A DNA stretch of 64,000 nucleotides, from assembly GCA_963675665.1 (NCBI GenBank), contig OY776510.1, forward strand, positions 3,488,001-3,552,000, in the 5' to 3' direction. The notes under the pieces were generated by a model. The model had not been told where the DNA came from and did not search any database. It was given only the letters and a program-made list of their open reading frames with translations. The stretch is from Spirochaetia bacterium (GTDB lineage Bacteria; Spirochaetota; Spirochaetia; UBA9216). The position numbers and the translations under genes were made by a program. Positions 1-64,000 of the stretch are shown here, one piece after another (position 1 is the first letter of the stretch; each line of letters opens with the position of its first letter).

Positions 1-891
1 AAAGAAAAACAGAAAAATCCTGTTCTTGACTGGATTGAAGCTTTTCTTTGGGCTGCAGTTGTTGTACTTATCCTGAATCAGTATTTCTTTCAGGCTTATA
101 CCATACCGACGCCGTCGATGGTCAATACTCTTGAAATTAAAGACCGTCTTTTCGTAAACAAGATGATATACGGACCTGAACTTATTCCCGGCCGTTTTAA
201 AACAAATACGGGAAGAATTCCTCATCGTAATGAAATTATAATATTTGAGAGTCCGACATATCTTTCAAAGGGTCCTGTTTTTGATATCGCGCAAAGGCTT
301 ATTTACATGATTACGTTTTCCCTTGTCGATATTGATAAAGACAAGGACGGTATGCCCAAACCGCATTTTCTGATAAAAAGAGCAATGGCCCACGAAGGAG
401 ATCAGATAAGGCTTATAGACGGCGAGGTTGAAATAATGCCTGCCGGGTCTGCGGAATGGCTTAAAGAGTCTGATTTCAAAAAACTGGTCGATAAGGATTA
501 TATACTACGCCGTCTTCTTGATTCTGATGATTACCCTGCCATAAGAGCTTCAGCTTTTATGGATGCTGCGGATTATGCCGGAATAGAATCAAACAGTCTG
601 TGGCAGGATGCATACTCCACAATGAAAACGTCATATACCGACATGTACTCCTGGAGCGGTTACCGTTACCAGGCAATGTATGAAATAAATCCGCATCTCC
701 ATCAGTACGGAGCAGCCTGGAGAAAAACCGACAAGGGCTGGTATATTCCTGAAGGCTGGATTTTCCCTATGGGAGACAACCGCGACAACTCGCGCGACGG
801 CAGGTATTTCGGTCCCGTCAGTCTGGAAAAAGTTCTTGGAAAGGCTTCTTTTATTTACTGGCCGATAAACAGAATACGATTAATTAAATAA
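1..891 (+). CDS. lepB: Signal peptidase I (5' truncated by window)
   Basis: Frame open from base 1: TM segment, QAYTIPTPSM (catalytic Ser), LIKR (Lys), MGDNRDNSRDGRYFGPV box. Confidence 0.93.
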   Translation, partial: KEKQKNPVLDWIEAFLWAAVVVLILNQYFFQAYTIPTPSMVNTLEIKDRLFVNKMIYGPELIPGRFKTNTGRIPHRNEIIIFESPTYLSKGPVFDIAQRLIYMITFSLVDIDKDKDGMPKPHFLIKRAMAHEGDQIRLIDGEVEIMPAGSAEWLKESDFKKLVDKDYILRRLLDSDDYPAIRASAFMDAADYAGIESNSLWQDAYSTMKTSYTDMYSWSGYRYQAMYEINPHLHQYGAAWRKTDKGWYIPEGWIFPMGDNRDNSRDGRYFGPVSLEKVLGKASFIYWPINRIRLIK

Positions 892-904
892 GCGGGGCAC
901 ATCA

Positions 905-1661
905 TTGTCATACGTCAGCAGAAGAAACTGGAAGCGGAAATCTTCAGGATTCGGGTATTCCGATAAAGGCGGAATTCGCCTGAGAACAGTTATAATTTTT
1001 TTCTTTTTGCTTTTTCTTGTTTTTGAAATTATTTCTTCCATGTTTTTTACTTCCTACAAAGTGGATTCAATTTCAATGGAGCCTACAATTCCTTCTGGTT
1101 CCGTTGTTTTAACTTCACCTCTTATGTATGGTGCTGAAATACCTTTCACATCAATAAGGATTCCGGGGTTCCGTAAACCAGGCAGGGGAGATATCGTTGT
1201 TGCTTCTCCGGCTTTTCATCAACTTATGCCATGGTATCTTCGTGCTGCTGATTCCATAATAAGGTTTTTTTACCCTGCAGAAAAGAGGTATAGATCAGGA
1301 AAGAAACTGGGTAACCAGTAAAAGTATAAAGAGAATTGTCGGCTTGCCCGGCGATACTGTGCGAATGACGGATTTTGAAATACAGATTAAACCGGAAGGA
1401 AAGAATTATTTTTTCTCTGAAAAAGAAATAATGCAGGTAGAGTATTCTATTGAACGGTACAGCACGCCAGGTAATCTTCCTGATGATTTTCCGCTTTCAG
1501 GAAATATGAATGAAATCAGACTGGGCCCGGACGATTATTTTATGATGGGGGATAACCGTTCAAGATCAAATGATTCATATTACTGGGGGCCGGTAGGCAG
1601 TAATAATATTACTGCAAAAGTTCTTCTTGAATACGCTCCGGAAATAAAAATGCTGCAATGA
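905..1661 (+). pseudogene. lepB: Second signal peptidase I, split by a +1 frameshift in a T7 run (1265-1271); possibly a sequencing error
   Basis: SISMEPT in ORF 905..1321; IKRIVGLPGD and MGDNRSRSNDSYYWGPV in the next frame; removing one T restores a single ORF. Confidence 0.8.
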
Positions 1662-2803
1662 CAGTATCCCTTTATATCCATATACCTTTCTGTTATGCAA
1701 AATGCGAATATTGTGATTTTTATTCCGTACCTTTAAACACAATTCATGATACTAAAATTATTGAAAATATTTTAAAGACTATAACTGAAGAACTGAAATA
1801 TAAACTTGATATGATTCCCGACCCGCTGATAGAAACAATTTTCATAGGCGGCGGTACTCCGTCAGTTATTAATGCAACTTTACTGCAAAAATTTCTTAAT
1901 GAAATTAATGAAATAACAGACGGTATTTGCTCGTCCGATATTGAATACACAACAGAAGCAAATATTGAAAGCTGCAGCAAAGATTTTATAAAGATAATAT
2001 CTGATGCCGGAATTAACAGATTAAGCACAGGAGTTCAGAGTTTTGACACTAAAACACTGAATGAGCTGGGGCGGGCGTGTTATCCGGAAAATATATATGA
2101 AGCCGCAGAAGCTGTAAAAAAATCCTGGGGTAACAATCTGTCATTCGATTTAATATCAGGAATAAACATGAATTACAAAGACGATATCGGTAAAGCCGTT
2201 CAGCTTGCTCCTGATCATTTATCGGTTTACCAGCTCACTACGGAAGAGAATACTGAATTCCATCAGAAGATTTTAAACGGTGAGAAAAAGGAACCTGATG
2301 AAAAAACACAGATTGATTCATTAAACTATGCAAATGAATATTTAAAACTTGCAGGATATAAAAGATATGAGATATCAAATTTTGCAAGGCCGGGATATGA
2401 GTGCAAACATAACCTGAGGTACTGGAATATGCAGTCTTATATAGGCGCAGGGCCATCCGCCGTTTCATCTTTATATTTTCAGGACAGGAAGGTGCGTTAT
2501 ACAAATATAAATAATATTGATAAATACCTTGCTTCCCGTGATTATAAAACCGAAATATTGACTGAAACCGATTTTTTGATTGAGCACTTTATAATGGGAT
2601 GCAGGCTGACAGACGGAATAGACCCGAATATTTTCAGTGAAAGATTCGGGATACTGCCTGAAACGATAATACCGCAAACAACAAACCGCTGGATAGAACG
2701 TGGATTAATGGAAGGTGATGGTTTAAGGCTGAATGAAAACGGTTTATTGTTTCTGGATGCATTTCTTTCCGATGTTTATCACGAACTTGCTGTAAAAAAC
2801 TGA
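1658..2803 (+). CDS. hemW: Radical SAM heme chaperone HemW (HemN-like)
   Basis: LYIHIPFCYAKCEYCDF, GGGTPS, YEISNFA, HNLRYW motifs. Confidence 0.9.
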   Translation: MTVSLYIHIPFCYAKCEYCDFYSVPLNTIHDTKIIENILKTITEELKYKLDMIPDPLIETIFIGGGTPSVINATLLQKFLNEINEITDGICSSDIEYTTEANIESCSKDFIKIISDAGINRLSTGVQSFDTKTLNELGRACYPENIYEAAEAVKKSWGNNLSFDLISGINMNYKDDIGKAVQLAPDHLSVYQLTTEENTEFHQKILNGEKKEPDEKTQIDSLNYANEYLKLAGYKRYEISNFARPGYECKHNLRYWNMQSYIGAGPSAVSSLYFQDRKVRYTNINNIDKYLASRDYKTEILTETDFLIEHFIMGCRLTDGIDPNIFSERFGILPETIIPQTTNRWIERGLMEGDGLRLNENGLLFLDAFLSDVYHELAVKN

Positions 2804-3031
2804 AAAAAATAAATAAAATATATTTTTATCTACTAAACATACTTACTTGCATCTTAATATTAAGCACGATTTTTTCTGATGTTTTACTAAAATACAGCAT
2901 CATCAATTTACATATTCATCAGTATTGATTGAATTTCAGCCTTTCGAATCGGATATTTGTCGGGGTTGGCACCATTCCTTCAAAAAGTTATAACCTATAT
3001 ATCTTATTTCAAAGAACCAACAGGAGAAACA

Positions 3032-4321
3032 ATGTACTCTGCATTAGAAAAATATGATCCGCAAATGTTTGAGCTTATCAAACAGGAAGAAGCCAGGCAA
3101 AGCGGTGTGTTGAGACTTATTCCTTCGGAGAATTACGTCTCTCAGGCTGTCCGTATGGCAACAGGTAGTTGTCTTACAAATAAATATTCAGAAGGATATC
3201 CTGGAAAAAGATATTATGAAGGCCAGCAGGTAACCGATCTTATAGAGAATCTTGCCAGGCATCGGGCTAAAAAAATCTTTAAGGCGGACCATGCCAATGT
3301 TCAGCCTTATTCGGGTTCGGTGGCCAATCTTGGGGCATATAACGCTTTGATAAAACCCGGACAAAAAATAATGGGTTTGACCCTTGGTTCCGGAGGGCAT
3401 TTGACTCACGGTTCAAAGGTCAGTATTACCAGCAAGTTTTTTGAAGCAGTAAACTATTCGGTTAATGAGAACGGCTATCTTGATTATGATGAAATCCGGG
3501 ATATGGCAAAGAGAGAAAAACCGGATATCATTGTATCAGGTACAACCGCATATCCGCGTGCAATAGATTTTGAAATTTTCGGCGACATTGCCAGAGAAGT
3601 AGGAGCATATCATGTCAGCGATATAGCTCACCTTTCAGGTCTTGTAGTTGCCGGGCTGCATAAGTCGCCGGTACCTTACGCTGATATTGTTTCAACTACA
3701 ACGCACAAGACACTCAGGGGACCGCGAGGCGGTATGCTTTTATGCAAAAATGAACATGCGGCTAAGCTCGACAAAGCAATTATGCCCGGACAGCAGGGCG
3801 GACCGCACATGCACACCATCGCTGCAATAGCCGTAGCGCTTGCAGAAGCTGATACCCAGGAATTTCTTGCTTACGCAGAACAGATCCTGAAGAATTCAAA
3901 AAGGCTTGCAGCAAAACTTATGGAAAAAGGGTTTACTCTTGTTACAGGCGGTACAGATAATCATATAATCCTTATTGATCTCAGAAACAAGAATATTCCC
4001 GGGCGTGATTTTGCCAAAGCGCTTGACCGGGCAAGAATTGTCGGTAATTTCAACACTGTACCACATGATCCTGCGCCACCGACAAAACCGAACGGTCTGA
4101 GAATAGGAACTCCGGCAGTAACCACCCGGGGTATGAGAGAATCGGAAATGGATATAATCGCCGATCTTATAAATTCGGTTGCTGAAAACATGGGTAATGA
4201 AGACAAGATATCTGAAATTTCCAAAGAAGTAATGGCTCTTACGTCAAGGTTTCCGGTACCGGAACATTTTATAATCCCGAAAAAAAAGGAAACTCCGCCG
4301 TTCGGCTGCGACGAAGACTAG
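3032..4321 (+). CDS. glyA: Serine hydroxymethyltransferase
   Basis: LIPSENY, NKYSEGYPGKRYY, GGHLTHG, TTTHKTLRGPRGG; ATG 3032 follows an AGGAG RBS. Confidence 0.97.
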   Translation: MYSALEKYDPQMFELIKQEEARQSGVLRLIPSENYVSQAVRMATGSCLTNKYSEGYPGKRYYEGQQVTDLIENLARHRAKKIFKADHANVQPYSGSVANLGAYNALIKPGQKIMGLTLGSGGHLTHGSKVSITSKFFEAVNYSVNENGYLDYDEIRDMAKREKPDIIVSGTTAYPRAIDFEIFGDIAREVGAYHVSDIAHLSGLVVAGLHKSPVPYADIVSTTTHKTLRGPRGGMLLCKNEHAAKLDKAIMPGQQGGPHMHTIAAIAVALAEADTQEFLAYAEQILKNSKRLAAKLMEKGFTLVTGGTDNHIILIDLRNKNIPGRDFAKALDRARIVGNFNTVPHDPAPPTKPNGLRIGTPAVTTRGMRESEMDIIADLINSVAENMGNEDKISEISKEVMALTSRFPVPEHFIIPKKKETPPFGCDED

Positions 4322-4329
4322 TTATTCAG

Positions 4330-4365
4330 AATTTCTGTTAACCTTTTACAGGGTTAACAGAAATT
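4330..4365. terminator. Bidirectional intrinsic terminator
   Basis: AATTTCTGTTAACC...GGTTAACAGAAATT inverted repeat between convergent glyA and cobB. Confidence 0.75.
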
Positions 4366-5089
4366 AATTTTTTCCATTTAAAAGATTGCAAAAAATTTCA
4401 AGATCGGAAAATAATTTCCAGGCGTACGAATCAAGAGGTGTAGGCATATTATTTACTATAACAATCTTGCCGCCGGACCGGACAGTTTCAAGAGGAATTG
4501 AAGCTGCAGGCTGAACTACAAGGGACGAACCCAGAACAAGCATTAAATCTGAGGAAGATGCAATCATAAAAGCTTTCTCTATGGCGTCGGCCGGCAGGGC
4601 TTCGCCGAAAAAAGTAATATCAGGTTTAATTATACCCCCGCATAATTCACAAAAAGGAGTTTTATCCTGCTGTACGATTTTTGATACTTGTTCAAAAGTC
4701 ATACTATGGCCACAGGAAAGGCAATGATGAACACGGGGTGAGCCGTGAACTTCAATAATGTTTTTTAAACCGGATTTATGATGCAGAAGATCAATATTCT
4801 GAGTAATTACCGCTTTTAAAATTCCTTCGGCTTCCAGTGAGGACAGCATAAAATGGACAATTCCGGGTTCTTTACTCTCAATATCATAAATAAAATTTTT
4901 TGATTTCCTGTAATAGAAAGACGGATCACGTAAAAAAAAATTCAGGTCGAATATTTTATCTGCATCGGGATCATTATAAAGACCGTTTTGTCCGCGAAAA
5001 TCCCTGATTCCGGAAAAGGTTGAGATACCGGCACCTGTGAATGCGGTAACATAATCTGATTTTTTAATTAGCTCTTTTAATTCAATCAT
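4364..5089 (-). CDS. cobB: NAD-dependent protein deacylase (sirtuin)
   Basis: GAGISTFSGIRDFRG, ITQNIDLLH, HGS, two CxxC, KPDITFFGE, GSSLVVQPAA. Confidence 0.93.
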   Translation of the reverse strand: MIELKELIKKSDYVTAFTGAGISTFSGIRDFRGQNGLYNDPDADKIFDLNFFLRDPSFYYRKSKNFIYDIESKEPGIVHFMLSSLEAEGILKAVITQNIDLLHHKSGLKNIIEVHGSPRVHHCLSCGHSMTFEQVSKIVQQDKTPFCELCGGIIKPDITFFGEALPADAIEKAFMIASSSDLMLVLGSSLVVQPAASIPLETVRSGGKIVIVNNMPTPLDSYAWKLFSDLEIFCNLLNGKN

Positions 5090-5630
5090 TTATTATCATA
5101 TCGTCTTTTAATTCAACAGTTTCATATGGAGTTGCAAGAAAAGCAGGATCAACAACCTCCTCTGATTTTGTCATCATAAATGCGATTTTCTGGAGCATGG
5201 CCAGCGTCATATGCTGTTCCCACTCATCGAGTCTTTCAAAATTCGTAATAAACCCCTGATCAAGAAGAGAAGGTTTCTGAGCAAGAATATTATGAGCTTT
5301 TTGCGTTGCACGTACCATAACTTTTCGTTTATCGCTGTCGGTTCTGCTTCTTTCAAGTATACCGCGCTGTTCCAGACGTTCTACTATATTTGTAACAGTC
5401 GCCTGGCTGAGACTGACTTCCTTTGCAAGTGTACCCAGCGCAATTTTCTCATTATTTGCTATTACTTTGATAAGAATAAGCTGAGGACCTGTTAATCCGT
5501 ATTTCTTGACAAGTTTTTTTGAATGAAGATCAGTACACCTTATAATTTGTCGTAAAGAAATCAGCATGTCATAATAGACAGTATCAGTATTTAACAAAGC
5601 AGTTTTCCTTAAATGAAAAAGAATATTCAA
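5082..5630 (-). CDS. MarR-family regulator (EctR/CosR-like)
   Basis: GLTGPQL..., SLSQATVTNIVERLE, DKRKV winged helix; divergent from the osmoprotectant ABC operon. Start uncertain. Confidence 0.85.
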   Translation of the reverse strand: MNILFHLRKTALLNTDTVYYDMLISLRQIIRCTDLHSKKLVKKYGLTGPQLILIKVIANNEKIALGTLAKEVSLSQATVTNIVERLEQRGILERSRTDSDKRKVMVRATQKAHNILAQKPSLLDQGFITNFERLDEWEQHMTLAMLQKIAFMMTKSEEVVDPAFLATPYETVELKDDMIIND

Positions 5631-5672
5631 ATAATATAGCAGTTTAAAGTTTTTAACAAGAAAAACCTTTTA

Positions 5673-5710
5673 TATTAGAATACAAATTATAAATATTTAG
5701 TATTCTAATA
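5673..5710. promoter_or_regulatory. Candidate MarR operator
   Basis: TATTAGAATAC (5673) and GTATTCTAATA (5700) form an inverted repeat in the divergent promoter region. Confidence 0.45.
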
Positions 5711-5871
5711 ATAAATAATAAATATTTTTTAAATTAAATTATATATATGCCTATACAGTAAGTAATTAAGCACTTATATGAAGAGTATGGGGATAAATAA
5801 CCGAATATACTGTTGTTTATTATTTAGAATTATAATAATATATTTATATAACACATAACAGGGGGCAAGTT

Positions 5872-6558
5872 ATTTCTCTTTTTGAATATCTTGGATACTA
5901 CGGAAATACAATTTTAGAACAATTTATAAGACATCTTCTTATAATTCTTTTAAGTATCCCTTTTTCTTTAATTGTAAGCGTACCTATAGGTTTTGTAATT
6001 TCAAACAAACCTAAGATGGCAAAAATTGTTTTATATATCGCAAGCATTTTGATGACTATACCGTCGCTTGCATTATTCGGAATAATGGTGGTTGTTCTTG
6101 CGCCTGTACATTTGGGTATAGGTATTACGCCGGCAATACTGGCTATAATGATTTATTCGCTTCTTCCAATAATACGTAATACATATACAGCTCTTAACCA
6201 GGTAAATCCCAGGATGATTGAAGCGGCAAAGGGTATCGGAATGACACAGTTACAGATACTTTTTAAAATCAAAATTCCTTTGTCAATTCCTGTAATTATG
6301 GCCGGCGTAAGAAACGCAATTGTTCTTGGCATAAGTGTAGCAACATTCGCGTCTCTGGTCGGTGCCGGCGGTCTGGGCTATTTTATTTTCTCGGGTATCA
6401 GCCGTACCAATTTTTATATGATTATTACCGGCACAATTTTGGTTTCAGCATTGGGAATCGGAATGAATTATCTGCTTATGAAATTGGAAGAATGGGTGAC
6501 GCCACGGGGACTAAAAATCTATACACAGAAAGCGGGAGCAAAAATTGATAGAACTTAA
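5872..6558 (+). CDS. Osmoprotectant ABC transporter permease (probable ATT start)
   Basis: TIPSLALFG, EAAKGIGM loop, GAGGLG; frame extends 48 codons upstream of ATG 6016 and resembles the N-terminus of paralog 7645..8292. Confidence 0.8.
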   Translation: MSLFEYLGYYGNTILEQFIRHLLIILLSIPFSLIVSVPIGFVISNKPKMAKIVLYIASILMTIPSLALFGIMVVVLAPVHLGIGITPAILAIMIYSLLPIIRNTYTALNQVNPRMIEAAKGIGMTQLQILFKIKIPLSIPVIMAGVRNAIVLGISVATFASLVGAGGLGYFIFSGISRTNFYMIITGTILVSALGIGMNYLLMKLEEWVTPRGLKIYTQKAGAKIDRT

Positions 6559-7639
6559 GAATATAACAAAAAAATTCGGTAAAAAGATTGCTGTTGATAA
6601 TGTAAGCATGACTATGGAAAAAAATAAAATTACCATGCTTATCGGACCTTCAGGATGCGGAAAAACTACTACGCTTAAAATGGTTAATCGTCTTATAGAT
6701 GCAACTGAAGGAGATATAAAGATTAATGGAGAGTCTATATACAATCTTGACGCAGTTCAATTACGAAGAAGTATGGGGTATGTAATTCAGGAAACCGGGC
6801 TTTTTCCTCATATGAATGTTTTTGACAATATAGCAGTTGTTCCGAGGTTGCTTGAATGGAATGTGAAAAAAATTAAAACCAGAATTGAAGAATTGCTTGA
6901 TCTTGTTACACTCAATTCAACATACATGTATAAATACCCTCTGCAATTATCCGGCGGAGAGCGTCAGCGGGTCGGCCTTGCAAGGGCGCTTGCTGCGGAC
7001 CCTGAAATACTTCTTATGGATGAACCGTTTGGAGCTATTGATCCCATAAACAGATCGAAACTTCATGACTCCTTTATTTCGATACAGGAGAAAATTAAAA
7101 AAACAATAGTATTTGTAACACATGATATTAACGAAGCTATAAAACTCGGCGACAGGATTGCAATTCTGAATAACGGCCATATTGTTCAGCATGATAATGT
7201 AAATAATATTCTATACGAACCGGAAAATGAATTTGTTGAGAAGCTTTTAGGTCACGACAGAAATATAAAGGCGCTTGTTCTGAAAAAGAACAGAGATTAC
7301 ATTCAGCGTGATGGATTACTTACAGTTAAACGCGGAGAAAATCCTGAAGATATTCTGGCTTTAATTTTAAAAGCCGGCAAAAAAACTGCTCTCGCAATTG
7401 ACAGCAACGGAAAATTTGAAGGTGAGTTTATCATCAAAAAGAATAAACAGACAAAAGAACCTCATCTTGATTTCAACGATGAGGTCGTGGCCCTTGAAAA
7501 GAACGGAAACCTTCAGGAAACATTCTCCTTGATGATTGAAACGGGCGAGAGCGTAATGCCGGTTGTCAGTGAAAAAAATAAATTTGAAGGTATTATTGAT
7601 CTGAACGATATCTTTTCCGAGCTCGGAAGCGGGGCTTAA
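6545..7639 (+). CDS. Osmoprotectant ABC transporter ATPase (ProV/OpuBA-like)
   Basis: GPSGCGKTT, LSGGERQRVG, LLMDEPFGA, CBS-like tail. Confidence 0.92.
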   Translation: MIELKNITKKFGKKIAVDNVSMTMEKNKITMLIGPSGCGKTTTLKMVNRLIDATEGDIKINGESIYNLDAVQLRRSMGYVIQETGLFPHMNVFDNIAVVPRLLEWNVKKIKTRIEELLDLVTLNSTYMYKYPLQLSGGERQRVGLARALAADPEILLMDEPFGAIDPINRSKLHDSFISIQEKIKKTIVFVTHDINEAIKLGDRIAILNNGHIVQHDNVNNILYEPENEFVEKLLGHDRNIKALVLKKNRDYIQRDGLLTVKRGENPEDILALILKAGKKTALAIDSNGKFEGEFIIKKNKQTKEPHLDFNDEVVALEKNGNLQETFSLMIETGESVMPVVSEKNKFEGIIDLNDIFSELGSGA

Positions 7640-7644
7640 CAGAT

Positions 7645-8292
7645 ATGTTTTTTGAATATTTTATTGAAAATCAGGAATCAATTTATCGAATGATACTGCA
7701 GCATCTGTTCCTTTTTATTGTTTCAACGCTGTTTGCTGTAGTTATAGGAATCTTTGTTTCAATAATTGCGACAAGGGAAGGTCATGAAAAAATCGGAAAT
7801 ATTCTGCTGACGATATCAGGAATGGCGCAGGCTGTTCCGTCGATTGCCGTTGTCGCACTTGTCTTTCTGTTTGTCGGAATAGGTATGAAGCCGGCAATTA
7901 TTGCCCTTGTTATTTACAGTATTGTCCCGATTATTTTCAACACATCATCAGGACTGCTCAGTGTAAACGCAAAGACAATTGAAGCCGCCAGGGGCATAGG
8001 ATATACCGACAACCAGATACTCTGGAAAATAAAAATGCCTATTGCCTCTCCGGTAATCATTGCGGGCATACGATCTGCCGCTACGATAAATATCGGAACA
8101 GCTACTATTGCATCGGTTATCGGCGGTGGCGGTCTTGGAGATCTTATTTTTATAGGTATCAAGCTGCAAAAATCACACATCACAATTACGGGCGCACTGC
8201 TTACGGCCATTATAGCCGTAATAGCAGACATAATTATTCAGCATGCAGGCAACCGGGTTATCCCCCGGGGGCTTACTATAAAATCAAAATAA
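7645..8292 (+). CDS. Osmoprotectant ABC transporter permease
   Basis: QAVPSIA, EAARGIG, IGGGGLGDLI. Confidence 0.92.
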   Translation: MFFEYFIENQESIYRMILQHLFLFIVSTLFAVVIGIFVSIIATREGHEKIGNILLTISGMAQAVPSIAVVALVFLFVGIGMKPAIIALVIYSIVPIIFNTSSGLLSVNAKTIEAARGIGYTDNQILWKIKMPIASPVIIAGIRSAATINIGTATIASVIGGGGLGDLIFIGIKLQKSHITITGALLTAIIAVIADIIIQHAGNRVIPRGLTIKSK

Positions 8293-8305
8293 ACAGGAGT
8301 ATAGA

Positions 8306-9202
8306 ATGAAAAAATTACTAATTGTTGTCACTGTTTTTTGTCTTTTATCCGGCTATGCATTTGCCGCAGGAAGCCAGGAAACAAAATCTGTCACTGTTGG
8401 AGCCAAAAACTTCACAGAGCAATATATATCGGGAAACCTGATAGCTCTACTTCTTGAAGATAACGGATTCAATGTTGAAAAACAGTTCGGTACAGGAAGC
8501 GCTATTACCAGAGAAGGCCTTGAAACAGGACAGACCGACCTGTATCCGGAATATACCGGAACAGCATGGCAGGTATATCTGAAACATGAAAATGTAATCA
8601 ATGATCCTGTTGAACTCTACAACAGCGTTAAATCAGAAGATGAAGGAAACGGTATAATCTGGCTTGACAGATGGCCGTTAAACGACACGTATGCACTCGG
8701 CATTAAAAAGGACTCTGTATCAAAATTTGGAACATCGATCAGTTCTCTCGGTAAATATATAAATGCAAATCCAAACGAAGTAATTGTAGGTGTTGATTCT
8801 GAATTTTATGAAAGACCGGACGGTTTTTTCGGTATGGCAAAAACATATGGTTTTGAACTTGATAAAAAAAATATAAAGACCATGGATGTAGGGCTCAGCT
8901 ACGAAGCTCTTAACAGGGACCAGGTTAATGTCGCTATGGTTTTTTCCACAGACGGACTTTTGAAAAAATATGATCTGCAGGTTCTTGAAGACGATAAACA
9001 GTTTTTTCCTGTTTATAATATTGCGGTTACCATCAGAGAAGAAATCCTTAAAATGTACCCTGAAATAGAAGGAATTTTAAAACCTCTTGCTGACTTGGAT
9101 GACCTTACAATGCAGAACCTTAACTACAAAGTTGATGCTGAAGGACTTCCTGCAGAAGTTGTTGCCAGACAGTACCTTGAGGAAAAAGGCTTAATCAAAT
9201 AA
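8306..9202 (+). CDS. Glycine betaine/choline-type ABC substrate-binding protein
   Basis: Signal peptide, VGAKNFTEQ, YPEYTGT, LEDDKQFFPVY. Confidence 0.92.
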   Translation: MKKLLIVVTVFCLLSGYAFAAGSQETKSVTVGAKNFTEQYISGNLIALLLEDNGFNVEKQFGTGSAITREGLETGQTDLYPEYTGTAWQVYLKHENVINDPVELYNSVKSEDEGNGIIWLDRWPLNDTYALGIKKDSVSKFGTSISSLGKYINANPNEVIVGVDSEFYERPDGFFGMAKTYGFELDKKNIKTMDVGLSYEALNRDQVNVAMVFSTDGLLKKYDLQVLEDDKQFFPVYNIAVTIREEILKMYPEIEGILKPLADLDDLTMQNLNYKVDAEGLPAEVVARQYLEEKGLIK

Positions 9203-9224
9203 AACAAGTTTTTAATTTAAAGAT

Positions 9225-9261
9225 AAAGCAGAAACAGTCATCGTTACTGTTTCTGCTTTTT
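9225..9261 (+). terminator. Intrinsic terminator
   Basis: AAAGCAGAAACAGT-loop-ACTGTTTCTGCTTTTT after the ABC operon. Confidence 0.75.
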
Positions 9262-9301
9262 ATATCTTAAAATACAAGCATAGGAGAAATAATCATTTTT
9301 T

Positions 9302-9448
9302 ATGAAAGAGAATAACGACAGGATAATTTTCAAATGCCCCGAATGCGGCCGAAAGCTGGGCGTAGGAAAAGACAAGAAAGGTATTACTGCAAGATGTCCT
9401 GGCTGCGGAAAACGTATTACAATACCCAAACAGACTAAAACAAAATGA
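9302..9448 (+). CDS. Small zinc-ribbon protein (48 aa, not in ORF track)
   Basis: MKENNDRIIFKCPECGRKLGVGKDKKGITARCPGCGKRITIPKQTKTK; two CPxCG motifs; AGGAG upstream. Confidence 0.75.
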   Translation: MKENNDRIIFKCPECGRKLGVGKDKKGITARCPGCGKRITIPKQTKTK

Positions 9449-9608
9449 AATAATTGTCATTTTTTGAATTGATTAATAAAAATGACCGATTAGGATCATC
9501 CAACTCCTTAATTGATATGATTTTACTATTCCCCTTGACAGCTGATTTTTCGTTGTGATAACTTGTTGAAGCTGTTATAATTAACTAATTTTAAATCAAG
9601 GAGATTAT

Positions 9609-10355
9609 ATGTCAGGCCACAGTAAATGGCATACGATAAAGCACAAAAAAGGCGCAGCCGATGCTAAAAGAGGAAAAATATTTACAAAAATAATTAAAGA
9701 AATCACGGTAGCCGCAAGAATGGGCGGAGGAGATATTGAAGCCAATCCCCGTCTCAGAACCGTAGTTCTCAAAGCCCGTGATGCAAATATGCCGAAAGAC
9801 AACATTGAAAGAGCTATAAAAAAAGGTACCGGCGATCTCGAAGGCGTGAATTACACCGAAGGCATGTATGAAGGCTATGGTGCAGGTGGAGTGGCAATTC
9901 TTGTAGAAACTCTTACCGACAACAAAAACCGTACAGCTGCCGACGTAAGAAGTATTTTTTCAAAAGCCGGCGGAAACCTTGGCGAACTCGGCTGTGTTTC
10001 GTATATGTTCAACAGAAAAGGTGTTATAGCTTTCAGTACCGAAACCTGTTCCGAAGATGAAATCTTCAACGCTGCTCTTGAAGCGGGCGCTGAAGATGTT
10101 GTAACGGAAGACGGTATAATTGAAGTTTATACCGCTCCGGATGATTTCGAAGCGGTTCGTGATGCGCTTGAAGAAGCCGGATACAAACGTGAAATGGCAG
10201 AAGTTTCAATGATTGCAGATCAGAAAATTATGCTTGATGACGAAAAAACAAGGAAAGTTTTAAGGTTGATTGACAATCTTGAAGATAACGACGATGTTCA
10301 GAATGTTTATTCCAACATGGATCTTCCAGACGGTTTTGATCCTGACGCAGAATAA
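9609..10355 (+). CDS. yebC: YebC/PmpR family protein
   Basis: [34 protein letters not shown]. Confidence 0.96.
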
Positions 10356-10365
10356 CTAATTTTTA

Positions 10366-10872
10366 ATGGCCAATCGTGTTCTGGGATTCGATCCCGGACT
10401 TGCCAATACCGGCTGGGGTGTTATTGATGCAGATACAAGCAGGTTAGTTCCGGTTGCATACGGTTCAATAACAACCCCGCCTGATATTTCAGCCGGGGCT
10501 CGTCTTGATATAATTTTCAGCGAATCCGAAAAAATAATAAAAAAATATAAACCCGACGCTGCGGGTATGGAAAGCCTGTATTTTTCCAAAAATGTCACCA
10601 GCGCTATACCCGTGGCTCAGGCAAGAGGGATCCTGTTTTTGTCTCTGTTTCGTAACGGAATAGATGTTGAGGAATATACGCCCCAGCAGATAAAACAGGG
10701 AATTACGGGAAACGGGAGATCTGGAAAACTGAAAGTCCAGGAAATGATTCGTATATTACTTGGCCTTAAAAATATTCCGGAACCTGACCACGCAGCAGAT
10801 GCTCTGGGCGCGGCAATATGTTGTTTCAACACCAAATTACTCAGTTCAAGGGGAGTATTACGTAATGTTTAA
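10366..10872 (+). CDS. ruvC: Holliday junction resolvase
   Basis: LGFDPGLANTGWG, QARG, PDHAADAL. Confidence 0.95.
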   Translation: MANRVLGFDPGLANTGWGVIDADTSRLVPVAYGSITTPPDISAGARLDIIFSESEKIIKKYKPDAAGMESLYFSKNVTSAIPVAQARGILFLSLFRNGIDVEEYTPQQIKQGITGNGRSGKLKVQEMIRILLGLKNIPEPDHAADALGAAICCFNTKLLSSRGVLRNV

Positions 10873-11458
10873 CAGTCTGTACGGTACAGTTACACATAAA
10901 GATGAATCAAAAATATTTCTTGAGCTGAACGGGATAGAATGGCAGATTTACATGCCTTTCAATTCCATTACAAAATTGCCGCCCGCCGGAGAGAAAGCCA
11001 GAATCTATACCTATCTGCAGCATAGCCAGGATGCAATGCAACTTTTCGGTTTTTCAAATACAAGGGAAAGATTTCTTTTTCGTGATTTGCTTAAGGTAGG
11101 CGGAATAGGCCCGAAACAGGCAATAAAGATTATGTCCGGAATAGAGCCTGAAAGTTTTATGCGACAGCTGGATGATAACGATGTTGAAGCATTAACAAGA
11201 CTGCCTGGCCTGGGTAAAAAAACAGCCCAGAAAATAATACTGACGCTCAGGGGAAAATTAAGCATCGATGAGGATGTTCACAGTGAACAGTCTGCAGACG
11301 GTGATATAATTAATGCTCTTGTTGATATGGGCTTCGACCGCAAGGCTGCCGAGGCCGCTGTCCGCAAAGCTGCTGATGAAGAAGAAACAAAAAAAGCGCC
11401 CATATCCGAAAAAGAGCAGATTATTTTCAGAAGAGCTATTATAATGCTCAGCAGCTGA
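10865..11458 (+). CDS. ruvA: Holliday junction branch migration protein
   Basis: MFNSLYG start, LFGF, VGGIGPK, LPGLGKKTAQ. Confidence 0.95.
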   Translation: MFNSLYGTVTHKDESKIFLELNGIEWQIYMPFNSITKLPPAGEKARIYTYLQHSQDAMQLFGFSNTRERFLFRDLLKVGGIGPKQAIKIMSGIEPESFMRQLDDNDVEALTRLPGLGKKTAQKIILTLRGKLSIDEDVHSEQSADGDIINALVDMGFDRKAAEAAVRKAADEEETKKAPISEKEQIIFRRAIIMLSS

Positions 11459-11469
11459 ACAGGTAAATT

Positions 11470-12552
11470 ATGACTGAAGATTTTTTGGACGAAACAGAAA
11501 ACACAGCCGGCGGCATGCTGAGCGGGGACTACAGCGTTGAAATCGACGGAAGGGAAAACCCGCTGCGCCCAAAAACTCTAACAGAATTTCAGGGACAGGA
11601 TGCAATAAAAAGCAATCTGGATATTTTTATCAGGGCCGCGAAAGATCGTGAAGAAAGCCTTGATCATGTTTTTCTTTGCGGCCCCCCGGGACTTGGAAAA
11701 ACTACACTTGCAGGAATAATATCAAATGAACTCGGAGCTGATCTGAAAGTGACAAGCGCTCCGGCGATTGAAAAACCTAAGGATCTTGCCGGCATTCTTA
11801 CAAGCATTACAGAGCGCAGCGTCTTTTTTATTGATGAAATACACAGGCTTAAACCCGCAATTGAAGAAATGCTTTATATTGCAATGGAAGACTTTGAGAT
11901 GGATTGGGTTATAGGGCAGGGGCCGTCGGCACGAAACATCCGAATTCCGATTCCTCCGTTCACTTTAATAGGCGCAACAACAAAAGCAGGACAGGTTGCC
12001 AGCCCGCTTTACAGCAGGTTCGGCATTTCATGCAGAATGAATTTTTATGAGCATGAAGATATTATGAGCATAATCAGACGTTCATCGGTTATACTTGATG
12101 TTAAGATTGATAATGATGCGGTAAACCTGCTTGCACAATGCTCAAGGGGAACACCCCGTGTAGCAAACAGGCTTCTGCGCCGCATGCGTGATTTTGCCCA
12201 TGTTGATAACAGTGATATTATTACCAAAAAAATAGTAGCCGGCGGGTTAAAAAGACTTGAAATAGACGACAAGGGACTTGAACGTCTTGATCGTCAGATA
12301 CTCAGACTGATAATTGAAAGATACAACGGGGGGCCTGTCGGTGCGGAAACACTTGCAATATCGGCAGGAGAAGCGGTTGAATCTCTTGAAGATTTTTATG
12401 AGCCGTACCTGATTCAGCAGGGATTCATCAAACGGACCTCCAGGGGAAGAATGGTAACTGAACTTGCATATTCGCATCTCGGCATCAATGCCGGCGGTCT
12501 TAAAAACAATTACGGGAAAGAAACTGATGAAAACCAGTCATTTCTCTTTTGA
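11470..12552 (+). CDS. ruvB: Holliday junction branch migration helicase
   Basis: [37 protein letters not shown]. Confidence 0.97.
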
Positions 12553-13552
12553 CCTGCCCGAAGAACTTATAGCCCAGTATCCGTCGGACCGCAGGGGTGA
12601 ATCCAGGCTTATGCGTCTTGACAGAAAAACAGGAGCTGTAAGCCATCATTACATTTCTGATCTTCCGGAACTTCTACCTGAAGGGGCCCTGGTAGTATTT
12701 AACAATTCAAAAGTAAGAAAAGCACGCATTTTCGGAGAATCTTTAACAGGCGGGAAAGTTGAGTTTCTGCTGATAAAGAAAATTGATCCTTACAGCTGGC
12801 TTGCCATGGTATCAAAATCAAAAAAACAGAAACCCGGGAAAAGGTTCAGTTTCGCCGACGGAGTCGAGGGCGAAATTACAGGTATCGAAGGAAGTTACAG
12901 AATAATCAGATTCGACAAGCCTGTAGATGACAACTGGCTGGATTTATACGGAAGGATGCCTCTGCCGCCGTACATAAAACGCGAAGACGAATTTTCGGAT
13001 GCAGACAGGTACCAGACTGTTTTTTCCGAAAATACCGGTTCCATAGCAGCTCCAACAGCAGGTCTTCATTTTACCGGCGAAATACTTCAAAATCTTGAAA
13101 AACGCGGTATGCAAACCGTCTTTCTAAGCCTTCACGTGGGTATGGGCACATTTTTGCCGGTGCGTACAGAGAATGTCAGCGATCATAAAATGCACTCTGA
13201 AGATTATGAAATATCAGACAAAACAGCACAATCAGTAAACAAAGCTCTATCCGAAAAGCGGCCTGTTGTAGCAGTAGGAACAACTTCGGTCAGAACGCTG
13301 GAATCCGAGGCAGCGCGCCTGGGCCGGCCGGCAATAGAAGCAGGAAGAAGAAGTACTGATATATTTATCTATCCCGGCAAGAAATTTAAAATAGTGGATC
13401 ATATGGTTACAAATTTTCATACACCTGAATCCTCACTGCTTATGCTTGTATCCGCGTTTGCAGGAAAAGATAATATTGATGCGGCATACATGAAAGCCAT
13501 CGAAAATAAGTATCGGTTTTTTTCATACGGAGACGCCATGCTTATTGTCTGA
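12527..13552 (+). CDS. queA: S-adenosylmethionine:tRNA ribosyltransferase-isomerase
   Basis: [44 protein letters not shown]. Confidence 0.96.
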
Positions 13553-13607
13553 TTTTTTGCAGTAAGGGTTGAAATAATAATTCACTATAGTTAAGATCGG
13601 AGCTTAT

Positions 13608-14966
13608 ATGAAAACAATCATTTTAGGGGCGGGTACCCGCGGATTTCAGATTGCAAAACATCTTATTGAAGAAAAAAAAGATGTTGTTTTAATAGAATCA
13701 GATCCAAAGAAAGCAACCTATGCATCATCAAAACTTGATTGTATGGTTGTGAAAGGTTCGGGAACTTCCATTGAAAAACTGAAGGAAGCGGGAATTGGCG
13801 ATGCCGACATGTTTATCAGTATGACTGATTCGGATGAGGTGAACATGGTAGCCTGCGGACTGGTTTCAAGTGAATTCGATGTACAGCATAAAATTGCCTG
13901 TATCAGGAACCTGACCTATATCGGTTCGCATGGACTTTCCGGTAAAATTCTCGGAATTGACTATATTATTAACCCGGAATCGGAGGCTGCCAACGCTATC
14001 TATGATGTTGTAGATAAAGGTGTTTTCAGCGATATGATTTCATTTCAGAAAACAAGCCTGCTGCTGAATAATATTTACGTTACCCCTGAATCAGCCTTCG
14101 TTAATAAAAATATTAAAATGATAAGACAGGCAATTAATGACGATTTTCTGATAGCGGCAATACACCGTCATCATAAAATGATTGTTCCTTCGGGCGATAC
14201 TGTAATCAAGGACGGTGATACACTTTCAATAGTTACCGGTGAAAGCGGAATTGAGTCTGTTTTCAACGCTATAGGCAAACAGAAAAAACCGCTGAAAAAA
14301 GTTTTACTGGTAGGCGGAAGCAAAACCGCCCGGTTTCTGCTGAAGAATTTCACTCAATCAGACAGGCGTTCTTTTGCGCTTGTCGATCAGGACAGCGAAA
14401 TTTGCAAGGAATTTGCCGAGCAGTTTCCTGAAATCCTGATAATAAATTCGGACGTAACTGATGAAACCCTTTATGAAGATGAAGATATAGGAAGTTATGA
14501 TCTGATGATAACGCTTACCGGAAATGATGAACTTAACATACTTACAGCCATTTATGCAAAGAAAATCGGTATTGACAGATCAATGGCGCTTATAAAACAT
14601 AATAATAATTATCTTCGGCTTGCGCCTCATCTTGATCTTGATTCGGTTGTCGCAGTAAGCAGTTCAACCGTCAATTCCGCTCTGCGGTATATCAGAGGAG
14701 AAAATTTCAAGTCTGTGCACTCGTTGTTTGAAGGTAAACTTGAAGTTTTTGAATTCGAGATAAATGAAAAAACATCCATGGTAAACCGGCAAATAAAGGA
14801 TATTAATCTGCGCAATAAAGGACTAATTGCAGGTATTACCAGGGACGGAAAGAATATTATCCCTTCAGGAGAAAATATTCTAAAAAAAGGTGATGTTATT
14901 CTTGTAACTGTAGATCGCAGCCATATAGATTTCGTACAAAAATTATTCAAGCAGTCGGAGCAGTAA
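13608..14966 (+). CDS. trkA: Trk potassium uptake regulatory subunit
   Basis: Two RCK_N/RCK_C pairs; adjacent trkH. Confidence 0.93.
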   Translation: MKTIILGAGTRGFQIAKHLIEEKKDVVLIESDPKKATYASSKLDCMVVKGSGTSIEKLKEAGIGDADMFISMTDSDEVNMVACGLVSSEFDVQHKIACIRNLTYIGSHGLSGKILGIDYIINPESEAANAIYDVVDKGVFSDMISFQKTSLLLNNIYVTPESAFVNKNIKMIRQAINDDFLIAAIHRHHKMIVPSGDTVIKDGDTLSIVTGESGIESVFNAIGKQKKPLKKVLLVGGSKTARFLLKNFTQSDRRSFALVDQDSEICKEFAEQFPEILIINSDVTDETLYEDEDIGSYDLMITLTGNDELNILTAIYAKKIGIDRSMALIKHNNNYLRLAPHLDLDSVVAVSSSTVNSALRYIRGENFKSVHSLFEGKLEVFEFEINEKTSMVNRQIKDINLRNKGLIAGITRDGKNIIPSGENILKKGDVILVTVDRSHIDFVQKLFKQSEQ

Positions 14967-14967
14967 T

Positions 14968-16425
14968 TTGAATCCTTTTTATATACTAAGACTTACTGCT
15001 GTAATACAGCTTGTTGTATCCGCTTTCATGATAATACCGGCCGGAATTGCCGCGCATTATGGTGAAACTGTTGAGTTTTATTCTTTTCTGGGAACAATAC
15101 TTCTTGTATGGCTTTTCGGAGCAGTATATATGCTGTTTACCAGAAAAGCCCCGAACCGTGTTCTTACATCACGCGACGGTTTTTTCTTTGTAACGTCAAG
15201 CTGGATTCTGGCCGCCGGGTTCGGCGCTTTGCCGGTTTATATCTCCGGGGCAATACCATCCTATACCGACGCATATTTTGAAATAATGTCGGGTTTCACT
15301 ACTACCGGGGCGTCGATTCTGACAGATATAGAATCTCTTCCGCGAAGTGTTCTATATTGGCGTTCGCTTACTCACTGGCTGGGCGGTATGGGTATAGTTG
15401 TTCTTGTCGTCGCATTAATACCGCTTCTGGGGGCCGGCGGCACAAAACTGGTCGGGGCCGAATCTCCGGGTCCGTCGGTCGACAAATTTACTCCGAAAAT
15501 CAGAAACAACGCACTTATTCTCTGGCTGATATACCTGGGCCTTTCAGTTATAGAGATAATTCTTCTGATGTTCGGCGGAATGGACCTTTTTGACGCATCT
15601 ACCCATACCTTCGGAACAATGGCCACCGGAGGATTTTCACCAAAAGCTGCCAGCGTTGGCCACTATAACAGTGCATACATCGATGCAGTAATTACGGTTT
15701 TCATGGTAATGGCCGGATGCAACTTTGCTCTGTACTATAAAGTTCTGCGAGGAAAAATCGGAGATGTTTTAAGAGACGGCGAATTTAAAGTGTATATTGC
15801 AATATTTTTTATTGTGGCAATTCTGATCAGCATAAACCTGATGGTGCAGGGTGACGGATACGAAACACCCGGACGCGCATTCAGATACGCATCTTTTCAG
15901 ACAGCTACAATCATAACAACAACAGGTTATGCAACAGCCGATTTTGAACTGTGGCCCAATTTTTCAAAGGTACTTCTGTTTTTTCTGATGTTTATCGGAG
16001 GATGTTCAGGCTCGACCGGCGGAGGTATAAAGGTTATCAGAATTATAACGGTAGCAAAACTTGCATTAAACAATATTAAATATATGCTTCACCCGCGCGG
16101 TGTATTCAGTATGAAAATCGGCAATTCTACCATCAGAAAGGAAGTTGTTTATACCATAGCCGGTTTTTTTGCTTTATACATTTTTACGATTCTGTTGACT
16201 ACCGTAATCGTCTCAACAGCCGGAACAGATATTGAAACATCTCTGACAACTGCTTTGGTAACGGTAGGAAACATCGGGCCGGGTTTTGGACAGATAGGAC
16301 CAACCGACAACTACTTTTTCTACCCGGGACATATTAAATGGGTGCTTTCCCTGGCCATGATGGCAGGACGGCTGGAATTGTTTACCGTATTTGCGCTTCT
16401 TACGCCGCAATTCTGGCGAAGGTAA
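14968..16425 (+). CDS. trkH: Trk potassium uptake membrane subunit
   Basis: SGFTTTGAS, WLGGMGI, TGGFS, GGCSGSTGGGIK, GNIGPG. Confidence 0.95.
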   Translation: MNPFYILRLTAVIQLVVSAFMIIPAGIAAHYGETVEFYSFLGTILLVWLFGAVYMLFTRKAPNRVLTSRDGFFFVTSSWILAAGFGALPVYISGAIPSYTDAYFEIMSGFTTTGASILTDIESLPRSVLYWRSLTHWLGGMGIVVLVVALIPLLGAGGTKLVGAESPGPSVDKFTPKIRNNALILWLIYLGLSVIEIILLMFGGMDLFDASTHTFGTMATGGFSPKAASVGHYNSAYIDAVITVFMVMAGCNFALYYKVLRGKIGDVLRDGEFKVYIAIFFIVAILISINLMVQGDGYETPGRAFRYASFQTATIITTTGYATADFELWPNFSKVLLFFLMFIGGCSGSTGGGIKVIRIITVAKLALNNIKYMLHPRGVFSMKIGNSTIRKEVVYTIAGFFALYIFTILLTTVIVSTAGTDIETSLTTALVTVGNIGPGFGQIGPTDNYFFYPGHIKWVLSLAMMAGRLELFTVFALLTPQFWRR

Positions 16426-16427
16426 TA

Positions 16428-17402
16428 TCAACTCATTAACTCAAGACCGTTATCGGAAATTATTTTGATTATGTTGTCGTATGCAGCTAGTGCGCGGCCG
16501 CCGACAATTGAAAAGTCTTTTCTTACTATTTCAGGCGTTGCATCTATGAAAAATATATTTGCGCCGGCCCTGATTGCTGCAGCATTGCCTGCAGGATCCG
16601 CAAAACCGAGTTTTGAGTTTTTTCCGGGCTGTCCTGCCGTTATCAGTGTTTTCGGAAGAAGCAGTCTGAAAAGCGATATCAGTCTGAGAGTCAAATCGAT
16701 ATCGCCGGGCGGATTGTTTACGGCCATTGGTGTCCCCGGTGCAGGCAGATAAGGAACTATGGGGATCCATGCGGGATTAAATGTCAGCGTATATTTGAAA
16801 TCAACAATAATATCTTCCGTTCTTTGGCCTTCAAGTCCGACTATTCCGCCGGTAGCTATTTTGAAGCCTGTTTCTGCCGCTTCATTTATACAGCGTATTC
16901 TTTGATCATAATCAGCAGACGGTTTCACTTTTCTGAAAAGCTCACGGCTTGCCGTTTCAAATTTAAGGCAGTATTCACTTGCTCCGGCATTATAAAACAA
17001 TTTCAATTTTTCTTTTGGAAAAACACCTGCGCCGATAGTAATATAAAAACCTTTGCCGGCGGCATAACCGATAATATCTGTAATTTCTTCAATCTTACGT
17101 AACGGGTCTTCGCCTGAAATCAGAAAAAGTCTTTTTATACCCAGGTTTTCAAGGTAATCAACACCGTTTTCAAGCTGTTCATAGGTGAGTCTGAAGCGTT
17201 TTACCGGATTCTCAGATCTCAATCCGCAATACAGGCAGTCGTTAACACAGTAGTTTCCAAGCGCCAGTATTCCGGTCAGAAAAACCTTGTTTCCGAATAT
17301 ATTTCCTGTTTCTTCAAATGCAGGTTTGCGATATTCATTTTCAAAATCAAAATCAGAAAGATTAAGTATAGACTCGAGGTTTTCAATAATATCGTTTTTC
17401 AT
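16428..17402 (-). CDS. Radical SAM enzyme, BioB/HydE-like
   Basis: NYCVNDCLYCGLR CxxxCxxC motif, IVGLEGQ, PAPGTPM, AGAN. Confidence 0.8.
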   Translation of the reverse strand: MKNDIIENLESILNLSDFDFENEYRKPAFEETGNIFGNKVFLTGILALGNYCVNDCLYCGLRSENPVKRFRLTYEQLENGVDYLENLGIKRLFLISGEDPLRKIEEITDIIGYAAGKGFYITIGAGVFPKEKLKLFYNAGASEYCLKFETASRELFRKVKPSADYDQRIRCINEAAETGFKIATGGIVGLEGQRTEDIIVDFKYTLTFNPAWIPIVPYLPAPGTPMAVNNPPGDIDLTLRLISLFRLLLPKTLITAGQPGKNSKLGFADPAGNAAAIRAGANIFFIDATPEIVRKDFSIVGGRALAAYDNIIKIISDNGLELMS

Positions 17403-17405
17403 TAT

Positions 17406-19415
17406 TTAATAATCCTCAAGCTCATCAAGCCACATTTTAACAGAAGCATCGCTTGGCATTCGCCAATCGGCGCGCGGAGAAAGCGCAATTGTTCCTACTT
17501 TAGGCCCGTCTGGTACACAGGAACGCTTAAACTGCTGACTGAAAAAACGTTTGTAGAACAGTACAAGCCATTTTTTAATCTCATCACGAGTATACTCTGA
17601 TATGCCGTTTTTTCCGTTGAATGCTGCCCGGGCCAGGAAAAGTACTTTTAACGGCTCGTAACCGCACCTGACGACCTGATAAAGGAAAAAATCGTGAAGT
17701 TCATACGGGCCGATTTTTTCCTCAGTCTTTTGAGCAATCTCTCCATTGCTGTCGGGCGGCAAAAGCTCGGGCGAAATCGGCGTATTATTAATATCAGTAA
17801 GGATTCCGGATGTTTTTTTATCAGCCAGGTGTTCAATGTAATATTCAACCAGAAACCTTACAAGGGTTTTCGGCACGCCGGTATTAACCGCATACATGGA
17901 CATATGGTCGCCGTTATAAGTACTCCAGCCCATAGCCTGCTCGGAAAGATCGCCGGTACCAATTACTATTCCGCCAAGCTGATTAGCCTTGTCCATCAGA
18001 ATCTGGGTCCGTTCTCTGGCCTGTGCGTTCTCGTATGTTACATTTTTAATGCCTTCATCATGATTTATGTCGTTAAAATGCTGTCTCACGGCAGCTGTTA
18101 TATCAATCGATTCAATTTTAAGCCCAACTGAGGCACACAGTTTTTCAGCATTACTTCGGGTACGTTTAGTTGTGCCGAAGCCGGGCATTGTCAGGCAGTT
18201 TATTCCGCTGATATCAAAATCAAGGCTTTTAAAGGCTTCTATGCATACAAGCAGCGCAAGTGTTGAATCAAGACCGCCGGAAAGGCCGAGCACAACCTTT
18301 TTGCATCCGATATGAATAAGCCTGGAAGCAAGCGCAGCGCTCTGAATAGAAAAAATTTCACGGCATCTTTCACTTCTTTTTTCAGGCGCAGTCGGAACAA
18401 AAGGGGCTGGATCAATATATCTCATCAGCATATCGTGTGTGAAATCTTTTGACGGCGCTGTTGTATCATCCGTATATTCGTAATCTTCAAGCTCAACAAA
18501 AATAAAAGAACCTGCATCTTTTTTCCTGGTCAGTTCAGTTGCAGCGCATTCCGAGAAAGTTTTATTATTGATACGTTCATGCCTTATGAAATCAAGGTCA
18601 ATATCTGCATAAGTAAAACCGTCTGTTCGTTCAAAGCGTTCGCTTTCAACAAGAAGTCTTCCGTTCTCGGCAACAATTCTGTGACCACCGAATACTGTGT
18701 CGGTAGACGATTCGAAAACCCCTGAAGAACAGTATATATATGCGGACAGCTGCTGACCGGAAAGTTTTTCAATCAGTTCTCTCCTGTAATCGGCTTTTCC
18801 TGCAAGTTCATTGCTTGATGAAAGGTTAATTATTAATTCTGCGCCGGCAAGGCTTTTCCTGACCGACGGCGGAACCGGCGCCCACATATCTTCACAGAGT
18901 TCAATTCCGGCTGTGCATGTATTGTTTTGATATCCGATTTTAAAAAGCAGGTCAGTACCGAACGGAATCTCTTTATTATCGATTAAAATGCTGTCGGAAA
19001 AAACATCAGCTCCAGAGGAAAACCACCTGTGTTCATAAAATTCGTTATGATTCGGAATATATGTTTTTGGAACAATACCGAGAATGCAGCCTCCGGAGAT
19101 CATTACGGCACAGTTATACAGCCTGTTTTCATGAAGAACAGGCAAACCAACGGCAATAAAAGCATTTAAATCCGAGGTTTCGTCGGTAATTCTTAATAAT
19201 TGCTTTAAAGCATTACTGTATAGCAGCTTCTGCATGAAAAGATCGGCATTGGTATAGCCTGTTATGCATAATTCGGGAAACACTATAAGATCACAGCCCT
19301 GTTCAGCAGCTGTTTTTGCTGTTTCGATTATCCTGTCGGCATTAGACCCGACATCGGCAAGCTTAAGCATCGGAGTTATGCAACCTGCACGTAAAAAACC
19401 AAATTCATTTCTCAT
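17406..19415 (-). CDS. nadE: Glutamine-dependent NAD+ synthetase
   Basis: Nitrilase domain (FPEL, PKTYIPN, ELCED) plus GLSGGLDSTL, ENAQARER, QQFKRSC. Confidence 0.96.
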   Translation of the reverse strand: MRNEFGFLRAGCITPMLKLADVGSNADRIIETAKTAAEQGCDLIVFPELCITGYTNADLFMQKLLYSNALKQLLRITDETSDLNAFIAVGLPVLHENRLYNCAVMISGGCILGIVPKTYIPNHNEFYEHRWFSSGADVFSDSILIDNKEIPFGTDLLFKIGYQNNTCTAGIELCEDMWAPVPPSVRKSLAGAELIINLSSSNELAGKADYRRELIEKLSGQQLSAYIYCSSGVFESSTDTVFGGHRIVAENGRLLVESERFERTDGFTYADIDLDFIRHERINNKTFSECAATELTRKKDAGSFIFVELEDYEYTDDTTAPSKDFTHDMLMRYIDPAPFVPTAPEKRSERCREIFSIQSAALASRLIHIGCKKVVLGLSGGLDSTLALLVCIEAFKSLDFDISGINCLTMPGFGTTKRTRSNAEKLCASVGLKIESIDITAAVRQHFNDINHDEGIKNVTYENAQARERTQILMDKANQLGGIVIGTGDLSEQAMGWSTYNGDHMSMYAVNTGVPKTLVRFLVEYYIEHLADKKTSGILTDINNTPISPELLPPDSNGEIAQKTEEKIGPYELHDFFLYQVVRCGYEPLKVLFLARAAFNGKNGISEYTRDEIKKWLVLFYKRFFSQQFKRSCVPDGPKVGTIALSPRADWRMPSDASVKMWLDELEDY

Positions 19416-19488
19416 GGATATATCTTAGCATATCAGCAGGACTGCTTGAAGTCTCAATAATTTTTATTTTTGTTTTTTTAAAAACACA

Positions 19489-19692
19489 TTAGTAATGCGG
19501 CGGTTTGGTATGTTCCATCGGTTCGCCGCCGCCGGACTCAAGGAAATCATCCAGCTTTTTCTGTATTTTCATACAGAATTTTCGCAGACTGTCAATTTCC
19601 CGGTTCTGGCCGGCAATTATTTTATTCAACTCATCGATCGTATTTTCAGCGTAAACAATCCTGGTTTCCAGTTCAATTATTCTATCTTCCAT
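19489..19692 (-). CDS. slyX: SlyX family protein
   Basis: RIIELETRIVYAE coiled coil; C-terminal KPPHY. Confidence 0.88.
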   Translation of the reverse strand: MEDRIIELETRIVYAENTIDELNKIIAGQNREIDSLRKFCMKIQKKLDDFLESGGGEPMEHTKPPHY

Positions 19693-19783
19693 AACAGATT
19701 CATACCTTAATCATTACATAATGTACAGGTCTGTTTTTAACCACTCTTTTATTTAAACAGTTTTTATAATAAAATAAGGCCAT

Positions 19784-21889
19784 ATGACAAATAATAAGCC
19801 TCTTGAATTGGGGCCTGAAGGTGAATTTGAAAAGAAGAGGTTAAGCCGTCTTGTTAAGATTCAGCGAAGCGATAAAGCATTCTTTCTGCTTGCAAGCCAC
19901 AGCTATATAGAAAGCTGGCTTAGGCAGGCTCTTCACATGTGGGAAGACAGCTACTGCTTCAGGGACCTGATTTTTAAATTCAAGATAGAACTTATAGAAA
20001 ACTCGAAATCGTTTCCCAGTACACTTAATGTTCTTCAATCGCTTGCGGCAAAAGAAAAAACTGCAACTGTTATTAAGCAGAATTTTTCAGACATAACTCC
20101 TGAAGAGGCTTCTGCAGCTGCATACAGGCTTCTCCAGTTCTGTCATCTGGCCGACATAGACAATAATGAAGAACTTGAACAGATCGGTTCTGTTCTTAAA
20201 TCCTGGACAGACCGCAGCCTGATTCCTGAAGACGAAATTACAAAACTGCATCAGAAACTTGCCGTCAGCCAGCAGCGAAACAAAGAACTTCTTAATGAAA
20301 TTGAAAAGCTTAGAGAATATAAATCAAGAATTGCAGAACTTGAAACAGAAATAAGAACAATAAAACGGCAAAATTTCGGCGGGCAGGCACAGGACCTGGT
20401 TAACCGTATGGCTGAAATTGAAAAAAACAAAAAGGCAGATGAAAAAATAATTGAAACTCTTAAACCGGCTGATGATTATGTAATTAACCTGGAAAGGCTG
20501 ACAAGCTACACAAGAACAAGATTTGATTTTGAACGCGATATAACCAGGTTAACAGATGAGCAGCAGGAAGTTCTCGACTGCATCAACCTTAAAAACGACT
20601 TCCTGGTTAAAGGCGGGGCAGGAACAGGGAAAACTCTTGTACTTATTAAATCTCTGGAAAAAGCTCTGCAAATCAGTAATAATGAACTGGGTTTTTCAGA
20701 TTCTCCTCTGAAAATGAGTATGCTTACATACAACCGTACGCTTGCCAAGTACGACAGGTACCTGGCAGAACTCTTAAAACAGGAAGAAGATTCAGCTAAA
20801 ATCGAAACAATTGACAAATTTTTATACGACAGGCTGAGAAAGATTAATCCCGATTATAAAATTATTTTTGATGATGATTTTTTTATTAATCTTGTTAAGG
20901 AACATGTGATTTTAAACAATGAAACCGCATTTAGATATTTAAAAGAAATAGACGGATTAATTTACGCGTCTGATCTTTCAGAAGACGAGTATCTTAAAAC
21001 AACCGGAGTATTCAATAAGAAAGAAAGAAAAAAAATATGGGAAACAAGCGTTATTCTTGCTGAAAAGATGAAATCGATATCAACATATACCAAGAATTTC
21101 AGCAGAAGAATTATTCTTGACCATCTTGAAAAAAAACCTGAAGATGAAGAAATTCACGATACTGATTTCACATTCATAGATGAGGTACAGGACCTTACTG
21201 CTGCTGATATTAAAACGGTTAAAGCCTGTACCAGGCGTGCAATAATTATGGCAGGAGATTCGGACCAGGCGATTTATCAGAACGGTTTTTCATTTGCCCG
21301 TTCAGGCATTGATATACGGGGAACAACAAAAATACTCAGAACAAATTTCCGTAACAGTATCGAAATCCAGAAGACGGCATCTGCTTATACCGGAAAACCA
21401 TTTGAACACAGGGCATTCAGAACAGGACCTCCACCCGAAATGTATCTTGCAGATAATATCCAGGAAATAAATGATTTGATAGTTAAACGTGTGAGCTTGT
21501 TTTTAAACGAGCTTTGCTATGATCCTGAAAATGTTTGTATACTTGTTCCAAGCAGCCGAGATATTGAGCTGCTTCAGGACAGCCTTCAAAAAGCAGGTTA
21601 TGAAAGCCACGACCTAAGAGCCGACGGGTTCTCTTTCAAATCGCGCGGCGTTATACGCATATCAACAATGCATTCAAGCAAGGGCCTTGATTTTCCGGTT
21701 GTTCTGCTTAGCCTGCATACAGTACCGCAGGTAGCAGGAAAAACCGAAGAAGAAAAGGATCTTATGAGGGAAAATTTAATTTATGTTTCAATGACCCGTG
21801 CTATGGATCAACTGAATATTTTCTGCCTGAAAGATGAAAAAAATACAGAGATAAAAAAACTTATCTCTGTATTCAAAAAAACAAAATAA
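19784..21889 (+). CDS. UvrD-like SF1 helicase with long N-terminal extension
   Basis: GGAGTGKT, DEVQD, GDSDQAIY, NFRNS, STMHSSKGLDF, YVSMTRA. Confidence 0.88.
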   Translation: MTNNKPLELGPEGEFEKKRLSRLVKIQRSDKAFFLLASHSYIESWLRQALHMWEDSYCFRDLIFKFKIELIENSKSFPSTLNVLQSLAAKEKTATVIKQNFSDITPEEASAAAYRLLQFCHLADIDNNEELEQIGSVLKSWTDRSLIPEDEITKLHQKLAVSQQRNKELLNEIEKLREYKSRIAELETEIRTIKRQNFGGQAQDLVNRMAEIEKNKKADEKIIETLKPADDYVINLERLTSYTRTRFDFERDITRLTDEQQEVLDCINLKNDFLVKGGAGTGKTLVLIKSLEKALQISNNELGFSDSPLKMSMLTYNRTLAKYDRYLAELLKQEEDSAKIETIDKFLYDRLRKINPDYKIIFDDDFFINLVKEHVILNNETAFRYLKEIDGLIYASDLSEDEYLKTTGVFNKKERKKIWETSVILAEKMKSISTYTKNFSRRIILDHLEKKPEDEEIHDTDFTFIDEVQDLTAADIKTVKACTRRAIIMAGDSDQAIYQNGFSFARSGIDIRGTTKILRTNFRNSIEIQKTASAYTGKPFEHRAFRTGPPPEMYLADNIQEINDLIVKRVSLFLNELCYDPENVCILVPSSRDIELLQDSLQKAGYESHDLRADGFSFKSRGVIRISTMHSSKGLDFPVVLLSLHTVPQVAGKTEEEKDLMRENLIYVSMTRAMDQLNIFCLKDEKNTEIKKLISVFKKTK

Positions 21890-21898
21890 AACAGGCTT

Positions 21899-23032
21899 TT
21901 ATGCCATTACATTTTCAAGCTGTTTCAGCTTTTGTATTACAGGAATATGTTGTGGACATGCTTCCTCGCACTGCCCGCATTCTATACAGTTTGAGGCCTT
22001 TTTGGAATCTTCAAAATAGTTCTTATAACTTACTTTGAACTGATCAACAGAATTATAGACAGAAGTATTATTAAGAAAAGTAAGGTTTGCAGGAATATCA
22101 ACTCCGGAAGGACAGGGCATACAGTATTTGCAATTTGTGCACGGTGCAATAATACGTTCTTCGTACATTTTGCGTACATTTGAGATAATTTTATGCTCGT
22201 TGTCGCTTAACCCGCCGGCATCGGCTTTTTCAGCTGATGCAATATTCTCTATTACCTGATGCATATCGCTCATACCGCTTAATACGGTGTTTACTTTTTC
22301 ATTGTCCCAGACAAAACGCAAAGCAATATCTGCAGGGGAACTTGAGTTACCGGCCTTTTGCCATTCATCATTAATATCATCGGGAATATTTTTAAGGAAA
22401 CTGCCTCCTCGAAGCGGTTCCATTATGACTATACCAAGATTACGATCGGCTGCATATTCAAGCCCTTCCAGCCCGGCCTGATACTCAAGATCCATAAAAT
22501 TATACTGTATCTGACAGAAATCCCAGTTGTAACTATCAACAATCTCTTTGAAAACTGGCAAATCATCGTGAAATGAAAAACCTATATACTTTATCTTCCC
22601 CGATTCAAGAGCTTTTTCTATAAAATCAAACAATTCTGCTTTAACAACTTGCGCCCATGTAGCAGCACCAAGCGAATGAATCAGATAAAAATCGATATAC
22701 TCAGTTTTAAGTTTTTTAAGCTGATTATCGAGATAATAATCCATATCTTCTCTTTTCTTTATTAGCCATGCAGGAAGTTTTGTAGCAAGTTTTACCTTAT
22801 TGCGATAACCGTCAGACAAAGCCTTTCCGGTAATAAGTTCACTCTGACCGCCATGATAAGGCCATGCTGTGTCTATATAGTTTACACCGGAATCTATTGC
22901 ATAACGGATCATCTTAATACTTTCAGCCTCGTCAACTGTTTTATCGGAACCGGAAACGAGAGGAAGACGCATGCACCCAAAACCCAAAACAGAAACCATT
23001 TCACCAGTTTTACCAAATTTCCTATATTTCAT
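21899..23032 (-). CDS. Aldo/keto reductase with C-terminal 4Fe-4S dicluster
   Basis: LGFGCMRLP, DTAWPY, GFSFH, CTNCKYCMPCP, CIECGQCEEACP; ATG at MKYRKFG. Confidence 0.92.
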   Translation of the reverse strand: MKYRKFGKTGEMVSVLGFGCMRLPLVSGSDKTVDEAESIKMIRYAIDSGVNYIDTAWPYHGGQSELITGKALSDGYRNKVKLATKLPAWLIKKREDMDYYLDNQLKKLKTEYIDFYLIHSLGAATWAQVVKAELFDFIEKALESGKIKYIGFSFHDDLPVFKEIVDSYNWDFCQIQYNFMDLEYQAGLEGLEYAADRNLGIVIMEPLRGGSFLKNIPDDINDEWQKAGNSSSPADIALRFVWDNEKVNTVLSGMSDMHQVIENIASAEKADAGGLSDNEHKIISNVRKMYEERIIAPCTNCKYCMPCPSGVDIPANLTFLNNTSVYNSVDQFKVSYKNYFEDSKKASNCIECGQCEEACPQHIPVIQKLKQLENVMA

Positions 23033-23157
23033 AAAAATATTATAGCAGGATGAATATTCAGATACCAGTCTGTTATCATCAAACACCTGAATAAAACAGA
23101 TATAGTTATACTACGTATATACAACGCCTATAAATAGTCAGTATTACTCTTTTCTAT

Positions 23158-23186
23158 TTGACAAAAAATAAACATGAGTACATAAT
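23158..23186 (+). promoter_or_regulatory. sigma70-type promoter of the recombinase
   Basis: TTGACA-17bp-CATAAT ending 14 bp before ATG 23201. Confidence 0.65.
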
Positions 23187-23200
23187 TTTGTCATTAAAAG

Positions 23201-24265
23201 ATGAATATAAAAATAACTTTAAAAAATGATGATTTAATTGAACTCACCTGTCCATATAATACAGAATTAATATCTGTAGTTAAAAAAATACCGGGAAGAA
23301 GGTGGCATCCGGACAGGAAGCTTTGGACATATCCTAATAAAGATAAAAATACCCAATACCTGCTTGAATATTTATATAAAACAGGCTCTTCTTATTACGA
23401 CAAACAGAAAAATCTGCAAAAGAACACTAATATAATTACACCTCTTGAAAAAACTGTAAGATATTTGAGACTGAAAGAATACAGCCCCAAAACAATCTAC
23501 ACCTATAAAAAACATATAAACTGGTTTTTCCGGAGAACCGGTTTGGAGCCGAAGGATGTCCGTACCGAAGATATAATTTTATATCTTGAAAAAATCAAAA
23601 ATGTTGCCGGATGCTCCAGAACTTATGCTGTTCAATGCATAAGCGCTCTGAAATGTTTTTACAGCCGGGGATTTGATTCGTGGTTCAATCCGGCTGACAA
23701 TATTCCGCTGCCTAAGAAAGATCATAAGTTTCCGGATATTCTTTCAAGAAAAGAAATCTCGGATATACTGGAAATAACCGCTAATATTAAACACAAGTTT
23801 TTAATATTATTGATCTATTCCGCCGGCCTGAGGGTAAGCGAAGCTGTCAATTTAAAAATAAACGATCTGGATTTTGACAGAAAAATGATTCATATCAGAT
23901 CAGGAAAAGGTAAAAAAGACAGGTATGTAATGTTATCGGAAAAAGCTGTAAAACTATATTTAGATTACAATAAGCAGGTAATGTTACAAAACTGGCTCTT
24001 CCCAGGTCAGGATTATAACTCTCATTTAAGCATACGATCAGCACAATCAGTATTTATCAGAGCAACTGAAAAAACTGAAATACAAAAAAAAGTCAGCATA
24101 CATTCATTACGTCATGCATTTGCTACACATCTACTTGAAGACGGTGTAGATTTAAGATACATACAGGAGCTTCTGGGGCATAAAAGCAGTAAAACAACAG
24201 AAATATATACCCATGTAACAAAAGTAAGTATAAACCGCCTGAAAAGCCCTATAGACAGATGGTAA
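23201..24265 (+). CDS. Tyrosine recombinase (integron-integrase-like, lacking the I2 insertion)
   Basis: SAGLRVSE (R), GKGKKDR (K), HSLRH, LLGH, TEIYTHV (Y); SAM-like YSPKTIYTY domain; extra N-terminal KKIPGRRWHPDRKLW domain. Confidence 0.93.
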   Translation: MNIKITLKNDDLIELTCPYNTELISVVKKIPGRRWHPDRKLWTYPNKDKNTQYLLEYLYKTGSSYYDKQKNLQKNTNIITPLEKTVRYLRLKEYSPKTIYTYKKHINWFFRRTGLEPKDVRTEDIILYLEKIKNVAGCSRTYAVQCISALKCFYSRGFDSWFNPADNIPLPKKDHKFPDILSRKEISDILEITANIKHKFLILLIYSAGLRVSEAVNLKINDLDFDRKMIHIRSGKGKKDRYVMLSEKAVKLYLDYNKQVMLQNWLFPGQDYNSHLSIRSAQSVFIRATEKTEIQKKVSIHSLRHAFATHLLEDGVDLRYIQELLGHKSSKTTEIYTHVTKVSINRLKSPIDRW

Positions 24266-24280
24266 CCAAAATTTTGAAGG

Positions 24281-24330
24281 GTTATATGCATGTTATACAT
24301 GAAGATAAATTGAAGTTGAGGCGAAATAGC
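24281..24330 (+). other. Candidate attI-like primary site / start of cassette 1
   Basis: GTTGAGGCGAAATAGC (24315) mirrors the end of cassette 1 (GCTACATCGCCTAAC); GTTATA repeats at 24281 and 24292. Confidence 0.55.
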
Positions 24331-24357
24331 GAAATAAATAAAAATTGAGTTGGTTTA

Positions 24358-24675
24358 ATGAAAAAATATACAGGACATATTCCACCTTGTGGGATCTTTT
24401 GTGGAAGCTGTCCAAAATATAAAATTGATTGTGAAGGAGCAGAACATCATTGTAGTAGAGAAAATTGGGAAATGATTTATACATGTTGTGTTGAAAAAAA
24501 GAAATATAAATTTTGTTATGAATGTTATGACTATCCATGTTCATATTTCCACAATTTTTCAAAATCATGGCTTACTATTACAGACTCTAAAGATAATATT
24601 ATGGACAATCAAGTATTTATTAAAAATGATGGTCCTGAATATTTTTTGAAGAAAATGAATGAGAGGCTCAAATAA
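24358..24675 (+). CDS. Cassette 1: Cys-rich DUF3795-like protein
   Basis: PPCGIFCGSCP ... CEG ... CC..KK..FCYEC.DYPC pattern. Confidence 0.8.
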   Translation: MKKYTGHIPPCGIFCGSCPKYKIDCEGAEHHCSRENWEMIYTCCVEKKKYKFCYECYDYPCSYFHNFSKSWLTITDSKDNIMDNQVFIKNDGPEYFLKKMNERLK

Positions 24676-24688
24676 TATATGCTACATC

Positions 24689-24786
24689 GCCTAACAAGCG
24701 AATATGAGGCTACGGTGACAAGCACCTTCGCCCAAATAAACCTCCCATTCGGTCGGTTTACTTCTCATATTCGCAGGACGTTAGAT
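24689..24786 (+). repeat. attC-like site 1 (98 bp)
   Basis: GCCTAAC-aa-GCGAATATGAG ... CTCATATTCGC-aggac-GTTAGAT. Confidence 0.88.
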
Positions 24787-24856
24787 TGCAATTTCTGTCC
24801 TGGTTGGGATTATTTAAGGAAGAGCCCGCCTTCCGTGGCGGGCATGGAGATAAGAA

Positions 24857-25921
24857 ATGAATAATAAAGTATTATATTATCCAAGTATAGAATTTTATGA
24901 TGTTAGTTGGGTTAAAGCATCTCTATGTATTTGGGACAAAGTTTATAGAATTGTGCCTTCAACTTATATTCCCAATGATTGTTTAGAAATAGAAACATTT
25001 ATTAATCATGGACTAGTTGATAATATTAGTATTGAACAAAATGATTTATCAGAAACAGCTGATAATTTTATCGATTTTATTGAAAAAATACCAGGATTAC
25101 CTGCTGGCATTGAAGGATATGAAAAGATCAATTTGCACAAAGAAAAAGTAGATGATCGTATTCTGCCCATATTAGAAGCGATATCAGACAAATTTGAATT
25201 AGAATCATGGATACCTCTATCAAGACCGATAGTAAACGCTTACATGCTTTTTTTTGCAGAAACTATTTCAAGAAGAAGAAAAATGCCAAAGATTACTGAT
25301 AATGTCGACATGTATACAATAATGCATTATTTTATGGCAGATGGTAATATTGATGAATCAATAGGTTCACATGAACATAAAGAATATAGCATTAATCTTG
25401 TATTAGAAAATATTATACCAGCAGATATTAATACCGTATCACCTGAGATTATACTTAATTTCAGAGAAGCAACAGAAGATATTAGAGACACTTTTAGAAA
25501 CTATGTATATAATTTGATTGATGAAATAAAGTCTATTGAAAGTGAATCTTATGCAAAAGAAATAATAACTGATAGTATTTCTGATATTTCTAAAAATAAT
25601 TCATCGCAAAAAAGAGTTATTAAAGAATTAGGTATGAATTTCACTACATCATTTCTTTCAATAGGTATACCTACTACAATTTCGGCAATTGCACTTTTTT
25701 CAAATACAAATAATATATTTTCCATAAACGAAATAATGGGTTCAGTTTTCATTGGAGCAGTTGCGTCTATTGCAGATACAGTCCGCTCAAGAAGAAAAGA
25801 TTGGAGTTCAGAGGAATCACTTTTTATGCATGAATTAGATAGAAGATTTGATACTTATAGGAATTTCAGGCCAACAACTAATCGACATTTTAATATTTTA
25901 GAAGAATATATTAATGATTAA
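24857..25921 (+). CDS. Cassette 2, gene 1: DUF6236-like protein with hydrophobic C-terminal segments
   Basis: N-terminal VLYYPSIEF...W.K...WDKVYRIVP pattern recalled from DUF6236; family not verified. Confidence 0.6.
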   Translation: MNNKVLYYPSIEFYDVSWVKASLCIWDKVYRIVPSTYIPNDCLEIETFINHGLVDNISIEQNDLSETADNFIDFIEKIPGLPAGIEGYEKINLHKEKVDDRILPILEAISDKFELESWIPLSRPIVNAYMLFFAETISRRRKMPKITDNVDMYTIMHYFMADGNIDESIGSHEHKEYSINLVLENIIPADINTVSPEIILNFREATEDIRDTFRNYVYNLIDEIKSIESESYAKEIITDSISDISKNNSSQKRVIKELGMNFTTSFLSIGIPTTISAIALFSNTNNIFSINEIMGSVFIGAVASIADTVRSRRKDWSSEESLFMHELDRRFDTYRNFRPTTNRHFNILEEYIND

Positions 25922-25952
25922 TAAAGTAAATAAAACTTAAAAGGAGCATAGC

Positions 25953-27515
25953 ATGTCAGAAAAACTAATTCTAGATGCATTAATTACAAGAGAAGATTTT
26001 GAAATCTCTGACGAATTAGATATACCCACAACAGATATGAAAGATACTTTGTCAATTCAAGATTTAGAATATAATTCTTTTTTCTATCGTGCATTAAGAA
26101 AGCCTGATTTTCAAAGAGAGACTAGTGATTGGACTATTGAAAAAACATTTCAATTTATTGAAAGTTTTATTAATGGAGATTTAATACCTGCAGTTATTTT
26201 GTGGAAAAATAGTTCAGGTTTAATATTTGTAATAGATGGTTCTCATCGAATCAGCGCTTTATCTTCATGGATAAATAACGACTATGGGGATGGTCGTTAT
26301 TCAATAGAATTTTATAATAATCAAATTTCAAACCAACAGAAAAAACAAGCCCAAACAGCAAGAACAATAATTGATGCTACAATAGGTTCATATGATTCAT
26401 ATAAAAATATTGATACAAATCTAAAAGAAGAAAATTTAACGAAATATAAAAAGGCGATGCAGTTAGGTTCTACAGCTATTCAAATTCAATGGGTAAAAGG
26501 TGATTCTAAAAAAGCAGAGGAGTCATTTTTTAAGATAAATGAAAAAGCTTCTCCAATTGATAATACTGAAAAGAAGATTATTAAAAATAGAAACAAACCA
26601 ATTGGGATAGCTGCAAGAGCAATCATGAGAAGTGGTAGTGGATATAGATATTGGTCCAAATTTGATAATAAAAGAAAAAATGAAGTTGAGCAGCTTGCAA
26701 AAGACATAAATGATATGCTTTTCTTACCAGAATATACAACCCCTATTAAAAGTTTAGATTTACCGATTGGCGGAAAGATCTTATCGAATAAAGGTTTAGC
26801 ACTAGTTCATGATACAATAATGATATGTAATAATTTAAATGAAAAAGAATTAGAGAGAATAGTGGATGACAATGATGGGATAAATACTGTTAAATACTTA
26901 AAACGAACAAAAAGACTTTTATTGAGGATTAATAGTCAACATCCAGGCTCTTTAGGATTACATCCAGTTATATATTTTTATTCAATACGTGGTGTTCATA
27001 AAGTAGCCTCATATTATGGAATACTTGATTTTATTAATTATATAGAAGAAACGAATAGGTACAACGATTTTATAGAAATACGCGAGAAGTTTGAAAGAAT
27101 CTTATTAGATTATGAATTCCTGATACAACAAATAGTACGTCATGATAGGCAATCTATAAATGGATATAAAAATATTAAGGAATATTATTCTTTAATTATG
27201 GACTATTTATTACAAGGTAAAGAGATTGAGGAAGTAATTAAAATGATTCTTGATACTAAGAAGTTTTCATATCTTTCTATTGCAATTACTAAAATGGAAG
27301 AAACTAAAGCTAAAAAATTCTCAAGAGATAAAAAATCGATAATTTTTATCAAGGAAGGTTTAAAAACAATTCCTAAATGTGGTATTTGTGGCGGGGCGTT
27401 ACATTCAAAATCGATATCAATTGATCATATAGAAAGAAAACAGGATGGTGGAATTTCAATGATAGATAATGGCCAATTATCACATCCATATTGTAATACA
27501 ACATATAAAAATTGA
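25953..27515 (+). CDS. Cassette 2, gene 2: DUF262 (ParB-like) plus HNH nuclease, GmrSD-like
   Basis: KPDFQRE..W, VIDGSHRISAL, FFKIN; C-terminal CGICGG..SIDHI..NGQLSHPYCN. Confidence 0.85.
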   Translation: MSEKLILDALITREDFEISDELDIPTTDMKDTLSIQDLEYNSFFYRALRKPDFQRETSDWTIEKTFQFIESFINGDLIPAVILWKNSSGLIFVIDGSHRISALSSWINNDYGDGRYSIEFYNNQISNQQKKQAQTARTIIDATIGSYDSYKNIDTNLKEENLTKYKKAMQLGSTAIQIQWVKGDSKKAEESFFKINEKASPIDNTEKKIIKNRNKPIGIAARAIMRSGSGYRYWSKFDNKRKNEVEQLAKDINDMLFLPEYTTPIKSLDLPIGGKILSNKGLALVHDTIMICNNLNEKELERIVDDNDGINTVKYLKRTKRLLLRINSQHPGSLGLHPVIYFYSIRGVHKVASYYGILDFINYIEETNRYNDFIEIREKFERILLDYEFLIQQIVRHDRQSINGYKNIKEYYSLIMDYLLQGKEIEEVIKMILDTKKFSYLSIAITKMEETKAKKFSRDKKSIIFIKEGLKTIPKCGICGGALHSKSISIDHIERKQDGGISMIDNGQLSHPYCNTTYKN

Positions 27516-27658
27516 TAATTAATAAAAAATGTATTGGAATCATGAATTATCTACATGATTAATTTGAAAAGGAGTTAAGCATATAGAAAATGATTATAGG
27601 GTCAAATACATCCATGTATTTGACAATTAAGTATTAAAGCAACCATGAAAGAAACGGC

Positions 27659-27806
27659 ATCTAACAAGCAAATATGTAGCTCCGGCCATTCGGCCTGCGC
27701 CCAAATTGAAGCTAACGGAGAAGCGGAGCAGGACAGTCGGGTTTGCTCATTGACAAAACACTCCTTTGGCGGCGCTTCAACTTTACATATTCGCGGAACG
27801 TTATGT
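27659..27806 (+). repeat. attC-like site 2 (148 bp)
   Basis: ATCTAAC-aa-GCAAATATGTA ... TACATATTCGC-ggaac-GTTATGT. Confidence 0.85.
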
Positions 27807-27955
27807 GCAATTACCCCGCCCCTTTTTTGGGAGAAGAGATTGTATATAGGCAAACTGGCATCCGTGCCAGTTTGGAAATGTATAAACACACATCGCATCG
27901 CATAAAAAGGTGAGATTATAGAATTAAAATTTATTAGTATGCATAACAAGGAAGC

Positions 27956-28837
27956 ATGATAATGGAATGGTCTGAAAGAATGAATATGGCAATCGATTAT
28001 ATTGAAGATAATATTAAAAATGAGATACTGATTTCAGAAGTAGCAAATATAGCCAATTGTTCATCATTTCATTTTCAGCGAATGTTTTATGCAATCATTG
28101 GGATTACGCCTGCTGAATATATCAGACGACGAAGATTGACTTTAGCAGCCTCTGATCTCGCTGCTGGGAATGAAAAAGTCATTGATATTGCTCTGAAATA
28201 TGGTTATGAATCACCAAATGCGTTTACTAGAGCATTCCGGAATATGCATGGTATTAATCCACGAGAAGTGCGCAGCTCAGAGGTTAAATTATCGGCATAT
28301 AATCGTGTTTCTTTTCATATCGAAATCAAAGGAGGAAATGATATGGATTATAAAATAGTCGAAAAACCGTCTTTTGAATTGGTAGGGAAGAGTAAAAACT
28401 TTACACATGAAAACTTTTTTAAAGAAGGCCCTAAATTCTGGAAAGAATACGTATGTACAGATGAATACCAAGAGCTTTGGAATTTGACAAATGGTAGATG
28501 GGGAGAGGTGACTGATTCCCCTCTGATGTCTGTCTATTTGCCTAGTGAAAAAAATGATGAATCATTTATTGATATTCTTGGTGTTGAAAAGTCAGATAGT
28601 TTTAATAATCATAAATTTGAACTATTTCAGATACCAGCTGCTACCTATGCAGAATTTAATTGTACTTATCAGACTTCTGCAAAAATGAATAAATTTATTT
28701 ACGGTGAATGGCTTCCTTCAACCGGTTATGAAAGGGATACTCAAAAAGCTGATATTGCAGCTTATTTCCCAGTAGCTTTTATGTCAACAAAAGGGATGGG
28801 GGTACGATGGTGGATACCAGTGGTTAAGAGAAAGTGA
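27956..28837 (+). CDS. Cassette 3: AraC-family regulator with GyrI-like effector domain
   Basis: MEWSERMN.AIDYIE, SSFHFQRMF, EYIRRRRLTLAA, KYGYESPNAFTRAF. Confidence 0.92.
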   Translation: MIMEWSERMNMAIDYIEDNIKNEILISEVANIANCSSFHFQRMFYAIIGITPAEYIRRRRLTLAASDLAAGNEKVIDIALKYGYESPNAFTRAFRNMHGINPREVRSSEVKLSAYNRVSFHIEIKGGNDMDYKIVEKPSFELVGKSKNFTHENFFKEGPKFWKEYVCTDEYQELWNLTNGRWGEVTDSPLMSVYLPSEKNDESFIDILGVEKSDSFNNHKFELFQIPAATYAEFNCTYQTSAKMNKFIYGEWLPSTGYERDTQKADIAAYFPVAFMSTKGMGVRWWIPVVKRK

Positions 28838-28909
28838 AAGAGATTTCAAGCAAAACATCGTGTTTTGCTTGAAGAATTCTCTTAAGAAAGACCGGGGCGG
28901 GGAAACTGC

Positions 28910-29001
28910 ATCTAACAAGGGTTACACGCTCCGGCCATTCGGCCTGCGGGCTGCGCCACATTCGGCTGCGCCGAACGTCGTGTAACCCTGGAACGTTATA
29001 C
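28910..29001 (+). repeat. attC-like site 3 (92 bp)
   Basis: ATCTAAC-a-AGGGTTACACG ... CGTGTAACCCT-ggaac-GTTATAC; nearly identical to site 4. Confidence 0.9.
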
Positions 29002-29079
29002 AAAATGTTCCCGCTAAGAGGAAGACGCCCGGACCTCCGGCCGACGGGCTAAAAGAGAGTTTAAGATTAAGGAATCAAG

Positions 29080-29859
29080 ATGGAAAAAGAGTTTACCGGA
29101 AATGAAATTGGATTAAATGGAGAAGCTCAAATAAAGATAGCTATCAAAACTATCTCTGATCTTGGTGGGAAAGCAGAAATGAAGGATTTATATTCTGCTT
29201 TAGAGAATGAAATGCGAGGAAAGAAACTCTCCAATCAAGGAAAGGCAAGTTTCAGATTTTTTGTGAATAAGGTCGCTGTAAAAGCAGGATTGATTTATCC
29301 GTATGACAAAAATAATCCGGGGTGGATGTTGACTCCGGCTGGTAAAGAATATCTGAAGAATGAAGAGATTAATGAAATAACAGTAAATACGGATACAAAT
29401 GAAGAAGAGGTAACTTTATCTAATTCGGCAAGAGGTTTAGCTTTTGAATTATACGCTCATGATTTTCTAAAGACATTATATCCAAGTTTTGTGTGGCATC
29501 ATCAGGGGCTTTATAAAACAACTGAAAGAGGTTTGGATTTTATAGGAGATAAACTTGGGGATCAAAATTCAGATGTTCGAACCATTGGTGTTCAGGTTAA
29601 GTTTCATAAAGAGAAAAATTCGCCAACTCAGATTGAATGGTTAAAATTTCTATCTGGTTGTTTTGCGCGCAGAGTAGATTTAGCAATATTTATCACAACA
29701 GGTAGATTGTCGAGTGCTCAATATCGAGAGGCGAGGGAATCAAATGTTATAGTTATTCAAGGAAAGGATGAGATAACAAGGATTGCAAAACAGAATAATT
29801 TAAAGAAGTTTGATTTATTTGGAAGTGAAGAGGAAGGAGAGGCTTCAGAAGAAGGATGA
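29080..29859 (+). CDS. Cassette 4: Mrr-like restriction endonuclease
   Basis: N-terminal winged helix (GWMLTPAGKEYL), then FE, GLD, GVQVK, IFITTG..S Mrr_cat motifs. Confidence 0.82.
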   Translation: MEKEFTGNEIGLNGEAQIKIAIKTISDLGGKAEMKDLYSALENEMRGKKLSNQGKASFRFFVNKVAVKAGLIYPYDKNNPGWMLTPAGKEYLKNEEINEITVNTDTNEEEVTLSNSARGLAFELYAHDFLKTLYPSFVWHHQGLYKTTERGLDFIGDKLGDQNSDVRTIGVQVKFHKEKNSPTQIEWLKFLSGCFARRVDLAIFITTGRLSSAQYREARESNVIVIQGKDEITRIAKQNNLKKFDLFGSEEEGEASEEG

Positions 29860-29921
29860 AGAGTTAAGATGTTCAAGCCTTGACTCCGCCGTGCGGCTTG
29901 AACGAAGAGCGGGAACACTTC

Positions 29922-30013
29922 GTATAACAAGGGTTACACGCTCCGGCAATTCGGCCTGCGGGCTGCGCCACATTCGGTTGCGCCGAACGTCGTGTAACCC
30001 TGGAACGTTAGCT
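29922..30013 (+). repeat. attC-like site 4 (92 bp)
   Basis: GTATAAC ... GTTAGCT; body differs from site 3 at two positions. Confidence 0.9.
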
Positions 30014-30105
30014 GAAATGCCCCGCTAAGAGGAGAACGCCCGGACCTCCGGCCGACGGGCTAAACTGAATAGGAAATTAATAATAAATTAAAATATGGAG
30101 TTAGT

Positions 30106-30954
30106 ATGAAGAAGTTATCACTAGTATTTGTATTTCTAATAGCTGTGAGTAGTTTATATGCAGAGGATATAGCTTTAATTGAAGATAATGTGCTTGATTT
30201 ATTTAATAGTTACAATCCTCAATATAAAACAATTGGTCCAAAAATCTTGAATATCCCTGAAGGGCAAATTGATTTTTACAAAATGAAAATAGATACTGAT
30301 GAAAGTGATCTAAAATTCTTAGTAATTAAAGATAAGTACATTATAGGGGTCTTGCAAAATGTTAATGGTGAAGATCAACTTTTAATTGATGCAAATGGTG
30401 ATAATTTATTAGATTATTATTCTCAAGAATTAACAATACCTTATTGGGTTGTAGCATCAGAGTGTAATAATCACAGTAATAATGAATATAATTTGGATAT
30501 TTATTTTGATGAAGCTATTGAGATTTTTAATGGAGAGGTGAACCCATATTCATCCGGTTTGCATTATCAGTTTACGCAAAAATTATTAGTTTCAGTTTCA
30601 GCACCGGAAACTCCTAATCGAGATATAATTTACGCTTTATATGATTATTACAATCATGGCGACCAATATCCATGGGTTGCTTTACAAATAATTAATTATA
30701 TAAGCAAGACTACTTACGATAGATATAAAAAGGATAATCTATTATTTTACTTACATACTATGGAATCCTTAATTAATTTTGGATATTCAGATAGAGCGAT
30801 ACCATTGATGGAAGAGTTAGTAAAGAAATACCCAGAATTTATTCCAGGGTTAGTGTATAGATGGCAATTAGAAAATGATGCTTCGAAAAAGGAGAAATAT
30901 TATAAAGATCTAAAAACCAATTATCCAAATCATTGGATAGTGAAATTAATTTAA
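30106..30954 (+). CDS. Cassette 5: exported hypothetical protein with TPR-like C-terminus
   Basis: Signal peptide MKKLSLVFVFLIAVSSLYA; GGAG RBS; helical repeats ..KYP.. / ..NYPNHW. Confidence 0.75.
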   Translation: MKKLSLVFVFLIAVSSLYAEDIALIEDNVLDLFNSYNPQYKTIGPKILNIPEGQIDFYKMKIDTDESDLKFLVIKDKYIIGVLQNVNGEDQLLIDANGDNLLDYYSQELTIPYWVVASECNNHSNNEYNLDIYFDEAIEIFNGEVNPYSSGLHYQFTQKLLVSVSAPETPNRDIIYALYDYYNHGDQYPWVALQIINYISKTTYDRYKKDNLLFYLHTMESLINFGYSDRAIPLMEELVKKYPEFIPGLVYRWQLENDASKKEKYYKDLKTNYPNHWIVKLI

Positions 30955-31034
30955 TGAAATATTATAGATTTGAAAACTTTGGTAGCCAGTCCTTGACTCC
31001 GTCGCACGGACTGGTTTAAGAGCGGGGACACTTC

Positions 31035-31342
31035 AGCTAACAAGGGAATATAAGCAGCGCCCATTCGGGCTTGGCCTTCGGCACATTTTTATTTTTCTGA
31101 ACATAGGCTTTATCATCGGCATTTAACACATGAAATGCAGTAGTCAACACCTTTGACACGGTTCTGGCGGAGACATTCGCTGATCGCTCATTCCAGAACC
31201 GCGCCAACCCTCGAAGACTCGGGACGGTTTCGCTACTGATTTCGTCGTTAAATGCACGGGATTTTTCAGTTTCGGGAAAATGATGGGTGTGATAGAATCA
31301 ATGAGAAAAATAAAAACGTCTTATATTCCCGGGGCGTTATGC
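31035..31342 (+). repeat. attC-like site 5, giant (308 bp), with nested inner site at 31121-31253
   Basis: AGCTAAC-aa-GGGAATATAAG ... CTTATATTCCC-ggggc-GTTATGC; TTTTTATTTTTCT/AGAAAAATAAAAA arm; inner ATTTAAC...GTTAAAT. Confidence 0.8.
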
Positions 31343-31576
31343 GACATTCTTGGAGGAAGAAGATAGAAACATTGTTTGGGATGATTTTGATAGTTTTTAG
31401 CATTTTACTCATTAAAAATTATTTTATTTCATATGGAAGGGCTATAAATAAATTCCGTGATATAATGTTATTTACAGTTTTAAATGCTGTAATTGAATTC
31501 TCAAGCAAGATCAACCAACTTGTTTTTAGGAACTTTACGCAGAAATTTAAGATTGAATTAAAAATAAAGGACGAAC

Positions 31577-32212
31577 ATGAATTCTACAGGCCAATATTAC
31601 TACAATGCCAGATGGTATGACCTAAATCTGGGTAGGTTTACCACAGAAGACCCGATAAGCGACGGCCTAAACTGGTACGCTTACGCTAATAATAATCCGC
31701 TGAGGTTTGTTGATCCGACCGGGTTAATAGATGTTGAATCTGATATAGTTGAAACGGAAACATACGTCGATGTTGATACTGATTCTCTCATGACTGGTGA
31801 TCCTATGGATATCTTTGATGATCCAGAAGTTGCAAAAGCTGATACTTTAGCTCAATTAGAAGATGTAGTAGATGAAACTGTAGAAATGATTTCCTTTACT
31901 ACCACTTTGGGTGGACTTTTGCCAGATGAAGAAGTTTCAACCACATTATTTTTTATTGGTGTAGGGACCGACCTTTATTCTACCCTTGTCTCTGAGGATA
32001 TGTCAGGGCTTGAATTAGGGATAAAGATAGGACTTGGTGTTGTTGGACTTATTTCAAGTCCTGCTGTTGCAGTGCCCTGTGTTTTAGCTACGATGTATGT
32101 AGGCTCGGCTTTTGATCATTTAGATGATGGACCTATTACAACAACTGATAATATGTCTGATTTATCTGATTTTCTTGGTGGTACTATAGATTGGGCAATG
32201 GATAATCAATAA
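31577..32212 (+). CDS. Cassette 6: Rhs-associated core plus C-terminal toxin-like domain
   Basis: TGQYYYNARWYD..LGRFTTEDP...NWYAYANNNPLRFVDPTGL. Confidence 0.88.
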   Translation: MNSTGQYYYNARWYDLNLGRFTTEDPISDGLNWYAYANNNPLRFVDPTGLIDVESDIVETETYVDVDTDSLMTGDPMDIFDDPEVAKADTLAQLEDVVDETVEMISFTTTLGGLLPDEEVSTTLFFIGVGTDLYSTLVSEDMSGLELGIKIGLGVVGLISSPAVAVPCVLATMYVGSAFDHLDDGPITTTDNMSDLSDFLGGTIDWAMDNQ

Positions 32213-32514
32213 TGAAAATACTTTTTACAATCTATTTTTGGATTTATTATACCGGTTTAAATATCAATAAAACCTTAGGAATACCAAAAAGACTATCAAG
32301 CTCTTATACTGGTGCAGGTCTTCTTACAGGATTATCTGTATTCATACCTATTTTTGTTTTGTTGGATTATTTCTTACCAATTAAATTAAGTAAATTACCT
32401 ATTTATTTTTGCATACTAATAATTATTATTATATTCGAAAAGATTTTAAAAAAGGTAAGTATAAATAAAAGTGGTGTCGAAGTAAAAGAAAAGATTGAAG
32501 ATTTAATAAATTAG
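32212..32514 (+). CDS. Cassette 6: small membrane protein, putative immunity protein
   Basis: TAATG overlap with the Rhs gene; hydrophobic segments. Confidence 0.55.
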   Translation: MKILFTIYFWIYYTGLNINKTLGIPKRLSSSYTGAGLLTGLSVFIPIFVLLDYFLPIKLSKLPIYFCILIIIIIFEKILKKVSINKSGVEVKEKIEDLIN

Positions 32515-32760
32515 ATCGTTTTTTAGTGTTTATAGATTTTATTTCTTTCATAATTATTTTTTCATGGATATTTCTAAGTTTTTATTTATGGCATTTTATA
32601 ATAATAAATTCTATTTGAAAACAAAATAGATTACCTTCCGCCGGAATAGGGCGTTGGAGTAGTCCCGGTGAAACCGGGCTACTCAACTATCCATTCCGGC
32701 TTCCAAGATAAATAGGGTGGAATTAAAGGTTGTATGATAAAATGTTAATAAAAGAACGTC

Positions 32761-32901
32761 GCATAACAACGGTTAAGCGGCTCCGGCCAGTCGGCCTGCG
32801 CCCAAATTGCCAGGAAGGGATTAGATAAACTTGAGGCAGTTAATAAGTAAGAGTTTATGTTCAGCTTTCCTGTCAACTTCGCTTAACCCGGAACGTTATC
32901 T
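32761..32901 (+). repeat. attC-like site 6 (141 bp)
   Basis: GCATAAC-aac-GGTTAAGCG ... CGCTTAACC-cggaac-GTTATCT. Confidence 0.85.
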
Positions 32902-32967
32902 GAAAGTTTTGGTTTTTGGTGATTCTATATAGAATAGTCATTCATGGCTATTCTTGTAAGATTTATC

Positions 32968-32996
32968 TTGACTAAGGTTAGCATGTAGGCTAACAT
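32968..32996 (+). promoter_or_regulatory. TA promoter with overlapping palindromic operator
   Basis: TTGACT-17bp-TAACAT; GTTAGC-N6-GCTAAC palindrome. Confidence 0.7.
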
Positions 32997-33002
32997 GAGA
33001 GT

Positions 33003-33365
33003 ATGAGTCGAAAAGTGATTTTCTATACAACAGATACAGGAAAATGCCTTGTAGAAGAATTTCTCAATAATCTTGAGGTAAAAGTTGTTAAGAAGATTGT
33101 TTGGACGTTGAAAATAATTGAGGAGATGGATTTAGTTCCAAAGACATATTTCAAGAAGTTGTAATCTACTGATGGAATATGGGAGGTCAGAATTAAAGTT
33201 GGAACAAATATATACCGGATCTTTAGTTTTTGGGATAAGAATAATTTGATTGTTTTAACCCATGGGATGATTAAGAAGTCTCAGAAAACACCAAAAAATG
33301 AGATCAAAATAGCAGAAAGTTATAAGAAGGAATATTTCAGGAGGAAAGAAAATGAACCTCAATGA
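33003..33365 (+). pseudogene. Cassette 7: RelE/HigB (Gp49-like) toxin with premature stop
   Basis: MSRKVIFY...YFKKL*STDGIWEVRI..YRIF..LTHGMIKKSQKTP; in-frame TAA at 33162. Confidence 0.88.
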
Positions 33366-33624
33366 TTATGTAGATAAAAGAATAAAGAATGAAGGAATCT
33401 CAAAAGAAGAGTTTTGGGATGGCTATGAAGATTATAAGATAGGGATATTCTTAAAAGAGGCAAGAGAAAAAAGTGGGTTAACGCAGGAAGAGTTAGCAAA
33501 TCGAATCAATACAACTAAAAGTGTAATCTCAAGGATGGAGAATCATTCTGAAGATATAAAATTATCAACTATTGAAAAAGTAGCAAAAGCCTTAGGAAAG
33601 AAGGTTAAAATCGCAATCGTTTGA
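33352..33624 (+). CDS. Cassette 7: HigA-like XRE antitoxin
   Basis: REKSGLTQEELA...KSVISRMEN...LSTIEKVAKALG. Confidence 0.9.
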   Translation: MNLNDYVDKRIKNEGISKEEFWDGYEDYKIGIFLKEAREKSGLTQEELANRINTTKSVISRMENHSEDIKLSTIEKVAKALGKKVKIAIV

Positions 33625-33684
33625 TTCTACACTAAAGCCCAAAAGACATCCTTGTCTTTTGGGGATCAAATCACCAAAACCTTC

Positions 33685-33779
33685 AGATAACAGGGGCTAT
33701 GTGCTTCGTCGCTATACGCTCCTCGGGCTACGCCACATACGGCTATCGCCGTACGTCACATAACCCCGGGACGTTAGAT
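33685..33779 (+). repeat. attC-like site 7 (95 bp)
   Basis: AGATAAC-a-GGGGCTATGTG ... CACATAACCCC-gggac-GTTAGAT. Confidence 0.9.
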
Positions 33780-33912
33780 GCAATGAGCCCGACAAGAGGA
33801 AGACGCCCGGACCTCCGGCCGACGGGCTAAGAGGTAAATATATGGAATATGAAAAATTATTTTTTGATAAATTAAGTCAAAGCTACAATAATTCTTCCTA
33901 TTAGGAGAGCGA

Positions 33913-34632
33913 ATGTGGTATGAGAAGACCTATATAAATGGTTCTATGAAGTGGATTAAAATATTTAATGATGAAAATCAAGGACTCAAAGTTGAGGATT
34001 GGGAATTAGATCGCGCCTGGGAGGCTGTAATAAAAGAAGATCCTGATTATATAACAATTGAATTGATGTATGATCAAGAATTTGCTTTCAGTTCTGCATT
34101 TTTCTTTCGTGCAAATATAAAGAATCCAAAACTTCAAACATTTTTTTGTCCAAAGTGTTTTAAATATTTAGATACTCATGAAGAAATGTTTTTTTTCAAT
34201 AATCCAATATTAAGGACAAATAAAATAATAAAATCAAAATTTGAAAATGTTAATTTTAAAAATAAGGCATCTGCCGAAATTCAAGCTTATATACTCAATG
34301 AAAATACTTTTAAAAATTGTGGATTATGGGGTATGCACGGTTGTACTTTGTTGTCTTATTTTATTGAAGAAGAGCATTATGATGTGATTTTTCAAAGTAA
34401 TAATGAAGGATTTGTATATCTATGGAAATATAAAGGAATTCCACAAAGATTTAAATTAGAATTAAATGAAAAGGAAAGCAGATTTGATGTAATAGATAAA
34501 AATGAGATTGTTTACTCTGAAAGCCTTGAACGTTTTTTCACAGCTAAAGGGTTTTATAATAGATATTATGAGATAGTAAGCTATTTAAATAATTTTAAAA
34601 AATTAAATTTAGAGGATAAGAACGATATATAA
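33913..34632 (+). CDS. Cassette 8: hypothetical protein (true start may be 33842, frameshifted)
   Basis: 239-aa ORF between two sites; an out-of-frame ATG with GAGGT RBS lies at 33842. Confidence 0.65.
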   Translation: MWYEKTYINGSMKWIKIFNDENQGLKVEDWELDRAWEAVIKEDPDYITIELMYDQEFAFSSAFFFRANIKNPKLQTFFCPKCFKYLDTHEEMFFFNNPILRTNKIIKSKFENVNFKNKASAEIQAYILNENTFKNCGLWGMHGCTLLSYFIEEEHYDVIFQSNNEGFVYLWKYKGIPQRFKLELNEKESRFDVIDKNEIVYSESLERFFTAKGFYNRYYEIVSYLNNFKKLNLEDKNDI

Positions 34633-34715
34633 GAACCGAAGTTTTGGTATTTTTTAAGATCAATGAAGAATCCAGACCTAACTCCGTTGAACGGTCTGGA
34701 TGTTGGGCTCAAAGC

Positions 34716-35016
34716 ACATAACAAGGGAATATAAGCAGCGCCCGTACGGGCTTGGCCTTCGGCACATTTTTATTTTTCTGAAGTGAGTGAAGATTATCGG
34801 AATTTAACAAGTCAAATGCAGTTGTCGCCGTCTATTGTCACGGTTTTAGCAGAGACGTTTCGCGCTGATCGCGCTACACTCTAAAACCGCGCCAATTCCT
34901 TTCGCTTCGCTCCAGGATCGAGGGCGCAACTGATTTAGTCGTTAAATGCACGGGATTTTTCAGTTTCGGGAAAATGATGGGTGTGATAGAATCAATGAGA
35001 AAAATAAAAACGTCTT
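34716..35016 (+). repeat. attC-like site 8 (giant type), truncated by IS3
   Basis: Homologous to 31035-31342; ends at AAAAACGTCTT where the IS begins; inner site at 34802-34947. Confidence 0.82.
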
Positions 35017-35046
35017 TGAACCGCCCCGGGAATCCCGGAGACTGTT

Positions 35047-35955
35047 TTAGTTGAGTCCGACAACTCTGGCCGAATCTCTAACACTTTCATAATACATCAT
35101 CTCAAACTCTTTTGGGGGAATATTTCCAATCGGTTCAAGAATTCTTCGGTTGTTAAACCAGTCCACCCATTTCAGAGTTTCATATTCTACTTCATCTATA
35201 GATTTCCAGGGACCTTTTCTCCAGATCACCTCCGCTTTATATAAACCGTTTATTGTTTCCGCCATTGCATTATCATATGAATCTCCAACACTTCCGACAG
35301 AAGGTTCAATGCCTTCTTCAGCCAATCTCTCAGAATATTTGATAGACAGGTACTGGCTGCCGCGGTCGCTGTGATGAATCAATTTATCTTCCGGCGCTCG
35401 AGCAAAGATTGCCTGCTCCAAAGCATCCAGAGTTAGTTCGGCACTCATTGATCGCGATACGCGCCAACCGACGATCATCCGTGAAAACACATCTGTTACA
35501 AAGGCTACATATACAAATCCTCGCCAGGTTGCCACGTAGGTGAAATCTGCAATCCATAACTCGTTCGGCCGGGTAGATTTGAATTCCCGATTTACTAAAT
35601 CCAACGGCCTGTCTGTTTTCTTATCAGGAATCGTCGTTTTAATACCCTTGCCGCGAATAACTCCTCTAAGACCAAGATCCTTCATGAGTCGAGCTACAGT
35701 GCATCTTGCGACATTAAAACCCTCACGCTTCAGTTGTCTCCAGACTTTTCGGACTCCGTAAACTTTGTAGTTATCATCCCAGACACGCTTAACTTCCGAC
35801 TTCAATTTTTTATCAGAGTGATAGCGTGCAGGAGCCTTACTTGGATCTTTTTCTCTGGATTTCATTTCGTAATAAAAAGACGGAGCAATCGGTATTACTT
35901 TACAGATTGACTCGACTCCATAATCTTCTCTATTTTTATCAATGAAATTAATCAT
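35047..35955 (-). CDS. IS3 OrfB transposase (DDE)
   Basis: [37 protein letters not shown]. Confidence 0.95.
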
Positions 35956-36275
35956 TTCCTCTGTGGGCGGTCGAGCTCCGCCTGTGCGAAATATGCTGAA
36001 GCCTTTCTGAGTATCTCGTTAGCTTTTCTTAATTCCCTGACTTCTCGCTCCAGTTCTTTAATTCTGGTTTTCTCATCAATAGTCAGACCTTCTCGCTTTT
36101 CTGAATCCATTTCCGCTTGACGAACCCATCGGCGCAATGTTTCCGGGGTGCAGCCAATCTTGTTTGCTATTGATTCTATGGCTCCCCATTGGGAGCCGTG
36201 CTATTCAGTAGTCTCAAATACCAACCGTACTGAACGTTCTTTTACTTCTTTTGAATACCGGGTTCTTTTGTCCAT
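35952..36275 (-). pseudogene. IS3 OrfA with premature TAG
   Basis: [48 protein letters not shown]; stop at 36201-36203. Confidence 0.85.
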
Positions 36276-36325
36276 AACATAATCCTCTCATATAATTATG
36301 TCTCTGGTAAACCCGGGGCGGTTCA

Positions 36326-36654
36326 ACCATCAGAACAGGAATATGATGGAGATTTTGTAGAGTTTGCGTATCCGATAAATTACAGGAAGCGGTTCGTAAA
36401 TAATCGAGGCTTTATCAGTTTTAATGGAACACGCTATTTTGTCGGGAATCCATTTGGAGGATACAATATAGGAGTTCAGCAGAATGAAGAAGGGCAACTA
36501 AATGTCTGGTTTGGAGACTCTCTTCTTGGATATTTTAACCAGGAAAGTTTGTTGCTGGTGCCTGAAAAGCAGTATACACTAATGAAAAGAAAAAGGAGAA
36601 AAGTGTTACCGATGTCGTGACACAAATCCGTTACCTATGTCGTGAAACCGGACC
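36326..36654 (+). mobile_element. IS481-family remnant (3' end of transposase and right end)
   Basis: Frame ending ..NVWFG...RKVLPMS* followed by tandem GTTACC.ATGTCGTGA repeats typical of IS481 ends. Confidence 0.7.
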
Positions 36655-36693
36655 CCGCTGTCGCCTTCCATGGCTCATTAGAAAGAATTAAGA

Positions 36694-36722
36694 TTGATAA
36701 AACTTAAAAGGTGTTGTACAAT
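36694..36722 (+). promoter_or_regulatory. TA promoter
   Basis: TTGATA-17bp-TACAAT overlapping TGTACA/TGTACG motifs; ATG 7 nt downstream. Confidence 0.6.
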
Positions 36723-36728
36723 GTACGT

Positions 36729-37121
36729 ATGAGTATATTGGTAGATGCAAACATATATTTAGCAGTAATTCTCGATGAGCCGGAAAAAAGCAAAATAATA
36801 GAATTAACTCAGGAAGATGATCTGATATCACCGGTTGTTTTACCTTTCGAAGTGGGAAACGCACTATCTGCAATGTATAAAAGAAATAGGTTAGATAAAA
36901 GTCAAATAATTGATTGTTATTCAATATTTCAGAAAATACCAGTGCGTTTGATTGATGTTAATATTCAAAACTCATTAGTAATAGCAGCAGATTATGGAAT
37001 ATATGCTTACGATGCATATTATTTGGAGATAGCAAAACGATACAAATGCAGTTTGTTGAGTTTGGATAATAGAATGAAAGAAGTGGCTAAAGATTTAGGA
37101 GTCCACTTATTGGAGGTCTGA
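36729..37121 (+). CDS. Cassette 9: VapC PIN-domain toxin
   Basis: ILVDANI, FEVGNAL, YAYDAYYL, LLSLD. Confidence 0.92.
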   Translation: MSILVDANIYLAVILDEPEKSKIIELTQEDDLISPVVLPFEVGNALSAMYKRNRLDKSQIIDCYSIFQKIPVRLIDVNIQNSLVIAADYGIYAYDAYYLEIAKRYKCSLLSLDNRMKEVAKDLGVHLLEV

Positions 37122-37346
37122 ATGAGAGTTTTTAATTATTCAGAAGCTAGGCAGAATTTTGCTTCAATATTGAATATGGCAGCAGAAGAAGATGTCATAA
37201 TAGCAAAGAAAGATGGAAGCAGATTTAAGATTGTACCGCTTACTAAAAATGAAAGTAAATCCCCATTTGACGTTCCAGGAATTAAAAGTAAAGTTACAAC
37301 CAAAGAAATCCTTGATGTTATTAGAGAAACTCGAGAGTTATCGTAG
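37122..37346 (+). CDS. Cassette 9: Phd/YefM-like antitoxin
   Basis: YSEARQNFASIL...VII.KKDG. Confidence 0.88.
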   Translation: MRVFNYSEARQNFASILNMAAEEDVIIAKKDGSRFKIVPLTKNESKSPFDVPGIKSKVTTKEILDVIRETRELS

Positions 37347-37367
37347 AGAAGAAAGCCGTAATACTTC

Positions 37368-37462
37368 AGATAACAGGGGCTATGTGCTTCGTCGCTATGC
37401 GCTCCTCGGGCTGCGCCACATACGGCATTCGCCGTACGTCGTATATCCGCGGAACGTTAGAC
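37368..37462 (+). repeat. attC-like site 9 (95 bp, arms mismatched)
   Basis: AGATAAC-a-GGGGCTATGTG ... CGTATATCCGC-ggaac-GTTAGAC; body like site 7. Confidence 0.82.
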
Positions 37463-37496
37463 GAAAGATATAAAGGTCGACGGGCTTGAATGAGAT

Positions 37497-38306
37497 ATGA
37501 ATATTGAAAAGGTTTTAAGGAATTATATAAAAATAGAGAATAGAGTTATCCATTCGGGTGAACAGTTTGTTATAATTACATTATGTTTAATACTGGTATT
37601 TTCATGTAACAAAAAGATAGAAAGCAGAAATAATGAATTATTAAAAGTATTGTTTATAGGAAATAGCTACACATTCAATAATAACCTTCCCGATCAAGTT
37701 AAAAAAAATATTTACTGATCAAAACAAGGCTATTTCTATTGAGATAAAATCATTTACTCCCGGTGGAGCAAGACTCCAAGATCATCTAAATTCTATTTTC
37801 ACTTTGGATACAATAAGAAATGGAAATTGGGATATAATAATTATACAAGGGCATAGCTTGGGCCTCTAAATAATCCTATTGGTTTTAAGGATGCTGCTTT
37901 AACTCTCATAAAAATCGCTAAAGATAGTGGTGCTGAAGTCTATTTATTTGAAACATGGTCTCGTGCTTTGGGTGAACCAGAGTACAGTGAAGAATGGTCA
38001 GGGCGAAATCATGCTGCAATGCAGAAACTCATCAGCAAAAAATATACTGATATTGCAATAGTCACTGATGCAATAGTTATTCCGATAGGGAGAATATGGC
38101 AAAGACTAAGGATAGAGATCCCAAAAATTGAATTATATTCAACAGACGGTTCTCATCCTACACCCTGTGGAAGTTATTTGGCGGCTTGTGTTATTTATAA
38201 ATATCTGTTCGATGAAGATCCTACTGACATTAAATACTATCCAAATGGAATAAAGAAATCTGATGCTAAGAAATTACGGGCTGCTGCTGAAAATATTATT
38301 CTTTAA
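37497..38306 (+). pseudogene. Cassette 10: SGNH-hydrolase-like protein, frameshifted
   Basis: VLFIGNSYT, WDIIIIQ, LFETWSR and DGSHPT..GSYLAA spread over different frames. Confidence 0.8.
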
Positions 38307-38559
38307 CGAAAAAGAAATAAGTTTGGAGAATATTATGACCGAGATACTATATACGATTAATATTTAATTTCCTTAGAGATGGAAAAAACTTATTGTCCAG
38401 GCATGTGAAAAAAATATGAAGATGAAAATGATTCATTGTAGCTGGTTGAAGAGTGATGGTTTTAAGCAGATAGTCAGTTATAAAAAGGGGTGCTATAATA
38501 ATCAAAGAAACCAGACCTTGACATCGCCGTGCGGTCTGTTTGAAGAGCCAAAACTCTTG

Positions 38560-38636
38560 CTATAACAGGGGCTATGTGCTCAGCCCATTCGGCCTTCGGG
38601 CTGCGCCGAACGTCGTGTAACCCTGGAACGATAGGA
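38560..38636 (+). repeat. attC-like site 10 (chimeric; right core has lost TT)
   Basis: Left arm of site-7 type, right arm of site-3 type; ends GGAACG-ATAGGAA instead of GTTATAGGAA. Confidence 0.78.
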
Positions 38637-38660
38637 ACTAGTTTTTAAGAGATTATTACG

Positions 38661-39155
38661 ATGAAAGAGAAGTACCAAATCCAAATAGCCGATAAGAATG
38701 ACCAAGAATTTCTTTATGAGATGCTTTACCAATCAATTTATGTAGAGCCAGATTCACCGAAACCTGATAGACAAATAATTGATATTCCAGAAATATCAAA
38801 ATATGTCGCAAACTGGGGAAAGCAAGGAGATTACGCTTTAATTGCTTTAGATGAAAATGGAACTAAAATAGGTGCAGTTTGGCTCCGATACTTTGATGTA
38901 AATAACAAGGGATATGGATTCATTAACGATCAGATACCTGAGATAGGTATCGCTGTAGAAGAAAAGAGCCGTGGGAATGGTATTGGGTCATTCTTATTAA
39001 ATGAAATATTGAAAAGAACGAAAAATGAAATAGAATCAATTTCATTAAGTGTTCAACCGAATAATCCAGCAATGGATTTATATTCTCGATTCGGTTTCTA
39101 TGAATGTGGAAAAGAAGGGGACTCTGTAATAATGAGATATGATAACGAGGCATGA
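38661..39155 (+). CDS. Cassette 11: GNAT acetyltransferase
   Basis: GAVWLR, GYGF..PEIGIAV, RGNGIG, SLSVQPNNPAMDLY.RFGF. Confidence 0.92.
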   Translation: MKEKYQIQIADKNDQEFLYEMLYQSIYVEPDSPKPDRQIIDIPEISKYVANWGKQGDYALIALDENGTKIGAVWLRYFDVNNKGYGFINDQIPEIGIAVEEKSRGNGIGSFLLNEILKRTKNEIESISLSVQPNNPAMDLYSRFGFYECGKEGDSVIMRYDNEA

Positions 39156-39165
39156 AAACTACTTC

Positions 39166-39281
39166 CTATAACAGTGAGTATATGCTACGTTCGGCTATCG
39201 CGCCTCACTTGGGCTGCGCCACATTTTTTCTTTTTCCTGCTCCGCTTCGCCCGCTTATCGGGAAAAGAAAAAACGTTATAT
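39166..39281 (+). repeat. attC-like site 11 (right inner arm deleted)
   Basis: CTATAAC ... GGGCTGCGCCACA TTTTTTCTTTT/AAAAGAAAAAA c GTTATAT; no partner for the left arm. Confidence 0.72.
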
Positions 39282-39302
39282 GCAATGCATAACGAGAAAG
39301 AA

Positions 39303-39800
39303 ATGATTGTATTAGAAAAATTTGAAAAAGATAACATTCCCCAATTACTATCTTGGCTTGAAGACACGGATGCAAAATTCCTTTTACAGTTTGCTGGACC
39401 CATATATTTATTCCCATTGAATGAAAAACAACTCATGGAAACTTTGGATTCAAAAGATTATTTATTGCTTCGGGCAATCGATACCAAAGCCGGGAATATA
39501 ATCGGTCATTGCCAATTTATGAGAGTTGATAAAAATAAACAACAAGCATCCATTGGTAGAATCCTTATTAATCCTAATTTCAGAGGGAAAGGATTTGGAG
39601 TACAACTCATAAATGAAATGAAAATCTTTGCCAAAGATAAATTAAATCTATTGAAGATTGATTTACGTGTTTTTGATTTCAACACTGCAGCTTTACATTG
39701 TTATTCTAAAGCTGGGTTTGTTAAAACCTCTGTACATGAAAACCATATTCCTGAGTTCAATGAAACTTGGAAAATTATTACAATGGAATGTTCTCTCTGA
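39303..39800 (+). CDS. Cassette 12: GNAT (RimJ-like) acetyltransferase
   Basis: RILINPNFRGKGFG, LRVFDFNTAALHCY.KAGF; real start MIVLEKF. Confidence 0.9.
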   Translation: MIVLEKFEKDNIPQLLSWLEDTDAKFLLQFAGPIYLFPLNEKQLMETLDSKDYLLLRAIDTKAGNIIGHCQFMRVDKNKQQASIGRILINPNFRGKGFGVQLINEMKIFAKDKLNLLKIDLRVFDFNTAALHCYSKAGFVKTSVHENHIPEFNETWKIITMECSL

Positions 39801-39824
39801 CCCTCTATTCTCGTTGGTCAATGA

Positions 39825-39971
39825 ATCTAACAAGCGAATATGCGGTTCCGATTCGCTCCACTCAAATTGCTTCTTTGATAATCTCTGATAAAAGTATGCT
39901 ATACTTTTCCCAGATATTATTAAGCTCTCAAGTGGCCGAAGCACCTTCGCATATTCCGCAGAACGTTATAT
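39825..39971 (+). repeat. attC-like site 12 (147 bp)
   Basis: ATCTAAC-aa-GCGAATATGCG ... CGCATATTCCGC-agaac-GTTATAT. Confidence 0.85.
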
Positions 39972-40080
39972 GACATATTCTTGAGATGGATATAATATAC
40001 AGAAAATAAAAGAGGAGTACTTAATGTCTACAATATTATTTGATTTCTTTAGATAAACATAAAAATATAAGGAGTCAATA

Positions 40081-40827
40081 TTGTCGTATTTTAATTTTCA
40101 AGGAAAGAAAATATTTTATTCAGTTAAAGGAGAAGGTCCTCTTCTGATAGTTTTACCAGGTAACACAGCTACATCTGCTGCACATGAGCATGAGTTAAAT
40201 TATTTTTCAGATAAGTATTGCACTGTTTCCCTAGATTTTCTGGGAACTGGAAAATCAGACAGAATGAAGCAATGGGATAGCGGTTGGTGGGAAGCCTGTA
40301 GTAACCAAGTTAAAGCATTAGTTGAGCATCTTAATTATAAAGAGGCGATTCTTCTTGGCATAAGTGGCGGTGCTATTATAGCAATTTCTGCCGCTATAAA
40401 TCATTCTGAATATGTTAAAGCAGTTGTTGCAGATAGCTTTTCATTGCATTTTACGGAAGAAATGTATAAAAACAATGTCTTAAATGAAAGATCTAATTTA
40501 TCTGAAGAACAACAAATGTTCTGGTCATCAATGCATGGTTCAGATTGGAAAGATGTTATAACTGCTGATACAGAAATGATTGGAATGGTTGTTAAGGAAG
40601 GAGGATCTTGTATCAAGAGCCAACCAGAAAAGATAAAATGTCCTGTTTTGCTGACATATTCAGAAGAAGATAGTTTTCTTCCAAATGTAAAAGAAATTGC
40701 TGCAGATTTAGAAAAGAAGATTAGCAATTGTGAGATTAAAATATTTTCAAATGGAGATCATCCTCTAATTTGGACAAATCCTACGGATTTTTTTCAATCC
40801 GTTGATAGATTTCTATTAAAAATATAA
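40081..40827 (+). CDS. Cassette 13: alpha/beta hydrolase
   Basis: LDFLGTGKS, GISGG nucleophile elbow, ED, GDH. Confidence 0.9.
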   Translation: MSYFNFQGKKIFYSVKGEGPLLIVLPGNTATSAAHEHELNYFSDKYCTVSLDFLGTGKSDRMKQWDSGWWEACSNQVKALVEHLNYKEAILLGISGGAIIAISAAINHSEYVKAVVADSFSLHFTEEMYKNNVLNERSNLSEEQQMFWSSMHGSDWKDVITADTEMIGMVVKEGGSCIKSQPEKIKCPVLLTYSEEDSFLPNVKEIAADLEKKISNCEIKIFSNGDHPLIWTNPTDFFQSVDRFLLKI

Positions 40828-40879
40828 AGAAAATTTGTGGGCTATTTCGATGGCCCGCATTCAATAACAAGAATAAGTC

Positions 40880-41051
40880 ACATAACAGCGTGGATCAAGG
40901 GCCTTGCCGTCCCTGGCAAGGATAAAGAAAAGTCGACAAAACGCACACATTGTAATAATTTACTATTATGAAGCTTTTTGATTGGGATGAAAAGAAGAAT
41001 TCAGAATTAAGAAAAACGCGTGATATAAACGGAAGATTGGTTGAATCAAGC
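40880..41051 (+). pseudogene. Truncated site 13 fused to a remnant BrnT-like toxin cassette
   Basis: ACATAAC at 40880 without right half; ATG 40968 gives MKLFDWDEKKNSELRKTRDI, then deleted. Confidence 0.62.
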
Positions 41052-41145
41052 AGATAACAGGGGCTATTTGCATCGTCGCTATGCGCTCCTCGGGCTGTGC
41101 CACATACGGTTGCGCCGTACGTCACATAACCTCGGAACGTTATGC
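41052..41145 (+). repeat. attC-like site 14 (94 bp)
   Basis: AGATAAC-a-GGGGCTATTTG ... CACATAACCTC-ggaac-GTTATGC; site-7 family. Confidence 0.87.
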
Positions 41146-41197
41146 GAAATCTCGAACCTAAAAAAAGAAGATGCTTGCCATCCTTTGCAAGCAAAGA

Positions 41198-41230
41198 TTG
41201 ACGGAGTGTAGTAATTACTATATAATTACT
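41198..41230 (+). promoter_or_regulatory. mazEF promoter/operator
   Basis: TTGACG-17bp-TATAAT with AGTAATTA...TAATTACT palindrome. Confidence 0.8.
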
Positions 41231-41246
41231 TTAGTTGAGGTATAAT

Positions 41247-41495
41247 ATGTTAATTTCAGTGGTTCCTATAGGCAATTCAAAAGGAATTCGGATTCCTAAG
41301 AGCATTTTGCAGCAATTAAATATTGAAGAAAAAGTCGAATTGGAAGTTCATAATACAGAAATATTGATACGGCCAATTAAGAAAAAGCCGAGAGAAGGAT
41401 GGTCCGAAGAGTTTATGAAAATGCATCAAAATGGTGATGATTCTTCACTTGTGGACAATTTAACAGGTCAGGATGATTTTGAATGGGAATGGTAA
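41247..41495 (+). CDS. mazE: Cassette 15: AbrB/MazE antitoxin
   Basis: IGNSKGIRIPK, PREGW, FEWEW. Confidence 0.9.
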   Translation: MLISVVPIGNSKGIRIPKSILQQLNIEEKVELEVHNTEILIRPIKKKPREGWSEEFMKMHQNGDDSSLVDNLTGQDDFEWEW

Positions 41496-41812
41496 TCCAT
41501 CAATACGAAGTGTATTTGATAAACTTGGATCCGACTGTTGGTCATGAAATAAAAAAGACAAGACCTTGTTTAGTTATTTCACCAAACGAGATGAATGAAT
41601 CGATCCAGACTATTATAATCGCTCCAATGACAACGAAATCACATCCATATCCAACTCGAGTACCAATTAAATTTGAAAAGAAAGATGGATGGATTGTTTT
41701 AGATCAATTAAGAACAATTGATAGAAAGAGATTAATTAAAAAAATTGGAAAGATAAATAAAAAAGAAGTTGAACTCGTCAAGAATGTACTCCAGGAAATG
41801 TTAATAGATTAA
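41483..41812 (+). CDS. mazF: Cassette 15: PemK/MazF toxin
   Basis: LDPTVGHEIKKTRPCLVISP, APMTT, LDQLRTIDRKRL. Confidence 0.94.
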   Translation: MGMVIHQYEVYLINLDPTVGHEIKKTRPCLVISPNEMNESIQTIIIAPMTTKSHPYPTRVPIKFEKKDGWIVLDQLRTIDRKRLIKKIGKINKKEVELVKNVLQEMLID

Positions 41813-41861
41813 AGCCAATCAACATCCTTGTTGCTTGGCTTTGAAGAAGGTTTGTGACTAC

Positions 41862-41949
41862 GCATAAAACAGCAGAATATGAGGCTCCAGCCATTCTGCT
41901 GTCGCCTAAATCGACTATGTCGACTTCGCATATTCGCGGAGTGTTATAT
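41862..41949 (+). repeat. attC-like site 15 (left core has AA insertion)
   Basis: GCATAAAAC-a-GCAGAATATGAG ... CGCATATTCGC-ggagt-GTTATAT. Confidence 0.75.
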
Positions 41950-42108
41950 GAAAATTACTGGGACATCAAATAATAATAGGTGTATATTTGTTGCGTACGG
42001 ATAAGCGTACGGGGATGTGGAATGAGTAGTATAAATGTAACAAATGCCAGAAAAGATCTTTACAATTTAGTACAAAGGGTAAATTCAACGTAAGCGGTAA
42101 TTCTTACC

Positions 42109-43662
42109 CTATGCCTTAATCAGCCCAGGAGTCAGGTTGAACGGAAGCAGTGCTTCATAATCAGCCGGTGTTTTGCAATTTGGAAGCTGTCTGAAAACGT
42201 AGTAGAAATAATCATAGACCGAGAGGTTCTGCATTTTAGCTGATTCAACAAGGCTGTACAAAATTGCTGAAGATTCGGCGCCGTGTTCTGTATCGGAAAA
42301 CAACCAATTCTTCCTGCCGATCACAAAAGGCCGGATTGCGTTTTCGGCAATGTTGTTAGACGACGTAAGCAGCGGGTCTTCCAAATACAAGTTTAACTGC
42401 TTCCAATTATCCAGCGTATAGGCAATAGCTTTCCCGAAGGCAAGTGTAGGCGGCGTTGCCGCTGCATATTGTGTCAGTAATTCAAATAAGGATTTCAGAA
42501 TCGGAGAAGCCCTGTTCGTCCGTTGTTTTTGAAACCCTTTCTTAGAAAAATCAGCTCTTAAATCTTCAAGCTCAAAAAGTTTCTTAATCAATTCGAGTAT
42601 CTGTTTTGCATCCGGAGATTTAGACAGCTCCCAATACTTGTAGAAATATCTACGGGCATGAGCCCAGCACAAAACATGACGAATAGATTTATTTCCTTCA
42701 TCGCTTAGTTTTTTCAATGCAGTGTGATAAGCCTCATAATCATCAGTCTGCAGCCAGCCGGAATATTCTTGCAGGAAATCATACGGAACTTTATGAGAGC
42801 GGCTTGTTTCATACTGAAACACAACAGATTTTTTATCAGTCTCTCCACCAAGAAATACCCACATCCAGGATTTATCCTGTGCTTTACGACCTTTTTCTTT
42901 CAAAACCTGCACCCGGGTTTCATCAGCATTGATTACTGGACCGTTTTTAATATTATCTTTAAGCAGCTCATATAGCGGCTTGCATCTTTCAGCGCATTTA
43001 ATTGCCAATGTGCTCAGTGTTGCACGTGGAATATCCGCACCTATCGCATTCAACCTCTTACTCTGTCGATAAAACGGCAGCGCATATTCAAACTTCTCAT
43101 TTATAATCCATGCAAGCAGGCTTTCATCGGCAATACTTCCGGAAATGAGGTGTTTAATCCCTTCTGCTGTCTGTACTCCGGATGAATCATCAGTTGTTCC
43201 TTCACAATTTCGGCAGACATATTTTTTCTTTATCTCACGTCTGACGACTACTTTCGCAGGAACGATGCAGAGTCGTTCAGATACATCTTCACCTATACAA
43301 ACCTTCTCGGTACCACAGGCACAGGTTTTATCTTCTTCATCGATATCGTATTCAACAATCTCGCGAGGCAGGTCTTCAGAAAGCGCTTTTCTTCCCGAGT
43401 TCTTTCGAACTGTTTTTGTGTGGGCTTTTACTTCAAGGGTTTCTGATTCTATTTCATCCTGCTGCTCAAATGCGGAATCTTCTGCTTCGTTGAAAAGGGA
43501 CGCCTGCTTCTTATCTTCACTGGTAAATTTCTCAGATTTTGTTCCGAAGTGAAGAGTCTGCAGGAGGTGTACCAGTTCTTTCAATTCGGTAATCTGATTA
43601 TCCTGATTTTGGACTGTTTGTTTGAGTTGAGCAATTTCGTTAAGCAAGGCTTCAGTACTCAC
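42109..43662 (-). CDS. tnpC: IS66 transposase TnpC
   Basis: FGTKSEK, ADET, CWAHARR, NNIAENAIRP..IGRKNWLF. Confidence 0.95.
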   Translation of the reverse strand: MSTEALLNEIAQLKQTVQNQDNQITELKELVHLLQTLHFGTKSEKFTSEDKKQASLFNEAEDSAFEQQDEIESETLEVKAHTKTVRKNSGRKALSEDLPREIVEYDIDEEDKTCACGTEKVCIGEDVSERLCIVPAKVVVRREIKKKYVCRNCEGTTDDSSGVQTAEGIKHLISGSIADESLLAWIINEKFEYALPFYRQSKRLNAIGADIPRATLSTLAIKCAERCKPLYELLKDNIKNGPVINADETRVQVLKEKGRKAQDKSWMWVFLGGETDKKSVVFQYETSRSHKVPYDFLQEYSGWLQTDDYEAYHTALKKLSDEGNKSIRHVLCWAHARRYFYKYWELSKSPDAKQILELIKKLFELEDLRADFSKKGFQKQRTNRASPILKSLFELLTQYAAATPPTLAFGKAIAYTLDNWKQLNLYLEDPLLTSSNNIAENAIRPFVIGRKNWLFSDTEHGAESSAILYSLVESAKMQNLSVYDYFYYVFRQLPNCKTPADYEALLPFNLTPGLIKA

Positions 43663-43700
43663 ATAAGAATTTTACCACGGTTAAATTCGAGTGTGAAGCC

Positions 43701-44045
43701 CTAAACGCGGGAATAATTTAATTGCTTATGCGCTTTAAAGAAATCTATTCCATCAAGCAGCATCTTCAACTCTTCGAACTTTATCTCCCTCGCGTCTTCT
43801 TCCGTTTCCGGCCAGGGGAACTTATTCTTTTCAAGTCTTTTCTGCCAAAGACAGAATCCGTTCCGATCCCAGTAAACGATTTTAAGCAGCTTTCTTTTGC
43901 CGTTGCAGAATAGAAACAGACTTTTTGAGAACGGGTCGTTCTGCATTATATTCTGAATCTGCAGGCTCAGACCGTTCACACCTTTTCGTAAATCAGTTTT
44001 CCCGGGTCTGACGAAGTAACGGTATTCTGAGTAATCGATAATCAT
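43701..44045 (-). CDS. tnpB: IS66 accessory protein TnpB
   Basis: TDLRKGVNGL, LKIVYWDRNGFCLWQKRLE..FPWP. Confidence 0.95.
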   Translation of the reverse strand: MIIDYSEYRYFVRPGKTDLRKGVNGLSLQIQNIMQNDPFSKSLFLFCNGKRKLLKIVYWDRNGFCLWQKRLEKNKFPWPETEEDAREIKFEELKMLLDGIDFFKAHKQLNYSRV

Positions 44046-44341
44046 TCGAGCTCCCCGATTACTTTAAGAACTGATTTCAGCCCGGCTTCATCAAATCCGG
44101 CAGTTATTGATATTAAGAACTTTTTGGTTTTTATAACTATTGGGGCGGCTGAGAAGATTCCATTTGGTTTTATTTCAACAACTGAAGAACTTCCGGGTGC
44201 TTCCTGATTGCCAATAATTTTCCTGTTTTTATAAAACGTGTTTGGATGAATCCCGATCTCTTTACAGAACTCTAAAATCGTCTTACCGCTTTGCTGTTGT
44301 TGCTCAATGACTTCTTCCCAATTATTTATTACCTTTCGCAT
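44042..44341 (-). CDS. tnpA: IS66 accessory protein TnpA
   Basis: W...QQQSGKTI.EFC.E.GI...TFY HTH. Confidence 0.85.
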   Translation of the reverse strand: MRKVINNWEEVIEQQQQSGKTILEFCKEIGIHPNTFYKNRKIIGNQEAPGSSSVVEIKPNGIFSAAPIVIKTKKFLISITAGFDEAGLKSVLKVIGELE

Positions 44342-44651
44342 TTATTTCCTCCTGGTTAATAATTCCGGAGGATAATACATTTTTATATTTTAGCAAGAAG
44401 GTAAGAATTACCGCTTACAATTCAACTCATGAACCTGTAGAAATCACCGGCAAAGAATCTAATGCGATTTTGATAGGTGAAGAAGATTGGCGTAGCATAC
44501 AGGAGACACTCTATCTTTCTACTGTCCCTGGTATGAGAAAATCAATAATCGAAGGCATGAAAACAAAAGCGAAAGAAGTCCTAAAAATCCTTAAAGAAGA
44601 ACCATTTCAAGATTATCCGCCTTATGAGAAACTTATTGGTGAGGTGAAATC

Positions 44652-44985
44652 TTGAATATTGTTGAAAATCCAAATCAAGAGCAATATCCAGGGCAGAGAT
44701 TTTTTATTTTAGATATCAATGAATATATTTATTGCGTTACATTTGTTGAAGATGAAAAGACGGTTTTCCTTAAAACCATAATTCCAGGTCGCAAATACAC
44801 AAGAAAGTATTTATGAGGAAAGAAAGATGAAAAACAATCTGACTCGAGAAGAAATCAATATTATTGAAGATATGGAATCTGGAAAAACTGTTTCAATTAT
44901 GGATTTGAAGAAAGAAAAGAAGAGATATAGTGAATATACAGCAAAAACTGTAAGAAAAGATAAAAGAGTTAATATCCGAATAAGT
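44652..44985 (+). pseudogene. BrnT-like toxin C-terminal fragment plus truncated RHH antitoxin
   Basis: IVENPNQEQYPGQ..FVEDE..FLKTIIP.RKYT; ORF 44827 KDKRVNIRIS runs into a half site. Confidence 0.7.
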
Positions 44986-45027
44986 ATACGACTACGCCGT
45001 ATATCTCATAACCCCGGGACGTCAGCC
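44986..45027 (+). repeat. Right half of attC-like site 16
   Basis: ATACG..CGCCGTA..CATAACCCCGGGAC-GTCAGCC; site-7 family with GTT changed to GTC. Confidence 0.72.
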
Positions 45028-45049
45028 GCAATTGAATAGGATGTGATTA

Positions 45050-45421
45050 ATGAAAAGTCGAAATGAATTTGATTTGCCCCAAGCCATCCAGGAATGGGGT
45101 TGGAAATTCCATCACGTAGGGATTCCAACAAATGAAAAAAAGATGAACGAAGAATACCTAAAAAAATTTAAATTTTCAGTATCGGGTTTTTCAGAGAGTC
45201 CTTTTGGTATTGAATGGATGAGATTTGAAGCTGAATGTGAAATGCCAGAAATAATACAGCAAGTACCACACTTGGCATTTGTTGTAAATGATCTTGATTT
45301 TGAATTGAAAACAAAAAATTTTAAAATACTGATAGAACCGAATCCTCCTATGAAAGGAATCAGAGTTGCCATGATAGAGCATAATGGAGCGCCAATAGAA
45401 TTGATGGAATTAACTACGTGA
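45050..45421 (+). CDS. Cassette 17: VOC/glyoxalase-like protein
   Basis: FHHVGIPT, PHLAFVV.DL, GAPIELME. Confidence 0.85.
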   Translation: MKSRNEFDLPQAIQEWGWKFHHVGIPTNEKKMNEEYLKKFKFSVSGFSESPFGIEWMRFEAECEMPEIIQQVPHLAFVVNDLDFELKTKNFKILIEPNPPMKGIRVAMIEHNGAPIELMELTT

Positions 45422-45432
45422 AATTAATCTGA

Positions 45433-45560
45433 AACCAACTAGGGAATATCCGATAAGCCAAAACGAGCTTGGTAACAGGCTATATTTTTCTCAAATAAGT
45501 CATTATCATCGACATTTAACAAGGATTTGATTAGAGGTCATCACTCCACTCCGCTGTGAA
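45433..45560 (+). repeat. Degenerate remnant of a giant-type site (site 17)
   Basis: AGGGAATAT and TATTTTTCT....TTATCATCG.CATTTAACA match site 5; right boundary approximate. Confidence 0.55.
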
Positions 45561-45595
45561 ATATGATCGAAGTTGCGAAAATACTAAGATTTGTT

Positions 45596-45811
45596 TTATT
45601 TTTTTAATCGGTCAGTCGTCGAAAAAATATTTTTATCAATTTTGTAGTTCGACATAATTTCAAAACCGACGCCCATCCCAGGTATTGAGCAAACGGGAAT
45701 AACCGCCATGTTGATGGTGTCTATATCGCGGTAGCCAATATGCTTTTTATCAAGGAGCATCATAATAATGCTGACAAGCCTGTCAATTTTCATCTGATAA
45801 TTGCCTTGCAA
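45596..45811 (-). pseudogene. YafY-like HTH-WYL regulator fragment
   Basis: MKIDRLVSIIMMLL..YRDIDTI..PG.G.GF; HTH internally deleted, WYL domain absent. Confidence 0.75.
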
Positions 45812-45899
45812 ATATTTTTTATTGTTGCCATAGTGTTGTCAACATTTATATGTATAATTGGAAAATAAACTTATCAATCTGCTTTAAGGAGGACCCACT

Positions 45900-46391
45900 A
45901 TGCAGAAAAAAGCCCTGGTAATAATTGATATTCAAAATGACATAACAAAGAATTACAAGGATGTTATCGATAATATTAATAGAGCTATTGATTGGGCTGT
46001 CAATAATAATGTTCATGTTGTTTATATAAGGCATGAAAATTTATCAGCCGGCACAAGAACTTTTAAACCCGATACTCGTGGAGCTGATTTTCCATCAGAT
46101 TTAAAAATGGTATCAAAAAATGTTTTTACAAAAAACAAAGGAAACGCGTTAACCAGTGAAGAACTTTCAAATTTCATTATGGAAAATGGAATATGTGATT
46201 TCTACATAACAGGCGCAGATGCTGTTGCTTGTGTAAAATCAACCTGTTATAATTTACGAAAAGCAAATTATGGCGTTAATGTCCTGTCAGATTGCATTAC
46301 CAGTTATGATAAAAAGAAAATAGTTGAAATGCTGAACTATTATGAAAGTAAAGGCTGTAAAAATATTTGTTTAAATGACATATTAGATTAA
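45900..46391 (+). CDS. Isochorismatase-family cysteine hydrolase
   Basis: ALVIIDIQND, FTK, TGAD..ACVKST. Confidence 0.9.
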   Translation: MQKKALVIIDIQNDITKNYKDVIDNINRAIDWAVNNNVHVVYIRHENLSAGTRTFKPDTRGADFPSDLKMVSKNVFTKNKGNALTSEELSNFIMENGICDFYITGADAVACVKSTCYNLRKANYGVNVLSDCITSYDKKKIVEMLNYYESKGCKNICLNDILD

Positions 46392-46499
46392 GATTGCTTA
46401 ATATTTATCTCTTTAAACAGCGGCGTTTTCTTGCCCACGGTTTTGTTCAGTTATCGACTTAAAAGGTAATATTTTTTCCTGACAAAAGAAGGAGTTAAA

Positions 46500-47315
46500 A
46501 TGAAAAACGATAAGATCGATTTGAAGGGTGTCCATGAAACTTTACTGATGCCCTTATGGGGAAGAGCAACGGAAACTAAATCAAAAAAACCACTACTTAT
46601 TGATACTGAAGCTGTTCGAATAATAGATTCAATCAATTATGATTTCACTAGAATTGAAAAAAAAGTAAACCAGATAAGCAAAGCATCATGGATTGCAAGA
46701 AGCATATACTTTGATGAGAAAATTAAAGACTACTTGATAAAAAATCCGAACGGAACGATTATAAATATAGGCTGTGGTTTGGATACCACGTATGAACGTG
46801 TAAATAATGAGAAAGCAATCTGGTATGAATTAGATTTTCCGGAAGTCATAGAATTTAGAAAACAACTTATTAAAGAAACTAACAACCGAATATTTTTACC
46901 ATTTTCTGTATTGGATAAAAAATGGTATTCCCTGTTAAATAATAAAGATTTTGTTATTATCATGATGGCTGGTGTTATATATTATTTTGATGAGAATAAT
47001 GTACGAAGATTGTTTGAAATGTTTATTAATAATTTTAAGACAGCAATTGTTATTTTTGATTACAGCTCTAAAAAGGGTATACAACTAGCAAATAAAAAAG
47101 TCATCGATGAGAGTGGAATGGATAAATCATCATATCTAAAATGGGGAGTTGATGATATTAAAGAGATAGAAAAATGGGATACGAAAATTAAAGTTATTGA
47201 CAACATGAAAATGTTTAATGATATTAAGAGTAAATACCCATTTAAGAGAAAAATTGGAATGTCTATATCAGATCGTCTTTCAATTATGTCATTAGCCAGA
47301 ATAATTATAGAATGA
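46500..47315 (+). CDS. Class I SAM methyltransferase (LCM/TcmP-like)
   Basis: ETLLMPLWGRA, NIGCGLDT, WYELDFPEVI. Confidence 0.9.
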   Translation: MKNDKIDLKGVHETLLMPLWGRATETKSKKPLLIDTEAVRIIDSINYDFTRIEKKVNQISKASWIARSIYFDEKIKDYLIKNPNGTIINIGCGLDTTYERVNNEKAIWYELDFPEVIEFRKQLIKETNNRIFLPFSVLDKKWYSLLNNKDFVIIMMAGVIYYFDENNVRRLFEMFINNFKTAIVIFDYSSKKGIQLANKKVIDESGMDKSSYLKWGVDDIKEIEKWDTKIKVIDNMKMFNDIKSKYPFKRKIGMSISDRLSIMSLARIIIE

Positions 47316-47334
47316 TTATTTATCCATTCTCGAT

Positions 47335-47655
47335 TTGGGAGCCGGTACAGGCTTGTTGTACCAGCATTTTTTTGCATATTATCCTGATTCAAAATATATC
47401 TTAATTGATATTTCCGAGGGAATGTTAAAAGTAGCCAGGCAACGTTTCTCTGAAAACCAGAATTCTGATTTTATTACAGAGGATTATTCAAGAAAACTTC
47501 CTGATGAAAATTTGGACTTAATATGTTCGACACTTTCAATTCATCATATGGAAGATAGTGATAAACAATTGCTTTACAATCTGGTTTTTGAAAAACTCAC
47601 TGATAAAGGTTGTTTTATCAATTTGGAGTCGTCGTCGGGTTTAAAAGGAGCTTAA
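47335..47655 (+). pseudogene. Class I SAM methyltransferase fragment
   Basis: LDLGAGTG, DISEGML, LSIHH; both ends missing. Confidence 0.72.
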
Positions 47656-47801
47656 ATAATTAGAAATTTATCTACTCATATCTGTACATCTGCTGAAAAT
47701 GTAATTACTTACTAACCAATGGAAATAACAGACTGCACAGCCGTTCGCTAAAATCACTTTGCTCTTTTGGGTAGAAAGAGTAATATAAAAAGGAGAAAGT
47801 A

Positions 47802-48245
47802 ATGAGAATAGAAAAAATTTACAATAACAAAAAGCAATACCTTGATTTGTTACTATTGGCGGACGAGCAGGAGGAAATGATTGACAGGTATCTGGAAACC
47901 GGCGATATGTTTGCATTATACGATGATGATCTGAAAACTGTTTGTGTTGTTATGGCGATAGACAAAGAAACCTGCGAATTGAAAAACATAGCAACATATA
48001 AAAAATATCAAGGGAAGGGATATGCCAGGGCTATGATAAAGTTTGTCTCAAATTATTATAAGAACAACTATAAGATAATGCTTGTCGGAACAGGAGAAAC
48101 CCCGCCAATATTGTCATTTTATGAAAGTTGCGGATTTGAGAAATCTCATTTTATAAGGAATTTTTTTACAGATAATTATGATCACCCAATGTTTGATGAC
48201 GGTATACAACTGATTGATATGATTTATCTGAAGAAAAAATTATAA
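47802..48245 (+). CDS. GNAT acetyltransferase
   Basis: LLLLADE, ELKNIAT, QGKGYA, FYESCGF. Confidence 0.92.
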
Positions 48246-48369
48246 ATACCTGATGCAAACAAATATATATCCGAACACATTCGAATCAACACTCCATGAG
48301 TTGCCGTATACTGATCTTGACAAAACATAGCAATGTATAAGAAATAGTTTACTTAACAAAGGAAAAAAA

Positions 48370-48999
48370 TTGAGAATAAACATACTATTTAAAGGTTATA
48401 TTACCGGTTTGATCTTACAATTAGCAATAGGACCTGTATTCCTGTTTATTTTAAATTTATCATTGGAATTTGGTTTCCTGAAAGGATTTTTTGCTGTACT
48501 GGGAGTGACCCTGGTTGATTACCTGTACATCATATTGGCTATATATGGAGCAGGGAAGCTTCTTGATAAATCGAGATTTAAAAAACTATTCTTAATAGTA
48601 AGTTCCGTTATTCTCATTATTTTCGGTATAATCCTTATCAGGAAAGGATTCTTATTCAGCATGCATGAGCAAATTGATTTAAATAATTTATCATTATTTC
48701 AATGCTTTGCAAGTACGTTCATCCTGACAATCTCCAATCCTTTAACCATTATTTTCTGGACAAGTATTTTTACAAATAAATCTATTGAATATTCATTGAC
48801 CCGTAAAGAATTGTTCCCTTTCGGGTTATCTGCAGGCTTTGCAACCCTAAGTTTTCTTGGCACTTCAGTTTTAATATTTTCTTTGTTAAATACGTTAATT
48901 CCATCAGTTTTAATACAAATCCTTAATATAATTGTTGGATCGATTTTAATTTGTTTTGGTACAGTACGTATTATAATGTCGAAAACCATAAACGCCTGA
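48370..48999 (+). CDS. LysE-family exporter
   Basis: AIGPV, LTISNPLTIIFW, multiple TM helices. Confidence 0.9.
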   Translation: MRINILFKGYITGLILQLAIGPVFLFILNLSLEFGFLKGFFAVLGVTLVDYLYIILAIYGAGKLLDKSRFKKLFLIVSSVILIIFGIILIRKGFLFSMHEQIDLNNLSLFQCFASTFILTISNPLTIIFWTSIFTNKSIEYSLTRKELFPFGLSAGFATLSFLGTSVLIFSLLNTLIPSVLIQILNIIVGSILICFGTVRIIMSKTINA

Positions 49000-49216
49000 A
49001 CATACTACTTTTATGCCAATATGCCATATAAAAGTGGCATTTTCATTGAAAGATGCCACATTTTTATTAATTGACGATTAATTATTTTTCTTATATAACT
49101 TCATTTAAGAAGTTTTATGGTTGCGGTTAATGTTTATATATTACCTTTTAGTTATTTGGTAATGTTAATTATTAAAATTAAAAATAAAAAAGAGAAAAGA
49201 AACAGGAGATAATACG

Positions 49217-50179
49217 TTGATAAGAAAAAAAAGAATTATTTTATGTGTTATTGCAGCAATTTTAATCTTTATAATAATAAACAATTTCTCTTTTCAGGGA
49301 CATTCCGGATCATCACAAACAATATCGGTTTTAGCCCATAGAGGTATGGCTCAGACTTTTGATATTGGAAAAGTCAAATGGGACACGAATACTGCTGCAA
49401 TTATATATAAACCGGAACATGATTTTCTTGAGAATACCATACCTTCCATGATGGCTGCTTTTGATTATGGAGCAGATCTTGTTGAATTCGATATTCGAAC
49501 TACCAAAGACAAAAAACTTGTTGTTTTTCATGATTATCTGGTAGATTACAGAACCGAAAAGAAAGGTAACGTATCAGATTACACCCTGGAAGAATTACAG
49601 AAAATGGATATCGGTTACGGTTATACTTACGATAATGGTAACACCTTTCCTTTTAGATCAAAAGGTGTTGGGTTAATGCCTTCGTTCGACGATGTATTAA
49701 AAGAGTTTCCCCAAAAAGAATTTCTTATACATATTAAAGATAACGGTCCTGAAATTGGAAATTTGCTTATTGAAAAATTCAGGGAAATGAACGATGAAAC
49801 AGTCGGCTTATATTCCATCTATGGAAATGATGAAGCAATTGCCCTTATTAAAAAAGAATATCCTGAAATGAAAGCGATGACAGCACAAATGTTAAAAAAA
49901 GCTTTGATTCAGTATCTTCTTGTTGGTTGGACCGGATATACTCCCAAAAGTATACGTAATATGGAAATTCATATCCCGATAGAATATACAAAATTAATAT
50001 GGGGCTGGCCTGCGAAATTTCTTGACCGGATGAATAAGGCCGGCAGCAGAGTTGTTCTTATACGGAAGATCGGTCCATGGACAGGCGGTTTTGATTCAAT
50101 TGAAGAAATTAAAGATATTCCGGCTGGTTATAACGGGTATATTATGACTGACCGAATCGACAGGATTCAGCCCTTTTAG
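49217..50179 (+). CDS. Glycerophosphodiester phosphodiesterase family protein
   Basis: AHRG, ENTI, VEFDI..TKD..LVVFHD. Confidence 0.92.
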   Translation: MIRKKRIILCVIAAILIFIIINNFSFQGHSGSSQTISVLAHRGMAQTFDIGKVKWDTNTAAIIYKPEHDFLENTIPSMMAAFDYGADLVEFDIRTTKDKKLVVFHDYLVDYRTEKKGNVSDYTLEELQKMDIGYGYTYDNGNTFPFRSKGVGLMPSFDDVLKEFPQKEFLIHIKDNGPEIGNLLIEKFREMNDETVGLYSIYGNDEAIALIKKEYPEMKAMTAQMLKKALIQYLLVGWTGYTPKSIRNMEIHIPIEYTKLIWGWPAKFLDRMNKAGSRVVLIRKIGPWTGGFDSIEEIKDIPAGYNGYIMTDRIDRIQPF

Positions 50180-50353
50180 CATTAGTTTGACAGTTGACAT
50201 TAAAATTGATTAAATGTACCATTTCTTCAGGTAAAAATCTAATTCCTGTAAAAACCATTTTATTCCAGCCACACTGATTATTCATATTTTTTTCAATTAT
50301 TCCCCGGCAATTACATTATTATTTTTATCCACTGAAATTTAAATTTTATATCA

Positions 50354-51388
50354 ATGTTGGAGGTTTCAATGAAAAGAACAAAAAATGACGATTCTGCAAA
50401 CATAATGCAATTACTCACTTCGGCCTGGATAACCCAACCTTTATATGTTGTAACAAAATTGGGAATCCCTGATATATTGGCTGAAGAATCGAAATCGCTT
50501 GAAGAGCTTGCCGACAAAACAAATTCATATGCTCCCTTTCTTTACAGAATTATGAGAGCTTTGTCATCAGCAGGCTTTTTTTATGAAAATGAAGATCATG
50601 TTTTTACAGTTAGTTCCATGGGAGAATTGCTGCAAAAAGATAAAATGCAGCCTGTTGTATTAATGTTTCTGTCAGAATGGCATAATAATGCCTGGAATAA
50701 ATTATTACAGAGTGTCCAAACAGGTAAAATCGCATTTGATATTGCATTTGGAAAAAATAGTTTTGAATGGCTGATGGAATATCGTGAGGAAGCGGATATT
50801 TTTAATAAGGCTAACCACATAAAGGCAGTATCAAGCCATACTGAAATAACAGAGGTTTATGATTTTTCCAAAATTAAAACGGTTGCTGATATTGGCGGCG
50901 GTTACGGAGGCCTGTTATTTCATATATTGAATATGAACTCTCATATCAGCGGTATTGTTGCCGATTTAACATATATACAGAAAACTGTACAAAATGAAAT
51001 ACTAAAGAATGAACTTGGTGATCGCTGTTCTTTTATGGAATGTGATTTTTTTGAAAAAGTTCCTGCCGGCAGTGACTGCTATATTCTATCCAATATTCTG
51101 CATGATTGGGATGATAATAGATGTCAGGCAATTATCAGCAATTGTTGTGATGCAATGCACTCAGAATCAAAATTGCTGATAGTTGAATCATTAATCCCGG
51201 CAGGAAATGAGTTTTCTATTGTTAAATTATTGGATCTTGAAGTTCTGGTTATGGGCGGTGGCAAGGAAAGAACAGAATTGGAATTCAGAGATTTATTAAA
51301 TAATACTGATCTAATTCTAAACAGAATAATTCCTACCAAAGAAAATATATCAATATTGGAATGTTCAAGGGATATATTTTCAATATAG
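50354..51388 (+). CDS. O-methyltransferase (dimerisation domain plus Methyltransf_2)
   Basis: DIGGGYG, DFFEKVP, ILHDWDD, GGKERT. Confidence 0.92.
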   Translation: MLEVSMKRTKNDDSANIMQLLTSAWITQPLYVVTKLGIPDILAEESKSLEELADKTNSYAPFLYRIMRALSSAGFFYENEDHVFTVSSMGELLQKDKMQPVVLMFLSEWHNNAWNKLLQSVQTGKIAFDIAFGKNSFEWLMEYREEADIFNKANHIKAVSSHTEITEVYDFSKIKTVADIGGGYGGLLFHILNMNSHISGIVADLTYIQKTVQNEILKNELGDRCSFMECDFFEKVPAGSDCYILSNILHDWDDNRCQAIISNCCDAMHSESKLLIVESLIPAGNEFSIVKLLDLEVLVMGGGKERTELEFRDLLNNTDLILNRIIPTKENISILECSRDIFSI

Positions 51389-51434
51389 GCAAAAAGATTT
51401 GATTGTTTTATTATTAAATTAAGGAGGCTGCGAC

Positions 51435-51821
51435 TTGTTAAACTATGATACTGTAGATGAATATTTGAGTTATCAACCTTTAAAGACTAAAGAGGCCCTG
51501 ATTAACCTGATAAAATGTATAATGGCTGCGGCCCCTGATGCAACCGAATTGATAAACTATAATATTCCTGCATTTGCTTTGATAAAGAATGGAAAAAGAG
51601 ATCAGCAGATTATGATTGCAGGATTTAAAAATCACGTCGGCTTCTATCCTAACCCAACTACAATCGATAAATTCCATGAAAAACTTAAAAACTATAAAAA
51701 AGGAAAAGGATCCATACAATTCCCCATAAACGAACCGATTCCCTGTGAACTGATTATTGAAATGGTAAAATACAGAAGAGAAAGTTTGATGGAAGTAGAA
51801 AAAAGGAGAGATGATACTTAA
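51435..51821 (+). CDS. DUF1801/YdhG-like protein
   Basis: TVDEYL, INYNIPAF, HVGFYP, KGSIQFP. Confidence 0.85.
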   Translation: MLNYDTVDEYLSYQPLKTKEALINLIKCIMAAAPDATELINYNIPAFALIKNGKRDQQIMIAGFKNHVGFYPNPTTIDKFHEKLKNYKKGKGSIQFPINEPIPCELIIEMVKYRRESLMEVEKRRDDT

Positions 51822-52435
51822 TGAAAAAATCAAATTTTACAACAATAGGTTCAAGACCCAATGGTCTGACAGGGGCAATTGCAGGAAAGTTAATGAATAT
51901 TGTTCATTACGGTTTTTATAAAAATATTATTAATAAACATGTAATAACTGCAATTAAATCTACAAACCAGATAACAGTGCTTGATGTCGGTTGTGGAGGA
52001 GGGGTGTCGGTAAAAATTTTCGCAAATTCTCCCGTAATAAAGAAAATATACGGTATTGATTACTCGGATGATATGGTTGAACTTTCAAGAAAATTTAACA
52101 GTAAAGAGATAAGTGATAAAAAAGCTGAAGTTTTAATAGCTGACGTATCAGAATTGCCGTTTAATGAAAACCATTTCGACATTATAACTGCTTTTGACAC
52201 TATAAATTTCTGGCCGAATCATAAACAGGCTATTTCAGAAATATTACGCATTTTAAAGAAAGGCGGGTCTTTCTTTATTATAAATTCTTATCCGAAAGAG
52301 GGAACAAAATGGTACGATTTCGTTAAGTTCAAAGATGAATCTGAATATAAAGAATATCTTAATAATAATGGATTTAATGATGTCAAGGTAGCATTTGAAA
52401 AAAATACTATTATAATTAAGGGTAGAAAACCGTAA
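51821..52435 (+). CDS. Class I SAM methyltransferase
   Basis: LDVGCGGG, GIDYS, LPF..FD, LKKGG. Confidence 0.9.
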   Translation: MKKSNFTTIGSRPNGLTGAIAGKLMNIVHYGFYKNIINKHVITAIKSTNQITVLDVGCGGGVSVKIFANSPVIKKIYGIDYSDDMVELSRKFNSKEISDKKAEVLIADVSELPFNENHFDIITAFDTINFWPNHKQAISEILRILKKGGSFFIINSYPKEGTKWYDFVKFKDESEYKEYLNNNGFNDVKVAFEKNTIIIKGRKP

Positions 52436-52452
52436 AATAATTATGAAAAAAA

Positions 52453-53040
52453 TTGTCAGGAAGGATTATTTTGAATCATAATGATAAAAACAAGCTGACT
52501 CCGGATAAGATTGAGGCTCTTATTGTAACATTAAAAGAACGTTTTGAAAAAAACATGATCAGGCATAATAATATAGAATGGAATGATATACAGCAAAAAC
52601 TAAAAAATAATCCTGAAAAAATATTGTCACTCAATAAAATGGAATCTACAGGCGGTGAACCCGATGTTATTGGTTTTGATGAACAAACCAAAGAATACAT
52701 TTTTTGTGACTGTTCTGCCGAAAGTCCGAAAGACCGAAGAAATATCTGCTATGACCGCGAAGCTCTTGAATCCAGAAAAGAACACAAACCGCATAATAAT
52801 GCAATTGATTTGGCAACTGAAATGGGTATTGATCTTCTAACTGAAGAACAATACCGCGACCTGCAGAAATTGGGAAATTTCGACCTAAAAACATCAAGCT
52901 GGATAAAAACGCCCGACGCTATCAGAAAACTCGGCGGGGCCCTGTTTGCCGATCGAAGATATGATAATGTTTTTATATATCACAACAGCGCACCGTCATA
53001 CTATGGTGTCAGAGGATTCAGAGGAATATTAAAAGTCTGA
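52453..53040 (+). CDS. DUF4256-like protein
   Basis: RFEKNM.RH, MESTGGEPDV, CYDREAL, D.KTSSW, RGFRG.LKV. Confidence 0.82.
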   Translation: MSGRIILNHNDKNKLTPDKIEALIVTLKERFEKNMIRHNNIEWNDIQQKLKNNPEKILSLNKMESTGGEPDVIGFDEQTKEYIFCDCSAESPKDRRNICYDREALESRKEHKPHNNAIDLATEMGIDLLTEEQYRDLQKLGNFDLKTSSWIKTPDAIRKLGGALFADRRYDNVFIYHNSAPSYYGVRGFRGILKV

Positions 53041-53076
53041 AATACTTCAGATACTTATATTTCACAAGGAGGTCAA

Positions 53077-53442
53077 ATGAATTTTTGCTGGGTCACAATT
53101 AACGTACAGGATATCGAAAAATCAACAGCTTTTTACAATGAAATTGTAGGGTTAACTGTAAAAAGGAAGATGAATCCCATGCCCGGGGTTGAAATAGCTT
53201 TTTTAGCATCAGAAGAAGATAAAACTGAAATCGAATTGATAATGAATAAAAAACAGGGTTCTACTTCGTTTGCCGGACTTTCCTTTGGATTTTATGTTAA
53301 GTCGTTGGATGAAACTATAAAAAGACTTAATATGAAGGGAGTGACTGAAATTGAAAGACCTTTTCAACCGATACCGGCAATGAAATTTATTTTCATTAAA
53401 GATCCTGACGGTGCAAAGGTACAGTTTATAGAAAAACTGTAA
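53077..53442 (+). CDS. VOC/lactoylglutathione-lyase-like protein
   Basis: V.DIEKS..FY..IVGL, EIELI, KDPDG. Confidence 0.88.
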   Translation: MNFCWVTINVQDIEKSTAFYNEIVGLTVKRKMNPMPGVEIAFLASEEDKTEIELIMNKKQGSTSFAGLSFGFYVKSLDETIKRLNMKGVTEIERPFQPIPAMKFIFIKDPDGAKVQFIEKL

Positions 53443-53466
53443 ATTCGGTATGAAACAGCCTGTTTA

Positions 53467-53862
53467 TTATTCAGTAAGAGCGTCGTAAATTGCATTCTGT
53501 ATAGCAAGGCTGCTGTAAGTAGCCCCTGTAATTGCATCAAGATCAATGCGCTGTTCATTAATGACAGCAGGAATAAGTTTCTCTGCATCAGCTCCCTGGC
53601 CGTTTCGGTGTTTGAGAATTCTGATATCTCTTATTTCATGATCTTTTACATCAACCTCAAGCACGACCTGAATAATTCCCGCATTTGTTTTTCCTTTATA
53701 AGTTCCGTTGTCAACCCGGCTCAATTCAACCGGTTTAATATCAACATCGGCAATAAATTTTTCGAGATTTCTGACCATCCCTGATATTATTATCCCGCCG
53801 ATTATTACGATTAAAATTATTACCGCTATTACAATAATTATAACTTTAATTGCCTTTTTCAT
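53467..53862 (-). CDS. Membrane-anchored FMN-binding protein
   Basis: N-terminal TM, NGTYKG, DAITGATYSS flavinylation motif. Confidence 0.88.
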   Translation of the reverse strand: MKKAIKVIIIVIAVIILIVIIGGIIISGMVRNLEKFIADVDIKPVELSRVDNGTYKGKTNAGIIQVVLEVDVKDHEIRDIRILKHRNGQGADAEKLIPAVINEQRIDLDAITGATYSSLAIQNAIYDALTE

Positions 53863-53949
53863 TGTTCTGTATCCTTTTCAAAGTCTTATATTACACTATA
53901 AATAAGGAAAATTGTCTTCTTTAGTGCTATATTTTTTTTGGAGGACGAT

Positions 53950-54433
53950 CATGAAATTAAAAATATTTATTTTAACCCTTTTTTTTATTGCGACAATCAT
54001 ATCTACTTCCTGTGTCGACGGTCAATATGATCCGGAAAAGCGATGGGAGCTGAATTGCCAGGAAATTGACGGTTGCGAGGAGAACGACAGTTTTGATGCA
54101 GCCTATGATGTCAGCTCAGATCTTGAATTGCTGTACCTGAATTTCTTTGATGATATTATTGATTACTATATTGTTTATTTCAGCAGCGATTCTACCTATC
54201 AGATACTGGCCGATGTGCCGTTTGATCATCTTTCCGACACTGTTGTAGCTGTTTACGCTGCAAATCATGATATTTTGAAACAATCCTCGGAACCGGATGA
54301 TGAACGTGATTCACTAATAACAGGTTTTTCTCCACCTCAAAGCGGTAATTACTATGTTGGAGTATTTAATACCTTCAGTTCAGGCACCGGTGAATTACGC
54401 GGATACAGCCTGCTTATAGAGGAAGAGGAGTAG
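53950..54433 (+). CDS. Lipoprotein with PPC-like domain
   Basis: MKLK..ISTSC lipobox, E.ND, DYY, SGNYYV; GAGGA RBS. Confidence 0.7.
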
Positions 54434-54605
54434 AGATTTAATCAGTTCCGTTAAATATCAGTATAGAAAAACAAATGGAAATACGTCATAATAGTATAAC
54501 TGAAATATTTCAAATACTTTATACCAAGCTATTTTTTCTTTCAGTCATGGAATAATCAAAAATATATTATTCCTGATATCTTTTTAATTTTCCAAGGGGA
54601 ACAGG

Positions 54606-54980
54606 ATGAATTATCATGACGATAGAATCAAAAAAGAGCTTGTAATGAAAGAAGAACAGCTGCTTGAAAATAAAATCAGGAACAATGCAGATAAACTTGC
54701 CGAACTGATTGATGATAATTGCATAGATTTTTCAGCAGCCGGCAAGCAGCATAAATATAAATCAGGTGATTTATTCGGGGAGATTAGCGGCGTATCTTAT
54801 ATTGACAGCAATTCAATAGAATTAGTTGATATTGCTGATAACTGTAAACTTCTTTTGTATATTGCGGCAAAAGTCAATAACAATACCAGAATAAAATCAA
54901 ACTGCAGTTCAATATGGAAACGAAAAGAAGAACAATGGAAAATAATCTTTCATCAGGAAACAATATCAACTGCGAAATAA
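54606..54980 (+). CDS. DUF4440/NTF2-like protein
   Basis: EEQLL...R, SSIWK...WKIIFHQ.T. Confidence 0.82.
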   Translation: MNYHDDRIKKELVMKEEQLLENKIRNNADKLAELIDDNCIDFSAAGKQHKYKSGDLFGEISGVSYIDSNSIELVDIADNCKLLLYIAAKVNNNTRIKSNCSSIWKRKEEQWKIIFHQETISTAK

Positions 54981-55059
54981 TTCCGTCGAATCTTTATTTC
55001 CGACGCTGCTTTAAACTGATTATTCAGACAAACAAGCAGTTTCATGCTAACATATCACC

Positions 55060-57378
55060 ATGCTCAGTGAACTGATTAAAACCATAAAAGATGATCCTGA
55101 TTTTAAACGGAATGTTACCCATTGGGAAACGCTACCTGCACGCGAAGGGGTTTATGCGGATTTTCCCTCTGATGTCCAGCCTGTTCTAAAGGTTATCTAC
55201 AACAACCGCGGAATCGGCAAACTTTACTCGCATCAACGCGAATGCTATGATCATATATCCGCCGGTAAACATACAGTGGTAGTTACTCCGACAGCTTCTG
55301 GAAAAACACTATGCTATAACCTGCCTGTACTTAATAATCTTCTGCAAAATAATGAGTCGCGCGCTTTATACCTGTTTCCTACTAAAGCTCTTTCACAGGA
55401 CCAGCAGGCTGAGCTTAACCAGGTAATTGAATCGGCAGATCTGCCTGTCAGAACTGTAACTTACGATGGCGATACTCCTGCATCAATCCGGGTATCTGCA
55501 AGAGATGGTGGAAGAATAATTATAACAAATCCGGATATGCTGCATACCGGCATACTGCCTAATCATCCTAAATGGATTAAGTTTCTCAGTAATATAAAAT
55601 ATATTGTCATTGATGAAGTTCATATTTACCGCGGGGTGTTCGGTTCCCATGTAACAAACGTTATCAGAAGACTTAAAAGGATATGCAGGTTTTACGGTTC
55701 CGATCCGCAGTTTATATGCTGTTCGGCAACAATAGGAAATCCCAAAGAGCTTGCTGAAAATATTATAGAAACTTCAGTTGAACTTGTGGATAACAACGGT
55801 GCCCCATCGGGTGAAAAACACTTTGTTTTGTATAACCCACCATTGGTAGATCCGGTTCAGGGAATAAGACGCGGCGTAGTTCTTGAATCACAGAACCTCG
55901 CGCTTAAATTTCTGCGAAACGGCATAAAAACCATTGTTTTCTGCCGCTCTAGAATACGAACAGAACTTATTTCTTCCTATATTAACAATCGCCTGTCAAA
56001 TATTTTTACCGACAACAGCAGGATAAGGGTTGAAGCGTACCGGGGCGGTTATCTTCCAGGCGAACGCAGAGAAATTGAACGCGGTATGCGTGACGGAAGC
56101 ATTCAGGGTATTGTTTCTACTAACGCCCTTGAACTGGGAATAGATATCGGCGGACTTGACGCATCGATTATGGCCGGTTTTCCGGGTAGCATTTCTTCTT
56201 CGTGGCAGCAGGCAGGCAGGGCTGGACGGAGAACAACAGAGTCCCTTTCCGTTTTAATTGCATCAGCTTCCCCTGTTGACCAATATGTTATTGAAAATCC
56301 GCAATATTTTTTCGAAAAAAACCCGGAATCAGCGCTTATTGATCCTGATAATATTTACATACTGCTTGACCATCTTAAATGCGCTGTTTTTGAATTGCCT
56401 TTTGAACTTGATGAATTTTTCGGAAAACAATCGAAAGAAATGCTTATGTACCTTGAGGAAGAAGGTGTTGTCAGGCTTACAGGCGATAAATACTACTGGT
56501 CCGACAGAGGCTATCCTGCCGAGAGTATCTCTCTTCGAAGCGCAACCAGTGAAAACGTTGTCATTATAGATGAAACAGGCGGAAAGAATACGGTTATCGG
56601 CGAGATGGATCGACCTTCAGCAAAAGAAATGCTTTTCGATCAGGCTGTTTATATCCATCGCGGCGAACAATATAATGTTCGCAAACTTGATATTGAAAAC
56701 AAAAAGTGTTACGTAACCCAGTCTAAACTGAATTATTATACCGATGCCGTGGTAAAAACAGATATCAAGGTTCTTGAAATAGACAAGAGAACCGTTGTTT
56801 CCGGTTGCGAAATAGCTGAGGGAGATGTCCTGGTCAGAAAACATGCTGCAAAATTTAAAAAAATTAAATATATGAGTCATGAAAACGTAGGCTTCGGAGA
56901 GATATATCTCCCTGAAGAAGAGATGCACACAAGAAGCGCAGTTTTTATTTTTTCGGCTGGAAGCTCTGCCGCTTCCGCATTTGAAAAAATTCCTGAAGAA
57001 CTTAAAGAGCATGTGATAGGACGTATCGGCAGTCTTATTAAAAATGTCTCTCCGGTATTCCTGCTTTGTGATCCCCATGATATCGGCGTTGCAGAGCGCC
57101 TTCGTGATCCTCATTTCAGCGTACCCAGTATATATATCTATGACAATTACCCCGGCGGCACCGGTTTGTCTGAAGGAATAACATCAAGGTCTTCAGAAAT
57201 ATTGAACGCTGCATTTGAGAGAATTATCAGTTGTCAATGTGAATCGGGATGTCCGTCATGCATCGGACCCGATGACGAAAAATCCGTCACGAACAACAAG
57301 AAAGATCAGATTATATTTTTCTTTCGGGAATGGATTGGCTCCCTGAATGACACTGTAAACAAGACCGGAGCATTTTAA
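55060..57378 (+). CDS. DEAD/DEAH helicase with DUF1998 (MrfA/YprA-like)
   Basis: TASGKT, DEVH, TNALELGIDIG, QQAGRAGR, YD..PGGTG, C.CESGCPSC. Confidence 0.93.
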   Translation: MLSELIKTIKDDPDFKRNVTHWETLPAREGVYADFPSDVQPVLKVIYNNRGIGKLYSHQRECYDHISAGKHTVVVTPTASGKTLCYNLPVLNNLLQNNESRALYLFPTKALSQDQQAELNQVIESADLPVRTVTYDGDTPASIRVSARDGGRIIITNPDMLHTGILPNHPKWIKFLSNIKYIVIDEVHIYRGVFGSHVTNVIRRLKRICRFYGSDPQFICCSATIGNPKELAENIIETSVELVDNNGAPSGEKHFVLYNPPLVDPVQGIRRGVVLESQNLALKFLRNGIKTIVFCRSRIRTELISSYINNRLSNIFTDNSRIRVEAYRGGYLPGERREIERGMRDGSIQGIVSTNALELGIDIGGLDASIMAGFPGSISSSWQQAGRAGRRTTESLSVLIASASPVDQYVIENPQYFFEKNPESALIDPDNIYILLDHLKCAVFELPFELDEFFGKQSKEMLMYLEEEGVVRLTGDKYYWSDRGYPAESISLRSATSENVVIIDETGGKNTVIGEMDRPSAKEMLFDQAVYIHRGEQYNVRKLDIENKKCYVTQSKLNYYTDAVVKTDIKVLEIDKRTVVSGCEIAEGDVLVRKHAAKFKKIKYMSHENVGFGEIYLPEEEMHTRSAVFIFSAGSSAASAFEKIPEELKEHVIGRIGSLIKNVSPVFLLCDPHDIGVAERLRDPHFSVPSIYIYDNYPGGTGLSEGITSRSSEILNAAFERIISCQCESGCPSCIGPDDEKSVTNNKKDQIIFFFREWIGSLNDTVNKTGAF

Positions 57379-57397
57379 TTTCGGAGCTTATGCAAAA

Positions 57398-58549
57398 ATG
57401 GAACCTGGGGATCTTCGAAGCAGAATAGACTCTCTGAAAAAAAATAATATTACTGAACAGAAGAAATCAGTAAACGTCGGTAATGTTCTTGTTGAAAACG
57501 GATGGAATCGTATTGCAGATATGGTATACGAAAAGGTTAGTGTGAAGAAAAATATACTACCTGATGTAATTTCTGAAGTTCTGCTTGATAAAAATACTGC
57601 CTCCGGAACCTCACACCCAACTTCACGGTTTGTTTTTTACGATACCGAAACTACAGGATTATCAGCGGGAGCCGGAAATATTGTTTTTCTTGCAGGTTTC
57701 GGCGAGAAACTTCCAGGTTCGGATTATTTCCAGATAACCCAGCTTTTTCTTTCAGATTTTCCTGGCGAACCTTCTTTTCTGGAAAGAGTAAAAGATTTTC
57801 TAAAACACGATCATATTTATGTATCTTACAACGGAAAATCATTTGATTCTAATGTACTTAGAACAAGATTTACCATGAACCGCATTAAAGCTGATTCAGG
57901 TTTTCAGCTTGATTTGCTGTATCCCTGCCGGCGACTATGGAAAAATATTATAGGAAGTTGCTCACTTCGCGATATTGAACGCAAAGTACTGGACAAACAT
58001 AGAGAACTTGATGTACCGGGTTATATGGTACCAGATCTGTATTTTGAATTTATCCGTAACGGTCGCTGGAAAACAGTTGAAGCGGTCATGGCACACCATC
58101 TTGAAGATATAAATAGCCTTGCCGAACTGCTTACAGTTCAGGAACAGCTTTTTTCAGAAGCAGGTCAGCCCTCGGATTTTTATGATCCACTGGGGCTGTC
58201 CTCAATTCTAATGGAAAAAAAACCTGAAAGCGCGGCGGAGGTATTAAAGACTGCTTTTAAAAGCGGAAACAGCAGGGCCGGAATTGAATTGGGGTTTTAT
58301 TATAAACGTAACAATCAGCTTAAAGACGCGGAAAATATCTGGATAAGTTTATGGGAACAGGGACAAAGTATTTCAGCCGGAATTGAGCTAGCCAAATATT
58401 ATGAACACCATCTGCATAATTTTGATGCAGCATCAAAAATAACACTTGAAATGCTGAACCTGGAAAGATTCAAGGTAATTCCTTATAAAGATAATCTTGA
58501 AAAGAGGAAGAAACGGCTTGAAATAAAAATAAAGCAGAACAGGGTATAA
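57398..58549 (+). CDS. RNase H-like exonuclease with TPR tail (MrfB/YprB-like)
   Basis: YDTETTGL, SYNGKSFD, DLL...RRLW, H..ED, ELAKYYEH. Confidence 0.9.
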   Translation: MEPGDLRSRIDSLKKNNITEQKKSVNVGNVLVENGWNRIADMVYEKVSVKKNILPDVISEVLLDKNTASGTSHPTSRFVFYDTETTGLSAGAGNIVFLAGFGEKLPGSDYFQITQLFLSDFPGEPSFLERVKDFLKHDHIYVSYNGKSFDSNVLRTRFTMNRIKADSGFQLDLLYPCRRLWKNIIGSCSLRDIERKVLDKHRELDVPGYMVPDLYFEFIRNGRWKTVEAVMAHHLEDINSLAELLTVQEQLFSEAGQPSDFYDPLGLSSILMEKKPESAAEVLKTAFKSGNSRAGIELGFYYKRNNQLKDAENIWISLWEQGQSISAGIELAKYYEHHLHNFDAASKITLEMLNLERFKVIPYKDNLEKRKKRLEIKIKQNRV

Positions 58550-58551
58550 AA

Positions 58552-59280
58552 ATGATTGAATTAAAAAAAATTCAGCTTACATTAGGCGGTAAAAAAGTAT
58601 TAGCTGATATCAATGCAAAAGCGTCAGCAGGTGAACTCACTTTATTATCAGGCGATAACGGAACCGGCAAAACTTCATTATTTAACCTGATTGCAGGCAT
58701 ACTGAAGCCTGATTCCGGTGAATTATATTATAAATCAGAATTCCTTGACTGTGAAACAGCTGCTTTCAGCAACCTCCTGAGTTTTATACAGGACGACGGA
58801 GGCACGATTCCTCTTCTTACGGTTGAAGAACAACTGCAACTTCAGTGTTATTTAAATAATCTGAATAAGATTGAAACTGTCGCAAGAGTAAATGAAATTA
58901 TAATGAATCTCGACCTTGAAAGTCATCGAAATTACAGGGCGGAAGAATTATCTGCAGGAGTGCGAAAAAAACTGGGCATTGCTATTGGTATGATCTGTAA
59001 TTCGGAAATTTTCCTGTTGGATGAGCCTTTTGCCTCGCTTGATATTAAAGCATCATTAAAATTACTGAATATCCTTAAAATACTTAAAAAAAGGGGACGT
59101 ATTGTAATAGTTACCACTCATTCGCCCGATATTCTGTCGAAAATAATTGATCGCATCTGGCTTCTTTCCGATGGAATAATTCAGGAAGAAACCGACCGTG
59201 ATAAAATCAAAAATATTCTCAGTATTAAACCTGATAATCAGGAGCATAATTCGGATAAACAATTATCATGGATAAAATGA
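58552..59280 (+). CDS. ABC transporter ATP-binding protein
   Basis: GDNGTGKT, LSAG, LLDEP, TTH. Confidence 0.9.
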   Translation: MIELKKIQLTLGGKKVLADINAKASAGELTLLSGDNGTGKTSLFNLIAGILKPDSGELYYKSEFLDCETAAFSNLLSFIQDDGGTIPLLTVEEQLQLQCYLNNLNKIETVARVNEIIMNLDLESHRNYRAEELSAGVRKKLGIAIGMICNSEIFLLDEPFASLDIKASLKLLNILKILKKRGRIVIVTTHSPDILSKIIDRIWLLSDGIIQEETDRDKIKNILSIKPDNQEHNSDKQLSWIK

Positions 59281-60338
59281 AAGAAATATCAAAACTGCTC
59301 TATACAAGAAGCCTGCATAGAATGTTCGGAAATCCGACTGTAGGAACCCTTACCGGTTTTCTGACAATGATTTATATTATCAGGGCTTCTGTAAACCTGT
59401 ATTTTGTGAATCTGATTTCCGGCGGTGACGCCTGTATGGAATCCGGTCAGATAGCTGCCGGATGGTTTCTTTATTTAGGCACATATTTTATTATCTGCAG
59501 CAGTCTTTCAGCCTTTCATATCAGTTTTGCTCTTCCAAAACGATGCTTTATCTGTTTAACACCAGAAGGAAAACGATTCAGATCCGGTTTTTTAAAACAT
59601 GCAGCCTTTATACGCCCTATGAATCTGGTTGTTGCTGTTTTGGCCGTAGCAGGATTATTTATATTCTGCGGGTTGAAACCAGGGTTTAAAATAATTTTAA
59701 CCGGTATACTTATTCTTACAGTATCTGTGGTCATATCATTTTTTATTTTCAGATTAACTGAAATTATGGATATCGGCATGATGGAAGTACAGTTTATTGA
59801 AGCAGTAATGCTGTCTTTACTGGTACTGATTAACCCTGATGTAATAAATTCAGGCGGAATTGTTAGATTCCTGATCTTTGGAAAATTTATTCCGTTTAAT
59901 TCGGCGGCTATAATAATTTTAAGTTTTATTTTTGTTACTTTTATAACAATCACTCTACTGATACTTACAAAAATTATCAGCATTTTAAATGCAAAATTCC
60001 ATGATTTAAAATTACATACCGGTCCGCTTGAAAGCTGGCATCTTCATTTCTTTAAAATTACGTACTGGCTTGTTCTTTACCTGTTTATTTTCTCTGTACT
60101 GCTTTCCGATTTTGTTTCAGCCTCTGTCAAACAAAAAATTACTGCGGGGTTTTTAATTTTTAACCTGATTTCATATATTGTCTTTATTATTCATTGTGAA
60201 AACGTTATTAGAACAAAATTCAGAAAAAAACTGCTCACAGGAGAACATATACTTCTTACTGCAAGCACGTTTTTATCACATATTTTAATGACATTTATAC
60301 CGGTTTTAACCGTATCTATTATAAAAACTTTCAGTTGA
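59268..60338 (+). CDS. Polytopic membrane protein (probable ABC permease)
   Basis: Many hydrophobic segments; overlaps the ATPase stop. Confidence 0.7.
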   Translation: MDKMKEISKLLYTRSLHRMFGNPTVGTLTGFLTMIYIIRASVNLYFVNLISGGDACMESGQIAAGWFLYLGTYFIICSSLSAFHISFALPKRCFICLTPEGKRFRSGFLKHAAFIRPMNLVVAVLAVAGLFIFCGLKPGFKIILTGILILTVSVVISFFIFRLTEIMDIGMMEVQFIEAVMLSLLVLINPDVINSGGIVRFLIFGKFIPFNSAAIIILSFIFVTFITITLLILTKIISILNAKFHDLKLHTGPLESWHLHFFKITYWLVLYLFIFSVLLSDFVSASVKQKITAGFLIFNLISYIVFIIHCENVIRTKFRKKLLTGEHILLTASTFLSHILMTFIPVLTVSIIKTFS

Positions 60339-60355
60339 TACAGACTCTTCCGGTT

Positions 60356-60550
60356 TTATTCTCCAAGTTTGTCTATATCTATTTTTTTAACATCTATTAC
60401 TGTTTTATCTGCCTGGTTTTCTTCTTTCTGCTCGACCGAACAGGTGCTTTTCGGACTCATTCAAGTATGAACCCCGAACTTTGGAAGAACCCATCTTTGC
60501 AGAACAACCCATCCCGCAATAAACAAAATCATCAATACTGTGTCATTCAT
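60356..60550 (-). CDS. Candidate small membrane selenoprotein (64 aa, UGA at codon 30)
   Basis: GAGGT RBS; MNDTVLMILFIAGWVVLQRWVLPKFGVHT-UGA-MSPKSTCSVEQKEE...; frame stays open 34 codons; SECIS-like hairpin follows. Confidence 0.62.
60428..60443 (-). promoter_or_regulatory. Bacterial SECIS-like hairpin
   Basis: CUGUUC-GGUC-GAGCAG; apical loop begins 23 nt after the UGA. Confidence 0.55.
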
Positions 60551-60684
60551 GGTGTTACCTCTATATTAGATTAGCTTTATATTGCATTTTGGTCAATATA
60601 TCTGATTATTTTACTCAAATGTATTTCACTTATAATTTTATAGGTATTATCTTATATACAGACATTAAAAAATAAGGAGTTAAT

Positions 60685-61188
60685 ATGTCAGAAATAACCC
60701 TGGAAGGAAAAATAATTCATACTATTGGGAATTTACCGACGGTTGGCGAAGCTGCGCCGGATTTTACTCTTGTTTCTACTGATTTGTCAGAAGTCAGGCT
60801 GAATGACTTTAAAGGGAAAAAACTGATTTTGAATATTTTTCCCAGCCTTGATACATCAGTCTGTGCAACATCAGTAAGAAAATTCAATCAGGAACTCAAT
60901 AATCTTTCGGATACTGAAGTTCTCTGCATATCCGCGGATCTTCCTTTTGCACACAGCCGTTTTTGTGTGAGTGAAGGCCTGGAAAATGTTAAAAACGCTT
61001 CTGTTTTCAGAAATCCGGGTTTCGGTAAAAATTACGGAGTGACAATTACCGACAGTCCGCTGGAAGGGCTTCTTTCGAGAGCAGTTGTAGTTATTGACGG
61101 CAAAGGCAGGATTGTTTATACCGAGCAAGTGCCTGAAATAGCACAGGAACCCGACTATAAATCAGCTTTAGAAGCGGTTAAAAAGTAA
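60685..61188 (+). CDS. tpx: Thiol peroxidase
   Basis: FPSLDTSVC, SADLPFA.SRFC, LLSRAV, EPDY. Confidence 0.96.
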   Translation: MSEITLEGKIIHTIGNLPTVGEAAPDFTLVSTDLSEVRLNDFKGKKLILNIFPSLDTSVCATSVRKFNQELNNLSDTEVLCISADLPFAHSRFCVSEGLENVKNASVFRNPGFGKNYGVTITDSPLEGLLSRAVVVIDGKGRIVYTEQVPEIAQEPDYKSALEAVKK

Positions 61189-61196
61189 AATACGAC

Positions 61197-61233
61197 AAAC
61201 TCTGAAAACTGATTTTTTCAGTTTTCAGAGTTT
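61197..61233. terminator. Bidirectional intrinsic terminator
   Basis: AAACTCTGAAAACTGA/TCAGTTTTCAGAGTTT between convergent tpx and nrdJ. Confidence 0.78.
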
Positions 61234-61265
61234 ACGCTTATGTTTTTTAGAACGTAACCGGTGTT

Positions 61266-63506
61266 TCAGCTGCACCTTGAATAACCGCAGTTAAAACATG
61301 TAATGCAGCCGTCAGCATATGTCAGTTGCTGATTGCACTCCGGGCATATTCCGTCCGATGTTATTACTTCTTCACCGTCATGTATATATTTCTTCAAGAC
61401 ACGGGCAACACTGCGTTCAAAATCTGTAAAGTTTGTATCTTTCTGCAGCTGGGTTATTACAAACTGCAAAGGCGTTCCGTGACGCAGCGCCATTGAGATG
61501 AAACGCGCAAGTGAAGAATTCGGCGAATCGAATTCTTTTGTAAAATTTTTAAGCCTTATTTCTTCTTCACCATTAATAAACACCAGATCATAACGGCCGG
61601 AAGGTTCTTTTCTTACAACAGTACGATGATCAGTTTCAATATCTATCCTTGATTCCGGGTCATCAATAACGAAAAGTTCATAAAGGCTGTTTTTCATTTT
61701 CCCGACAATCACTATGATGCTTTTTCGGCCTGCTTTGACTCTGTGAATATCACACGGCAGTTCTTTCGGCCTTGTAGGCGCATGATGAGTGTGTATTGGC
61801 TCTTCCTTGTCCTTGTTCTGATATTCAAGGATACCTTTCATGCTTCCGTTTGGATTGAATGTGGTAAATCCTTTAAGTCCCCTGTCGTATGCATACATAA
61901 ACAGGTTCTTGTAATCATCAAAACTTGTATCTTCAGGCAAATTCAGTGTTTTGGAAATACTGTGATCAATGTATTTCTGAAAAGAAGCCTGGATATCGAT
62001 TGAGTCGTACGGATCTATATTCTGAGTGGTTACAAAATATTCAGGCGCATCGTCTTTCCCGGTAATCTCACGGTATAATCCGTAAGCATAGTCATGGACT
62101 TCCTCGGTTACTGTTTCATCACCTATACCAGTGCGGATAGTTCTGTTGTACTTCAGGGCAAAAATCGGTTCTATGCCGGATGAACAATTCTGTCCCGCCG
62201 AAAGTGAAGTTGTACCGGTAGGCGCAATTGTATTCATCTGTACATTGCGTATTCCGTTTTTTGATATCAGCAGACGGACCTGTTCAGGAAGCTGTCTGAC
62301 AAATTCAGCAGCTAAATATTTTTCTTTATCAAACTGCTCAAAGGCGCCTTTTTCCGCTGCAATCCCGGCTGATGCAGTATATGATTCGTTTCTTAAAGTC
62401 AGCGCAATTTCTTCAGAGAATTCTTTTGATTCATTTGAACCGTACTTTATACCCAGCATTGTAAACATATCGCCAAGACCGGTTATTCCGAGCCCGATTC
62501 GCCGCCACTGTTTTGAAAACTTTTTTATTTTTTCAATAGGATAATCGGTGACATCAAGTATATTATCCAGAAACCTGATACCGACATTTACCGTGGAAGC
62601 GAATTTTCTAAAATCAAATGAAGCCTCCGGTGTAAAAGGGTTATCCACAAACATGGTTAAATTCACAGCAGAAAGACAGCACAACGAGTAGGGCGGCATA
62701 ACAAGTTCACCGCATGGATTAACCCTGTCCATCTTAAACGCCCAGTACCCGTTGTTGTATCTTTCTACAGTATCTGCGTAGAATATTCCGGGCTCATTAT
62801 GGTTATAGGCATTCCTGGCAAGCAGATCATAAAGATACCTGGCTTTTACCGTTTTATATACTTTGTCTCCAAAAATAAGGTTCCAGTCTTCATCATTTCT
62901 TACAGCTTCAATAAAATTGTCTGTTACCTTTATTGATATATTGAACTGGGTCAGCTCCTTGTTGTCATCGCCTTTTTTTACCGTAATAAAATCTTCAATC
63001 TCTGGATGCGAAATATCGAGCAATGCAATATGCGCCGATCTGCGCTGCCCCCCGGTCATTATTGTTTTCGCTGACTGATCAAAAATCTTCAGAAAAGATA
63101 TTACTCCCGATGATTCGGAACCGCTGGATAGCGGCGCCCCTTTGGGGCGCAGTTTTGAAATATCAAAACCGACTCCGCCGCCCATTTTACTGATGGCGGC
63201 ATCTTCCTTAAGAGATTCATATATTCCTTCCATTGAATCTTCTATATCGATTGTAAAACAGTTATTATAATTCTTCATTCTGCTTTCGGGTCTTGCATTG
63301 GCAAGAATTCTGCCTGCAGGAATCAGTCTTCCGTTTAACAGTTCCTCAAAAAAAAACTCGCTCCACTGTTCCTTTTTTTCTTCAACTGAAGCTGCTTCCT
63401 CCGCTATCAACCGGAAAACCTCCTCGGGACTGTTTTCTCCATGAAGGCAGTATTTGGCTTCAAATATTTCACGGCTTATTTTCTGTTTCCATTTCCATTT
63501 TTGCAT
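61266..63506 (-). CDS. nrdJ: Class II (B12-dependent) ribonucleotide reductase
   Basis: NCF, NPCGE, RRIGLG, TIAPTGT, SISKT, C-terminal CPEC..CFNCGYSRC; no beta subunit nearby. Confidence 0.93.
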   Translation of the reverse strand: MQKWKWKQKISREIFEAKYCLHGENSPEEVFRLIAEEAASVEEKKEQWSEFFFEELLNGRLIPAGRILANARPESRMKNYNNCFTIDIEDSMEGIYESLKEDAAISKMGGGVGFDISKLRPKGAPLSSGSESSGVISFLKIFDQSAKTIMTGGQRRSAHIALLDISHPEIEDFITVKKGDDNKELTQFNISIKVTDNFIEAVRNDEDWNLIFGDKVYKTVKARYLYDLLARNAYNHNEPGIFYADTVERYNNGYWAFKMDRVNPCGELVMPPYSLCCLSAVNLTMFVDNPFTPEASFDFRKFASTVNVGIRFLDNILDVTDYPIEKIKKFSKQWRRIGLGITGLGDMFTMLGIKYGSNESKEFSEEIALTLRNESYTASAGIAAEKGAFEQFDKEKYLAAEFVRQLPEQVRLLISKNGIRNVQMNTIAPTGTTSLSAGQNCSSGIEPIFALKYNRTIRTGIGDETVTEEVHDYAYGLYREITGKDDAPEYFVTTQNIDPYDSIDIQASFQKYIDHSISKTLNLPEDTSFDDYKNLFMYAYDRGLKGFTTFNPNGSMKGILEYQNKDKEEPIHTHHAPTRPKELPCDIHRVKAGRKSIIVIVGKMKNSLYELFVIDDPESRIDIETDHRTVVRKEPSGRYDLVFINGEEEIRLKNFTKEFDSPNSSLARFISMALRHGTPLQFVITQLQKDTNFTDFERSVARVLKKYIHDGEEVITSDGICPECNQQLTYADGCITCFNCGYSRCS

Positions 63507-63517
63507 CGATCCTCCCA

Positions 63518-63533
63518 ACACTATATATAGCGC
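63518..63533. promoter_or_regulatory. NrdR box
   Basis: ACACTATATATAGCGC matches the acaCwAtATaTwGwg consensus just upstream of the nrdJ RBS. Confidence 0.75.
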
Positions 63534-63596
63534 ATTTTACAATAATTTTATGGTTTGACCACTATATAACATATCGGTTGTCATGTTAATACAATA

Positions 63597-64000
63597 TTAG
63601 CTTTTTTTTATATAATGGGAAAATTTCTCAGTCAGCCATTTGAAAAGAAACACCGGGGCAAAGAATACAAGAACCAATCCTGCAACAGAAGCAACGGCGT
63701 TATCCATACCGAAAAGCGAAAGTGAAAATGACGGGAAGGGGTTATCATCTATCAGATAAGTCCATGTGCTTCCGTTTTTCCGTTTTTCGGCTTCAGAGAA
63801 CGCAGCATCAAGTCCTGATTGTTTTATATGGAAAACAGTCTTCTCAACAGCTTTATTGAAACCTTCTGAATAGTAAACCTGGGCATCACGAATATACTCG
63901 ATAAGCGGCTCCTTTTTCCCCAGTCTTCTTAGATGAATGCCTTCCCGCAGGATTTCAATCCAGTCAAGAAATTCTGTCCAGAATTCATCCAGGTAAAATG
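63597..64000 (-). CDS. C-terminus of an accessory SecA2-like translocase (truncated by window)
   Basis: LDEFWTEFL..IEILREGIHLRRLGKKEPLIEY...STWTYLIDDNPF. Confidence 0.75.
   Translation of the reverse strand, partial: FYLDEFWTEFLDWIEILREGIHLRRLGKKEPLIEYIRDAQVYYSEGFNKAVEKTVFHIKQSGLDAAFSEAEKRKNGSTWTYLIDDNPFPSFSLSLFGMDNAVASVAGLVLVFFAPVFLFKWLTEKFSHYIKKS

Follow-up and report, generated by a model that had tools for sequence, protein, structure and literature searches.

Canonical chromosomal integrons, as described by Cury 2016 (PMC4889954), consist of an array of ORF-plus-attC cassettes headed by an integrase. Each attC site is an imperfect palindrome that contains R''/L''/L'/R' boxes and has TAAC...GTTA as its core, the R' of one site is complementary to the R'' of the site after it, the bottom strand folds more stably than the top, and toxin-antitoxin pairs, GNAT and Cass2 proteins, and restriction enzymes are common cargo. 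All of these features recur in the array analyzed here. The same source counts 50 non-IntI recombinases adjoining attC sites; in 29 of these cases, the genome encodes an IntI at another place. Also close are the reverse-orientation integrons of Treponema and other Spirochaetota (PMC3607928, PMC9668308), which share with the present locus the host phylum and the common direction of integrase and cassettes; the integrase gene reported for Treponema by Wu et al. 2013 (PMC3607928) encodes ~410 aa. The integrases of these accounts are classed as IntI, whereas the recombinase described below lacks the IntI insertion, a segment that Escudero and co-workers tied to single-strand recombination.

The locus lies in a 64-kb window (the whole stretch of DNA analyzed, to which all coordinates refer) of a Spirochaetia genome designated G000. 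Judged from its sequence and from comparison with relatives, it is probably a sedentary chromosomal integron-like platform whose integrase is the co-oriented 354-aa recombinase at its head and not a canonical IntI. Its leading features are as follows.

23158..23186, + strand: sigma-70-like promoter 5' of the recombinase gene, TTGACA / 17 nt / CATAAT (consensus match only, 11/12)
23201..24265, + strand: tyrosine recombinase, 354 aa, without the IntI insertion (ORF translation and domain matches)
24278..24319, + strand: candidate attI, GGGTTATATGCATGTTATACATGAAGATAAATTGAAG/TT, with two GTTATA..CATG direct repeats; motif just 3' of the stop codon, kept in 4/5 genomes
24320..45560, + strand: cassette array, ORFs mostly on the + strand

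The recombinase comprises a HARP-like N-terminal domain (residues 1-66), a SAM-like core-binding domain (~82-158), and a catalytic domain (181-341). It is matched by PF00589 (143 bits) and by Phage_int_SAM_4, while the integron-integrase model TIGR02249 yields 190.8 bits, under its 265-bit cut-off, in an alignment split into two segments (4-169 and 235-314 of the profile), indicating that the insertion region of the model is skipped. The spacing between GKGKKDR and WLFP is exactly 23 residues, compared to 54 in the canonical IntI that G000 also encodes. The preliminary description was thus correct that the IntI-specific insertion is missing, and the outcome it predicted was obtained: PF00589 matched, and the IntI models missed the protein because the insertion is absent. 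In a phylogenetic tree, the recombinase clusters with IntI, apart from the XerC/D-like genes of G000 (100/100 support), and falls outside the IntI clade, with the branching of its own clade relative to IntI left unresolved. The solved structures closest by sequence are XerA enzymes (4a8e, E = 7e-37; 5hxy, E = 1.5e-34).

The co-oriented array had been proposed to start ~50 nt after the recombinase stop codon, and the first cassette boundary does fall there, at the motif conserved in 4/5 genomes. Beyond the GAGTT of the candidate attI, the sequences of the compared genomes diverge, and the bases that follow are the complement of the first attC R'', exactly in G003, whereas the window, G006, and G002 each show a 1-nt indel. 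No terminator-like site was found in the interval that separates the recombinase gene from the first cassette. A covariance model trained on 11 window sites recovered 12 sites at E < 1e-5; they span 24689 to 41949 and are without exception on the + strand, and the runner-up in the 64 kb has E = 0.56. The attC-like boundaries of the preliminary description stand; set against its ~17 cassettes, the count here is ~15 sites, namely, 12 strong, one truncated by an insertion sequence (IS), and two partial. Sites of this model are called type a, and those of a second structural class type b.

24689..24786, + strand: attC type a, site 1, 61.3 bits (covariance model), folded
27659..27806, + strand: attC type a, 72.9 bits
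28910..29001, + strand: attC type a, 87.5 bits
29922..30013, + strand: attC type a, 84.7 bits
31035..31342, + strand: composite, type-b attC (31121-31253) nested in a type-a loop; type a 34.5 bits, type-b profile 102 bits
32761..32901, + strand: attC type a, 70.2 bits
33685..33779, + strand: attC type a, 75 bits
34716..35016, + strand: second composite, type b at 34802-34947, L' box interrupted by the IS3 element
35017..36326, - strand: IS3-family IS, inverted repeats TGAACCGCCCCGGG, ALIL pseudoknot match 106 bits
36327-36660: IS remnant directly after the IS3 element
37368..37462, + strand: attC type a, 65.3 bits
38560..38636, + strand: attC type a, R' = GATA, 58.8 bits
39825..39971, + strand: attC type a, 50.6 bits
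41052..41145, + strand: attC type a, 69.1 bits
41864..41949, + strand: attC type a, 72.5 bits
42089..44418, - strand: IS66-family element, three ORFs, inserted within the array, 78% identical to a copy at L011
44990..45027, + strand: partial type a, L'-R' half only, GTCAG replacing GTTAG, 12.4 bits, E = 1.3
45470..45560, + strand: degenerate last site, 5' part of a composite (family D12), array end

The cassettes encode DUF3795, GmrSD+HNH, AraC-Cass2 fusion, Mrr, HTH, PIN/Phd, GNAT (two), alpha/beta hydrolase, and MazEF products, contents that are typical for chromosomal integrons. The PIN/Phd cassette (36661-37362) has 96.7% nucleotide identity to a cassette in G002, despite only 53% protein identity between the recombinases of the two genomes, suggesting cassette transfer.

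The folding of the sites bears on how they may be read. The type-a bottom strand folds exactly as an 8-bp stem, a 4x0 bulge, and an 11-bp stem in 25/62 sites, with 10 close variants, and no single-base bulge occurs in these 35 folds; type b shows two 1-nt bulges on the 3' arm (2/2 sites folded). The outer 3 nt of R' are complementary to the R'' of the following site in 49/62 adjacent pairs, compared to 16/68 sites for the control against their own R''. Among homologous cassettes, the downstream attC body is usually retained (0.95-1.0 identity), the upstream body ranging from 0.24 to 1.0. By these sequence relationships, the arrays bear the integron cassette signature. Exceptions with a differing downstream body are the MazEF and PIN/Phd cassettes and L106 segments 10 and 15, and a single R' crossover fails to explain these exchanged bodies.

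Two crossover points would easily explain them, as in a classical double-strand Xer-type reaction in which the recombinase would run the array on short core sites with no folded single strand. Such a reaction would also suit an enzyme without the insertion linked to single-strand recombination, the XerA enzymes as closest solved relatives, and the TAAC-N4-GTTA present at the R''-L'' junction of several sites. However, L'' and L' vary widely among sites and remain complementary, with 6/9 pairs altered on both sides and 84% of L-box cells paired, as opposed to 24-41% with partners slid. Together with the R''/R' complementarity within the same cassette and a bottom strand more stable than the top in 61/62 type-a sites, this argues against the Xer-type reaction, since a double-strand reader has no need of pairing or strand bias; it is considered unlikely.

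An explanation that also seems improbable is that the array is served in trans by a canonical IntI, either one encoded 1 Mb away or one since lost, with the adjoining recombinase as a bystander or accessory. The preliminary description had held that a canonical IntI encoded at another place in the genome, if it accounted for the array, would count against the recombinase. Such an enzyme is literally present, with a score of 392 bits, and one was found in 8/11 genomes of the order; moreover, Cury 2016 reached this very conclusion for the non-IntI recombinases adjoining attC that it lists. That this IntI accounts for the array was not borne out. Codon 69 of the G000 intI is an in-frame TAG, whereas an orthologue of 98% identity encodes W at this position; the G006 canonical IntI is split over two frames. 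In both genomes, the member of the window's recombinase family is intact. The G000 IntI is of the long type (orthologue P0122, 418 aa), but it is divergent from its own array, which consists of structurally different, type-b attC sites. Both the premature TAG and this difference in attC type argue that it does not account for the window array.

The two site types segregate by recombinase. In the canonical IntI arrays compared (G000, G002, and G003), there are 14, 10, and 11 type-b sites, respectively, and type-a sites number none in G000, one strong and two weak in G002, and none in G003 apart from one 15-bit match. Conversely, arrays of the window-type recombinase contain 12 type-a sites in the window and, counting fetched DNA only, 3 in G009, 9 in G006, 23 in G003, and 17 in G002; their type-b sites number 2, 1 (weak), 0, 1, and 4, respectively, and 7/7 strong ones are nested within type-a composites, composites like that at 31035..31342 being present also in G002 and G003. 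Type a thus accompanies the window recombinase family, and type b the canonical IntI of the same genomes. The type-b sites inside the window array, which favor a trans-acting IntI, and the one type-a site in the G002 canonical array indicate that the systems are not fully separate. G000 also contains a CALIN, a group of attC sites without an integron integrase, that is made up of type-a sites (G000:C1:3906578-3919105).

Linkage in relatives likewise argues for the adjoining recombinase. As anticipated in the preliminary description, homologues are linked to co-oriented arrays: orthologues (53-63% identity) head type-a arrays in 4/4 related genomes with sequence (G009, G006, G003, and G002), where all strong site matches lie downstream on the strand of the recombinase gene. 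Full-length homologues (39-45% identity) occur in 26/400 other genomes sampled from the phylum; among 17 distant loci fetched, 10 have site-model matches, 25/25 of which are downstream and co-oriented, and a cruder scan revealed long arrays at L151 and L159. No sites were found in the 14 kb downstream of the L149 homologue, and six more loci had no site-model match, the downstream sequence being under 1.5 kb in four. Adjacency and orientation are retained down to 39% identity. None of the 26 homologue-bearing genomes has a canonical IntI above the TIGR02249 cut-off, yet arrays with the cassette signature adjoin the homologue, and one of the 26, G320, a single 4.9-Mb contig with no canonical IntI by the same model, has at least 12 sites; both findings argue that canonical IntI is not the source of the array. 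Outside the phylum, insertion-less recombinases head a co-oriented 9-site array in Ignavibacteriota (L016) and lie divergent to 3-4 sites in Patescibacteria (L048), and canonical IntI was found in 0/4 genomes of such relatives.

That the gene is instead the integrase of a mobile element targeting arrays or attI, or a dimer resolvase beside the array by descent alone, is very doubtful: IS elements do accumulate in the array, and the order comprises only 11 genomes, so that synteny there could be inherited, but separate XerC/D-like genes exist outside the recombinase clade, the head-of-array position is seen again in Ignavibacteriota as well as in several of the phylum's families, and no element boundaries surround the gene, which is flanked by chromosomal DNA that is conserved within genera.

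The N-terminal domain is HARP-like, as had been suggested, on the basis of a PF07443 match at residues 15-48 (27.5 bits, cut-off 25) and of structural matches of the predicted domain (pLDDT 87). VIA-align gave Z = 7.0 with the UvsW N-domain, 6.1 with the XPB DRD, and 4.7 with SMARCAL1 HARP, values below 8 that for a 66-residue domain may mirror a common fold; the SMARCAL1 HARP superposition has an rmsd of 1.6 over 48 residues, with 27% identity. HARP, UvsW N-terminal, and XPB damage-recognition domains bind branched DNA and have the beta-beta-alpha-beta-beta-alpha fold of the recombinase domain; they are joined to helicase or translocase motors, whereas here the domain is joined to a tyrosine recombinase, a fusion for which a literature search found no published report. 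The L016 and L048 recombinases are without it and yet lie beside arrays, indicating that it is dispensable for array linkage. An Undinarchaeales homologue (L015) has the domain, its contig stopping at the gene.

By analogy with IntI, the recombinase would bind the attC bottom strand in its folded form, in which the R stem has 8 bp, the L stem has 11 bp, and a 4-nt bulge lies on the R'-L' side. This bulge, conserved as GGAAC/GGGAC, may set polarity, a role that for IntI falls to two flipped-out bases read by the insertion. Cleavage would occur in the R' box at GTTA, with strand exchange to attI or another attC, and replication would resolve the junction, as for IntI. The N-terminal domain may bind either the attI direct repeats or a junction, whether branched or between single- and double-stranded DNA, and, again as with IntI, transcription started at the recombinase promoter would read through into the cassettes.

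Compared to canonical integrons, then, the window recombinase has no insertion, lies outside the IntI clade and under the IntI cut-off, carries an additional HARP-like domain, and is co-oriented with its cassettes, with a candidate attI 3' of its stop codon; in its attC sites, a one-sided 4-nt bulge replaces the two single flipped-out bases of canonical ones. The archaeal integrons of Ghaly et al. 2022 (PMC9668308) resemble it in having attI directly 3' of a same-direction integrase, but the additional domain that this source attributes to IntIs, archaeal ones included, is missing from the window recombinase. XerA, XerC, and XerD (4a8e, 5hxy, and 1a0p) share its two-domain fold, whereas it heads a cassette array, carries one more domain at its N terminus, and clusters with IntI. 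The insertion-less enzyme and its array linkage favor the earlier reading of a distinct cassette system, for which a literature search found no published description. The same layout in relatives without an ordinary integron integrase suggests that a second kind of integron, overlooked by current tools, probably exists. Under the IntegronFinder definition given in Cury 2016, the window array would count as a CALIN, since it has no IntI-type integrase in its vicinity; unlike a CALIN, it has an intact, conserved adjoining recombinase and an attI-like site, and is thus probably a complete system.

The P0001 gene, which encodes a 354-aa tyrosine recombinase (23201-24265, plus strand) and heads the cassette array of the window, probably specifies the integrase of a second integron type, one in which this enzyme lacks the insertion found in IntI. 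The genome, G000, is one contig of 5.15 Mb, of which the window is C1:3488001-3552000; the sources named for its closest protein relatives put it among Spirochaetales. In Pfam searches, P0001 matched the PF00589 catalytic domain (143.4 bits, residues 181-341) and a SAM-like core-binding domain, and the catalytic R, HxLRH, and Y were seen in the alignment. Its best NCBIfam match was NF040815 ("site-specific tyrosine recombinase/integron integrase"), exactly at the cut-off of 220, while TIGR02249 (integron integrase) gave 190.8 bits, below its cut-off of 265, and NF011946 gave 130.8 bits against a cut-off of 435. The TIGR02249 match was split in two, with profile positions 170-234 skipped; 23 residues separate GKGKKDR from WLFP, and P0001, at 32% identity to the canonical IntI of G000, has ~46 residues fewer at the insertion point. 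The IntI-specific additional domain (about 35 residues, I2 helix, near patch III) is absent from P0001.

At its N terminus (residues 15-48), P0001 matched the HARP domain (PF07443) in Pfam at 27.5 bits, above the gathering threshold of 25. Thus, the missing insertion, the PF00589 match, and the HARP-like N-terminal domain that a preliminary description had claimed or expected from the sequence were all borne out. The full-length P0001 model (pLDDT 85) matched VchIntIA and XerA equally well. Modeled alone (pLDDT 87), the N-terminal domain gave Z scores of 7.0 with the T4 UvsW N-domain, 6.1 with the XPB damage-recognition domain (DRD), and 4.7 with the HARP domain of SMARCAL1 (4o66_A; 27% identity and an rmsd of 1.6 across 48 residues), a possible likeness in fold; a Foldseek search with this domain returned no match at E ≤ 0.001. 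HARP, UvsW N-, and XPB damage-recognition domains bind branched DNA.

For the phylogeny, a tree of 49 rows and 298 columns was used, from which the insertion and N-terminal columns had been dropped and four rows left out (two short, one long, and one near-duplicate). IntI is monophyletic in this tree (10 rows, support 100/100) and does not include P0001, which belongs to a distinct clade of 12 rows (97/95). A larger clade of 46 rows (100/100) takes in both and leaves out the XerC/D-like genes of G000 (C1:3981803 and 3986551), which are outside the P0001 clade, and the tree gives no resolved order inside these 46 rows, including that of IntI relative to the P0001 clade. Patescibacteria, one Firmicutes, and one Woesearchaeota protein adjoin IntI with weak support (80/70).

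Repeats downstream of the P0001 gene have the attC layout: their R and L boxes pair, and the loop varies. A covariance model of these type-a sites (R1), built from 11 window sites, recovered 12 window sites at E < 1e-5, all on the plus strand within 24689-41949, the next match having E = 0.56. In the L box, six of nine pairs are altered on both sides, and 84% of cells pair, versus 24-41% with slid partners. The window array comprises ~15 sites, including one cut by an IS and two that are partial, and ends near 45560; it is interrupted by an IS3 element (35017-36326), by the remnant of another IS, and by an IS66 element. Searches of the window with Rfam at gathering thresholds returned nothing but the IS3 ALIL pseudoknot. 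Cassette products comprise toxin-antitoxin pairs, GNAT enzymes, nucleases (GmrSD and Mrr), hydrolases, and an AraC-Cass2 fusion, a content typical of a chromosomal integron. Defense genes have been reported as stored in chromosomal integrons, and the three cassette genes located here fit that description:

25953-27515, GmrSD-HNH nuclease cassette gene
27956-28837, AraC-Cass2 fusion cassette gene
29080-29859, Mrr-like nuclease cassette gene

With at least two attC sites and no IntI-type integrase nearby, the window array counts as a CALIN, for the only reason that the adjacent P0001 fails the IntI definition. No homologue of the recombinase lies within 50 kb of a third cluster in G000, with 3-4 type-a sites on the minus strand (C1:3906578-3919105), which is for this reason a true CALIN; the cluster holds an IS66 copy 78% identical to that of the window.

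The order to which G000 belongs is represented by 11 genomes, 10 of which have a P0001 match at E ≤ 1e-60 and eight a canonical IntI above cut-off. Each of the four orthologues for which flanking DNA was available (53-63% identity) lies at the head of a co-oriented type-a array; the fetched DNA contains 3, 9, 23, and 17 type-a sites. Full-length homologues (39-45% identity) occur in 26 of 400 other sampled genomes of the phylum; none of these 26 has a canonical IntI above cut-off, and their best IntI-profile matches are the P0001 homologues themselves, in two pieces. R1 matches were found in 10 of 17 fetched loci, all 25 of them downstream of the gene and on its strand. Downstream arrays, which the preliminary description had set as a test for homologues, were therefore found with all four of the flanked orthologues and with 10 of these 17 distant loci. 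A crude palindrome scan indicated long arrays in two further loci (L151 and L159); its matches in the AT-rich locus L050 were rejected as false (folds of -6 to -12 kcal/mol, no signature). Six loci are site-less: four have less than 1.5 kb downstream, one has 2.3 kb, and L149 has no sites in 14 kb. One genome, G226, carries three copies of the insertion-less recombinase (C6, C7, and C1), one with an in-frame TAA. Outside the phylum, a relative from an Ignavibacteriota MAG (316 aa, with neither the insertion nor the HARP-like domain) heads a co-oriented array of nine sites with junctions complementary over 9 nt, and one from a Patescibacteria MAG (270 aa, without the insertion) is divergent to 3-4 sites; none of the four tested genomes with such relatives has a canonical IntI. 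Among the matches listed, homologues occur in Firmicutes, Dehalococcoidia, and archaea too, with Natronincola and Selenihalanaerobacter among the named isolates, and a wide locus search yielded, again among the matches listed, a scatter of Xer-like genes in place of closest kin, with five R1 matches at E ≤ 1 over 79 loci.

A canonical IntI working in trans could also account for the window array, and the preliminary description had named such an enzyme elsewhere in the genome, if it accounted for the array, as evidence against its proposal. One is indeed present in G000 (C1:4525383-4526315, 392 bits), but it is divergent from an array of its own, with 14 type-b sites of ~135 nt each, and codon 69 of its gene is TAG (C1:4525266; 1384-1386 of the fetched locus L001), where a 98%-identical 418-aa orthologue has W. 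With filters off, R1 detected no type-a site across the 34 kb that surround this gene. The canonical arrays of G000, G002, and G003 contain 14, 10, and 11 type-b sites, respectively; type-a matches number none in G000, one strong (plus two weak) in G002, and none (plus one 15-bit match) in G003. P0001-type arrays total 64 type-a and seven strong type-b sites, and all seven of the latter are nested in composite type-a loops. Site types segregate by recombinase in these arrays, and action of the canonical IntI in trans on the window array is considered improbable. From a later TTG start, the G000 intI gene would still encode its core and catalytic portions in full (339 aa), and the canonical intI of G006 is split over two frames. 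Spirochaetota canonical IntIs (P0122, P0124, P0160, and others) are about 400-420 aa long, with an N-terminal extension of 80-100 residues that has no Pfam match and is unrelated to the HARP-like domain.

The two site families also differ in architecture. Type-a sites were rebuilt as in their own excised cassettes and the bottom strands folded (n = 62). Exactly the same fold was obtained for 25 of these: an 8-bp R stem, four bulged nucleotides on the 5′ (R′-L′) arm with nothing opposite (4x0), and an L stem that runs uninterrupted for 11 bp; a further ten are near-variants (4x0 followed by 8 bp, or 3x0 followed by 11 bp). Bulge and R′ together read GGAAC/GGGAC-GTTA in nearly all type-a sites. 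The type-b fold is 6 bp, 1x2, 6 bp, 0x1, 5 bp, 0x1, and 7 bp, so that two bases bulge out singly from the 3′ arm of each of the two folded sites, which we take to be the canonical extrahelical-base pattern of the VchIntIA-VCR structure (PDB 2A3V). In that structure, the IntI insertion is reportedly the part contacting the extrahelical bases. No extrahelical single bases, an integron criterion, were found in the folded bottom strands of these exact and near-variant type-a sites. Thus, an enzyme lacking the insertion adjoins sites lacking such bases.

An alternative is that P0001 runs the array by a double-strand, Xer-like reaction. The bottom strand was the more stable in 61 of 62 type-a sites, by a mean of 4 kcal/mol, and we regard a double-strand reaction as quite unlikely. 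If P0001 is the integrase of a second integron type, its mechanism may be a single-strand one, in which both the type-a bulge and the HARP-like domain may have a role.

Composite sites, in which a complete type-b attC lies inside the loop of a type-a attC, are kept across genera and were seen solely in arrays of the insertion-less recombinase; such a site might leave one cassette open to both enzymes. Their locations are as follows:

31035-31342, composite site, window
34716-35016, composite site, window
5521-5843, composite site, L107 (G002)
6762-7085, composite site, L107
8041-8367, composite site, L107
12157-12479, composite site, L107
9668-9992, composite site, L106 (G003)

Directly 3′ of the recombinase stop codon, four of five genomes share GGGTTATATGCATG.TATAC..G..ATAA.T.TGAGTT, a candidate attI. 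The sequences part ways 3′ of GAGTT, where each continues with the complement of the R″ of the first attC, exact in G003 (GTTATGC versus GCATAAC) and off by a 1-nt indel in G002, G006, and the window. Judging by sequence, the sole strong promoter-like site lies 5′ of the recombinase gene, and nothing resembling a terminator was found between this gene and cassette 1.

Over six arrays, the outer three bases of R′ at one site complement R″ of the next site in 49 of 62 adjacent pairs, and R″ of their own site in 16 of 68 cases. At least 12 sites with this R′/R″ signature are present in G320, a single contig of 4.9 Mb and one of the 26 genomes above that lack a canonical IntI. When homologous cassette segments were compared (44 pairs), identity was usually 0.95-1.0 for the downstream attC body and spanned 0.24-1.0 for the upstream one; the cassettes are therefore ORF-plus-attC units. 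Exceptions are cassettes whose downstream attC body is swapped, one ORF being followed by different bodies. Two cassettes shared with G002 had pointed to an upstream attC travelling with the ORF and crossover at R″, a view that the systematic comparison overturned as the general rule, since the upstream similarity in these two reflects a common site subtype.

Cassettes are shared between genera. Between the window and G002, identity reaches 96.7% for the PIN/Phd cassette (36661-37362) and 88% for the MazEF cassette, the two recombinases being only 53% identical. Two window cassettes (36661-37362 versus L107 15906-16607, and 41051-41858 versus L107 14982-15788) have a differing downstream attC body in the other genus, and the identity of both stops directly 3′ of R″ (CAGATAACA). 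These differing bodies are not what one crossover within R′ would produce. One array (L106, G003:C9:469001-489000) contains a cassette of ~400 nt about ten times, with three alternative attC bodies. In contigs of four public runs, compared at 90% likeness in mixed samples, the GTTA of the 32898 site is joined to the cassette start near 24801 (X3), and 31331 is joined to 24788 (X1 and X3, one contig each). These junctions could be cassette-order variants, a hint at most given the 90% likeness in mixed samples.

Several cassettes carry at their 5′ end, ~20 nt past R′, a conserved motif, GACGCCCGGACCTCCGGCCGACGGGC, which is found in both kinds of array and at very high depth in one metagenome run; as an RNA structure it was rejected, its fold being no better than shuffled sequence (z = +0.97, +0.79, and -0.49). 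It is located as follows:

29020-29050, GACGCCCGGACCTCCGGCCGACGGGC motif, window
30031-30061, GACGCCCGGACCTCCGGCCGACGGGC motif, window
33798-33828, GACGCCCGGACCTCCGGCCGACGGGC motif, window
about 2200-2260, GACGCCCGGACCTCCGGCCGACGGGC motif, L107
repeat family D11, GACGCCCGGACCTCCGGCCGACGGGC motif, L009

A broader and more tentative reading is that the IntI insertion is dispensable for cassette recombination on folded attC sites and that a wide Xer-like clade runs integron-type platforms. If so, the range of such platforms would take in Spirochaetota, Ignavibacteriota, and Patescibacteria, homologues being present also in Firmicutes, Dehalococcoidia, and DPANN archaea; many arrays filed as CALINs would be complete integrons of the second type; the insertion would be a later specialization for flipped-out bases, not the origin of single-strand recombination; genomes like G000 would run two orthogonal integrons; and composite sites would be adapters for cassette passage between the two.

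Both the definition and the detection of integrons rest on the IntI-specific domain. Cury 2016 (PMC4889954) lists 50 non-IntI recombinases near attC sites and concludes that recombinases of this kind, lacking the domain, are not integron integrases. According to Ghaly 2022 (PMC9668308), typical Spirochaetota IntIs are reverse-oriented and archaeal IntIs have the additional domain. A literature search covering sources other than subscription journals and bioRxiv supplements found no account of attC arrays under an insertion-less or HARP-fused recombinase. If the P0001 family is an integrase, the integron census has gaps, some arrays classed as CALINs are mis-filed, a new structure-specific recombinase would become usable as a tool, and the view that single-strand recombination arose through acquisition of the I2 helix (Escudero 2016 and 2020) needs revision. 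In G000, a single cell naturally contains both enzymes and both site types, making their recognition rules directly testable. In known integrons, crossover inside R′ yields complementarity between R′ and the R″ of the next site, and the same pattern is found in P0001-type arrays.

Follow-up and report, generated by a model that had tools for sequence, protein, structure and literature searches.

In integron biology, the R box is treated as a stretch of 7 bp, and strand choice is put down to extrahelical bases that are read by a domain specific to IntI. The available portions of two accounts likewise give the integron R box as 7 bp only (PMC5027507, PMC5371416). According to the available part of PMC5357621, the arm of a Xer site is 11 bp long, and CTX-type integration uses a folded single strand whose central region is unpaired, with exchange of one strand pair only. 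The locus described here lies in a 64,000-nucleotide stretch from a Spirochaetia bacterium (GCA_963675665.1, OY776510.1:3488001-3552000), hereafter the window, in which positions are counted from the first letter. A first-pass annotation of the window had claimed that its cassettes are closed by their own terminal inverted repeats of 15-25 bp, with an invariant mismatch at position +11. The literature covered, with the 59-base-element papers of the 1990s outside its range, yielded no account of cognate pairing beyond the core, of an attC wobble or of an integron-like system with a recombinase of the kind found here.

The array and its recombinase

The array is headed by a tyrosine recombinase of 354 aa (23201..24265, + strand), encoded on the same strand as the cassettes. 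Its Pfam matches are Phage_integrase (143 bits), SAM_4 and HARP, the last at residues 15-48 with 27.5 bits against a cut-off of 25; among the NCBIfam profiles it matches NF040815 with 220 bits and TIGR02249 with 190.8 bits, under the cut-off of 265. Only positions 4-169 and 235-314 of TIGR02249 are matched; about 24 residues of the recombinase stand where the profile has the 65 positions from 170 to 234, and the IntI-specific additional domain around patch III was not found. The nearest solved structures are of the XerA type, and a true IntI (392 bits) is encoded elsewhere in the same genome. These matches mark the array recombinase as a Xer-like enzyme whose N terminus is in part HARP-like and which lacks the IntI-specific insertion. 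A link between the long stem described below and the HARP-like domain was considered and dropped; HARP was weakly detected in four of 13 other recombinases, and a recombinase without the N-terminal extension (L083) is still accompanied by a stem with A/G at +11 (start base/end base, the end being read as its reverse complement).

Cassette starts were set at the G of GTT and cassette ends at the C of AAC, and both are available in 13 cassettes, which form the testable set of the window. The start of c9 (end at 37374) was lost through an IS3-type insertion and that of c14 (end at 41058) through a deletion. The insertion, an IS3-family element with rve and HTH_21 domains (35047..36250, - strand), interrupts the site of c8 and contains an ALIL frameshift pseudoknot (35881-35997, 106 bits). 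A complete canonical attC (31124..31250, + strand) sits inside the loop of the Xer-type c5 site and a second copy lies within the c8 site (34805-34944), with E values of 2e-27 and 8e-27 in nhmmer with a profile from the genome's own canonical attC sites. The cargo is typical of integrons and includes toxin-antitoxin pairs, GNATs and a Cass2 protein.

Thirteen sites of the window form an imperfect palindrome, R''-L''...L'-R', with conserved AAC and GTT. The L stem is uninterrupted, perfect and 7 to 11 bp long beside the spacers in eight of these 13 sites, and four others have mismatches and no extra base. Extrahelical bases in or beside the L box were not found to characterise the array sites, whereas an extra L-box base, read by eye, is present in the genome's canonical attC sites. 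For genome-wide site finding, a regular-expression and hairpin scan was too noisy and was replaced by a narrower motif scan and covariance models; the model built from the window sites gave 60 matches in 24 of 80 related loci, every match on the strand of the recombinase. Rfam, searched over 26 kb, contains no family for the array sites or the conserved leader, and its matches were limited to the IS3 frameshift element and a single weak one ascribed to chance.

Complementarity between cassette starts and their own ends

Pairing was scored by anchored extension alignment (match +1, mismatch -1, gap -2). Cassette-specific complementarity between start and end is confirmed in the window array, where 14 to 27 bases of the start arms pair with the cassette's own far end. 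The cognate mean of 13.23 compares with 6.01 for shuffled pairings, and none of 10000 shuffles scored as high. The 197 non-cognate pairs of the window had a mean of 5.56 (sd 2.2, maximum 12), and 11 of the 13 cognates (mean 13.2) lie above their 95th percentile, those below being c10 and c15. Measured from the start against its own R'', pairing covered and exceeded the 7 bp of the core in 11 of 13 cassettes, with an imperfect core in c3, c8, c12 and c13. The paired stem positions employ all four base pairs.

The cassettes all lie on the + strand. In c1 (24315..24695; DUF3795 ORF; score 10), the start arm, from 24315, reads GTTGAGGCGAAATAGC and the reverse complement of the end arm, which runs to 24695, reads GTT-AGGCGATGTAGC, with an extra G in the core, A/T at +10 and A/G at +11. 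The arms of c2 (24780..27665; DUF6236-like ORF and GmrSD/HNH ORF; score 16), at 24780-24806 and 27640-27665, form a stem of 26-27 bases with an extra T at +8, A/C at +10 and A/G at +11. The AraC/Cass2 regulator cassette c3 (27800..28916; score 15) has a stem of 23 bases (27800-27822, 28894-28916) with A/G at +11, and +5 and +6 of its core are non-cognate; the core of c8 (33773..34722; score 12) is also non-cognate, reciprocally to c3, and its stem of 22 bases (33773-33794, 34701-34722) carries A/T at both +10 and +11. In c4 (28995..29928; Mrr-like ORF; score 17), the stem of 21 bases (28995-29015, 29908-29928) has A/G at +8 and at +11, and in c5 (30007..31041; score 16) one of 20-21 bases (30007-30026, 31021-31041) has a one-base indel and A/G at +11. 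An A/G at +11 is the sole mismatch in the 16 bases of c6 (31336..32767; arms 31336-31351 and 32752-32767; score 14) and in the 19 bases of c7 (32895..33691; HTH antitoxin-like pair; arms 32895-32913 or longer and 33673-33691; score 18). Separately, the c7 cargo shares 76% identity across 763 bases with part of the genome's canonical integron. The two GNAT cassettes are c11 (38630..39172; arms 38630-38645 and 39155-39172; score 10), whose start reads GAT through the loss of two bases of GTT and which has C/G at +11 followed by seven paired bases, and c12 (39275..39831; arms 39275-39301 and 39804-39831; score 13), with a stem of about 27 bases, several mismatches and A/T at +11. The alpha/beta hydrolase cassette c13 (39965..40886; score 16) has a stem of 19 bases (39965-39983, 40868-40886) with A/G at +6 and A/T at +11.

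The five start/end pairs quoted in the first-pass annotation (c3, c4, c6, c7 and c13) are present in the sequence exactly as given. Its extension of the pattern to c1, c2, c5, c8, c11, c12 and c15 holds for all but c15 (41139..41869; MazE/MazF pair), whose arms, from 41139 and to 41869, score 9, under the 95th percentile; by eye, this cassette has A/G at +11 and is paired from +17 to +21, with two extra bases in the end core. The indels noted in c1, c2, c11 and c15 are real, and c10 (37456..38566), described as degraded, has broken ORFs, no convincing stem and a score of 6, inside the non-cognate range.

The pattern recurs in arrays adjoining related recombinases, in other bacterial phyla and one archaeon. 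In 35 distinct cassettes from 14 such loci, the cognate mean was 11.11 against 5.44 for shuffled pairings (0 of 10000 as high); 12 of the 35 scored below 10, which we tentatively attribute to missed or decayed sites. In a second array of the same genome, the stems have 21 to 27 bases, +11 is A/G in three of four pairs of consecutive sites, and two related stems have diverged through changes that match between the arms. The match could in part be read as an extended consensus common to all sites and not specific to a cassette, given that +8 to +12 are semi-conserved, with G at +8 in 57 and A at +11 in 65 of 69 starts. Composition is even from +13 on, and cognates scored from +13 only still beat all 10000 shuffles in the window (5.62 against 1.42) and in the other loci (3.69 against 0.88), which makes a mere consensus highly improbable.

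For classical cassettes, the comparison covered 44 in the canonical integron of this genome, 32 in three related genomes and 12 of class 1. These pair to about +8 to +13, so that their stems are not equally long. From +13 on, no cognate signal was found in the 44 own-genome cassettes (0.50 against 0.58 shuffled), the 12 class 1 cassettes (0.67 against 0.49) or the 32 cassettes of the three other canonical arrays (0.69 against 0.65).

The pair at position +11

The first-pass claim of a mismatch at +11 in every pair is borne out by all 11 window cassettes that score at least 10, with A as the start base in ten: A/G occurs in seven, A/T in three and C/G in one. The seven ungapped cases comprise four A/G and three A/T, and the four gapped ones are c1, c2 and c5 with A/G and c11 with C/G. 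All 19 ungapped pairs taken from other genomes have a mismatch at +11, which is A/G in 18, and none has one at +12 or +13. Counted over several phyla, 65 of 69 distinct sites carry A at +11 on the start side, and 52 of 70 carry G on the end side. An A/G at this position makes a T·G wobble when the bottom strand folds and an A·C mismatch when the top strand does; the wobble is predicted to contribute only about 1 kcal/mol. The L arm, read for an equivalent mismatch, has none at the same distance.

As far as the compared sequences indicate, the +11 pair is better explained as a selected structural landmark than as a footprint of cassette building, because A/G is conserved there over several phyla and +12 and +13 are never found unpaired. 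The footprint would arise if cassettes were built on a pre-formed site module, contiguous in the circle in the order 3' hairpin, end arm, site, start arm and 5' leader, with arms that are inherited and not selected. The stems do group into families common to several cassettes (c2-type, c4-type), and common ancestry of a site module, instead of selection acting cassette by cassette, could account for part of the agreement. The arms, with the adjacent leader and 3' hairpin, recur as such families around differing cargo genes, the c2-type at five places and the c4-type at c4, c5 and c8. Unselected arms should nevertheless decay independently, yet all 19 pairs compared across phyla are intact at +12 and +13, and where related stems differ, a change in one arm is matched in the other; moreover, copying one arm from the other cannot yield the invariant asymmetry at +11. 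We therefore regard inheritance alone as an unlikely account of the arms and favour the selected landmark.

The further suggestion that this landmark replaces the extrahelical base agrees with the absence of an extra base from eight of 13 L stems here, but does not follow from it. The genome's canonical attC sites have the extra L-box base, and in 18 of 29 cassettes their start side also leaves an A unpaired somewhere from +10 to +12, so an irregularity like that at +11 can coexist with extrahelical bases.

Proposed model and comparison with known systems

We consider it fairly probable, on the basis of sequence comparison and modelled folds, that the array is an integron-like platform driven by the Xer-like recombinase, in which the arms are the two halves of the outer stem of the circle form, with putative roles in marking the circle as substrate and in marking the strand. 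The complete site would be the long imperfect hairpin of the closed cassette circle, a candidate recombination site composed, from outside to inside, of an R stem some 14 to 27 bp long, an unpaired spacer with unequal sides (1-5 versus 5-8 nt), the L stem and a variable loop. The crossover would fall within the R stem, either at GTTA or immediately to its left (near G|TT), so that integration would split the stem: its 3' half (TTA..., about six semi-conserved bases and the cassette-specific run) would become the first bases of the integrated cassette, and its 5' half would stay behind as the far end of the cassette. What look like 'terminal inverted repeats' would thus be the two halves of a split R stem, rejoined upon excision. 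Positions +2 to +12, which are semi-conserved, have the length of an 11-bp Xer binding arm, and the stem beyond +12, without consensus, is cassette-specific.

The crossover is placed by positions +5 to +7, which match the cassette's own end and not the upstream site in c2, c4, c5, c6 and c7, and by a c2-like start, lacking the extra T, that sits from GTTA onward after the site of c6 in a contig of another strain. In the four public sequencing runs covered, whose contigs end at the repeated sites, neither a circle junction nor an excision joint was seen, and several apparent joints were rejected as paralogous copies elsewhere in the genome. In four of 11 window cassettes, +5 to +7 of the core are non-cognate despite a cognate extension, which a single fixed crossover at G|TT does not foresee. 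With the crossover at GTTA or just to its left, the geometry supports the earlier proposal that the arms are adjacent only in the excised circle, where they would lengthen the R stem of the cassette's own site.

Folding predictions for naked DNA, made for 11 cassettes, give the bottom strand -35.7 kcal/mol in the circle versus -27.9 kcal/mol for the hybrid site in the array; the gain averages -7.9 kcal/mol and reaches -9.6 to -16.6 for c2 to c7. They also make the bottom strand 3.7 kcal/mol more stable than the top. The folded bottom strand of the c4 circle has a predicted unbroken R stem of 22 bp, and for the R stem alone the bottom strand is predicted to be more stable in 26 of 34 cassettes, the kinds of mismatch present being more favourable to pairing on that strand. 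The extra cognate pairing may therefore let the site of a single-stranded circle fold much more stably than the hybrid sites of the array, which would favour the circle as integration substrate. The +11 pair, which on the strand that is presumably cut lies 10 bases away from the crossover, may bias folding toward the bottom strand and give the recombinase a strand or orientation mark.

The R stems are predicted to be strong even alone (mean -14 to -16 kcal/mol), and complementarity that closes a circle could in principle also pair across about 1 kb. The arms of one cassette might then pair in cis across the ORF in single-stranded array DNA, as a panhandle that joins the crossover points and promotes or regulates excision. 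Excision needs two junctions, and such a structure would supply a cognate R box to just one of them; it would also face competition from local L-stem hairpins and a large loop penalty, and we give it little probability next to the rejoining of the arms in the circle. We advance tentatively, as a possibility with well under an even chance, that a bottom-strand T which is never in a Watson-Crick pair, 9 to 10 bases from the crossover, is an unrecognised determinant of attC-type sites, common to the Xer-type sites (T·G wobble at +11) and to canonical integrons of the same class (unpaired start-side A at +10), and that the long cassette-specific stem makes the excised circle a privileged substrate, giving directionality without the IntI domain.

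The array represents a widespread cassette system that lacks the IntI domain and the extrahelical bases and has instead a long stem, complete only in the circle, and one invariant wobble. If stem and wobble do the same job, this would be a second way of getting folded single strands to recombine in the correct orientation. Mutation could be aimed precisely and cheaply at the +11 pair and at the part of the stem past +12, and the two features suggest extending site finders to arrays that current integron tools miss. The pairing of classical cassettes past the textbook 7 bp, to +8 to +13, matters for the cloning and modelling of attC sites.

Like transposable elements with terminal inverted repeats, each unit of the array has inverted repeats of 15 to 25 bases at its ends; unlike them, the repeats vary per unit and run into a shared hairpin recombination site, there is no transposase per unit, and the boundary falls at an integron-type crossover. 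With Xer/dif and the folded CTX attP the array shares a Xer-like recombinase and an arm, +2 to +12, of the 11-bp half-site length, and as in CTX-type integration, a folded strand with an unpaired centre would permit exchange of one strand pair only. Set beside a dif-type site, which has two 11-bp arms around a 6-8 bp central region in duplex DNA and occurs once per replicon, conservation to +12 suits the arm length and the 3' spacer of 5-8 nt suits a central region, but the sites are arrayed hairpins with unequal spacer sides. The array also has a dedicated recombinase adjoining many sites and cargo in cassettes, and for neither dif nor CTX attP does the available part of PMC5357621 describe a cassette-specific stem beyond the arm or a mismatch within it. 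The array resembles classical integrons in its tandem, mostly promoterless cargo of typical kind (toxin-antitoxin pairs, GNATs, Cass2), in that each cassette ends in an imperfect hairpin with AAC...GTT boxes, and in that its first bases are the R' box of its own site, complementary to the far-end R''. It differs from them in a recombinase without the IntI insertion and co-oriented with the cassettes, in L stems without an extra base in eight of 13 sites, in spacers of 1-5 versus 5-8 nt, in cognate pairing that extends to +14 to +27 where that of classical cassettes ends at +8 to +13, and in its fixed non-Watson-Crick pair at +11.

The recombinase and its cassette array

The array lies 3' of a tyrosine recombinase of 354 aa (23201-24265, plus strand), which carries Pfam catalytic and SAM-like domains and, at its N terminus, a short HARP-like stretch (27.5 bits; Pfam cut-off 25). 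The protein scores 220 bits with the XerA-type model of NCBIfam, level with its cut-off, and 190.8 bits with the integron-integrase model, below the cut-off of 265; its closest solved structures are XerA-type proteins. In a whole-genome search it matched the integron-integrase profile solely at 4-169 and 235-314, which indicates that it is without the IntI-specific insertion. The 15 cassettes (c1 to c15) are on the same strand as the recombinase and are separated by hairpin sites, in the order R'' (..TAAC), short spacer, L'', loop, L', longer spacer and R' (GTTA...). One site is interrupted by an IS3-family element, and an IS66-family transposase (42109-43662, minus strand) lies directly past the last site. 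The cargo, of the type usual for integron cassettes, comprises PIN/Phd and MazEF pairs, two GNATs, a Cass2-type regulator, and GmrSD/HNH and Mrr-like nucleases. In c6, two overlapping ORFs of 211 and then 100 aa (31577-32514) had no Pfam match; by eye, the first resembles in its N-terminal part the final stretch of an RHS-type core, and the two might be a toxin tip with its immunity protein. Cumulative GC skew has its peak at about 52000-62000 of the window (genome about 3.54-3.55 Mb). The terminus of replication thus probably lies 10-20 kb from the array, whose bottom strand would be the leading-strand template.

Cassette-specific stems and position +11

Each cassette start, set at the G of GTT (+1), was compared with the reverse complement of its end, set at the C of AAC (match +1, mismatch -1, gap -2). 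The first-pass annotation had claimed that a start is complementary to its own end far beyond the 7-bp core, and the five start/end pairs that it quoted are exact in the sequence. In anchored alignment the cognate pairs, i.e. the start and end of one cassette, scored a mean of 13.2 (n=13) vs 5.56 for 197 non-cognate pairs of the window (sd 2.2, maximum 12). Eleven of the 13 lay above the non-cognate 95th percentile, the two below it being c10, which is degraded, and c15, which has an insertion in the core; the observed mean was reached in none of 10000 shuffled pairings. Positions +8 to +12 are semi-conserved across all sites and the test was thus repeated with +13 onward alone, where base composition is even. 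The cognate mean was then 5.62 vs 1.42 shuffled (0/10000), so that an extended consensus does not account for the complementarity, which is specific to each cassette. The aligned length of the window's cognate pairs had a median of 22 bases.

The same pairing was found in homologous arrays. When one genome per species was scanned, at least 584 stretches encoded relatives of the recombinase, and 80 loci were kept; many of these stop right after the recombinase gene, so that an array cannot show there. Covariance models built from the window sites gave 60 matches in 24 of the 80 loci, all 60 on the recombinase strand. Consecutive sites in 14 loci (Bacillota, Atribacterota, Bacteroidota, Spirochaetota, Nitrospirota, a Thermodesulfobacterium and an Altarchaeum) defined 36 cassettes, 35 of them distinct. 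Their cognate stems scored a mean of 11.11 vs 5.44 shuffled, and from +13 onward 3.69 vs 0.88 (n=35; 0/10000 for both). Scores of at least 10 were reached by 23 of the 35; within the other 12, sites may have been missed. Beyond +11, all four base pairs occur at the paired positions of these cassettes. A second Xer-type array of the same genome (about 3.905-3.92 Mb, minus strand) has stems of 21 to 27 bases, and two related stems within it differ by matched changes in both arms.

The invariant mismatch that the earlier reading had placed at +11 holds in all 11 window cassettes scoring at least 10. Given as start base/base of the reverse-complemented end, it is A/G in seven, A/T in three and C/G in one. 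It recurs in 19 of 19 ungapped pairs among the 23 high-scoring related-locus cassettes (A/G in 18), and A/G is found in three of four pairs of the second array. Mismatches at neighbouring positions of the ungapped related-locus pairs numbered 0/20 at +8 and at +9, 8/20 at +10, and 0/19 at +12 and at +13. With pairing ignored, the start has A at +11 in 65 of 69 distinct sites from the window, the second array and the related loci, which makes it the most conserved position after GTTA; the reverse-complemented end has G there in 52 of 70. On the top strand A/G places A opposite C, and on the bottom strand T opposite G, a wobble pair. This wobble is one helical turn away from the crossover, in the strand that the recombinase would be expected to cut, and is best read, from these base counts, as a selected asymmetric mark.

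Exchange point, circle form and shared elements

The bases +5 to +7 of c2, c4, c5, c6 and c7 match the end of the same cassette but not the site upstream. This puts the exchange point to the left of +5, in keeping with the G|TT position of integrons. Other strains of the same organism have contigs that carry only part of the cassettes; in one of these the site of c6 continues, from GTTA on, into a c2-like cassette, and the start arm thus travels with its own cassette. In c3, c8, c12 and c13, and in L013:11071 and L021:4649 from two related loci, the core +5 to +7 is non-cognate and the extension cognate, the cores of c3 and c8 being swapped relative to each other. This combination is unpredicted by a single fixed crossover.

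To represent the excised circle, cassette end, site and start were joined and folded with DNA parameters. The earlier suggestion that the stem extends the site only in the circle is favoured by these predicted folds, which put the bottom strand of the circle at -35.7 kcal/mol and that of the array's hybrid site at -27.9; the predicted gain averages -7.9 kcal/mol and is -9.6 to -16.6 for c2 to c7. We infer that the outer stem of a cassette's site would be divided between its two arms, one half in each, and that the site would be fully formed in the excised circle only. The hybrid R arms in the array have a mean of 6.5 matches in the first 12 positions and 3.2 in the next 12. The circle fold is predicted to be 3.7 kcal/mol stabler on the bottom strand than on the top. 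For the R stem alone, the predictions favour the bottom strand in 26 of 34 Xer-type cassettes, with a difference of about 1 kcal/mol; predicted energies gave no such bias in the classical (canonical) array. The conserved stretch +2 to +12 has the length of an Xer binding arm as described in PMC5357621. A link between the long stem and the HARP-like domain was not established.

The stems form families around differing cargo, with a conserved 5' leader and 3' hairpin, and part of the agreement of start and end would thus come from shared descent of a site module. A leader of about 37 bases with a small GC-rich hairpin inside follows the start arms of c4, c5 and c8 (29016-29052, 30027-30062 and 33795-33830) and matched no Rfam family. 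Several Xer-type cassettes have, ahead of the end arm, a hairpin whose loop is conserved (29866-29900, 30985-31020, 34670-34700 and 38510-38545); it also precedes canonical attC sites, e.g. at 4504800 of the genome (G000:C1), and may be a terminator or other shared cassette element.

Comparison with classical integrons

A genuine IntI (392 bits in the whole-genome search) is encoded about 1 Mb away, in a large canonical integron (G000:C1:4417888-4526315). It is divergent from 51 attC sites, which are spread across about 106 kb of the minus strand (4,524,336 to 4,417,888). Within this integron one cassette of 490 bases recurs at least six times, with different sites before the copies. Sites of the two systems are nested. 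Two window sites hold a complete canonical attC in the loop of the Xer-type site (31124-31250 and 34805-34944), and two canonical cassettes (G000:C1:4440408-4438864 and 4479442-4478566, minus strand) hold, in order, an Xer-type right half-site, an Xer-type cassette, a left half-site and a canonical attC. Cassettes are thus common to both systems of one genome, and judging from this arrangement a nested cassette in circular form could be moved by either recombinase.

The genome's own integron provided 48 control cassettes (44 distinct), leaving out a pair across a 29-kb gap and a site without a readable GTT. From +1 their cognate mean was 9.50 vs 5.27 shuffled (0/10000), with a median aligned length of 12; from +13 nothing was cognate (0.50 vs 0.58; 7528/10000; n=44). 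The start has A at +10 in 40 of the 44, and 18 of the 29 that score at least 10 have an unpartnered extra A at start +10 to +12. Twelve class 1 cassettes were taken from three plasmid records from among 40 matches listed, the OXA-10 cassette, whose site and the following cassette are fused, being left out for that reason. They have perfect runs from +1 of 12, 8, 6, 9, 13, 12, 12, 8, 8, 4, 12 and 13 bases, with +11 paired in all six whose run reaches +12, and nothing cognate from +13 (0.67 vs 0.49; 2817/10000; n=12). A further 34 cassettes (32 distinct), from three canonical arrays in other genomes of this bacterial class, typically pair over 7 to 8 bases, have A at start +10 in 25 of 32, and gave 0.69 vs 0.65 from +13 (4375/10000; n=32).

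The sections available of two integron papers (PMC5027507, PMC5371416) describe the R box as 7 bp and its variable bases as not needing to pair within the array. Our literature search, with older subscription-journal papers outside it, found no description of longer cognate pairing, of an attC wobble or of an integron-like system with such a recombinase. The control sets indicate that classical cassettes do pair past the textbook 7 bp. Their stems are not equally long, however, falling to shuffle level from +13 in all three sets, which makes a stem past +12 and a wobble at +11 particular to the Xer-type arrays.

Follow-up and report, generated by a model that had tools for sequence, protein, structure and literature searches.

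A cassette array with bulge-free attC-like sites beside a tyrosine recombinase without the I2 region in a Spirochaetia genome

Classical integrons, among them class 1 integrons and the chromosomal integron of Vibrio cholerae (VchIntIA-VCR, PDB 2A3V), hold rows of small genes that mostly lack a promoter, and behind each gene stands an imperfect palindrome, the attC site, with RYYYAAC ... GTTRRRY cores. The R' sequence of each site complements the R'' of the following one, with the crossover at G|TT; of the two strands the bottom one folds better, and toxin-antitoxin genes, GNAT and Cass2 are found among the cassettes. What marks a classical attC site is its extrahelical bases, which lie on the arm facing the cleaved one and are recognised by the integrase's I2 helix. 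Nivina et al. 2016 (PMC5027507) place the unpaired bases of classical sites opposite the AAC arm on the recombined strand and give both arms a spacer of 5-6 nt. In spirochaetes, the phylum of the genome studied here, 'inverted integrase' integrons (Treponema type) have an IntI that points in the direction of the cassettes, with the array downstream of it, as in G284 (L121) and G317 (L126); these IntIs score 400-508 bits on the IntI model, and their sites have equal spacers and extrahelical G and T 6 bp apart. According to Ghaly et al. (2022, Sci Adv, PMC9668308), archaeal integrons have attI directly downstream of intI, their IntIs carry an additional domain and their arrays are mostly called CALINs; most of nine tested archaeal attCs (data S9, judged by eye) have a left spacer of ~5 nt and extra left-arm bases, which is the classical build. 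CALINs are attC clusters without an integron integrase (IntegronFinder, Cury et al. 2016, PMC4889954), and that paper reports CALINs but no complete integron in Firmicutes.

We find that the window, i.e. the whole stretch of 64,000 nucleotides analysed, carries 13 attC-like sites (12 complete) across 24689-41949, which lie downstream of a tyrosine recombinase gene and share its orientation. In the following list, spacers are given as left/right in nt, and R1 is our covariance model of the window-type site.

23201..24265, + strand: tyrosine recombinase, 354 aa (Pfam Phage_integrase 7.8e-42, SAM_4, HARP)
24266..24357, + strand: candidate attI region, from the integrase stop codon to the first cassette ORF
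24689..24786, + strand: S1, GCCTAAC AA GCGAATATGAG ... CTCATATTCGC AGGAC GTTAGAT; spacers 2/5; R1 E = 1.3e-8
27659..27806, + strand: S2, ATCTAAC AA GCAAATATGTA ... TACATATTCGC GGAAC GTTATGT; spacers 2/5; long terminal structure; one top-strand A.C mismatch; no match from R1
28910..29001, + strand: S3, ATCTAAC A AGGGTTACACG ... CGTGTAACCCT GGAAC GTTATAC; spacers 1/5; in R1 training set
29922..30013, + strand: S4, GTATAAC A AGGGTTACACG ... CGTGTAACCCT GGAAC GTTAGCT; spacers 1/5; R1 E = 4.6e-12
31035..31342, + strand: S5, composite, 308 nt, AGCTAAC AA GGGAATATAAG ... CTTATATTCCC GGGGC GTTATGC; spacers 2/5
32761..32901, + strand: S6, GCATAAC AAC GGTTAAGCG ... CGCTTAACC CGGAAC GTTATCT; spacers 3/6; 9-bp stem; R1 E = 6e-5
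33685..33779, + strand: S7, AGATAAC A GGGGCTATGTG ... CACATAACCCC GGGAC GTTAGAT; spacers 1/5; one top-strand C.A mismatch; R1 training site
34716..35016, + strand: S8, left part of a second S5-like composite site; 82% identity to S5 over 298 nt
35017..36325, - strand: IS3-family insertion sequence interrupting S8 (Pfam rve, HTH_21; terminal inverted repeats)
37368..37462, + strand: S9, decayed, 7/11 arm pairs; R1 E = 4.8e-7; bottom-strand z = -0.6
38560..38636, + strand: S10, decayed hybrid with S7-type left arm, S3-type right arm and R' GATAGGA; R1 E = 0.18
39825..39971, + strand: S11, ATCTAAC AA GCGAATATGCG ... CGCATATTC(C)GC AGAAC GTTATAT; R1 E = 0.0036
41052..41145, + strand: S12, AGATAAC A GGGGCTATTTG ... 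CACATAACCTC GGAAC GTTATGC; R1 E = 4.3e-9
41862..41949, + strand: S13, last site, degenerate (broken) R'' GCATAAAAC; R1 E = 4.3e-5
42109-43662: IS66 element, after S13

The properties of classical arrays described above appear to recur in this locus, and its cassettes encode integron-typical proteins (Cass2, GNAT, PIN, MazF, restriction-like, HTH). Unlike in classical integrons, the recombinase is co-oriented with the cassettes and the candidate attI lies behind its stop codon, where GTT motifs are found at 24281 (GTTATAT), 24292 (GTTATAC) and 24316 (GTTGAGG); in a related locus, L045, the first cassette begins at a GTT ~40 nt past the integrase stop codon. Co-orientation is shared with the inverted-integrase type, and as true IntIs with classical sites are co-oriented there, it does not explain the site type of the window. 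Unlike in CALINs, a cognate-looking recombinase heads the array, yet a program that defines IntI by its extra domain would give it that label if its attC model finds the sites. A second integron is present in the same genome, with a true IntI ~1 Mb away (TIGR02249, 392.3 bits, cut-off 265) and an array of ~105 kb; in its attCs the two spacers are of equal length, and the extrahelical bases sit on the arm that faces AAC. Besides the array-adjacent recombinase the genome has two Xer-like genes.

The recombinase of the window is not a typical IntI. Alignment and the TIGR02249 profile indicate that the I2 region, the IntI-specific insertion, is absent: insertions of 31 aa and 10 aa in the genome's true IntI are missing in the window enzyme and in nine relatives, and in the same alignment the catalytic residues R211, K236, H301, R304, H327 and Y336 are invariant. 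The enzyme scores 190.8 bits on TIGR02249, under the cut-off of 265, in two stretches broken at model positions 169/235, and 220 bits on the XerA family model NF040815, exactly at its cut-off of 220. Among solved structures, 2a3v comes closest to the enzyme model (Foldseek E = 3e-16), and the enzyme's catalytic and core-binding domains are XerA-like (PDB 4a8e at 6.8e-37, also 5hxy). Unlike XerA or XerC/D, which act on one dif site, it is accompanied by 13 structured, covarying sites that bound cassettes, and it has an additional N-terminal module of ~60 aa; unlike the archaeal IntIs of PMC9668308, it has no additional IntI domain. The module is possibly HARP-like: Pfam PF07443 matches the window protein with 27.5-27.8 bits (cut-off 25) and 6 of 20 family N-termini. 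Its best Foldseek match, 4o66 (E = 0.11, weak), and the VIA-align scores for the T4 UvsW N-terminus (Z 6.5), XPB (Z 5.5) and HARP (Z 4.1) are under the level of a safe fold match. Relatives of the integrase are present in archaeal MAGs.

The well-kept sites have a common layout: RYYYAAC (R''), 1-3 nt, one arm of a bulge-free stem of 9-11 bp, a terminal structure, the second arm, 5-6 purine-rich nt and GTTRRRY (R'), so that the cores flank an imperfect palindrome. The first-pass annotation had described the arms of sites 1-7 as pairing without a bulged base, as starting 1-3 nt past AAC and ending 5-6 nt before GTT, and as varying in sequence while keeping their pairing; each of these observations holds. 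The arms that it quoted are perfectly complementary, in S1 (24698-24708/24764-24774), twice with the same sequence in S3 (28918-28928/28979-28989) and S4 (29930-29940/29991-30001), and in S5 (31044-31054/31320-31330). The chance of an 11/11 stem is 4^-11 in one register and, with 81 registers tried, ~2e-5 per site. Four distinct perfect or near-perfect arm sequences occur along the array, and the R'' of S4 complements the R' of S3. S5 is composite, and its terminal structure houses a complete classical-type attC (31121-31253, minus strand, E = 5e-4) that is matched by R2, a home-made covariance model of 21 sites beside true IntIs of one phylum; another is nested in S8 (34802-34947, R2 E = 8e-6), the right arm of which was removed by the IS3 element. 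Within that element lies an Rfam ALIL frameshift pseudoknot (35881-35997). Further along, the right arm of S11 has one bulged base, and S9, S10, S12 (8/11 Watson-Crick pairs) and S13 are decayed.

Across the family, 78 sites fit the core consensus around the AAC/GTT anchors that our site scanner requires, with 1/5 (23 sites) and 2/5 (14 sites) as the commonest geometries; geometry is conserved and sequence is variable. Among 19 sites, compensatory changes are found at 10 of 11 stem pairs (84 cells vs 27 in shuffles), and stem pairing is 97%, falling to 39-47% once the partner columns are slid. The sites differ from classical attCs in two respects. Extrahelical bases, which belong near L'' on the arm facing the bottom-strand AAC, are absent from S1-S7, and the classical spacer of 5-6 nt is found in them on the right only. 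The right arm is longer than the left by 3-4 nt in every well-kept site, placing the unpaired surplus on the bottom-strand AAC arm and not opposite it, and because this difference runs in the opposite direction no shift of register can yield extrahelical bases.

Which strand is used, and where does the crossover fall? When both strands were folded, 10 of the 11 window sites had the lower energy on the bottom strand and one (S11) was a tie; z-scores were more negative for the bottom strand in 9 of 10 sites (in S1, -5.5 vs -3.1 for the top strand). The sole stem mismatches of S2 (A.C) and S7 (C.A) on the top strand become G.T wobbles on the bottom strand only, as the first pass had noted; S10 and S12 carry top-strand-only wobbles. 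Family-wide, 59 mismatches are bottom-only and 21 top-only wobbles, 17 of 19 sites have a bottom-strand G.T as their junction pair, and the bottom strand is the stabler in 95 of 136 family sites (the top in 38). Of this genome's classical sites, all 25 that were tested show the same biases towards the bottom strand. Judging from energy and wobble bias, the predicted substrate is thus most likely the folded bottom strand, which agrees with the earlier proposal. In L045 one cassette is present in three copies, identical from the upstream R' GTT through their own R' GTTAG, and the crossover there is therefore at R', as in classical integrons; duplicated units in L070 have the same boundaries. Given these boundaries in relatives, we infer that a cassette unit in the window runs from the TT of the upstream GTT core, through the gene, to the G of its own site; here five junctions show complementarity between R'(n) and R''(n+1). 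Wobble bias, folding energies and duplicated-cassette boundaries, taken together, point to the bottom strand and a crossover at G|TT, and hence to an unpaired loop on the cleaved arm, where the classical rule would have it on the other.

The mechanism that we propose is as follows. The bottom strand would fold into a short R helix (TAAC/GTTA plus the G.T pair) and a bulge-free stem of 9-11 bp, linked by 5-6 pyrimidine-rich unpaired nt on the arm with the cleaved AAC and by 1-3 nt on the other. The larger loop would sit immediately 3' of the presumed cleavage point, and may serve both as the single-stranded segment being exchanged and as the asymmetric mark that gives the enzyme strand and orientation. 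The N-terminal module, with a fold that may resemble branched-DNA recognition domains, might help to read the folded site.

Site type and enzyme type go together. The scanner, which separates bulge-free sites with unequal spacers from bulge-type sites, counts 62 of the former vs 2 of the latter in 893 kb of I2-less integrase loci; in 412 kb beside true IntIs it counts 41 bulge-type vs 3 bulge-free sites, with 9 in the control. R1, for which S3 and S7 were among the training sites, has 9 matches in the window at E<0.01 and 52 in 80 I2-less integrase loci, which belong to many phyla, both bacterial and archaeal; each of the 52 lies on the strand opposite the integrase, and R1 has no match in the 412 kb beside true IntIs. 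Reciprocally, R2 matches classical sites, both in the genome's own array and, for 12 sites outside its training set, in L009; it has no match in the 80 I2-less loci (873 kb), and inside the window it matches only the two nested classical sites. It finds no window-type site at E<=1, although the IntegronFinder attC model might still find such sites. The suggestion that bulge-free sites co-evolved with the I2-less enzyme is therefore supported by adjacency and co-occurrence across related genomes, which are non-independent.

Several observations could be read as ordinary attCs in a CALIN that is served in trans by the genome's true IntI, with the adjoining Xer-like recombinase unrelated to them. 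Such an IntI is at hand (392 bits vs a cut-off of 265), S5 and S8 each enclose a classical-type attC, and a hybrid junction in the classical array (G000:C1:4440257-4440560) holds half of a window-type site, so DNA has moved between the two arrays; moreover, PMC5027507 reports that deleting extrahelical bases hardly alters IntI1 bottom-strand recombination for some classical attCs. We consider this unlikely, given that the pairing and orientation of enzyme and array recur across phyla, including Bacillota and archaeal MAGs, with at least two window-type sites in 12 of 81 I2-less loci, that all R1 matches face one way and avoid the neighbourhood of true IntIs, that R2 misses every window-type site, and that in L045 the first cassette adjoins the I2-less integrase gene. 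Cleavage in R'' instead of R' is what the position rule for extrahelical bases in PMC5027507 would predict: taken literally, the rule picks the top strand for window-type sites, inverted bases switch recombination to that strand, and in 38 of 136 family sites the top strand is the better folder. Yet cleavage in R'' predicts the opposite of what is seen in L045, where the copies share the downstream site, differ upstream and are identical from the upstream GTT, and the wobble and energy biases are those of the genome's classical sites, so that we hold it to be very unlikely.

Least of all do we expect that the enzyme acts on the AAC/GTT cores as duplex DNA, in the manner of Xer at dif, with the hairpins serving another function such as inter-cassette transcription termination. 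The XerA model score at cut-off fits such an activity, and integron integrases are reported to keep an ancestral duplex activity (PMC4792948, PMC7790495). A duplex core site, however, has no cause for a fixed arm-length difference of 3-4 nt; compensatory changes hold the stem in a fixed register beside the cores, stem mismatches are biased to one strand, geometry is kept while sequence varies, and the genome has its two further Xer-like genes.

We conclude that the region is probably an array of cassettes belonging to an integron-like system that differs from classical integrons and acts on folded bottom-strand sites. A literature search found no published description of such an I2-less, bulge-free system. 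On balance we lean towards a second, ancient integron lineage, with an I2-less integrase, an N-terminal branched-DNA module and sites without extrahelical bases, that coexists here with a classical integron. By a similarly slight preference, the I2 helix would in this lineage have been either never present or lost, with an unpaired exchange segment on the cleaved arm only; and we are somewhat inclined to think that the lineage has spread through Bacteria and Archaea, including Bacillota, a phylum in which no complete classical integron has been found, and that composite sites, with one site type nested in the other, let cassettes pass between both systems. A genome with both integron types is a natural control for the pairing of site and enzyme.

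We find that the window carries an array of attC-like sites without extrahelical bases, headed by an integrase that lacks I2, the insertion specific to IntI. Downstream of the tyrosine recombinase gene, small genes resembling integron cassettes stand in a row and point the same way as the recombinase, with 13 attC-like sites (S1-S13) between them:

23201-24265, plus strand: tyrosine recombinase, 354 aa
24689-41949: the stretch studied, which begins and ends exactly with the first and the last site
Cassette gene products: DUF3795, GmrSD/HNH, AraC-Cass2, Mrr-like nuclease, HTH, PIN, two GNATs, hydrolase, MazF
35017-36325: IS3 element inside S8, carrying an ALIL frameshift pseudoknot; the remainder of S8 is absent beyond it
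42109-43662: IS66 element, closing the array

At gathering thresholds the sole Rfam match is the ALIL pseudoknot of the IS3 element, with none for the sites. Contigs of public runs X1-X4 break at sites, the sides of the joints being shorter than 50 nt; the recurrent joint from 31331 to 24788 was rejected as a rearrangement, as it reflects a second genomic copy instead.

The first-pass annotation had described stems without a bulged base flanked by unequal spacers, and both features are borne out. In S1-S7 the core RYYYAAC (R'') is followed after 1-3 nt by the first arm (9-11 nt) of a stem that closes on a terminal structure; 5-6 nt separate its complementary arm from the core GTTRRRY (R'), and these right-hand spacers read AGGAC, GGAAC, GGGGC, CGGAAC or GGGAC. 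The inner stems are bulge-free, with 11/11 Watson-Crick pairs in S1, S3, S4 and S5. No shift of register yields an ordinary attC site of classical build, because the right half exceeds the left by 3-4 nt in total. The claim that the mismatches of S2 (A.C on the top strand) and S7 (C.A) are wobbles on the bottom strand only, the complement of the strand so read, stands, both being G.T there alone; S10 and S12 also have wobbles on the top strand only, which were absent from that account. The later sites are less well kept: S9 retains 7/11 pairs and S12 8/11, S10 combines two site types and its core is broken, S11 has a single bulged base, R'' of S13 is broken and S8 is interrupted by the IS3 element. 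The decayed sites are those distal to this element.

Many sites carry a CCCAAAT-like unpaired motif between two small hairpins of the terminal structure, and ACTT just 5' of the right arm; the motif is seen in S1, S2, S6, S11 and S13 and in six of the loci compared (L016, L024, L025, L038, L043, L049). Of 78 sites, 13 contain strict CCAAAT, where shuffles predict 1.4, thus the "variable" terminal structure is partly conserved across phyla. Element D, which is conserved, structured and about 50 nt long, lies 3' of R' in S3, S4 and S7 (29005-29053, 30017-30064, 33783-33830), and the classical array of the same genome holds many copies of its 3' half. A GC-rich hairpin (hairpin U) lies 5' of R'' in S4, S5, S8 and S10 (29866-29921, 30985-31034, 34672-34715, 38513-38559). 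Neither has a match in Rfam.

That the arms vary yet keep pairing, as first noticed, is confirmed by an alignment of 19 sites of 1/5 spacer geometry from the window and seven related loci, all in register, in which both-sided changes occur at 10 of 11 stem pairs. Compensatory cells number 84 against 27 in shuffles, and sliding the partner columns reduces pairing from 97% to 39-47%; given that the sites were preselected at 10 or more of 11 pairs, the paired percentage is true by construction, and the diversity of pair types is not. RNAalifold on eight window sites returned a local helix of five pairs only, because the rows were out of register, and is superseded by the register-matched alignment with a structure that we specified. 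Folding of both strands agrees with the proposal of bottom-strand hairpins, the bottom strand having the lower energy in 10 of the 11 window sites, the eleventh being a tie, and the more negative z-score in 9 of 10. When DNA folds are compared with those of dinucleotide shuffles, the bottom strands of S1, S3, S4, S6, S7, S11 and S13 have z between -2.5 and -5.5; those of S2, S9 and S12 do not stand out from such shuffles. Among 136 distinct sites of the family, stem mismatches comprise 59 wobbles on the bottom strand only, 21 on the top strand only and 81 on neither. A directly follows AAC in 106 of the 136 and C directly precedes GTT in 107, and therefore a G.T pair forms on the bottom strand only. 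This feature is common to the classical sites of the same genome, where the bottom strand folds better in 25 of 25 tested.

The true IntI of the same genome, when aligned, has insertions of 31 and 10 aa that are absent from the window enzyme and from nine relatives (from Bacillota, Bacteroidota, Ignavibacteriota, Thermodesulfobacteriota, Spirochaetota and two archaeal groups), while the catalytic residues are invariant. The AlphaFold model of the window enzyme (pLDDT 81.7) has VchIntIA as its nearest solved structure, then XerA. In a quick tree with the genome's two Xer proteins as the only outgroups and XerA left out, 28 IntIs group together (support 100), a branch (SH-aLRT 85) divides the 51 I2-less enzymes from the IntIs, and both stand apart from the Xer proteins (support 99). 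The integrase family carries at its N-terminus an additional module about 60 residues long, built as strand-strand-helix-strand-strand-helix with two conserved tryptophans and repeated two or three times in some Bacteroidota relatives (L063, L076, L077, L088). In the window this HARP-like module, conserved across the family, spans 23201-23380 (residues 1-60). It passes the Pfam HARP model in 6 of 20 family members, and its nearest folds are the HARP domain of SMARCAL1 (Foldseek E = 0.11), the N-terminus of T4 UvsW (Z 6.5) and the N-terminal domain of XPB (Z 5.5), all of which bind branched DNA; because these fold scores are too weak, we claim no membership of those families.

Species-representative genomes scanned with the window integrase gave 80 loci, mostly in metagenome-assembled genomes, from Spirochaetota, Bacillota, Bacteroidota, Ignavibacteriota, Nitrospirota, Atribacteria, Thermodesulfobacteria and several archaeal groups. 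A simple scanner finds 93 sites in them; reversed sequence gives 32 and shuffled sequence 11. The right spacer is 3 or 4 nt longer than the left in 60 of the 93 and, in the reversed control, in 4 of the 32. With a gapped arm aligner we compared these loci with 20 stretches beside true IntIs, taken from 11 further genomes in the phylum of the window, plus the array of the same genome.

Build of sites beside the two kinds of integrase, with reversed controls
I2-less integrase loci, 893 kb: bulge-free with unequal spacers 62; equal spacers with one-arm bulges 2; other 21
Reversed control, I2-less loci, 893 kb: bulge-free unequal 2; bulge-type 3; other 12
True-IntI loci, 412 kb: bulge-free with unequal spacers 3; equal spacers with one-arm bulges 41; other 16
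Reversed control, true-IntI loci, 412 kb: bulge-free unequal 9; bulge-type 0; other 9

Bulge-free sites thus accompany the I2-less enzyme (62 versus 2), the ratio being 3 versus 41 beside true IntIs. In two genomes with true IntI (G284, G317) the integrase is co-oriented with the array, as in the window, yet the sites are classical, unlike those of the window, which rules out integrase orientation as the cause of site type. In a separate observation, one site in an Atribacteria assembly (L016:17022-17101) and one in an Altarchaeum assembly (L024:10793-10872) are identical at 74 of 80 positions, with 150-nt flanks at about 59%, which suggests cassette pools shared across domains, or a binning error.

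Reciprocal covariance models separate the two kinds of site. R1, built from the 19 window-type bottom strands, recovers nine window sites at E<0.01, seven of them untrained, as well as S10 at E 0.18; it misses S2 and S5, both with long terminal structures. Across the 80 integrase loci (873 kb) it gives 52 matches, 17 of them trained, all 52 on the strand opposite the integrase, and beside true IntIs (412 kb) none. R2, which we built from 21 classical sites of other genomes and which is not IntegronFinder's model, finds no window-type site in the window at E<=1; its matches there are the classical-type sites nested in S5 and S8 only. It has no match in the 80 integrase loci (873 kb) and about 90 beside true IntIs (412 kb), 12 of them untrained sites in the classical array of the same genome.

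This genome, assembled as one contig of 5.15 Mb, provides its own control. It has a single I2-less integrase gene and also encodes the true IntI, at 4525299-4526318 (392 bits; cut-off 265). Upstream, at 4418922-4523342 and in the classical divergent arrangement, lie at least 25 near-uniform sites of about 140 nt, which are of classical build: their bottom strands read YAAC GAC GATTTGAGTAG ... CTACT(C/G)CAAATC TCTT GTT, the spacers are nearly equal, and stem and spacer each have a single extra base, located opposite the AAC arm. The whole is a sedentary integron of about 105 kb (G000:C1:4418922-4526318; L009, L010) whose attC sites have extrahelical bases. A second window-type cluster on the minus strand (G000:C1:3906578-3924040; L011) has three R1 matches, additional copies of the element that follows S1 and no integrase nearby. 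S5 (31035-31342) and S8 (34716-35016), 82% identical, each hold a complete classical-type attC site nested in the terminal structure in the same orientation. Conversely, at G000:C1:4440257-4440560 (minus strand) in the classical array, a classical site is followed 73 nt on by an S5-type right half, TTTATATTCCC GCAAC GTTAGAC, and then by a cassette start resembling that after S1. Together these look like traffic between the two integron systems via composite sites.

In the window R' of one site is complementary to R'' of the next for S1-S2, S3-S4, S4-S5, S6-S7 and S12-S13; this is cassette logic, and is silent on which core is cut. Self-BLAST of the window is ambiguous on the side with which a site travels, because S3, S4 and S7 have a downstream element in common, and the ORFs upstream of S5 and S8 show no homology to each other; relatives carrying the I2-less integrase were used instead. 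One of them (L045) holds three copies of one cassette of about 325 nt, identical from the upstream GTT to the GTTAG of its own site; the upstream neighbour is one or the other of two sites, except in one copy, where the integrase gene ends there. Duplicated units in a second (L070) have the same limits. These relatives therefore show that a site travels with its upstream gene, that G|TT is the crossover point and that attI is placed about 40 nt past the stop codon of the integrase; in the window the candidate attI region is 24266-24357.

We observe the site anatomy, the stem covariation, the strand bias and the association of enzyme type with site type directly, and the cassette unit in relatives; the working that we propose goes further. 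The folded bottom strand would be bound at the R helix and the stem, the tyrosine would cut at AA^C, and the exchanged segment would be the 5-6 pyrimidine-rich nt 3' of the cut. A matching spacer would be unneeded on the other arm, because the second strand would never be exchanged. The one-sided loop would do the work of extrahelical bases, marking strand and orientation, and, as a speculation, the N-terminal module might read this loop or the branched terminal structure. In classical sites, according to PMC5027507, extrahelical bases set strand and orientation, and recombination moves to the other strand when they are inverted; they lie opposite the AAC arm, whereas the asymmetry of window-type sites is on the other arm.

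Rival readings, each of low probability, concern the strand, the form of the DNA and the enzyme. The top strand could be the substrate, and it is the more stable in 38 of the 136 family sites, against 95 for the bottom strand and 3 equal; cleavage of top-strand R'', however, is excluded by the limits of the cassette copies in L045 and L070. Recombination of the sites as duplex DNA is to be weighed against stems that covary, and action in trans by the true IntI, which the same genome does encode, against the association of I2-less enzymes with bulge-free sites. On the reading that we propose, with the I2-less enzyme acting on the folded bottom strand, the system shares with classical integrons the AAC/GTT cores, the cassette units and the bottom-strand bias, but differs in having no I2, no extrahelical bases and an asymmetry on the opposite arm.

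In the textbook view (PMC7790495), integron integrases moved from double- to single-strand recombination via an acquired I2 helix. Open-access papers and bioRxiv yielded no account of arrays whose integrase lacks I2, the nearest hint being an insertion "not fully conserved" in an integron-like subgroup (PMC8138268). In Firmicutes, PMC4889954 reports CALINs, clusters of attC sites without an integron integrase, and no complete integrons; according to PMC9668308 archaeal IntIs carry the additional domain, and most attCs tested there are of classical build. New from the window are the direction in which the asymmetry is polarised, the pair of reciprocal models and the presence of both systems in a single genome. 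If the system is functional, I2 and extrahelical bases would be one solution among at least two, and many arrays labelled integrase-less may have an integrase. The origin of integrons would become directly testable, because the I2-less and IntI lineages may be sisters, and this genome, because it holds both systems, is a ready-made model for specificity and cross-talk.

What the first reader, a model, noticed from the sequence alone, without database searches (positions are those of the whole stretch)
24824..41842. Cassette ORFs are bracketed by hairpins reading CA-NGGA-NG (CsrA consensus) on the antisense strand
Seen: hairpins with unrelated stems but the same top-strand apex C(A/T/G)-TCCN-TG at 24824, 27601, 27851, 33638, 36663, 40902 and 41811 (variants at 28845, 32931, 41172), just inside cassette ends. 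On the minus strand they read ACAAGGAUGU, ACAUGGAUGU, GCACGGAUGC, CCACGGAAGG, CCAUGGAAGG and CCAGGGACGG. Known: the CsrA/RsmA SELEX consensus is RUACARGGAUGU with GGA in a hairpin loop, and spirochaetes encode CsrA. Inference: an antisense RNA (or bottom-strand ssDNA) of the cassettes is bound by CsrA or a similar protein, hinting at an RNA step in cassette regulation or genesis. REP-like elements are the alternative explanation.
Basis: partly seen in the sequence, partly recalled or inferred. Interest (0 to 1): 0.8.

Follow-up and report, generated by a model that had tools for sequence, protein, structure and literature searches.

The report
Loop-conserved hairpins flanking integron attC sites
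Short hairpins with one conserved loop sit on both sides of the recombination sites of this gene-cassette array, always the same way round, and the same hairpin recurs in other bacterial phyla and in a known but unexplained repeat family, so it is probably a docking site for an unidentified factor.

Summary
Six hairpins with the top-strand apex C-N-TCC-N-T-G lie in window 24300-42000, none the other way round; 500 shuffles gave a mean of 0.008. The site at 36663 has only a 3-bp stem.

The hairpins flank the attC sites, not the ORFs. They are not special to this array:
- Same-orientation hairpins occur in four related genomes (14 to 0).
- In a Desulfitobacterium integron (Bacillota) they sit 23-24 nt after and 28-29 nt before attC. 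There 16 of 26 genome matches lie in the array.
- In this genome the same apex also builds the dispersed Rfam TD-2 repeat.

Between co-directional genes the GGA face is antisense 60 times and sense 0 times. It follows gene direction, not replication.

REP/RAYT elements and intrinsic terminators are rejected.

CsrA binding fits the motif, and csrA is present. It stays untested: no RNA data exist and stem mismatches show no strand signal. CsrA binding was already proposed in print for the related TwoAYGGAY RNAs (PMC4333381). What looks new is the attC-flanking, cross-phylum arrangement.

The parts
23201..24265 (+). Integron integrase gene intI, in the same orientation as the cassettes. It carries an N-terminal HARP-like segment.
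   Evidence: Pfam Phage_integrase 7.8e-42, Phage_int_SAM_4 7.5e-12, HARP 2.3e-6 at residues 15-48. Orthologues at 53-63% identity in five related genomes (G009, G007, G006, G003, G002), plus a partial match at 60% in G010.
24824..24843 (+). 5' cassette hairpin GCCCGCC-TTCCGT-GGCGGGC. It starts 44 nt after the G of the preceding attC R' and ends 13 nt before the ORF start at 24857.
   Evidence: Near-identical modules occur in array B, array C and relative L092.
27601..27624 (+). 3' cassette hairpin GTCAAATACA-TCCA-TGTATTTGAC. It ends 38 nt before R'' of the next attC.
   Evidence: The same stem family occurs in arrays B and C and in L092 and L096.
27851..27874 (+). 5' cassette hairpin CAAACTGGCA-TCCG-TGCCAGTTTG. 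It starts 51 nt after the G of R'.
   Evidence: It folds as a separate hairpin beside attC on both strands.
28845..28873 (+). 3' cassette hairpin, variant loop TCG (13-bp stem). It starts 8 nt after the ORF stop and ends 40 nt before R''.
   Evidence: The same TCG variant occurs at a 5' position in Desulfitobacterium.
32931..32954 (+). 5' cassette hairpin, variant loop (ATTCAT). It starts 36 nt after the G of R'.
33638..33663 (+). 3' cassette hairpin CCCAAAAGACA-TCCT-TGTCTTTTGGG. It ends 25 nt before R''.
36663..36674 (+). GCC-TTCCAT-GGC. Sequence motif only, with a 3-bp stem, beside an IS fragment. Not counted as a member.
   Evidence: absent from both hairpin lists.
40902..40921 (+). Hairpin CCTTGCC-GTCCCT-GGCAAGG inside a degenerate junction. 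No canonical R' or R'' lies at the usual distance.
41172..41193 (+). 5' hairpin of the mazEF cassette (loop CATCCTTT). It starts 33 nt after the G of R' and lies upstream of a TTGACG-17-TATAAT promoter-like site.
   Evidence: An intact copy with apex CA-TCCT-TG is in G002 (L096 14104-14125).
41811..41842 (+). 3' hairpin of the mazEF cassette, apex ACA-TCCT-TGT. It overlaps the mazF stop and ends 25 nt before R''.
   Evidence: A copy with loop TCCA is in G002 (L096 position 14754).
24688..24789 (+). attC site. Others lie at about 27658-27806, 28909-29000, 29921-30012, 31034-31342, 32760-32900, 33684-33780, 34715-35010 (cut by IS3), 37367-37463, 38559-38640, 39165-39282, 39824-39970, 41051-41146 and 41866-41955.
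   Evidence: R'' TAACA and R' GTTA with inverted L boxes, read. Self and cross matches.
29027..29049 (+). Alternative 5' cassette hairpin GCCCG-GACCTCCGGCCGA-CGGGC, 31-32 nt after the G of R'. Also at 30038-30060 and 33805-33827.
   Evidence: Of 15 matches to the 14-letter core in the genome, 14 are the full hairpin and all 14 lie in arrays A, B and C in cassette sense.
29871..29903 (+). Alternative 3' cassette hairpin with a 14-15-nt loop (TTGACTCCGYCGYRC in most copies), 18-25 nt before R''. Also at 30986-31014, 34670-34701 and 38512-38538.
   Evidence: The pattern scan found 7 copies in the genome, all in the arrays and in cassette sense; 34670-34701 has a variant 14-nt loop and comes.

Best explanation
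What it is (shown). Each hairpin is part of the repeat unit around an attC site, in the order hairpin - attC - hairpin. This unit is carried by cassettes of one integron lineage found in Spirochaetota and Bacillota. The stems vary and keep pairing. The loop is fixed and strand-specific: N-TCC-N-T on the cassette-sense strand, which reads C-A-N-GGA-N-G on the bottom strand. It is the same hairpin class as the AYGGAY loops of the TD-2 and TwoAYGGAY candidate RNAs.

How it most likely works (inferred). The hairpin is a docking site read in single-stranded form on its GGA face. That face is on the bottom strand, the strand of attC that is known to fold for recombination. CsrA is the only such protein known, and every host checked encodes it.

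The face could be presented in two ways. One is bottom-strand DNA next to the folded attC; this fits the fixed 23-29 nt spacing. The other is antisense RNA; this fits what CsrA is known to bind. My odds: GGA face read at all, about 0.4; CsrA on an antisense RNA specifically, about 0.2.
For: 1. The letters that stay fixed across phyla are A(-2), G, G, A inside a C-G closed loop, and the two N positions vary freely. Loops seen are TCCA, TCCG, TCCT, TCCC, GTCCAT, GTCCGT, TTCCGT and GTCCT.
2. The same apex recurs in three unrelated element types. These are the attC flanks here and in Desulfitobacterium, TD-2 repeats, and TwoAYGGAY, whose alignment rows read AAACAUGGAUGUUU (supplement of PMC2864571). 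That points to one widely conserved ligand.
3. All 6 hairpin-bearing hosts tested encode CsrA.
4. Position is fixed relative to attC, not to the ORFs. In Desulfitobacterium the 5' hairpins start 23-24 nt after R' (5 of 5) and the 3' hairpins end 28-29 nt before R'' (4 of 4), while distances to start and stop codons vary.
5. In that genome 16 of 26 matches to CCGTCCRTGG lie in the 32-kb array, all forward. The reversed-pattern control gave 8.
6. Rfam models TD-2 and TwoAYGGAY on the GGA strand.
Against: 1. The GGA face is antisense to every neighbouring gene: 60 to 0 between co-directional genes, and 47 to 1 in an unbiased loop census. An RNA reading therefore needs antisense transcripts for which there is no evidence; no RNA run is listed.
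2. The orientation follows gene direction, not replication. It is antisense in 19 of 19 lagging-strand and 41 of 41 leading-strand gene pairs. That fits a sense-RNA role, or orientation fixed by how the elements insert.
3. Stem mismatches give no strand signal (G.U 11, A.C 10 on the GGA strand).
4. The other two array-only hairpin modules show CCUCC and CUCC on the sense strand. That equally suggests anti-Shine-Dalgarno loops on mRNA.
5. Four Bacillota loci with 4.8-10 kb downstream of a related intI carry no such hairpin (with lengths). A CsrA-bearing phylum is therefore not sufficient (csrA not checked in these four hosts).
6. CsrA binding to DNA is not established.
7. In two T. denticola-group genomes that are rich in TD-2, the 40 kb downstream of an IntI-like gene showed none (I did not verify that stretch as an array).
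Confidence: 0.4

Rival explanations
1. Sense-strand RNA element. The hairpins act on the cassette mRNA, with UCC or CCUCC loops on the transcript. They would be intercistronic boundary structures: the 3' one protecting the upstream cistron, and the 5' one protecting the downstream cistron or masking its ribosome-binding site by pairing with GGA(G). In this view the resemblance to CsrA sites on the other strand follows simply from Shine-Dalgarno and anti-Shine-Dalgarno complementarity.
For: - Orientation tracks transcription, not replication.
- Sense transcripts through co-directional junctions are the default expectation.
- In TD elements the GC-rich hairpin sits 10-17 nt upstream of AGGAGG and the start codon of the next gene. 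This matches the '5' regulatory configuration' reported for TD-1 with only 2 exceptions in 29 instances (supplement of PMC1950547).
- All three 5' and 3' cassette hairpin types expose UCC, CUCC or CCUCC on the sense strand.
- A few stems have G.T on the top strand (Desulfitobacterium left-flank hairpins; window 32931).
Against: - Position is fixed relative to attC, not to the start codon or the Shine-Dalgarno site.
- One 5' hairpin lies upstream of the cassette's own promoter-like site (41172).
- The conserved U two positions after UCC has no role in pairing with GGAGG.
- No factor is known that reads N-UCC-N-U loops.
- The loop-to-SD linker at 24824 is only 2 nt, too short for a pseudoknot (inference).
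- There is no G.U excess on the sense strand overall.
Confidence: 0.3
2. Structural part of the attC repeat unit with no loop-specific ligand. Small flanking hairpins would insulate the folding attC, for example by keeping the flanking single-stranded stretches short or by helping cruciform extrusion. The loop would be conserved only because the roughly 200-nt unit is young or homogenised.
For: - Spacers next to the hairpins are also conserved within a genome, for example CGAAACCGTACGCA and CTCTGAGT in Desulfitobacterium and the leader and trailer sequences shared by arrays A, B and C. The hairpins are therefore inherited with their surroundings.
- Both strands fold into three independent hairpins.
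- There is no strand signal in the mismatches.
Against: - The loop is the same in Spirochaetota and Bacillota units whose stems and spacers are unrelated.
- The same loop occurs in TD-2 and TwoAYGGAY elements, which have no attC.
- The stems change with compensation while the loop does not.
Confidence: 0.15
3. Intrinsic transcription terminators or insulators at cassette borders.
For: They lie at the ends of transcription units. Some stems are GC-rich, 7-9 bp long, with 4-6 nt loops.
Against: No U-tract follows on either strand. For 13 array hairpins the mean T count in the 10 nt after the stem was 3.5 on the GGA strand and 3.3 on the sense strand. A terminator also needs no fixed loop sequence.
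Confidence: 0.05
4. REP-like elements spread by a RAYT transposase.
For: They are multi-copy, palindromic, intergenic elements. TwoAYGGAY lies next to REP arrays in Pseudomonas (preprint 10.64898/2026.09.22.753630, section 8 read).
Against: No Y1 transposase (PF01797) is found in this one-contig genome, rated 96% complete, while the same search hit 6 of 14 control genomes. The stems differ between copies while the loop is fixed, which is the reverse of REPs. Copies are direct, never inverted doublets.
Confidence: 0.02

Closest known systems
TD-2 / TD-1 candidate RNA motifs (Rfam RF03162; Weinberg et al. 2007, PMC1950547)
   Same: The hairpin apex is the same (C-AYGGAW-G or ACA-NGGA-TGT). This genome has 33 TD-2 matches. 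A GC-rich hairpin of the (C)CCGCC type occurs both in TD-2 and at cassette 5' ends. The strand ambiguity was already noted by the authors: TD-1 partly equals the reverse complement of TD-2.
   Different: The window hairpins are solo. No TD-2 match lies in 23000-45000 even at E up to 10. They flank attC sites instead of the GAAGTTTG...CAAACTTC middle hairpin. TD-2 was described only in T. denticola. Here it is found in a second order.
TwoAYGGAY RNA motif (Rfam RF01731; Weinberg 2010, PMC2864571; proposed as a CsrA-binding sRNA by Gardner and Eldai 2015, PMC4333381)
   Same: AYGGAY terminal loops on variable stems. The family is multi-copy and its function unknown. The CsrA match has already been pointed out in print.
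   Different: This genome has no match to the model. There is no common basal stem. The attC-flanking position is new; none of my searches found it described.
CsrA/RsmA high-affinity sites (GGA in a hairpin loop, as in CsrB/RsmZ and 5' leaders)
   Same: The apex CA-NGGA-NG, with ACA/UGU closing pairs in four window hairpins. csrA is present.
   Different: The sites lie on the strand antisense to all the genes. No second site lies within the usual dimer span. No transcript or binding has been shown.
Species-specific attC repeat units of sedentary chromosomal integrons (such as the Vibrio cholerae repeats; recalled)
   Same: A long, homogeneous repeat unit around each recombination site in a large chromosomal array.
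   Different: Here the unit carries two extra hairpins outside R'' and R'. Their strand-specific loop is shared across phyla.
REP/BIME elements
   Same: Intergenic, palindromic and multi-copy.
   Different: No RAYT gene. The loop, not the stem, is conserved. Orientation is uniform.

Membership tests
CsrA/RsmA binding site | GGA in the loop of a short hairpin, within A(N)GGA / CANGGANG | tested here: met
   Met on the minus strand at 24824, 27601, 27851, 33638, 40902 and 41811. The consensus itself is recalled or quoted from the finding, not taken from a call.
CsrA/RsmA binding site | Lies on an expressed RNA (an mRNA leader or an sRNA) | tested here: inconclusive
   The GGA face is antisense to all cassette ORFs, and to the flanking genes genome-wide (60 to 0). 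No RNA run is listed.
CsrA/RsmA binding site | A second GGA site within reach of the dimer (tens of nt; often the Shine-Dalgarno site) | tested here: not met
   Partner hairpins lie across the attC, about 150-250 nt away. The minus strand has no Shine-Dalgarno site of a gene there.
CsrA/RsmA binding site | csrA gene in the host | tested here: met
   PF02599 scores 89 bits in G000 and is found in 5 of 5 other hairpin-bearing hosts.
CsrA/RsmA binding site | Binding by the protein | not testable with these tools
   Needs EMSA, RIP or CLIP.
TD-2 RNA (RF03162) | Three-hairpin architecture scoring above the gathering threshold | tested here: not met
   No TD-2 match in window 23000-45000 at E up to 10. 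Elsewhere in the genome, 18 matches exceed the cut-off.
TD-2 RNA (RF03162) | AYGGAW or NGGA terminal loops | tested here: met
   (alignment to the model consensus).
TwoAYGGAY RNA (RF01731) | Two AYGGAY hairpins rising from a common basal stem | tested here: not met
   0 matches in the genome at E up to 0.01. One sub-threshold match of 29.5 bits overlapped a TD-2 tandem.
REP / RAYT | A cognate Y1 (RAYT) transposase, conserved stem sequence and inverted doublets | tested here: not met
   PF01797 is absent. Stems vary and copies are direct.
Intrinsic terminator | A U-tract directly after the stem | tested here: not met
   Mean of 3.3-3.5 T in the 10 nt after the stem on either strand for 13 array hairpins.
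Integron attC site | R''/L''...L'/R' boxes with GTT at the crossover | tested here: not met
   The hairpins lie outside R'' and R'. They flank attC and are not attC.

The most novel reading that the evidence does not exclude
The unit hairpin - attC - hairpin is a self-contained junction module, and hairpin-bounded modules of this kind can move into the gaps between genes.

The dispersed TD elements have the same three-part layout: hairpin, central palindrome, hairpin. They sit between a stop codon or Shine-Dalgarno site and the next gene. GGAG lies within 8 nt upstream of 25 of 54 copies, against a 1.4% background. In several cases the upstream ORF ends in the element's own TGA.

If an attC-bearing version inserts in the same way on both sides of a gene, it would turn that gene into an excisable cassette. 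That would be a concrete route to the unsolved origin of integron cassettes. The conserved loop would be the handle of whatever protein moves or reads the module.
Probability: 0.07. Interest if true: 0.9.

Novelty: new variant of a known kind. Interest (0 to 1): 0.62.

Why it matters
Integron attC sites are thought to be the only conserved non-coding part of a cassette. Here a second strand-specific element sits at fixed distance on both sides of attC, in integrons of two phyla. It carries the same loop as two long-known but unexplained repeat families, TD-2 and TwoAYGGAY.

This ties three orphan observations to one probable ligand and makes them testable together. The tests could use a cultured Desulfitobacterium isolate and standard integron recombination assays.

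If the ligand is CsrA, a global regulator would be linked to cassette arrays. If the hairpins act in recombination, the definition of the recombination site in this lineage needs extending. If they mark the ends of a mobile junction module, they bear on how cassettes arise.

Tried and rejected
- RNA evidence: no RNA holder is listed for window 24001-34000 (one search was one base too long).
- Laying contigs of X1 and X3: these are metagenome contigs that break at the attC repeats. The alternative joints, such as 31331 to 24788, are explained by paralogous junctions in array C. They add nothing.
- TD-1 model: my guess RF03161 was a different family (S15-Flavobacteria). TD-1 itself was therefore not scanned.
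- Regex detection of attC genome-wide was neither sensitive nor specific. I used BLAST of the window's attC sites instead, plus manual mapping.
- G.U versus A.C asymmetry as a way to pick the functional strand: 11 versus 10, no signal.
- U-tract test for terminators: negative on both strands.
- Empty-site comparison for TD elements in the five same-genus genomes: the element and one flank are multi-copy, so no orthologous empty site could be picked.
- T. denticola-group genomes: the first IntI search was too strict. After relaxing it, the 40 kb downstream of the IntI-like genes of G080 and G030 held no TCC-sense hairpin; the only hits lay in the first ~800 nt of the G080 locus, upstream of intI, where one search places three TD-2 matches. 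I did not verify that those 40 kb are cassette arrays.
- Metagenome scan with one 16-mer: 121 matches. Most are GC-rich and probably chance or coding. By eye about 7 of the 19 low-GC hits show R' or R'' on the expected side. The simple mirror control did not separate the sides for R' (7 versus 6) and separated them only weakly for R'' (5 versus 1). This is anecdotal only.
- Host pattern: hairpins were seen only in loci from Bacillota and Spirochaetota among the 80 IntI loci. However, four Bacillota loci with long flanks have none, so this is no test of CsrA dependence.
- Complex prediction, structure prediction and the large protein searches were not used, because the question is about nucleic acid.

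Full report
**Setting.** The window is G000:C1:3488001-3552000 of a 5.15-Mb, one-contig genome with 43% G+C. Its closest IntI relative in public genomes is a Spirochaetaceae MAG.

An integron integrase gene lies at 23201-24265 on the plus strand (Pfam). All cassettes follow it on the same strand, from about 24.3 to 41.96 kb. An IS3 element sits inside one attC at about 35.0-36.3 kb; its frameshift pseudoknot is the only Rfam gathering-level hit in the window. An IS66 element closes the array at 42109-44341. I mapped 14 attC sites by their R'' TAACA and R' GTTA boxes. By GC skew the array lies close to the replication terminus.

**The observation.** It also recovers the variants at 28845 (loop TCG), 32931 (ATTCAT) and 41172 (CATCCTTT). 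The site at 36663 has only a 3-bp stem next to an IS fragment, and I drop it.

In 24300-42000, 6 of the 8 top-strand occurrences of C.TCC.TG sit in a hairpin (at least 6 of 8 flanking pairs Watson-Crick). None of the 4 bottom-strand-type occurrences does. In 500 dinucleotide-preserving shuffles the mean was 0.008 and the maximum 1.

The hairpins take two positions. Some start 33-51 nt after the G of R' of the preceding attC, at the 5' end of a cassette. The others end 25-40 nt before R'' of the next attC, at the 3' end of a cassette. They therefore bracket the attC sites. Folding a junction (27590-27885) on either strand gives three separate hairpins: flank, attC, flank.

Junctions without this hairpin often carry one of two other array-only hairpins. 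One is a 5' module, GCCCG-GACCTCCGGCCGA-CGGGC, with 14 copies in the genome. The other is a 3' module with a 14-15-nt loop, TTGACTCCGYCGYRC in most copies; a pattern scan found 7 copies, and 34670 is a variant found. All copies lie in cassette arrays and in cassette sense.

**Not special to this array.** Genome-wide, 107 of 2510 occurrences of CA.GGA.G (both strands) sit in hairpins. Six are in this array. Three and four are in two further cassette arrays on the minus strand, at about 3.90-3.93 Mb and 4.42-4.52 Mb. The other 94 lie elsewhere.

Most of those 94 belong to a dispersed three-hairpin repeat that Rfam recognises as TD-2 (RF03162). A scan of 10 sample loci gave 14 TD-2 matches, 7 above the gathering score. 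The whole genome gave 33 matches at E up to 0.01, 18 above the cut-off. The window's array has no full TD-2 copy even at E up to 10, and TwoAYGGAY does not match the genome.

TD-2 was described from Treponema denticola only, as a possible non-coding RNA. Its partner TD-1 is partly its reverse complement and lies in a '5' regulatory configuration' (PMC1950547, passages and supplement table). Here TD-2 is found in 7 of the 11 genomes of this organism's order. In a 151-genome sample of the phylum, the only other hits were in one other family of the same class, with genome sizes typical of the T. denticola group.

**Orientation.** I used crude gene calls: ORFs of at least 90 aa, picked greedily. 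Among hairpins lying between co-directional genes, the GGA face is antisense to both neighbours in 60 cases and sense in 0. The 9 'sense' cases all lie inside ORFs and have only 6-7 of 8 pairs.

I also ran a census that does not presuppose the motif: perfect stems of at least 9 bp between co-directional genes. It gives 47 loops with TCC on the sense strand, 1 with GGA, and 259 others.

The rule follows transcription, not replication. It holds in 41 of 41 leading-strand and 19 of 19 lagging-strand gene pairs. Between divergent or convergent genes the two replication strands are used 11 and 10 times. In those 21 cases the GGA face is antisense to the nearer gene in 15.

Read in the sense direction, a full TD element runs as follows: stop codon or GGAGG, then a long AT-rich hairpin, then the GAAGTTTG...CAAACTTC hairpin, then a GC-rich hairpin, then a U-rich stretch, then AGGAGG and the start of the next gene. 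GGAG lies within 8 nt upstream of 25 of 54 long hairpins, against a background of 1.4%. Several upstream ORFs end in the element's own TGA. This looks like insertion just after a Shine-Dalgarno site. If so, the orientation rule could come from the way the element inserts and need not reflect an RNA function.

**Relatives and other phyla.** Downstream of the orthologous intI in four related genomes (two of the same genus, two of another genus; 53-63% identity), I found 2, 2, 5 and 5 hairpins with TCC on the cassette strand and none with GGA. The mazEF cassette with both of its hairpins recurs in G002.

Among 80 loci around IntI relatives from public genomes (873 kb), 14 such hairpins have TCC on the intI strand and 2 have GGA; those 2 lie upstream of intI. 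Eight of the 14 are in Desulfitobacterium sp. Sab5, a member of the Bacillota.

In that genome the loops are GTCCAT or GTCCGT, with one TCCA and one TCG. The 5' hairpins start 23-24 nt after R' in 5 of 5 cases, including the one after attI. The 3' hairpins end 28-29 nt before R'' in 4 of 4 cases. Of 8 attC sites in 10 kb, 5 have a left-flank hairpin and 5 a right-flank hairpin. Distances to the ORF ends vary.

The pattern CCGTCCRTGG occurs 26 times in that 4.3-Mb genome. Sixteen lie within the 32-kb array, all on the cassette strand. The reversed control pattern occurs 8 times. So in that host the hairpin is an integron feature, not a genome-wide repeat.

A metagenome scan with one 16-mer gave further junctions of the same layout, among many GC-rich chance hits. 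I treat these as anecdotal.

**What it is not.**
- REP/RAYT: no Y1 transposase is present, while 6 of 14 control genomes gave a hit. In addition the loop, not the stem, is conserved.
- Intrinsic terminators: there is no U-tract on either strand.
- attC itself: the hairpins lie outside the R boxes.

**Which face is read?** For the GGA face:
- The invariant letters are A(-2), G, G, A in a C-G closed loop, with free N positions. This is the pattern of CsrA sites.
- The same apex appears in three unrelated element types, in taxa that have CsrA. csrA is present here and in all five other hosts checked.
- TwoAYGGAY was proposed as a CsrA-binding RNA on just this ground (PMC4333381, passage read).
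- The bottom strand is also the strand of attC that folds for recombination (established knowledge). The fixed spacing to attC fits a role next to it.

For the UCC face:
- Sense transcripts are the ones certain to exist.
- TD-1 and the layout look like leaders of the downstream gene.
- The other two cassette modules expose CCUCC or CUCC.

Neither face is decided by stem mismatches (G.U 11, A.C 10 on the GGA strand). No RNA data are available. I put the GGA-face reading at about 0.4 (CsrA on antisense RNA at about 0.2), the sense-mRNA reading at about 0.3, and a purely structural role at about 0.15.

**Literature.** I searched for TwoAYGGAY (13 papers), TD-1/TD-2, integron + Treponema + attC + gene cassettes (27 papers), CsrA + integron + attC (2 unrelated papers by their listing), group IIC-attC / cassette formation, and phrases for sequences next to attC together with 'hairpin'.

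I read passages of PMC3607928 and PMC6557892; neither mentions hairpins. The latter reports antisense promoter activity in some Treponema-type cassettes. I read section 8 of the 2026 preprint on TwoAYGGAY, which mentions neither CsrA nor integrons. bioRxiv supplements are closed and could hold more. Within these searches I found no description of loop-conserved hairpins flanking attC.

I traced that idea to PMC4333381.

**Verdict.** The hairpins are a conserved, strand-specific part of the attC repeat unit in one integron lineage across two phyla, and they belong to the AYGGAY hairpin class. The CsrA reading is compatible and partly anticipated in print, but it is unproven.

Noticed in passing
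window 29027-29049, 30038-30060, 33805-33827; G000 arrays at 3.916 Mb and 4.48-4.52 Mb: A 5' cassette hairpin, GCCCG-GACCTCCGGCCGA-CGGGC, with the anti-Shine-Dalgarno sequence ACCUCC in its loop. It lies 31-32 nt after the G of attC R'. The genome has 14 copies, all in cassette arrays and in cassette sense. The outer stem pairs vary with compensation.
   Followed up: partly
window 29871-29903, 30986-31014, 34670-34701, 38512-38538: A 3' cassette hairpin with varying stems and a conserved 14-15-nt loop (TTGACTCCGYCGYRC in most copies), 18-25 nt before attC R''. A pattern scan found 7 copies in the genome, all in the arrays; 34670-34701 has a variant 14-nt loop. No Rfam match.
   Followed up: partly
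window 31034-31342 and 34715-35010: Unusually long (about 300 nt) attC-like units. An internal segment of about 130 nt recurs at about 25 places in the large minus-strand array at G000 4.42-4.52 Mb. I did not examine its content.
   Followed up: no
window 23201-23440 (IntI residues 1-80): The integrase has an extra N-terminal segment that matches the HARP domain (PF07443, 27.5 bits, cut-off 25). As I recall, that domain binds forked DNA in annealing helicases. Many IntI relatives across phyla align from residues 1-13 onwards, so the segment is lineage-wide.
   Followed up: partly
G000 1652349-1652894, 2973077-2973369, 836249-836456: Tandem arrays of 3-5 TD-2 units with a period of about 101-113 nt. 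Each unit has two GGA-loop hairpins, so up to about 10 CsrA-type loops lie in 550 nt. If transcribed on that strand this would resemble a CsrB-like sponge. No such RNA is known in spirochaetes (recalled).
   Followed up: partly
G000 genome-wide, e.g. 2400640-2400900 and 4968400-4968660: TD elements sit just after a GGAGG and end with another AGGAGG in front of the next start codon. Some upstream ORFs terminate in the element's TGA. This suggests insertion at Shine-Dalgarno sites of tight operon junctions.
   Followed up: partly
G000 3.90-3.93 Mb and 4.42-4.52 Mb: Two more cassette arrays on the minus strand. The larger one, about 100 kb, lies next to a divergent IntI-like gene at 4525380-4526309. 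Another pair of tyrosine recombinase genes lies at 3.982-3.987 Mb.
   Followed up: partly
window as a whole: The cumulative GC skew peaks at about 3.54 Mb, so this array lies at the replication terminus. In all three arrays the cassettes point along the leading strand.
   Followed up: partly
window 24857-29859 and 36711-41812: Cassette cargo includes a GmrSD-N/HNH nuclease, an Mrr-type nuclease, an AraC-Cass2 regulator, two GNAT acetyltransferases, an alpha/beta hydrolase, and PIN/Phd and MazE/MazF pairs. A DUF4886 gene at about 37.5-38.3 kb is broken into several frames.
   Followed up: no
G080:C1:1455410-1455807 (L103): In a T. denticola-group genome, three TD-2 copies lie in tandem directly upstream of the IntI-like gene.
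   Followed up: no
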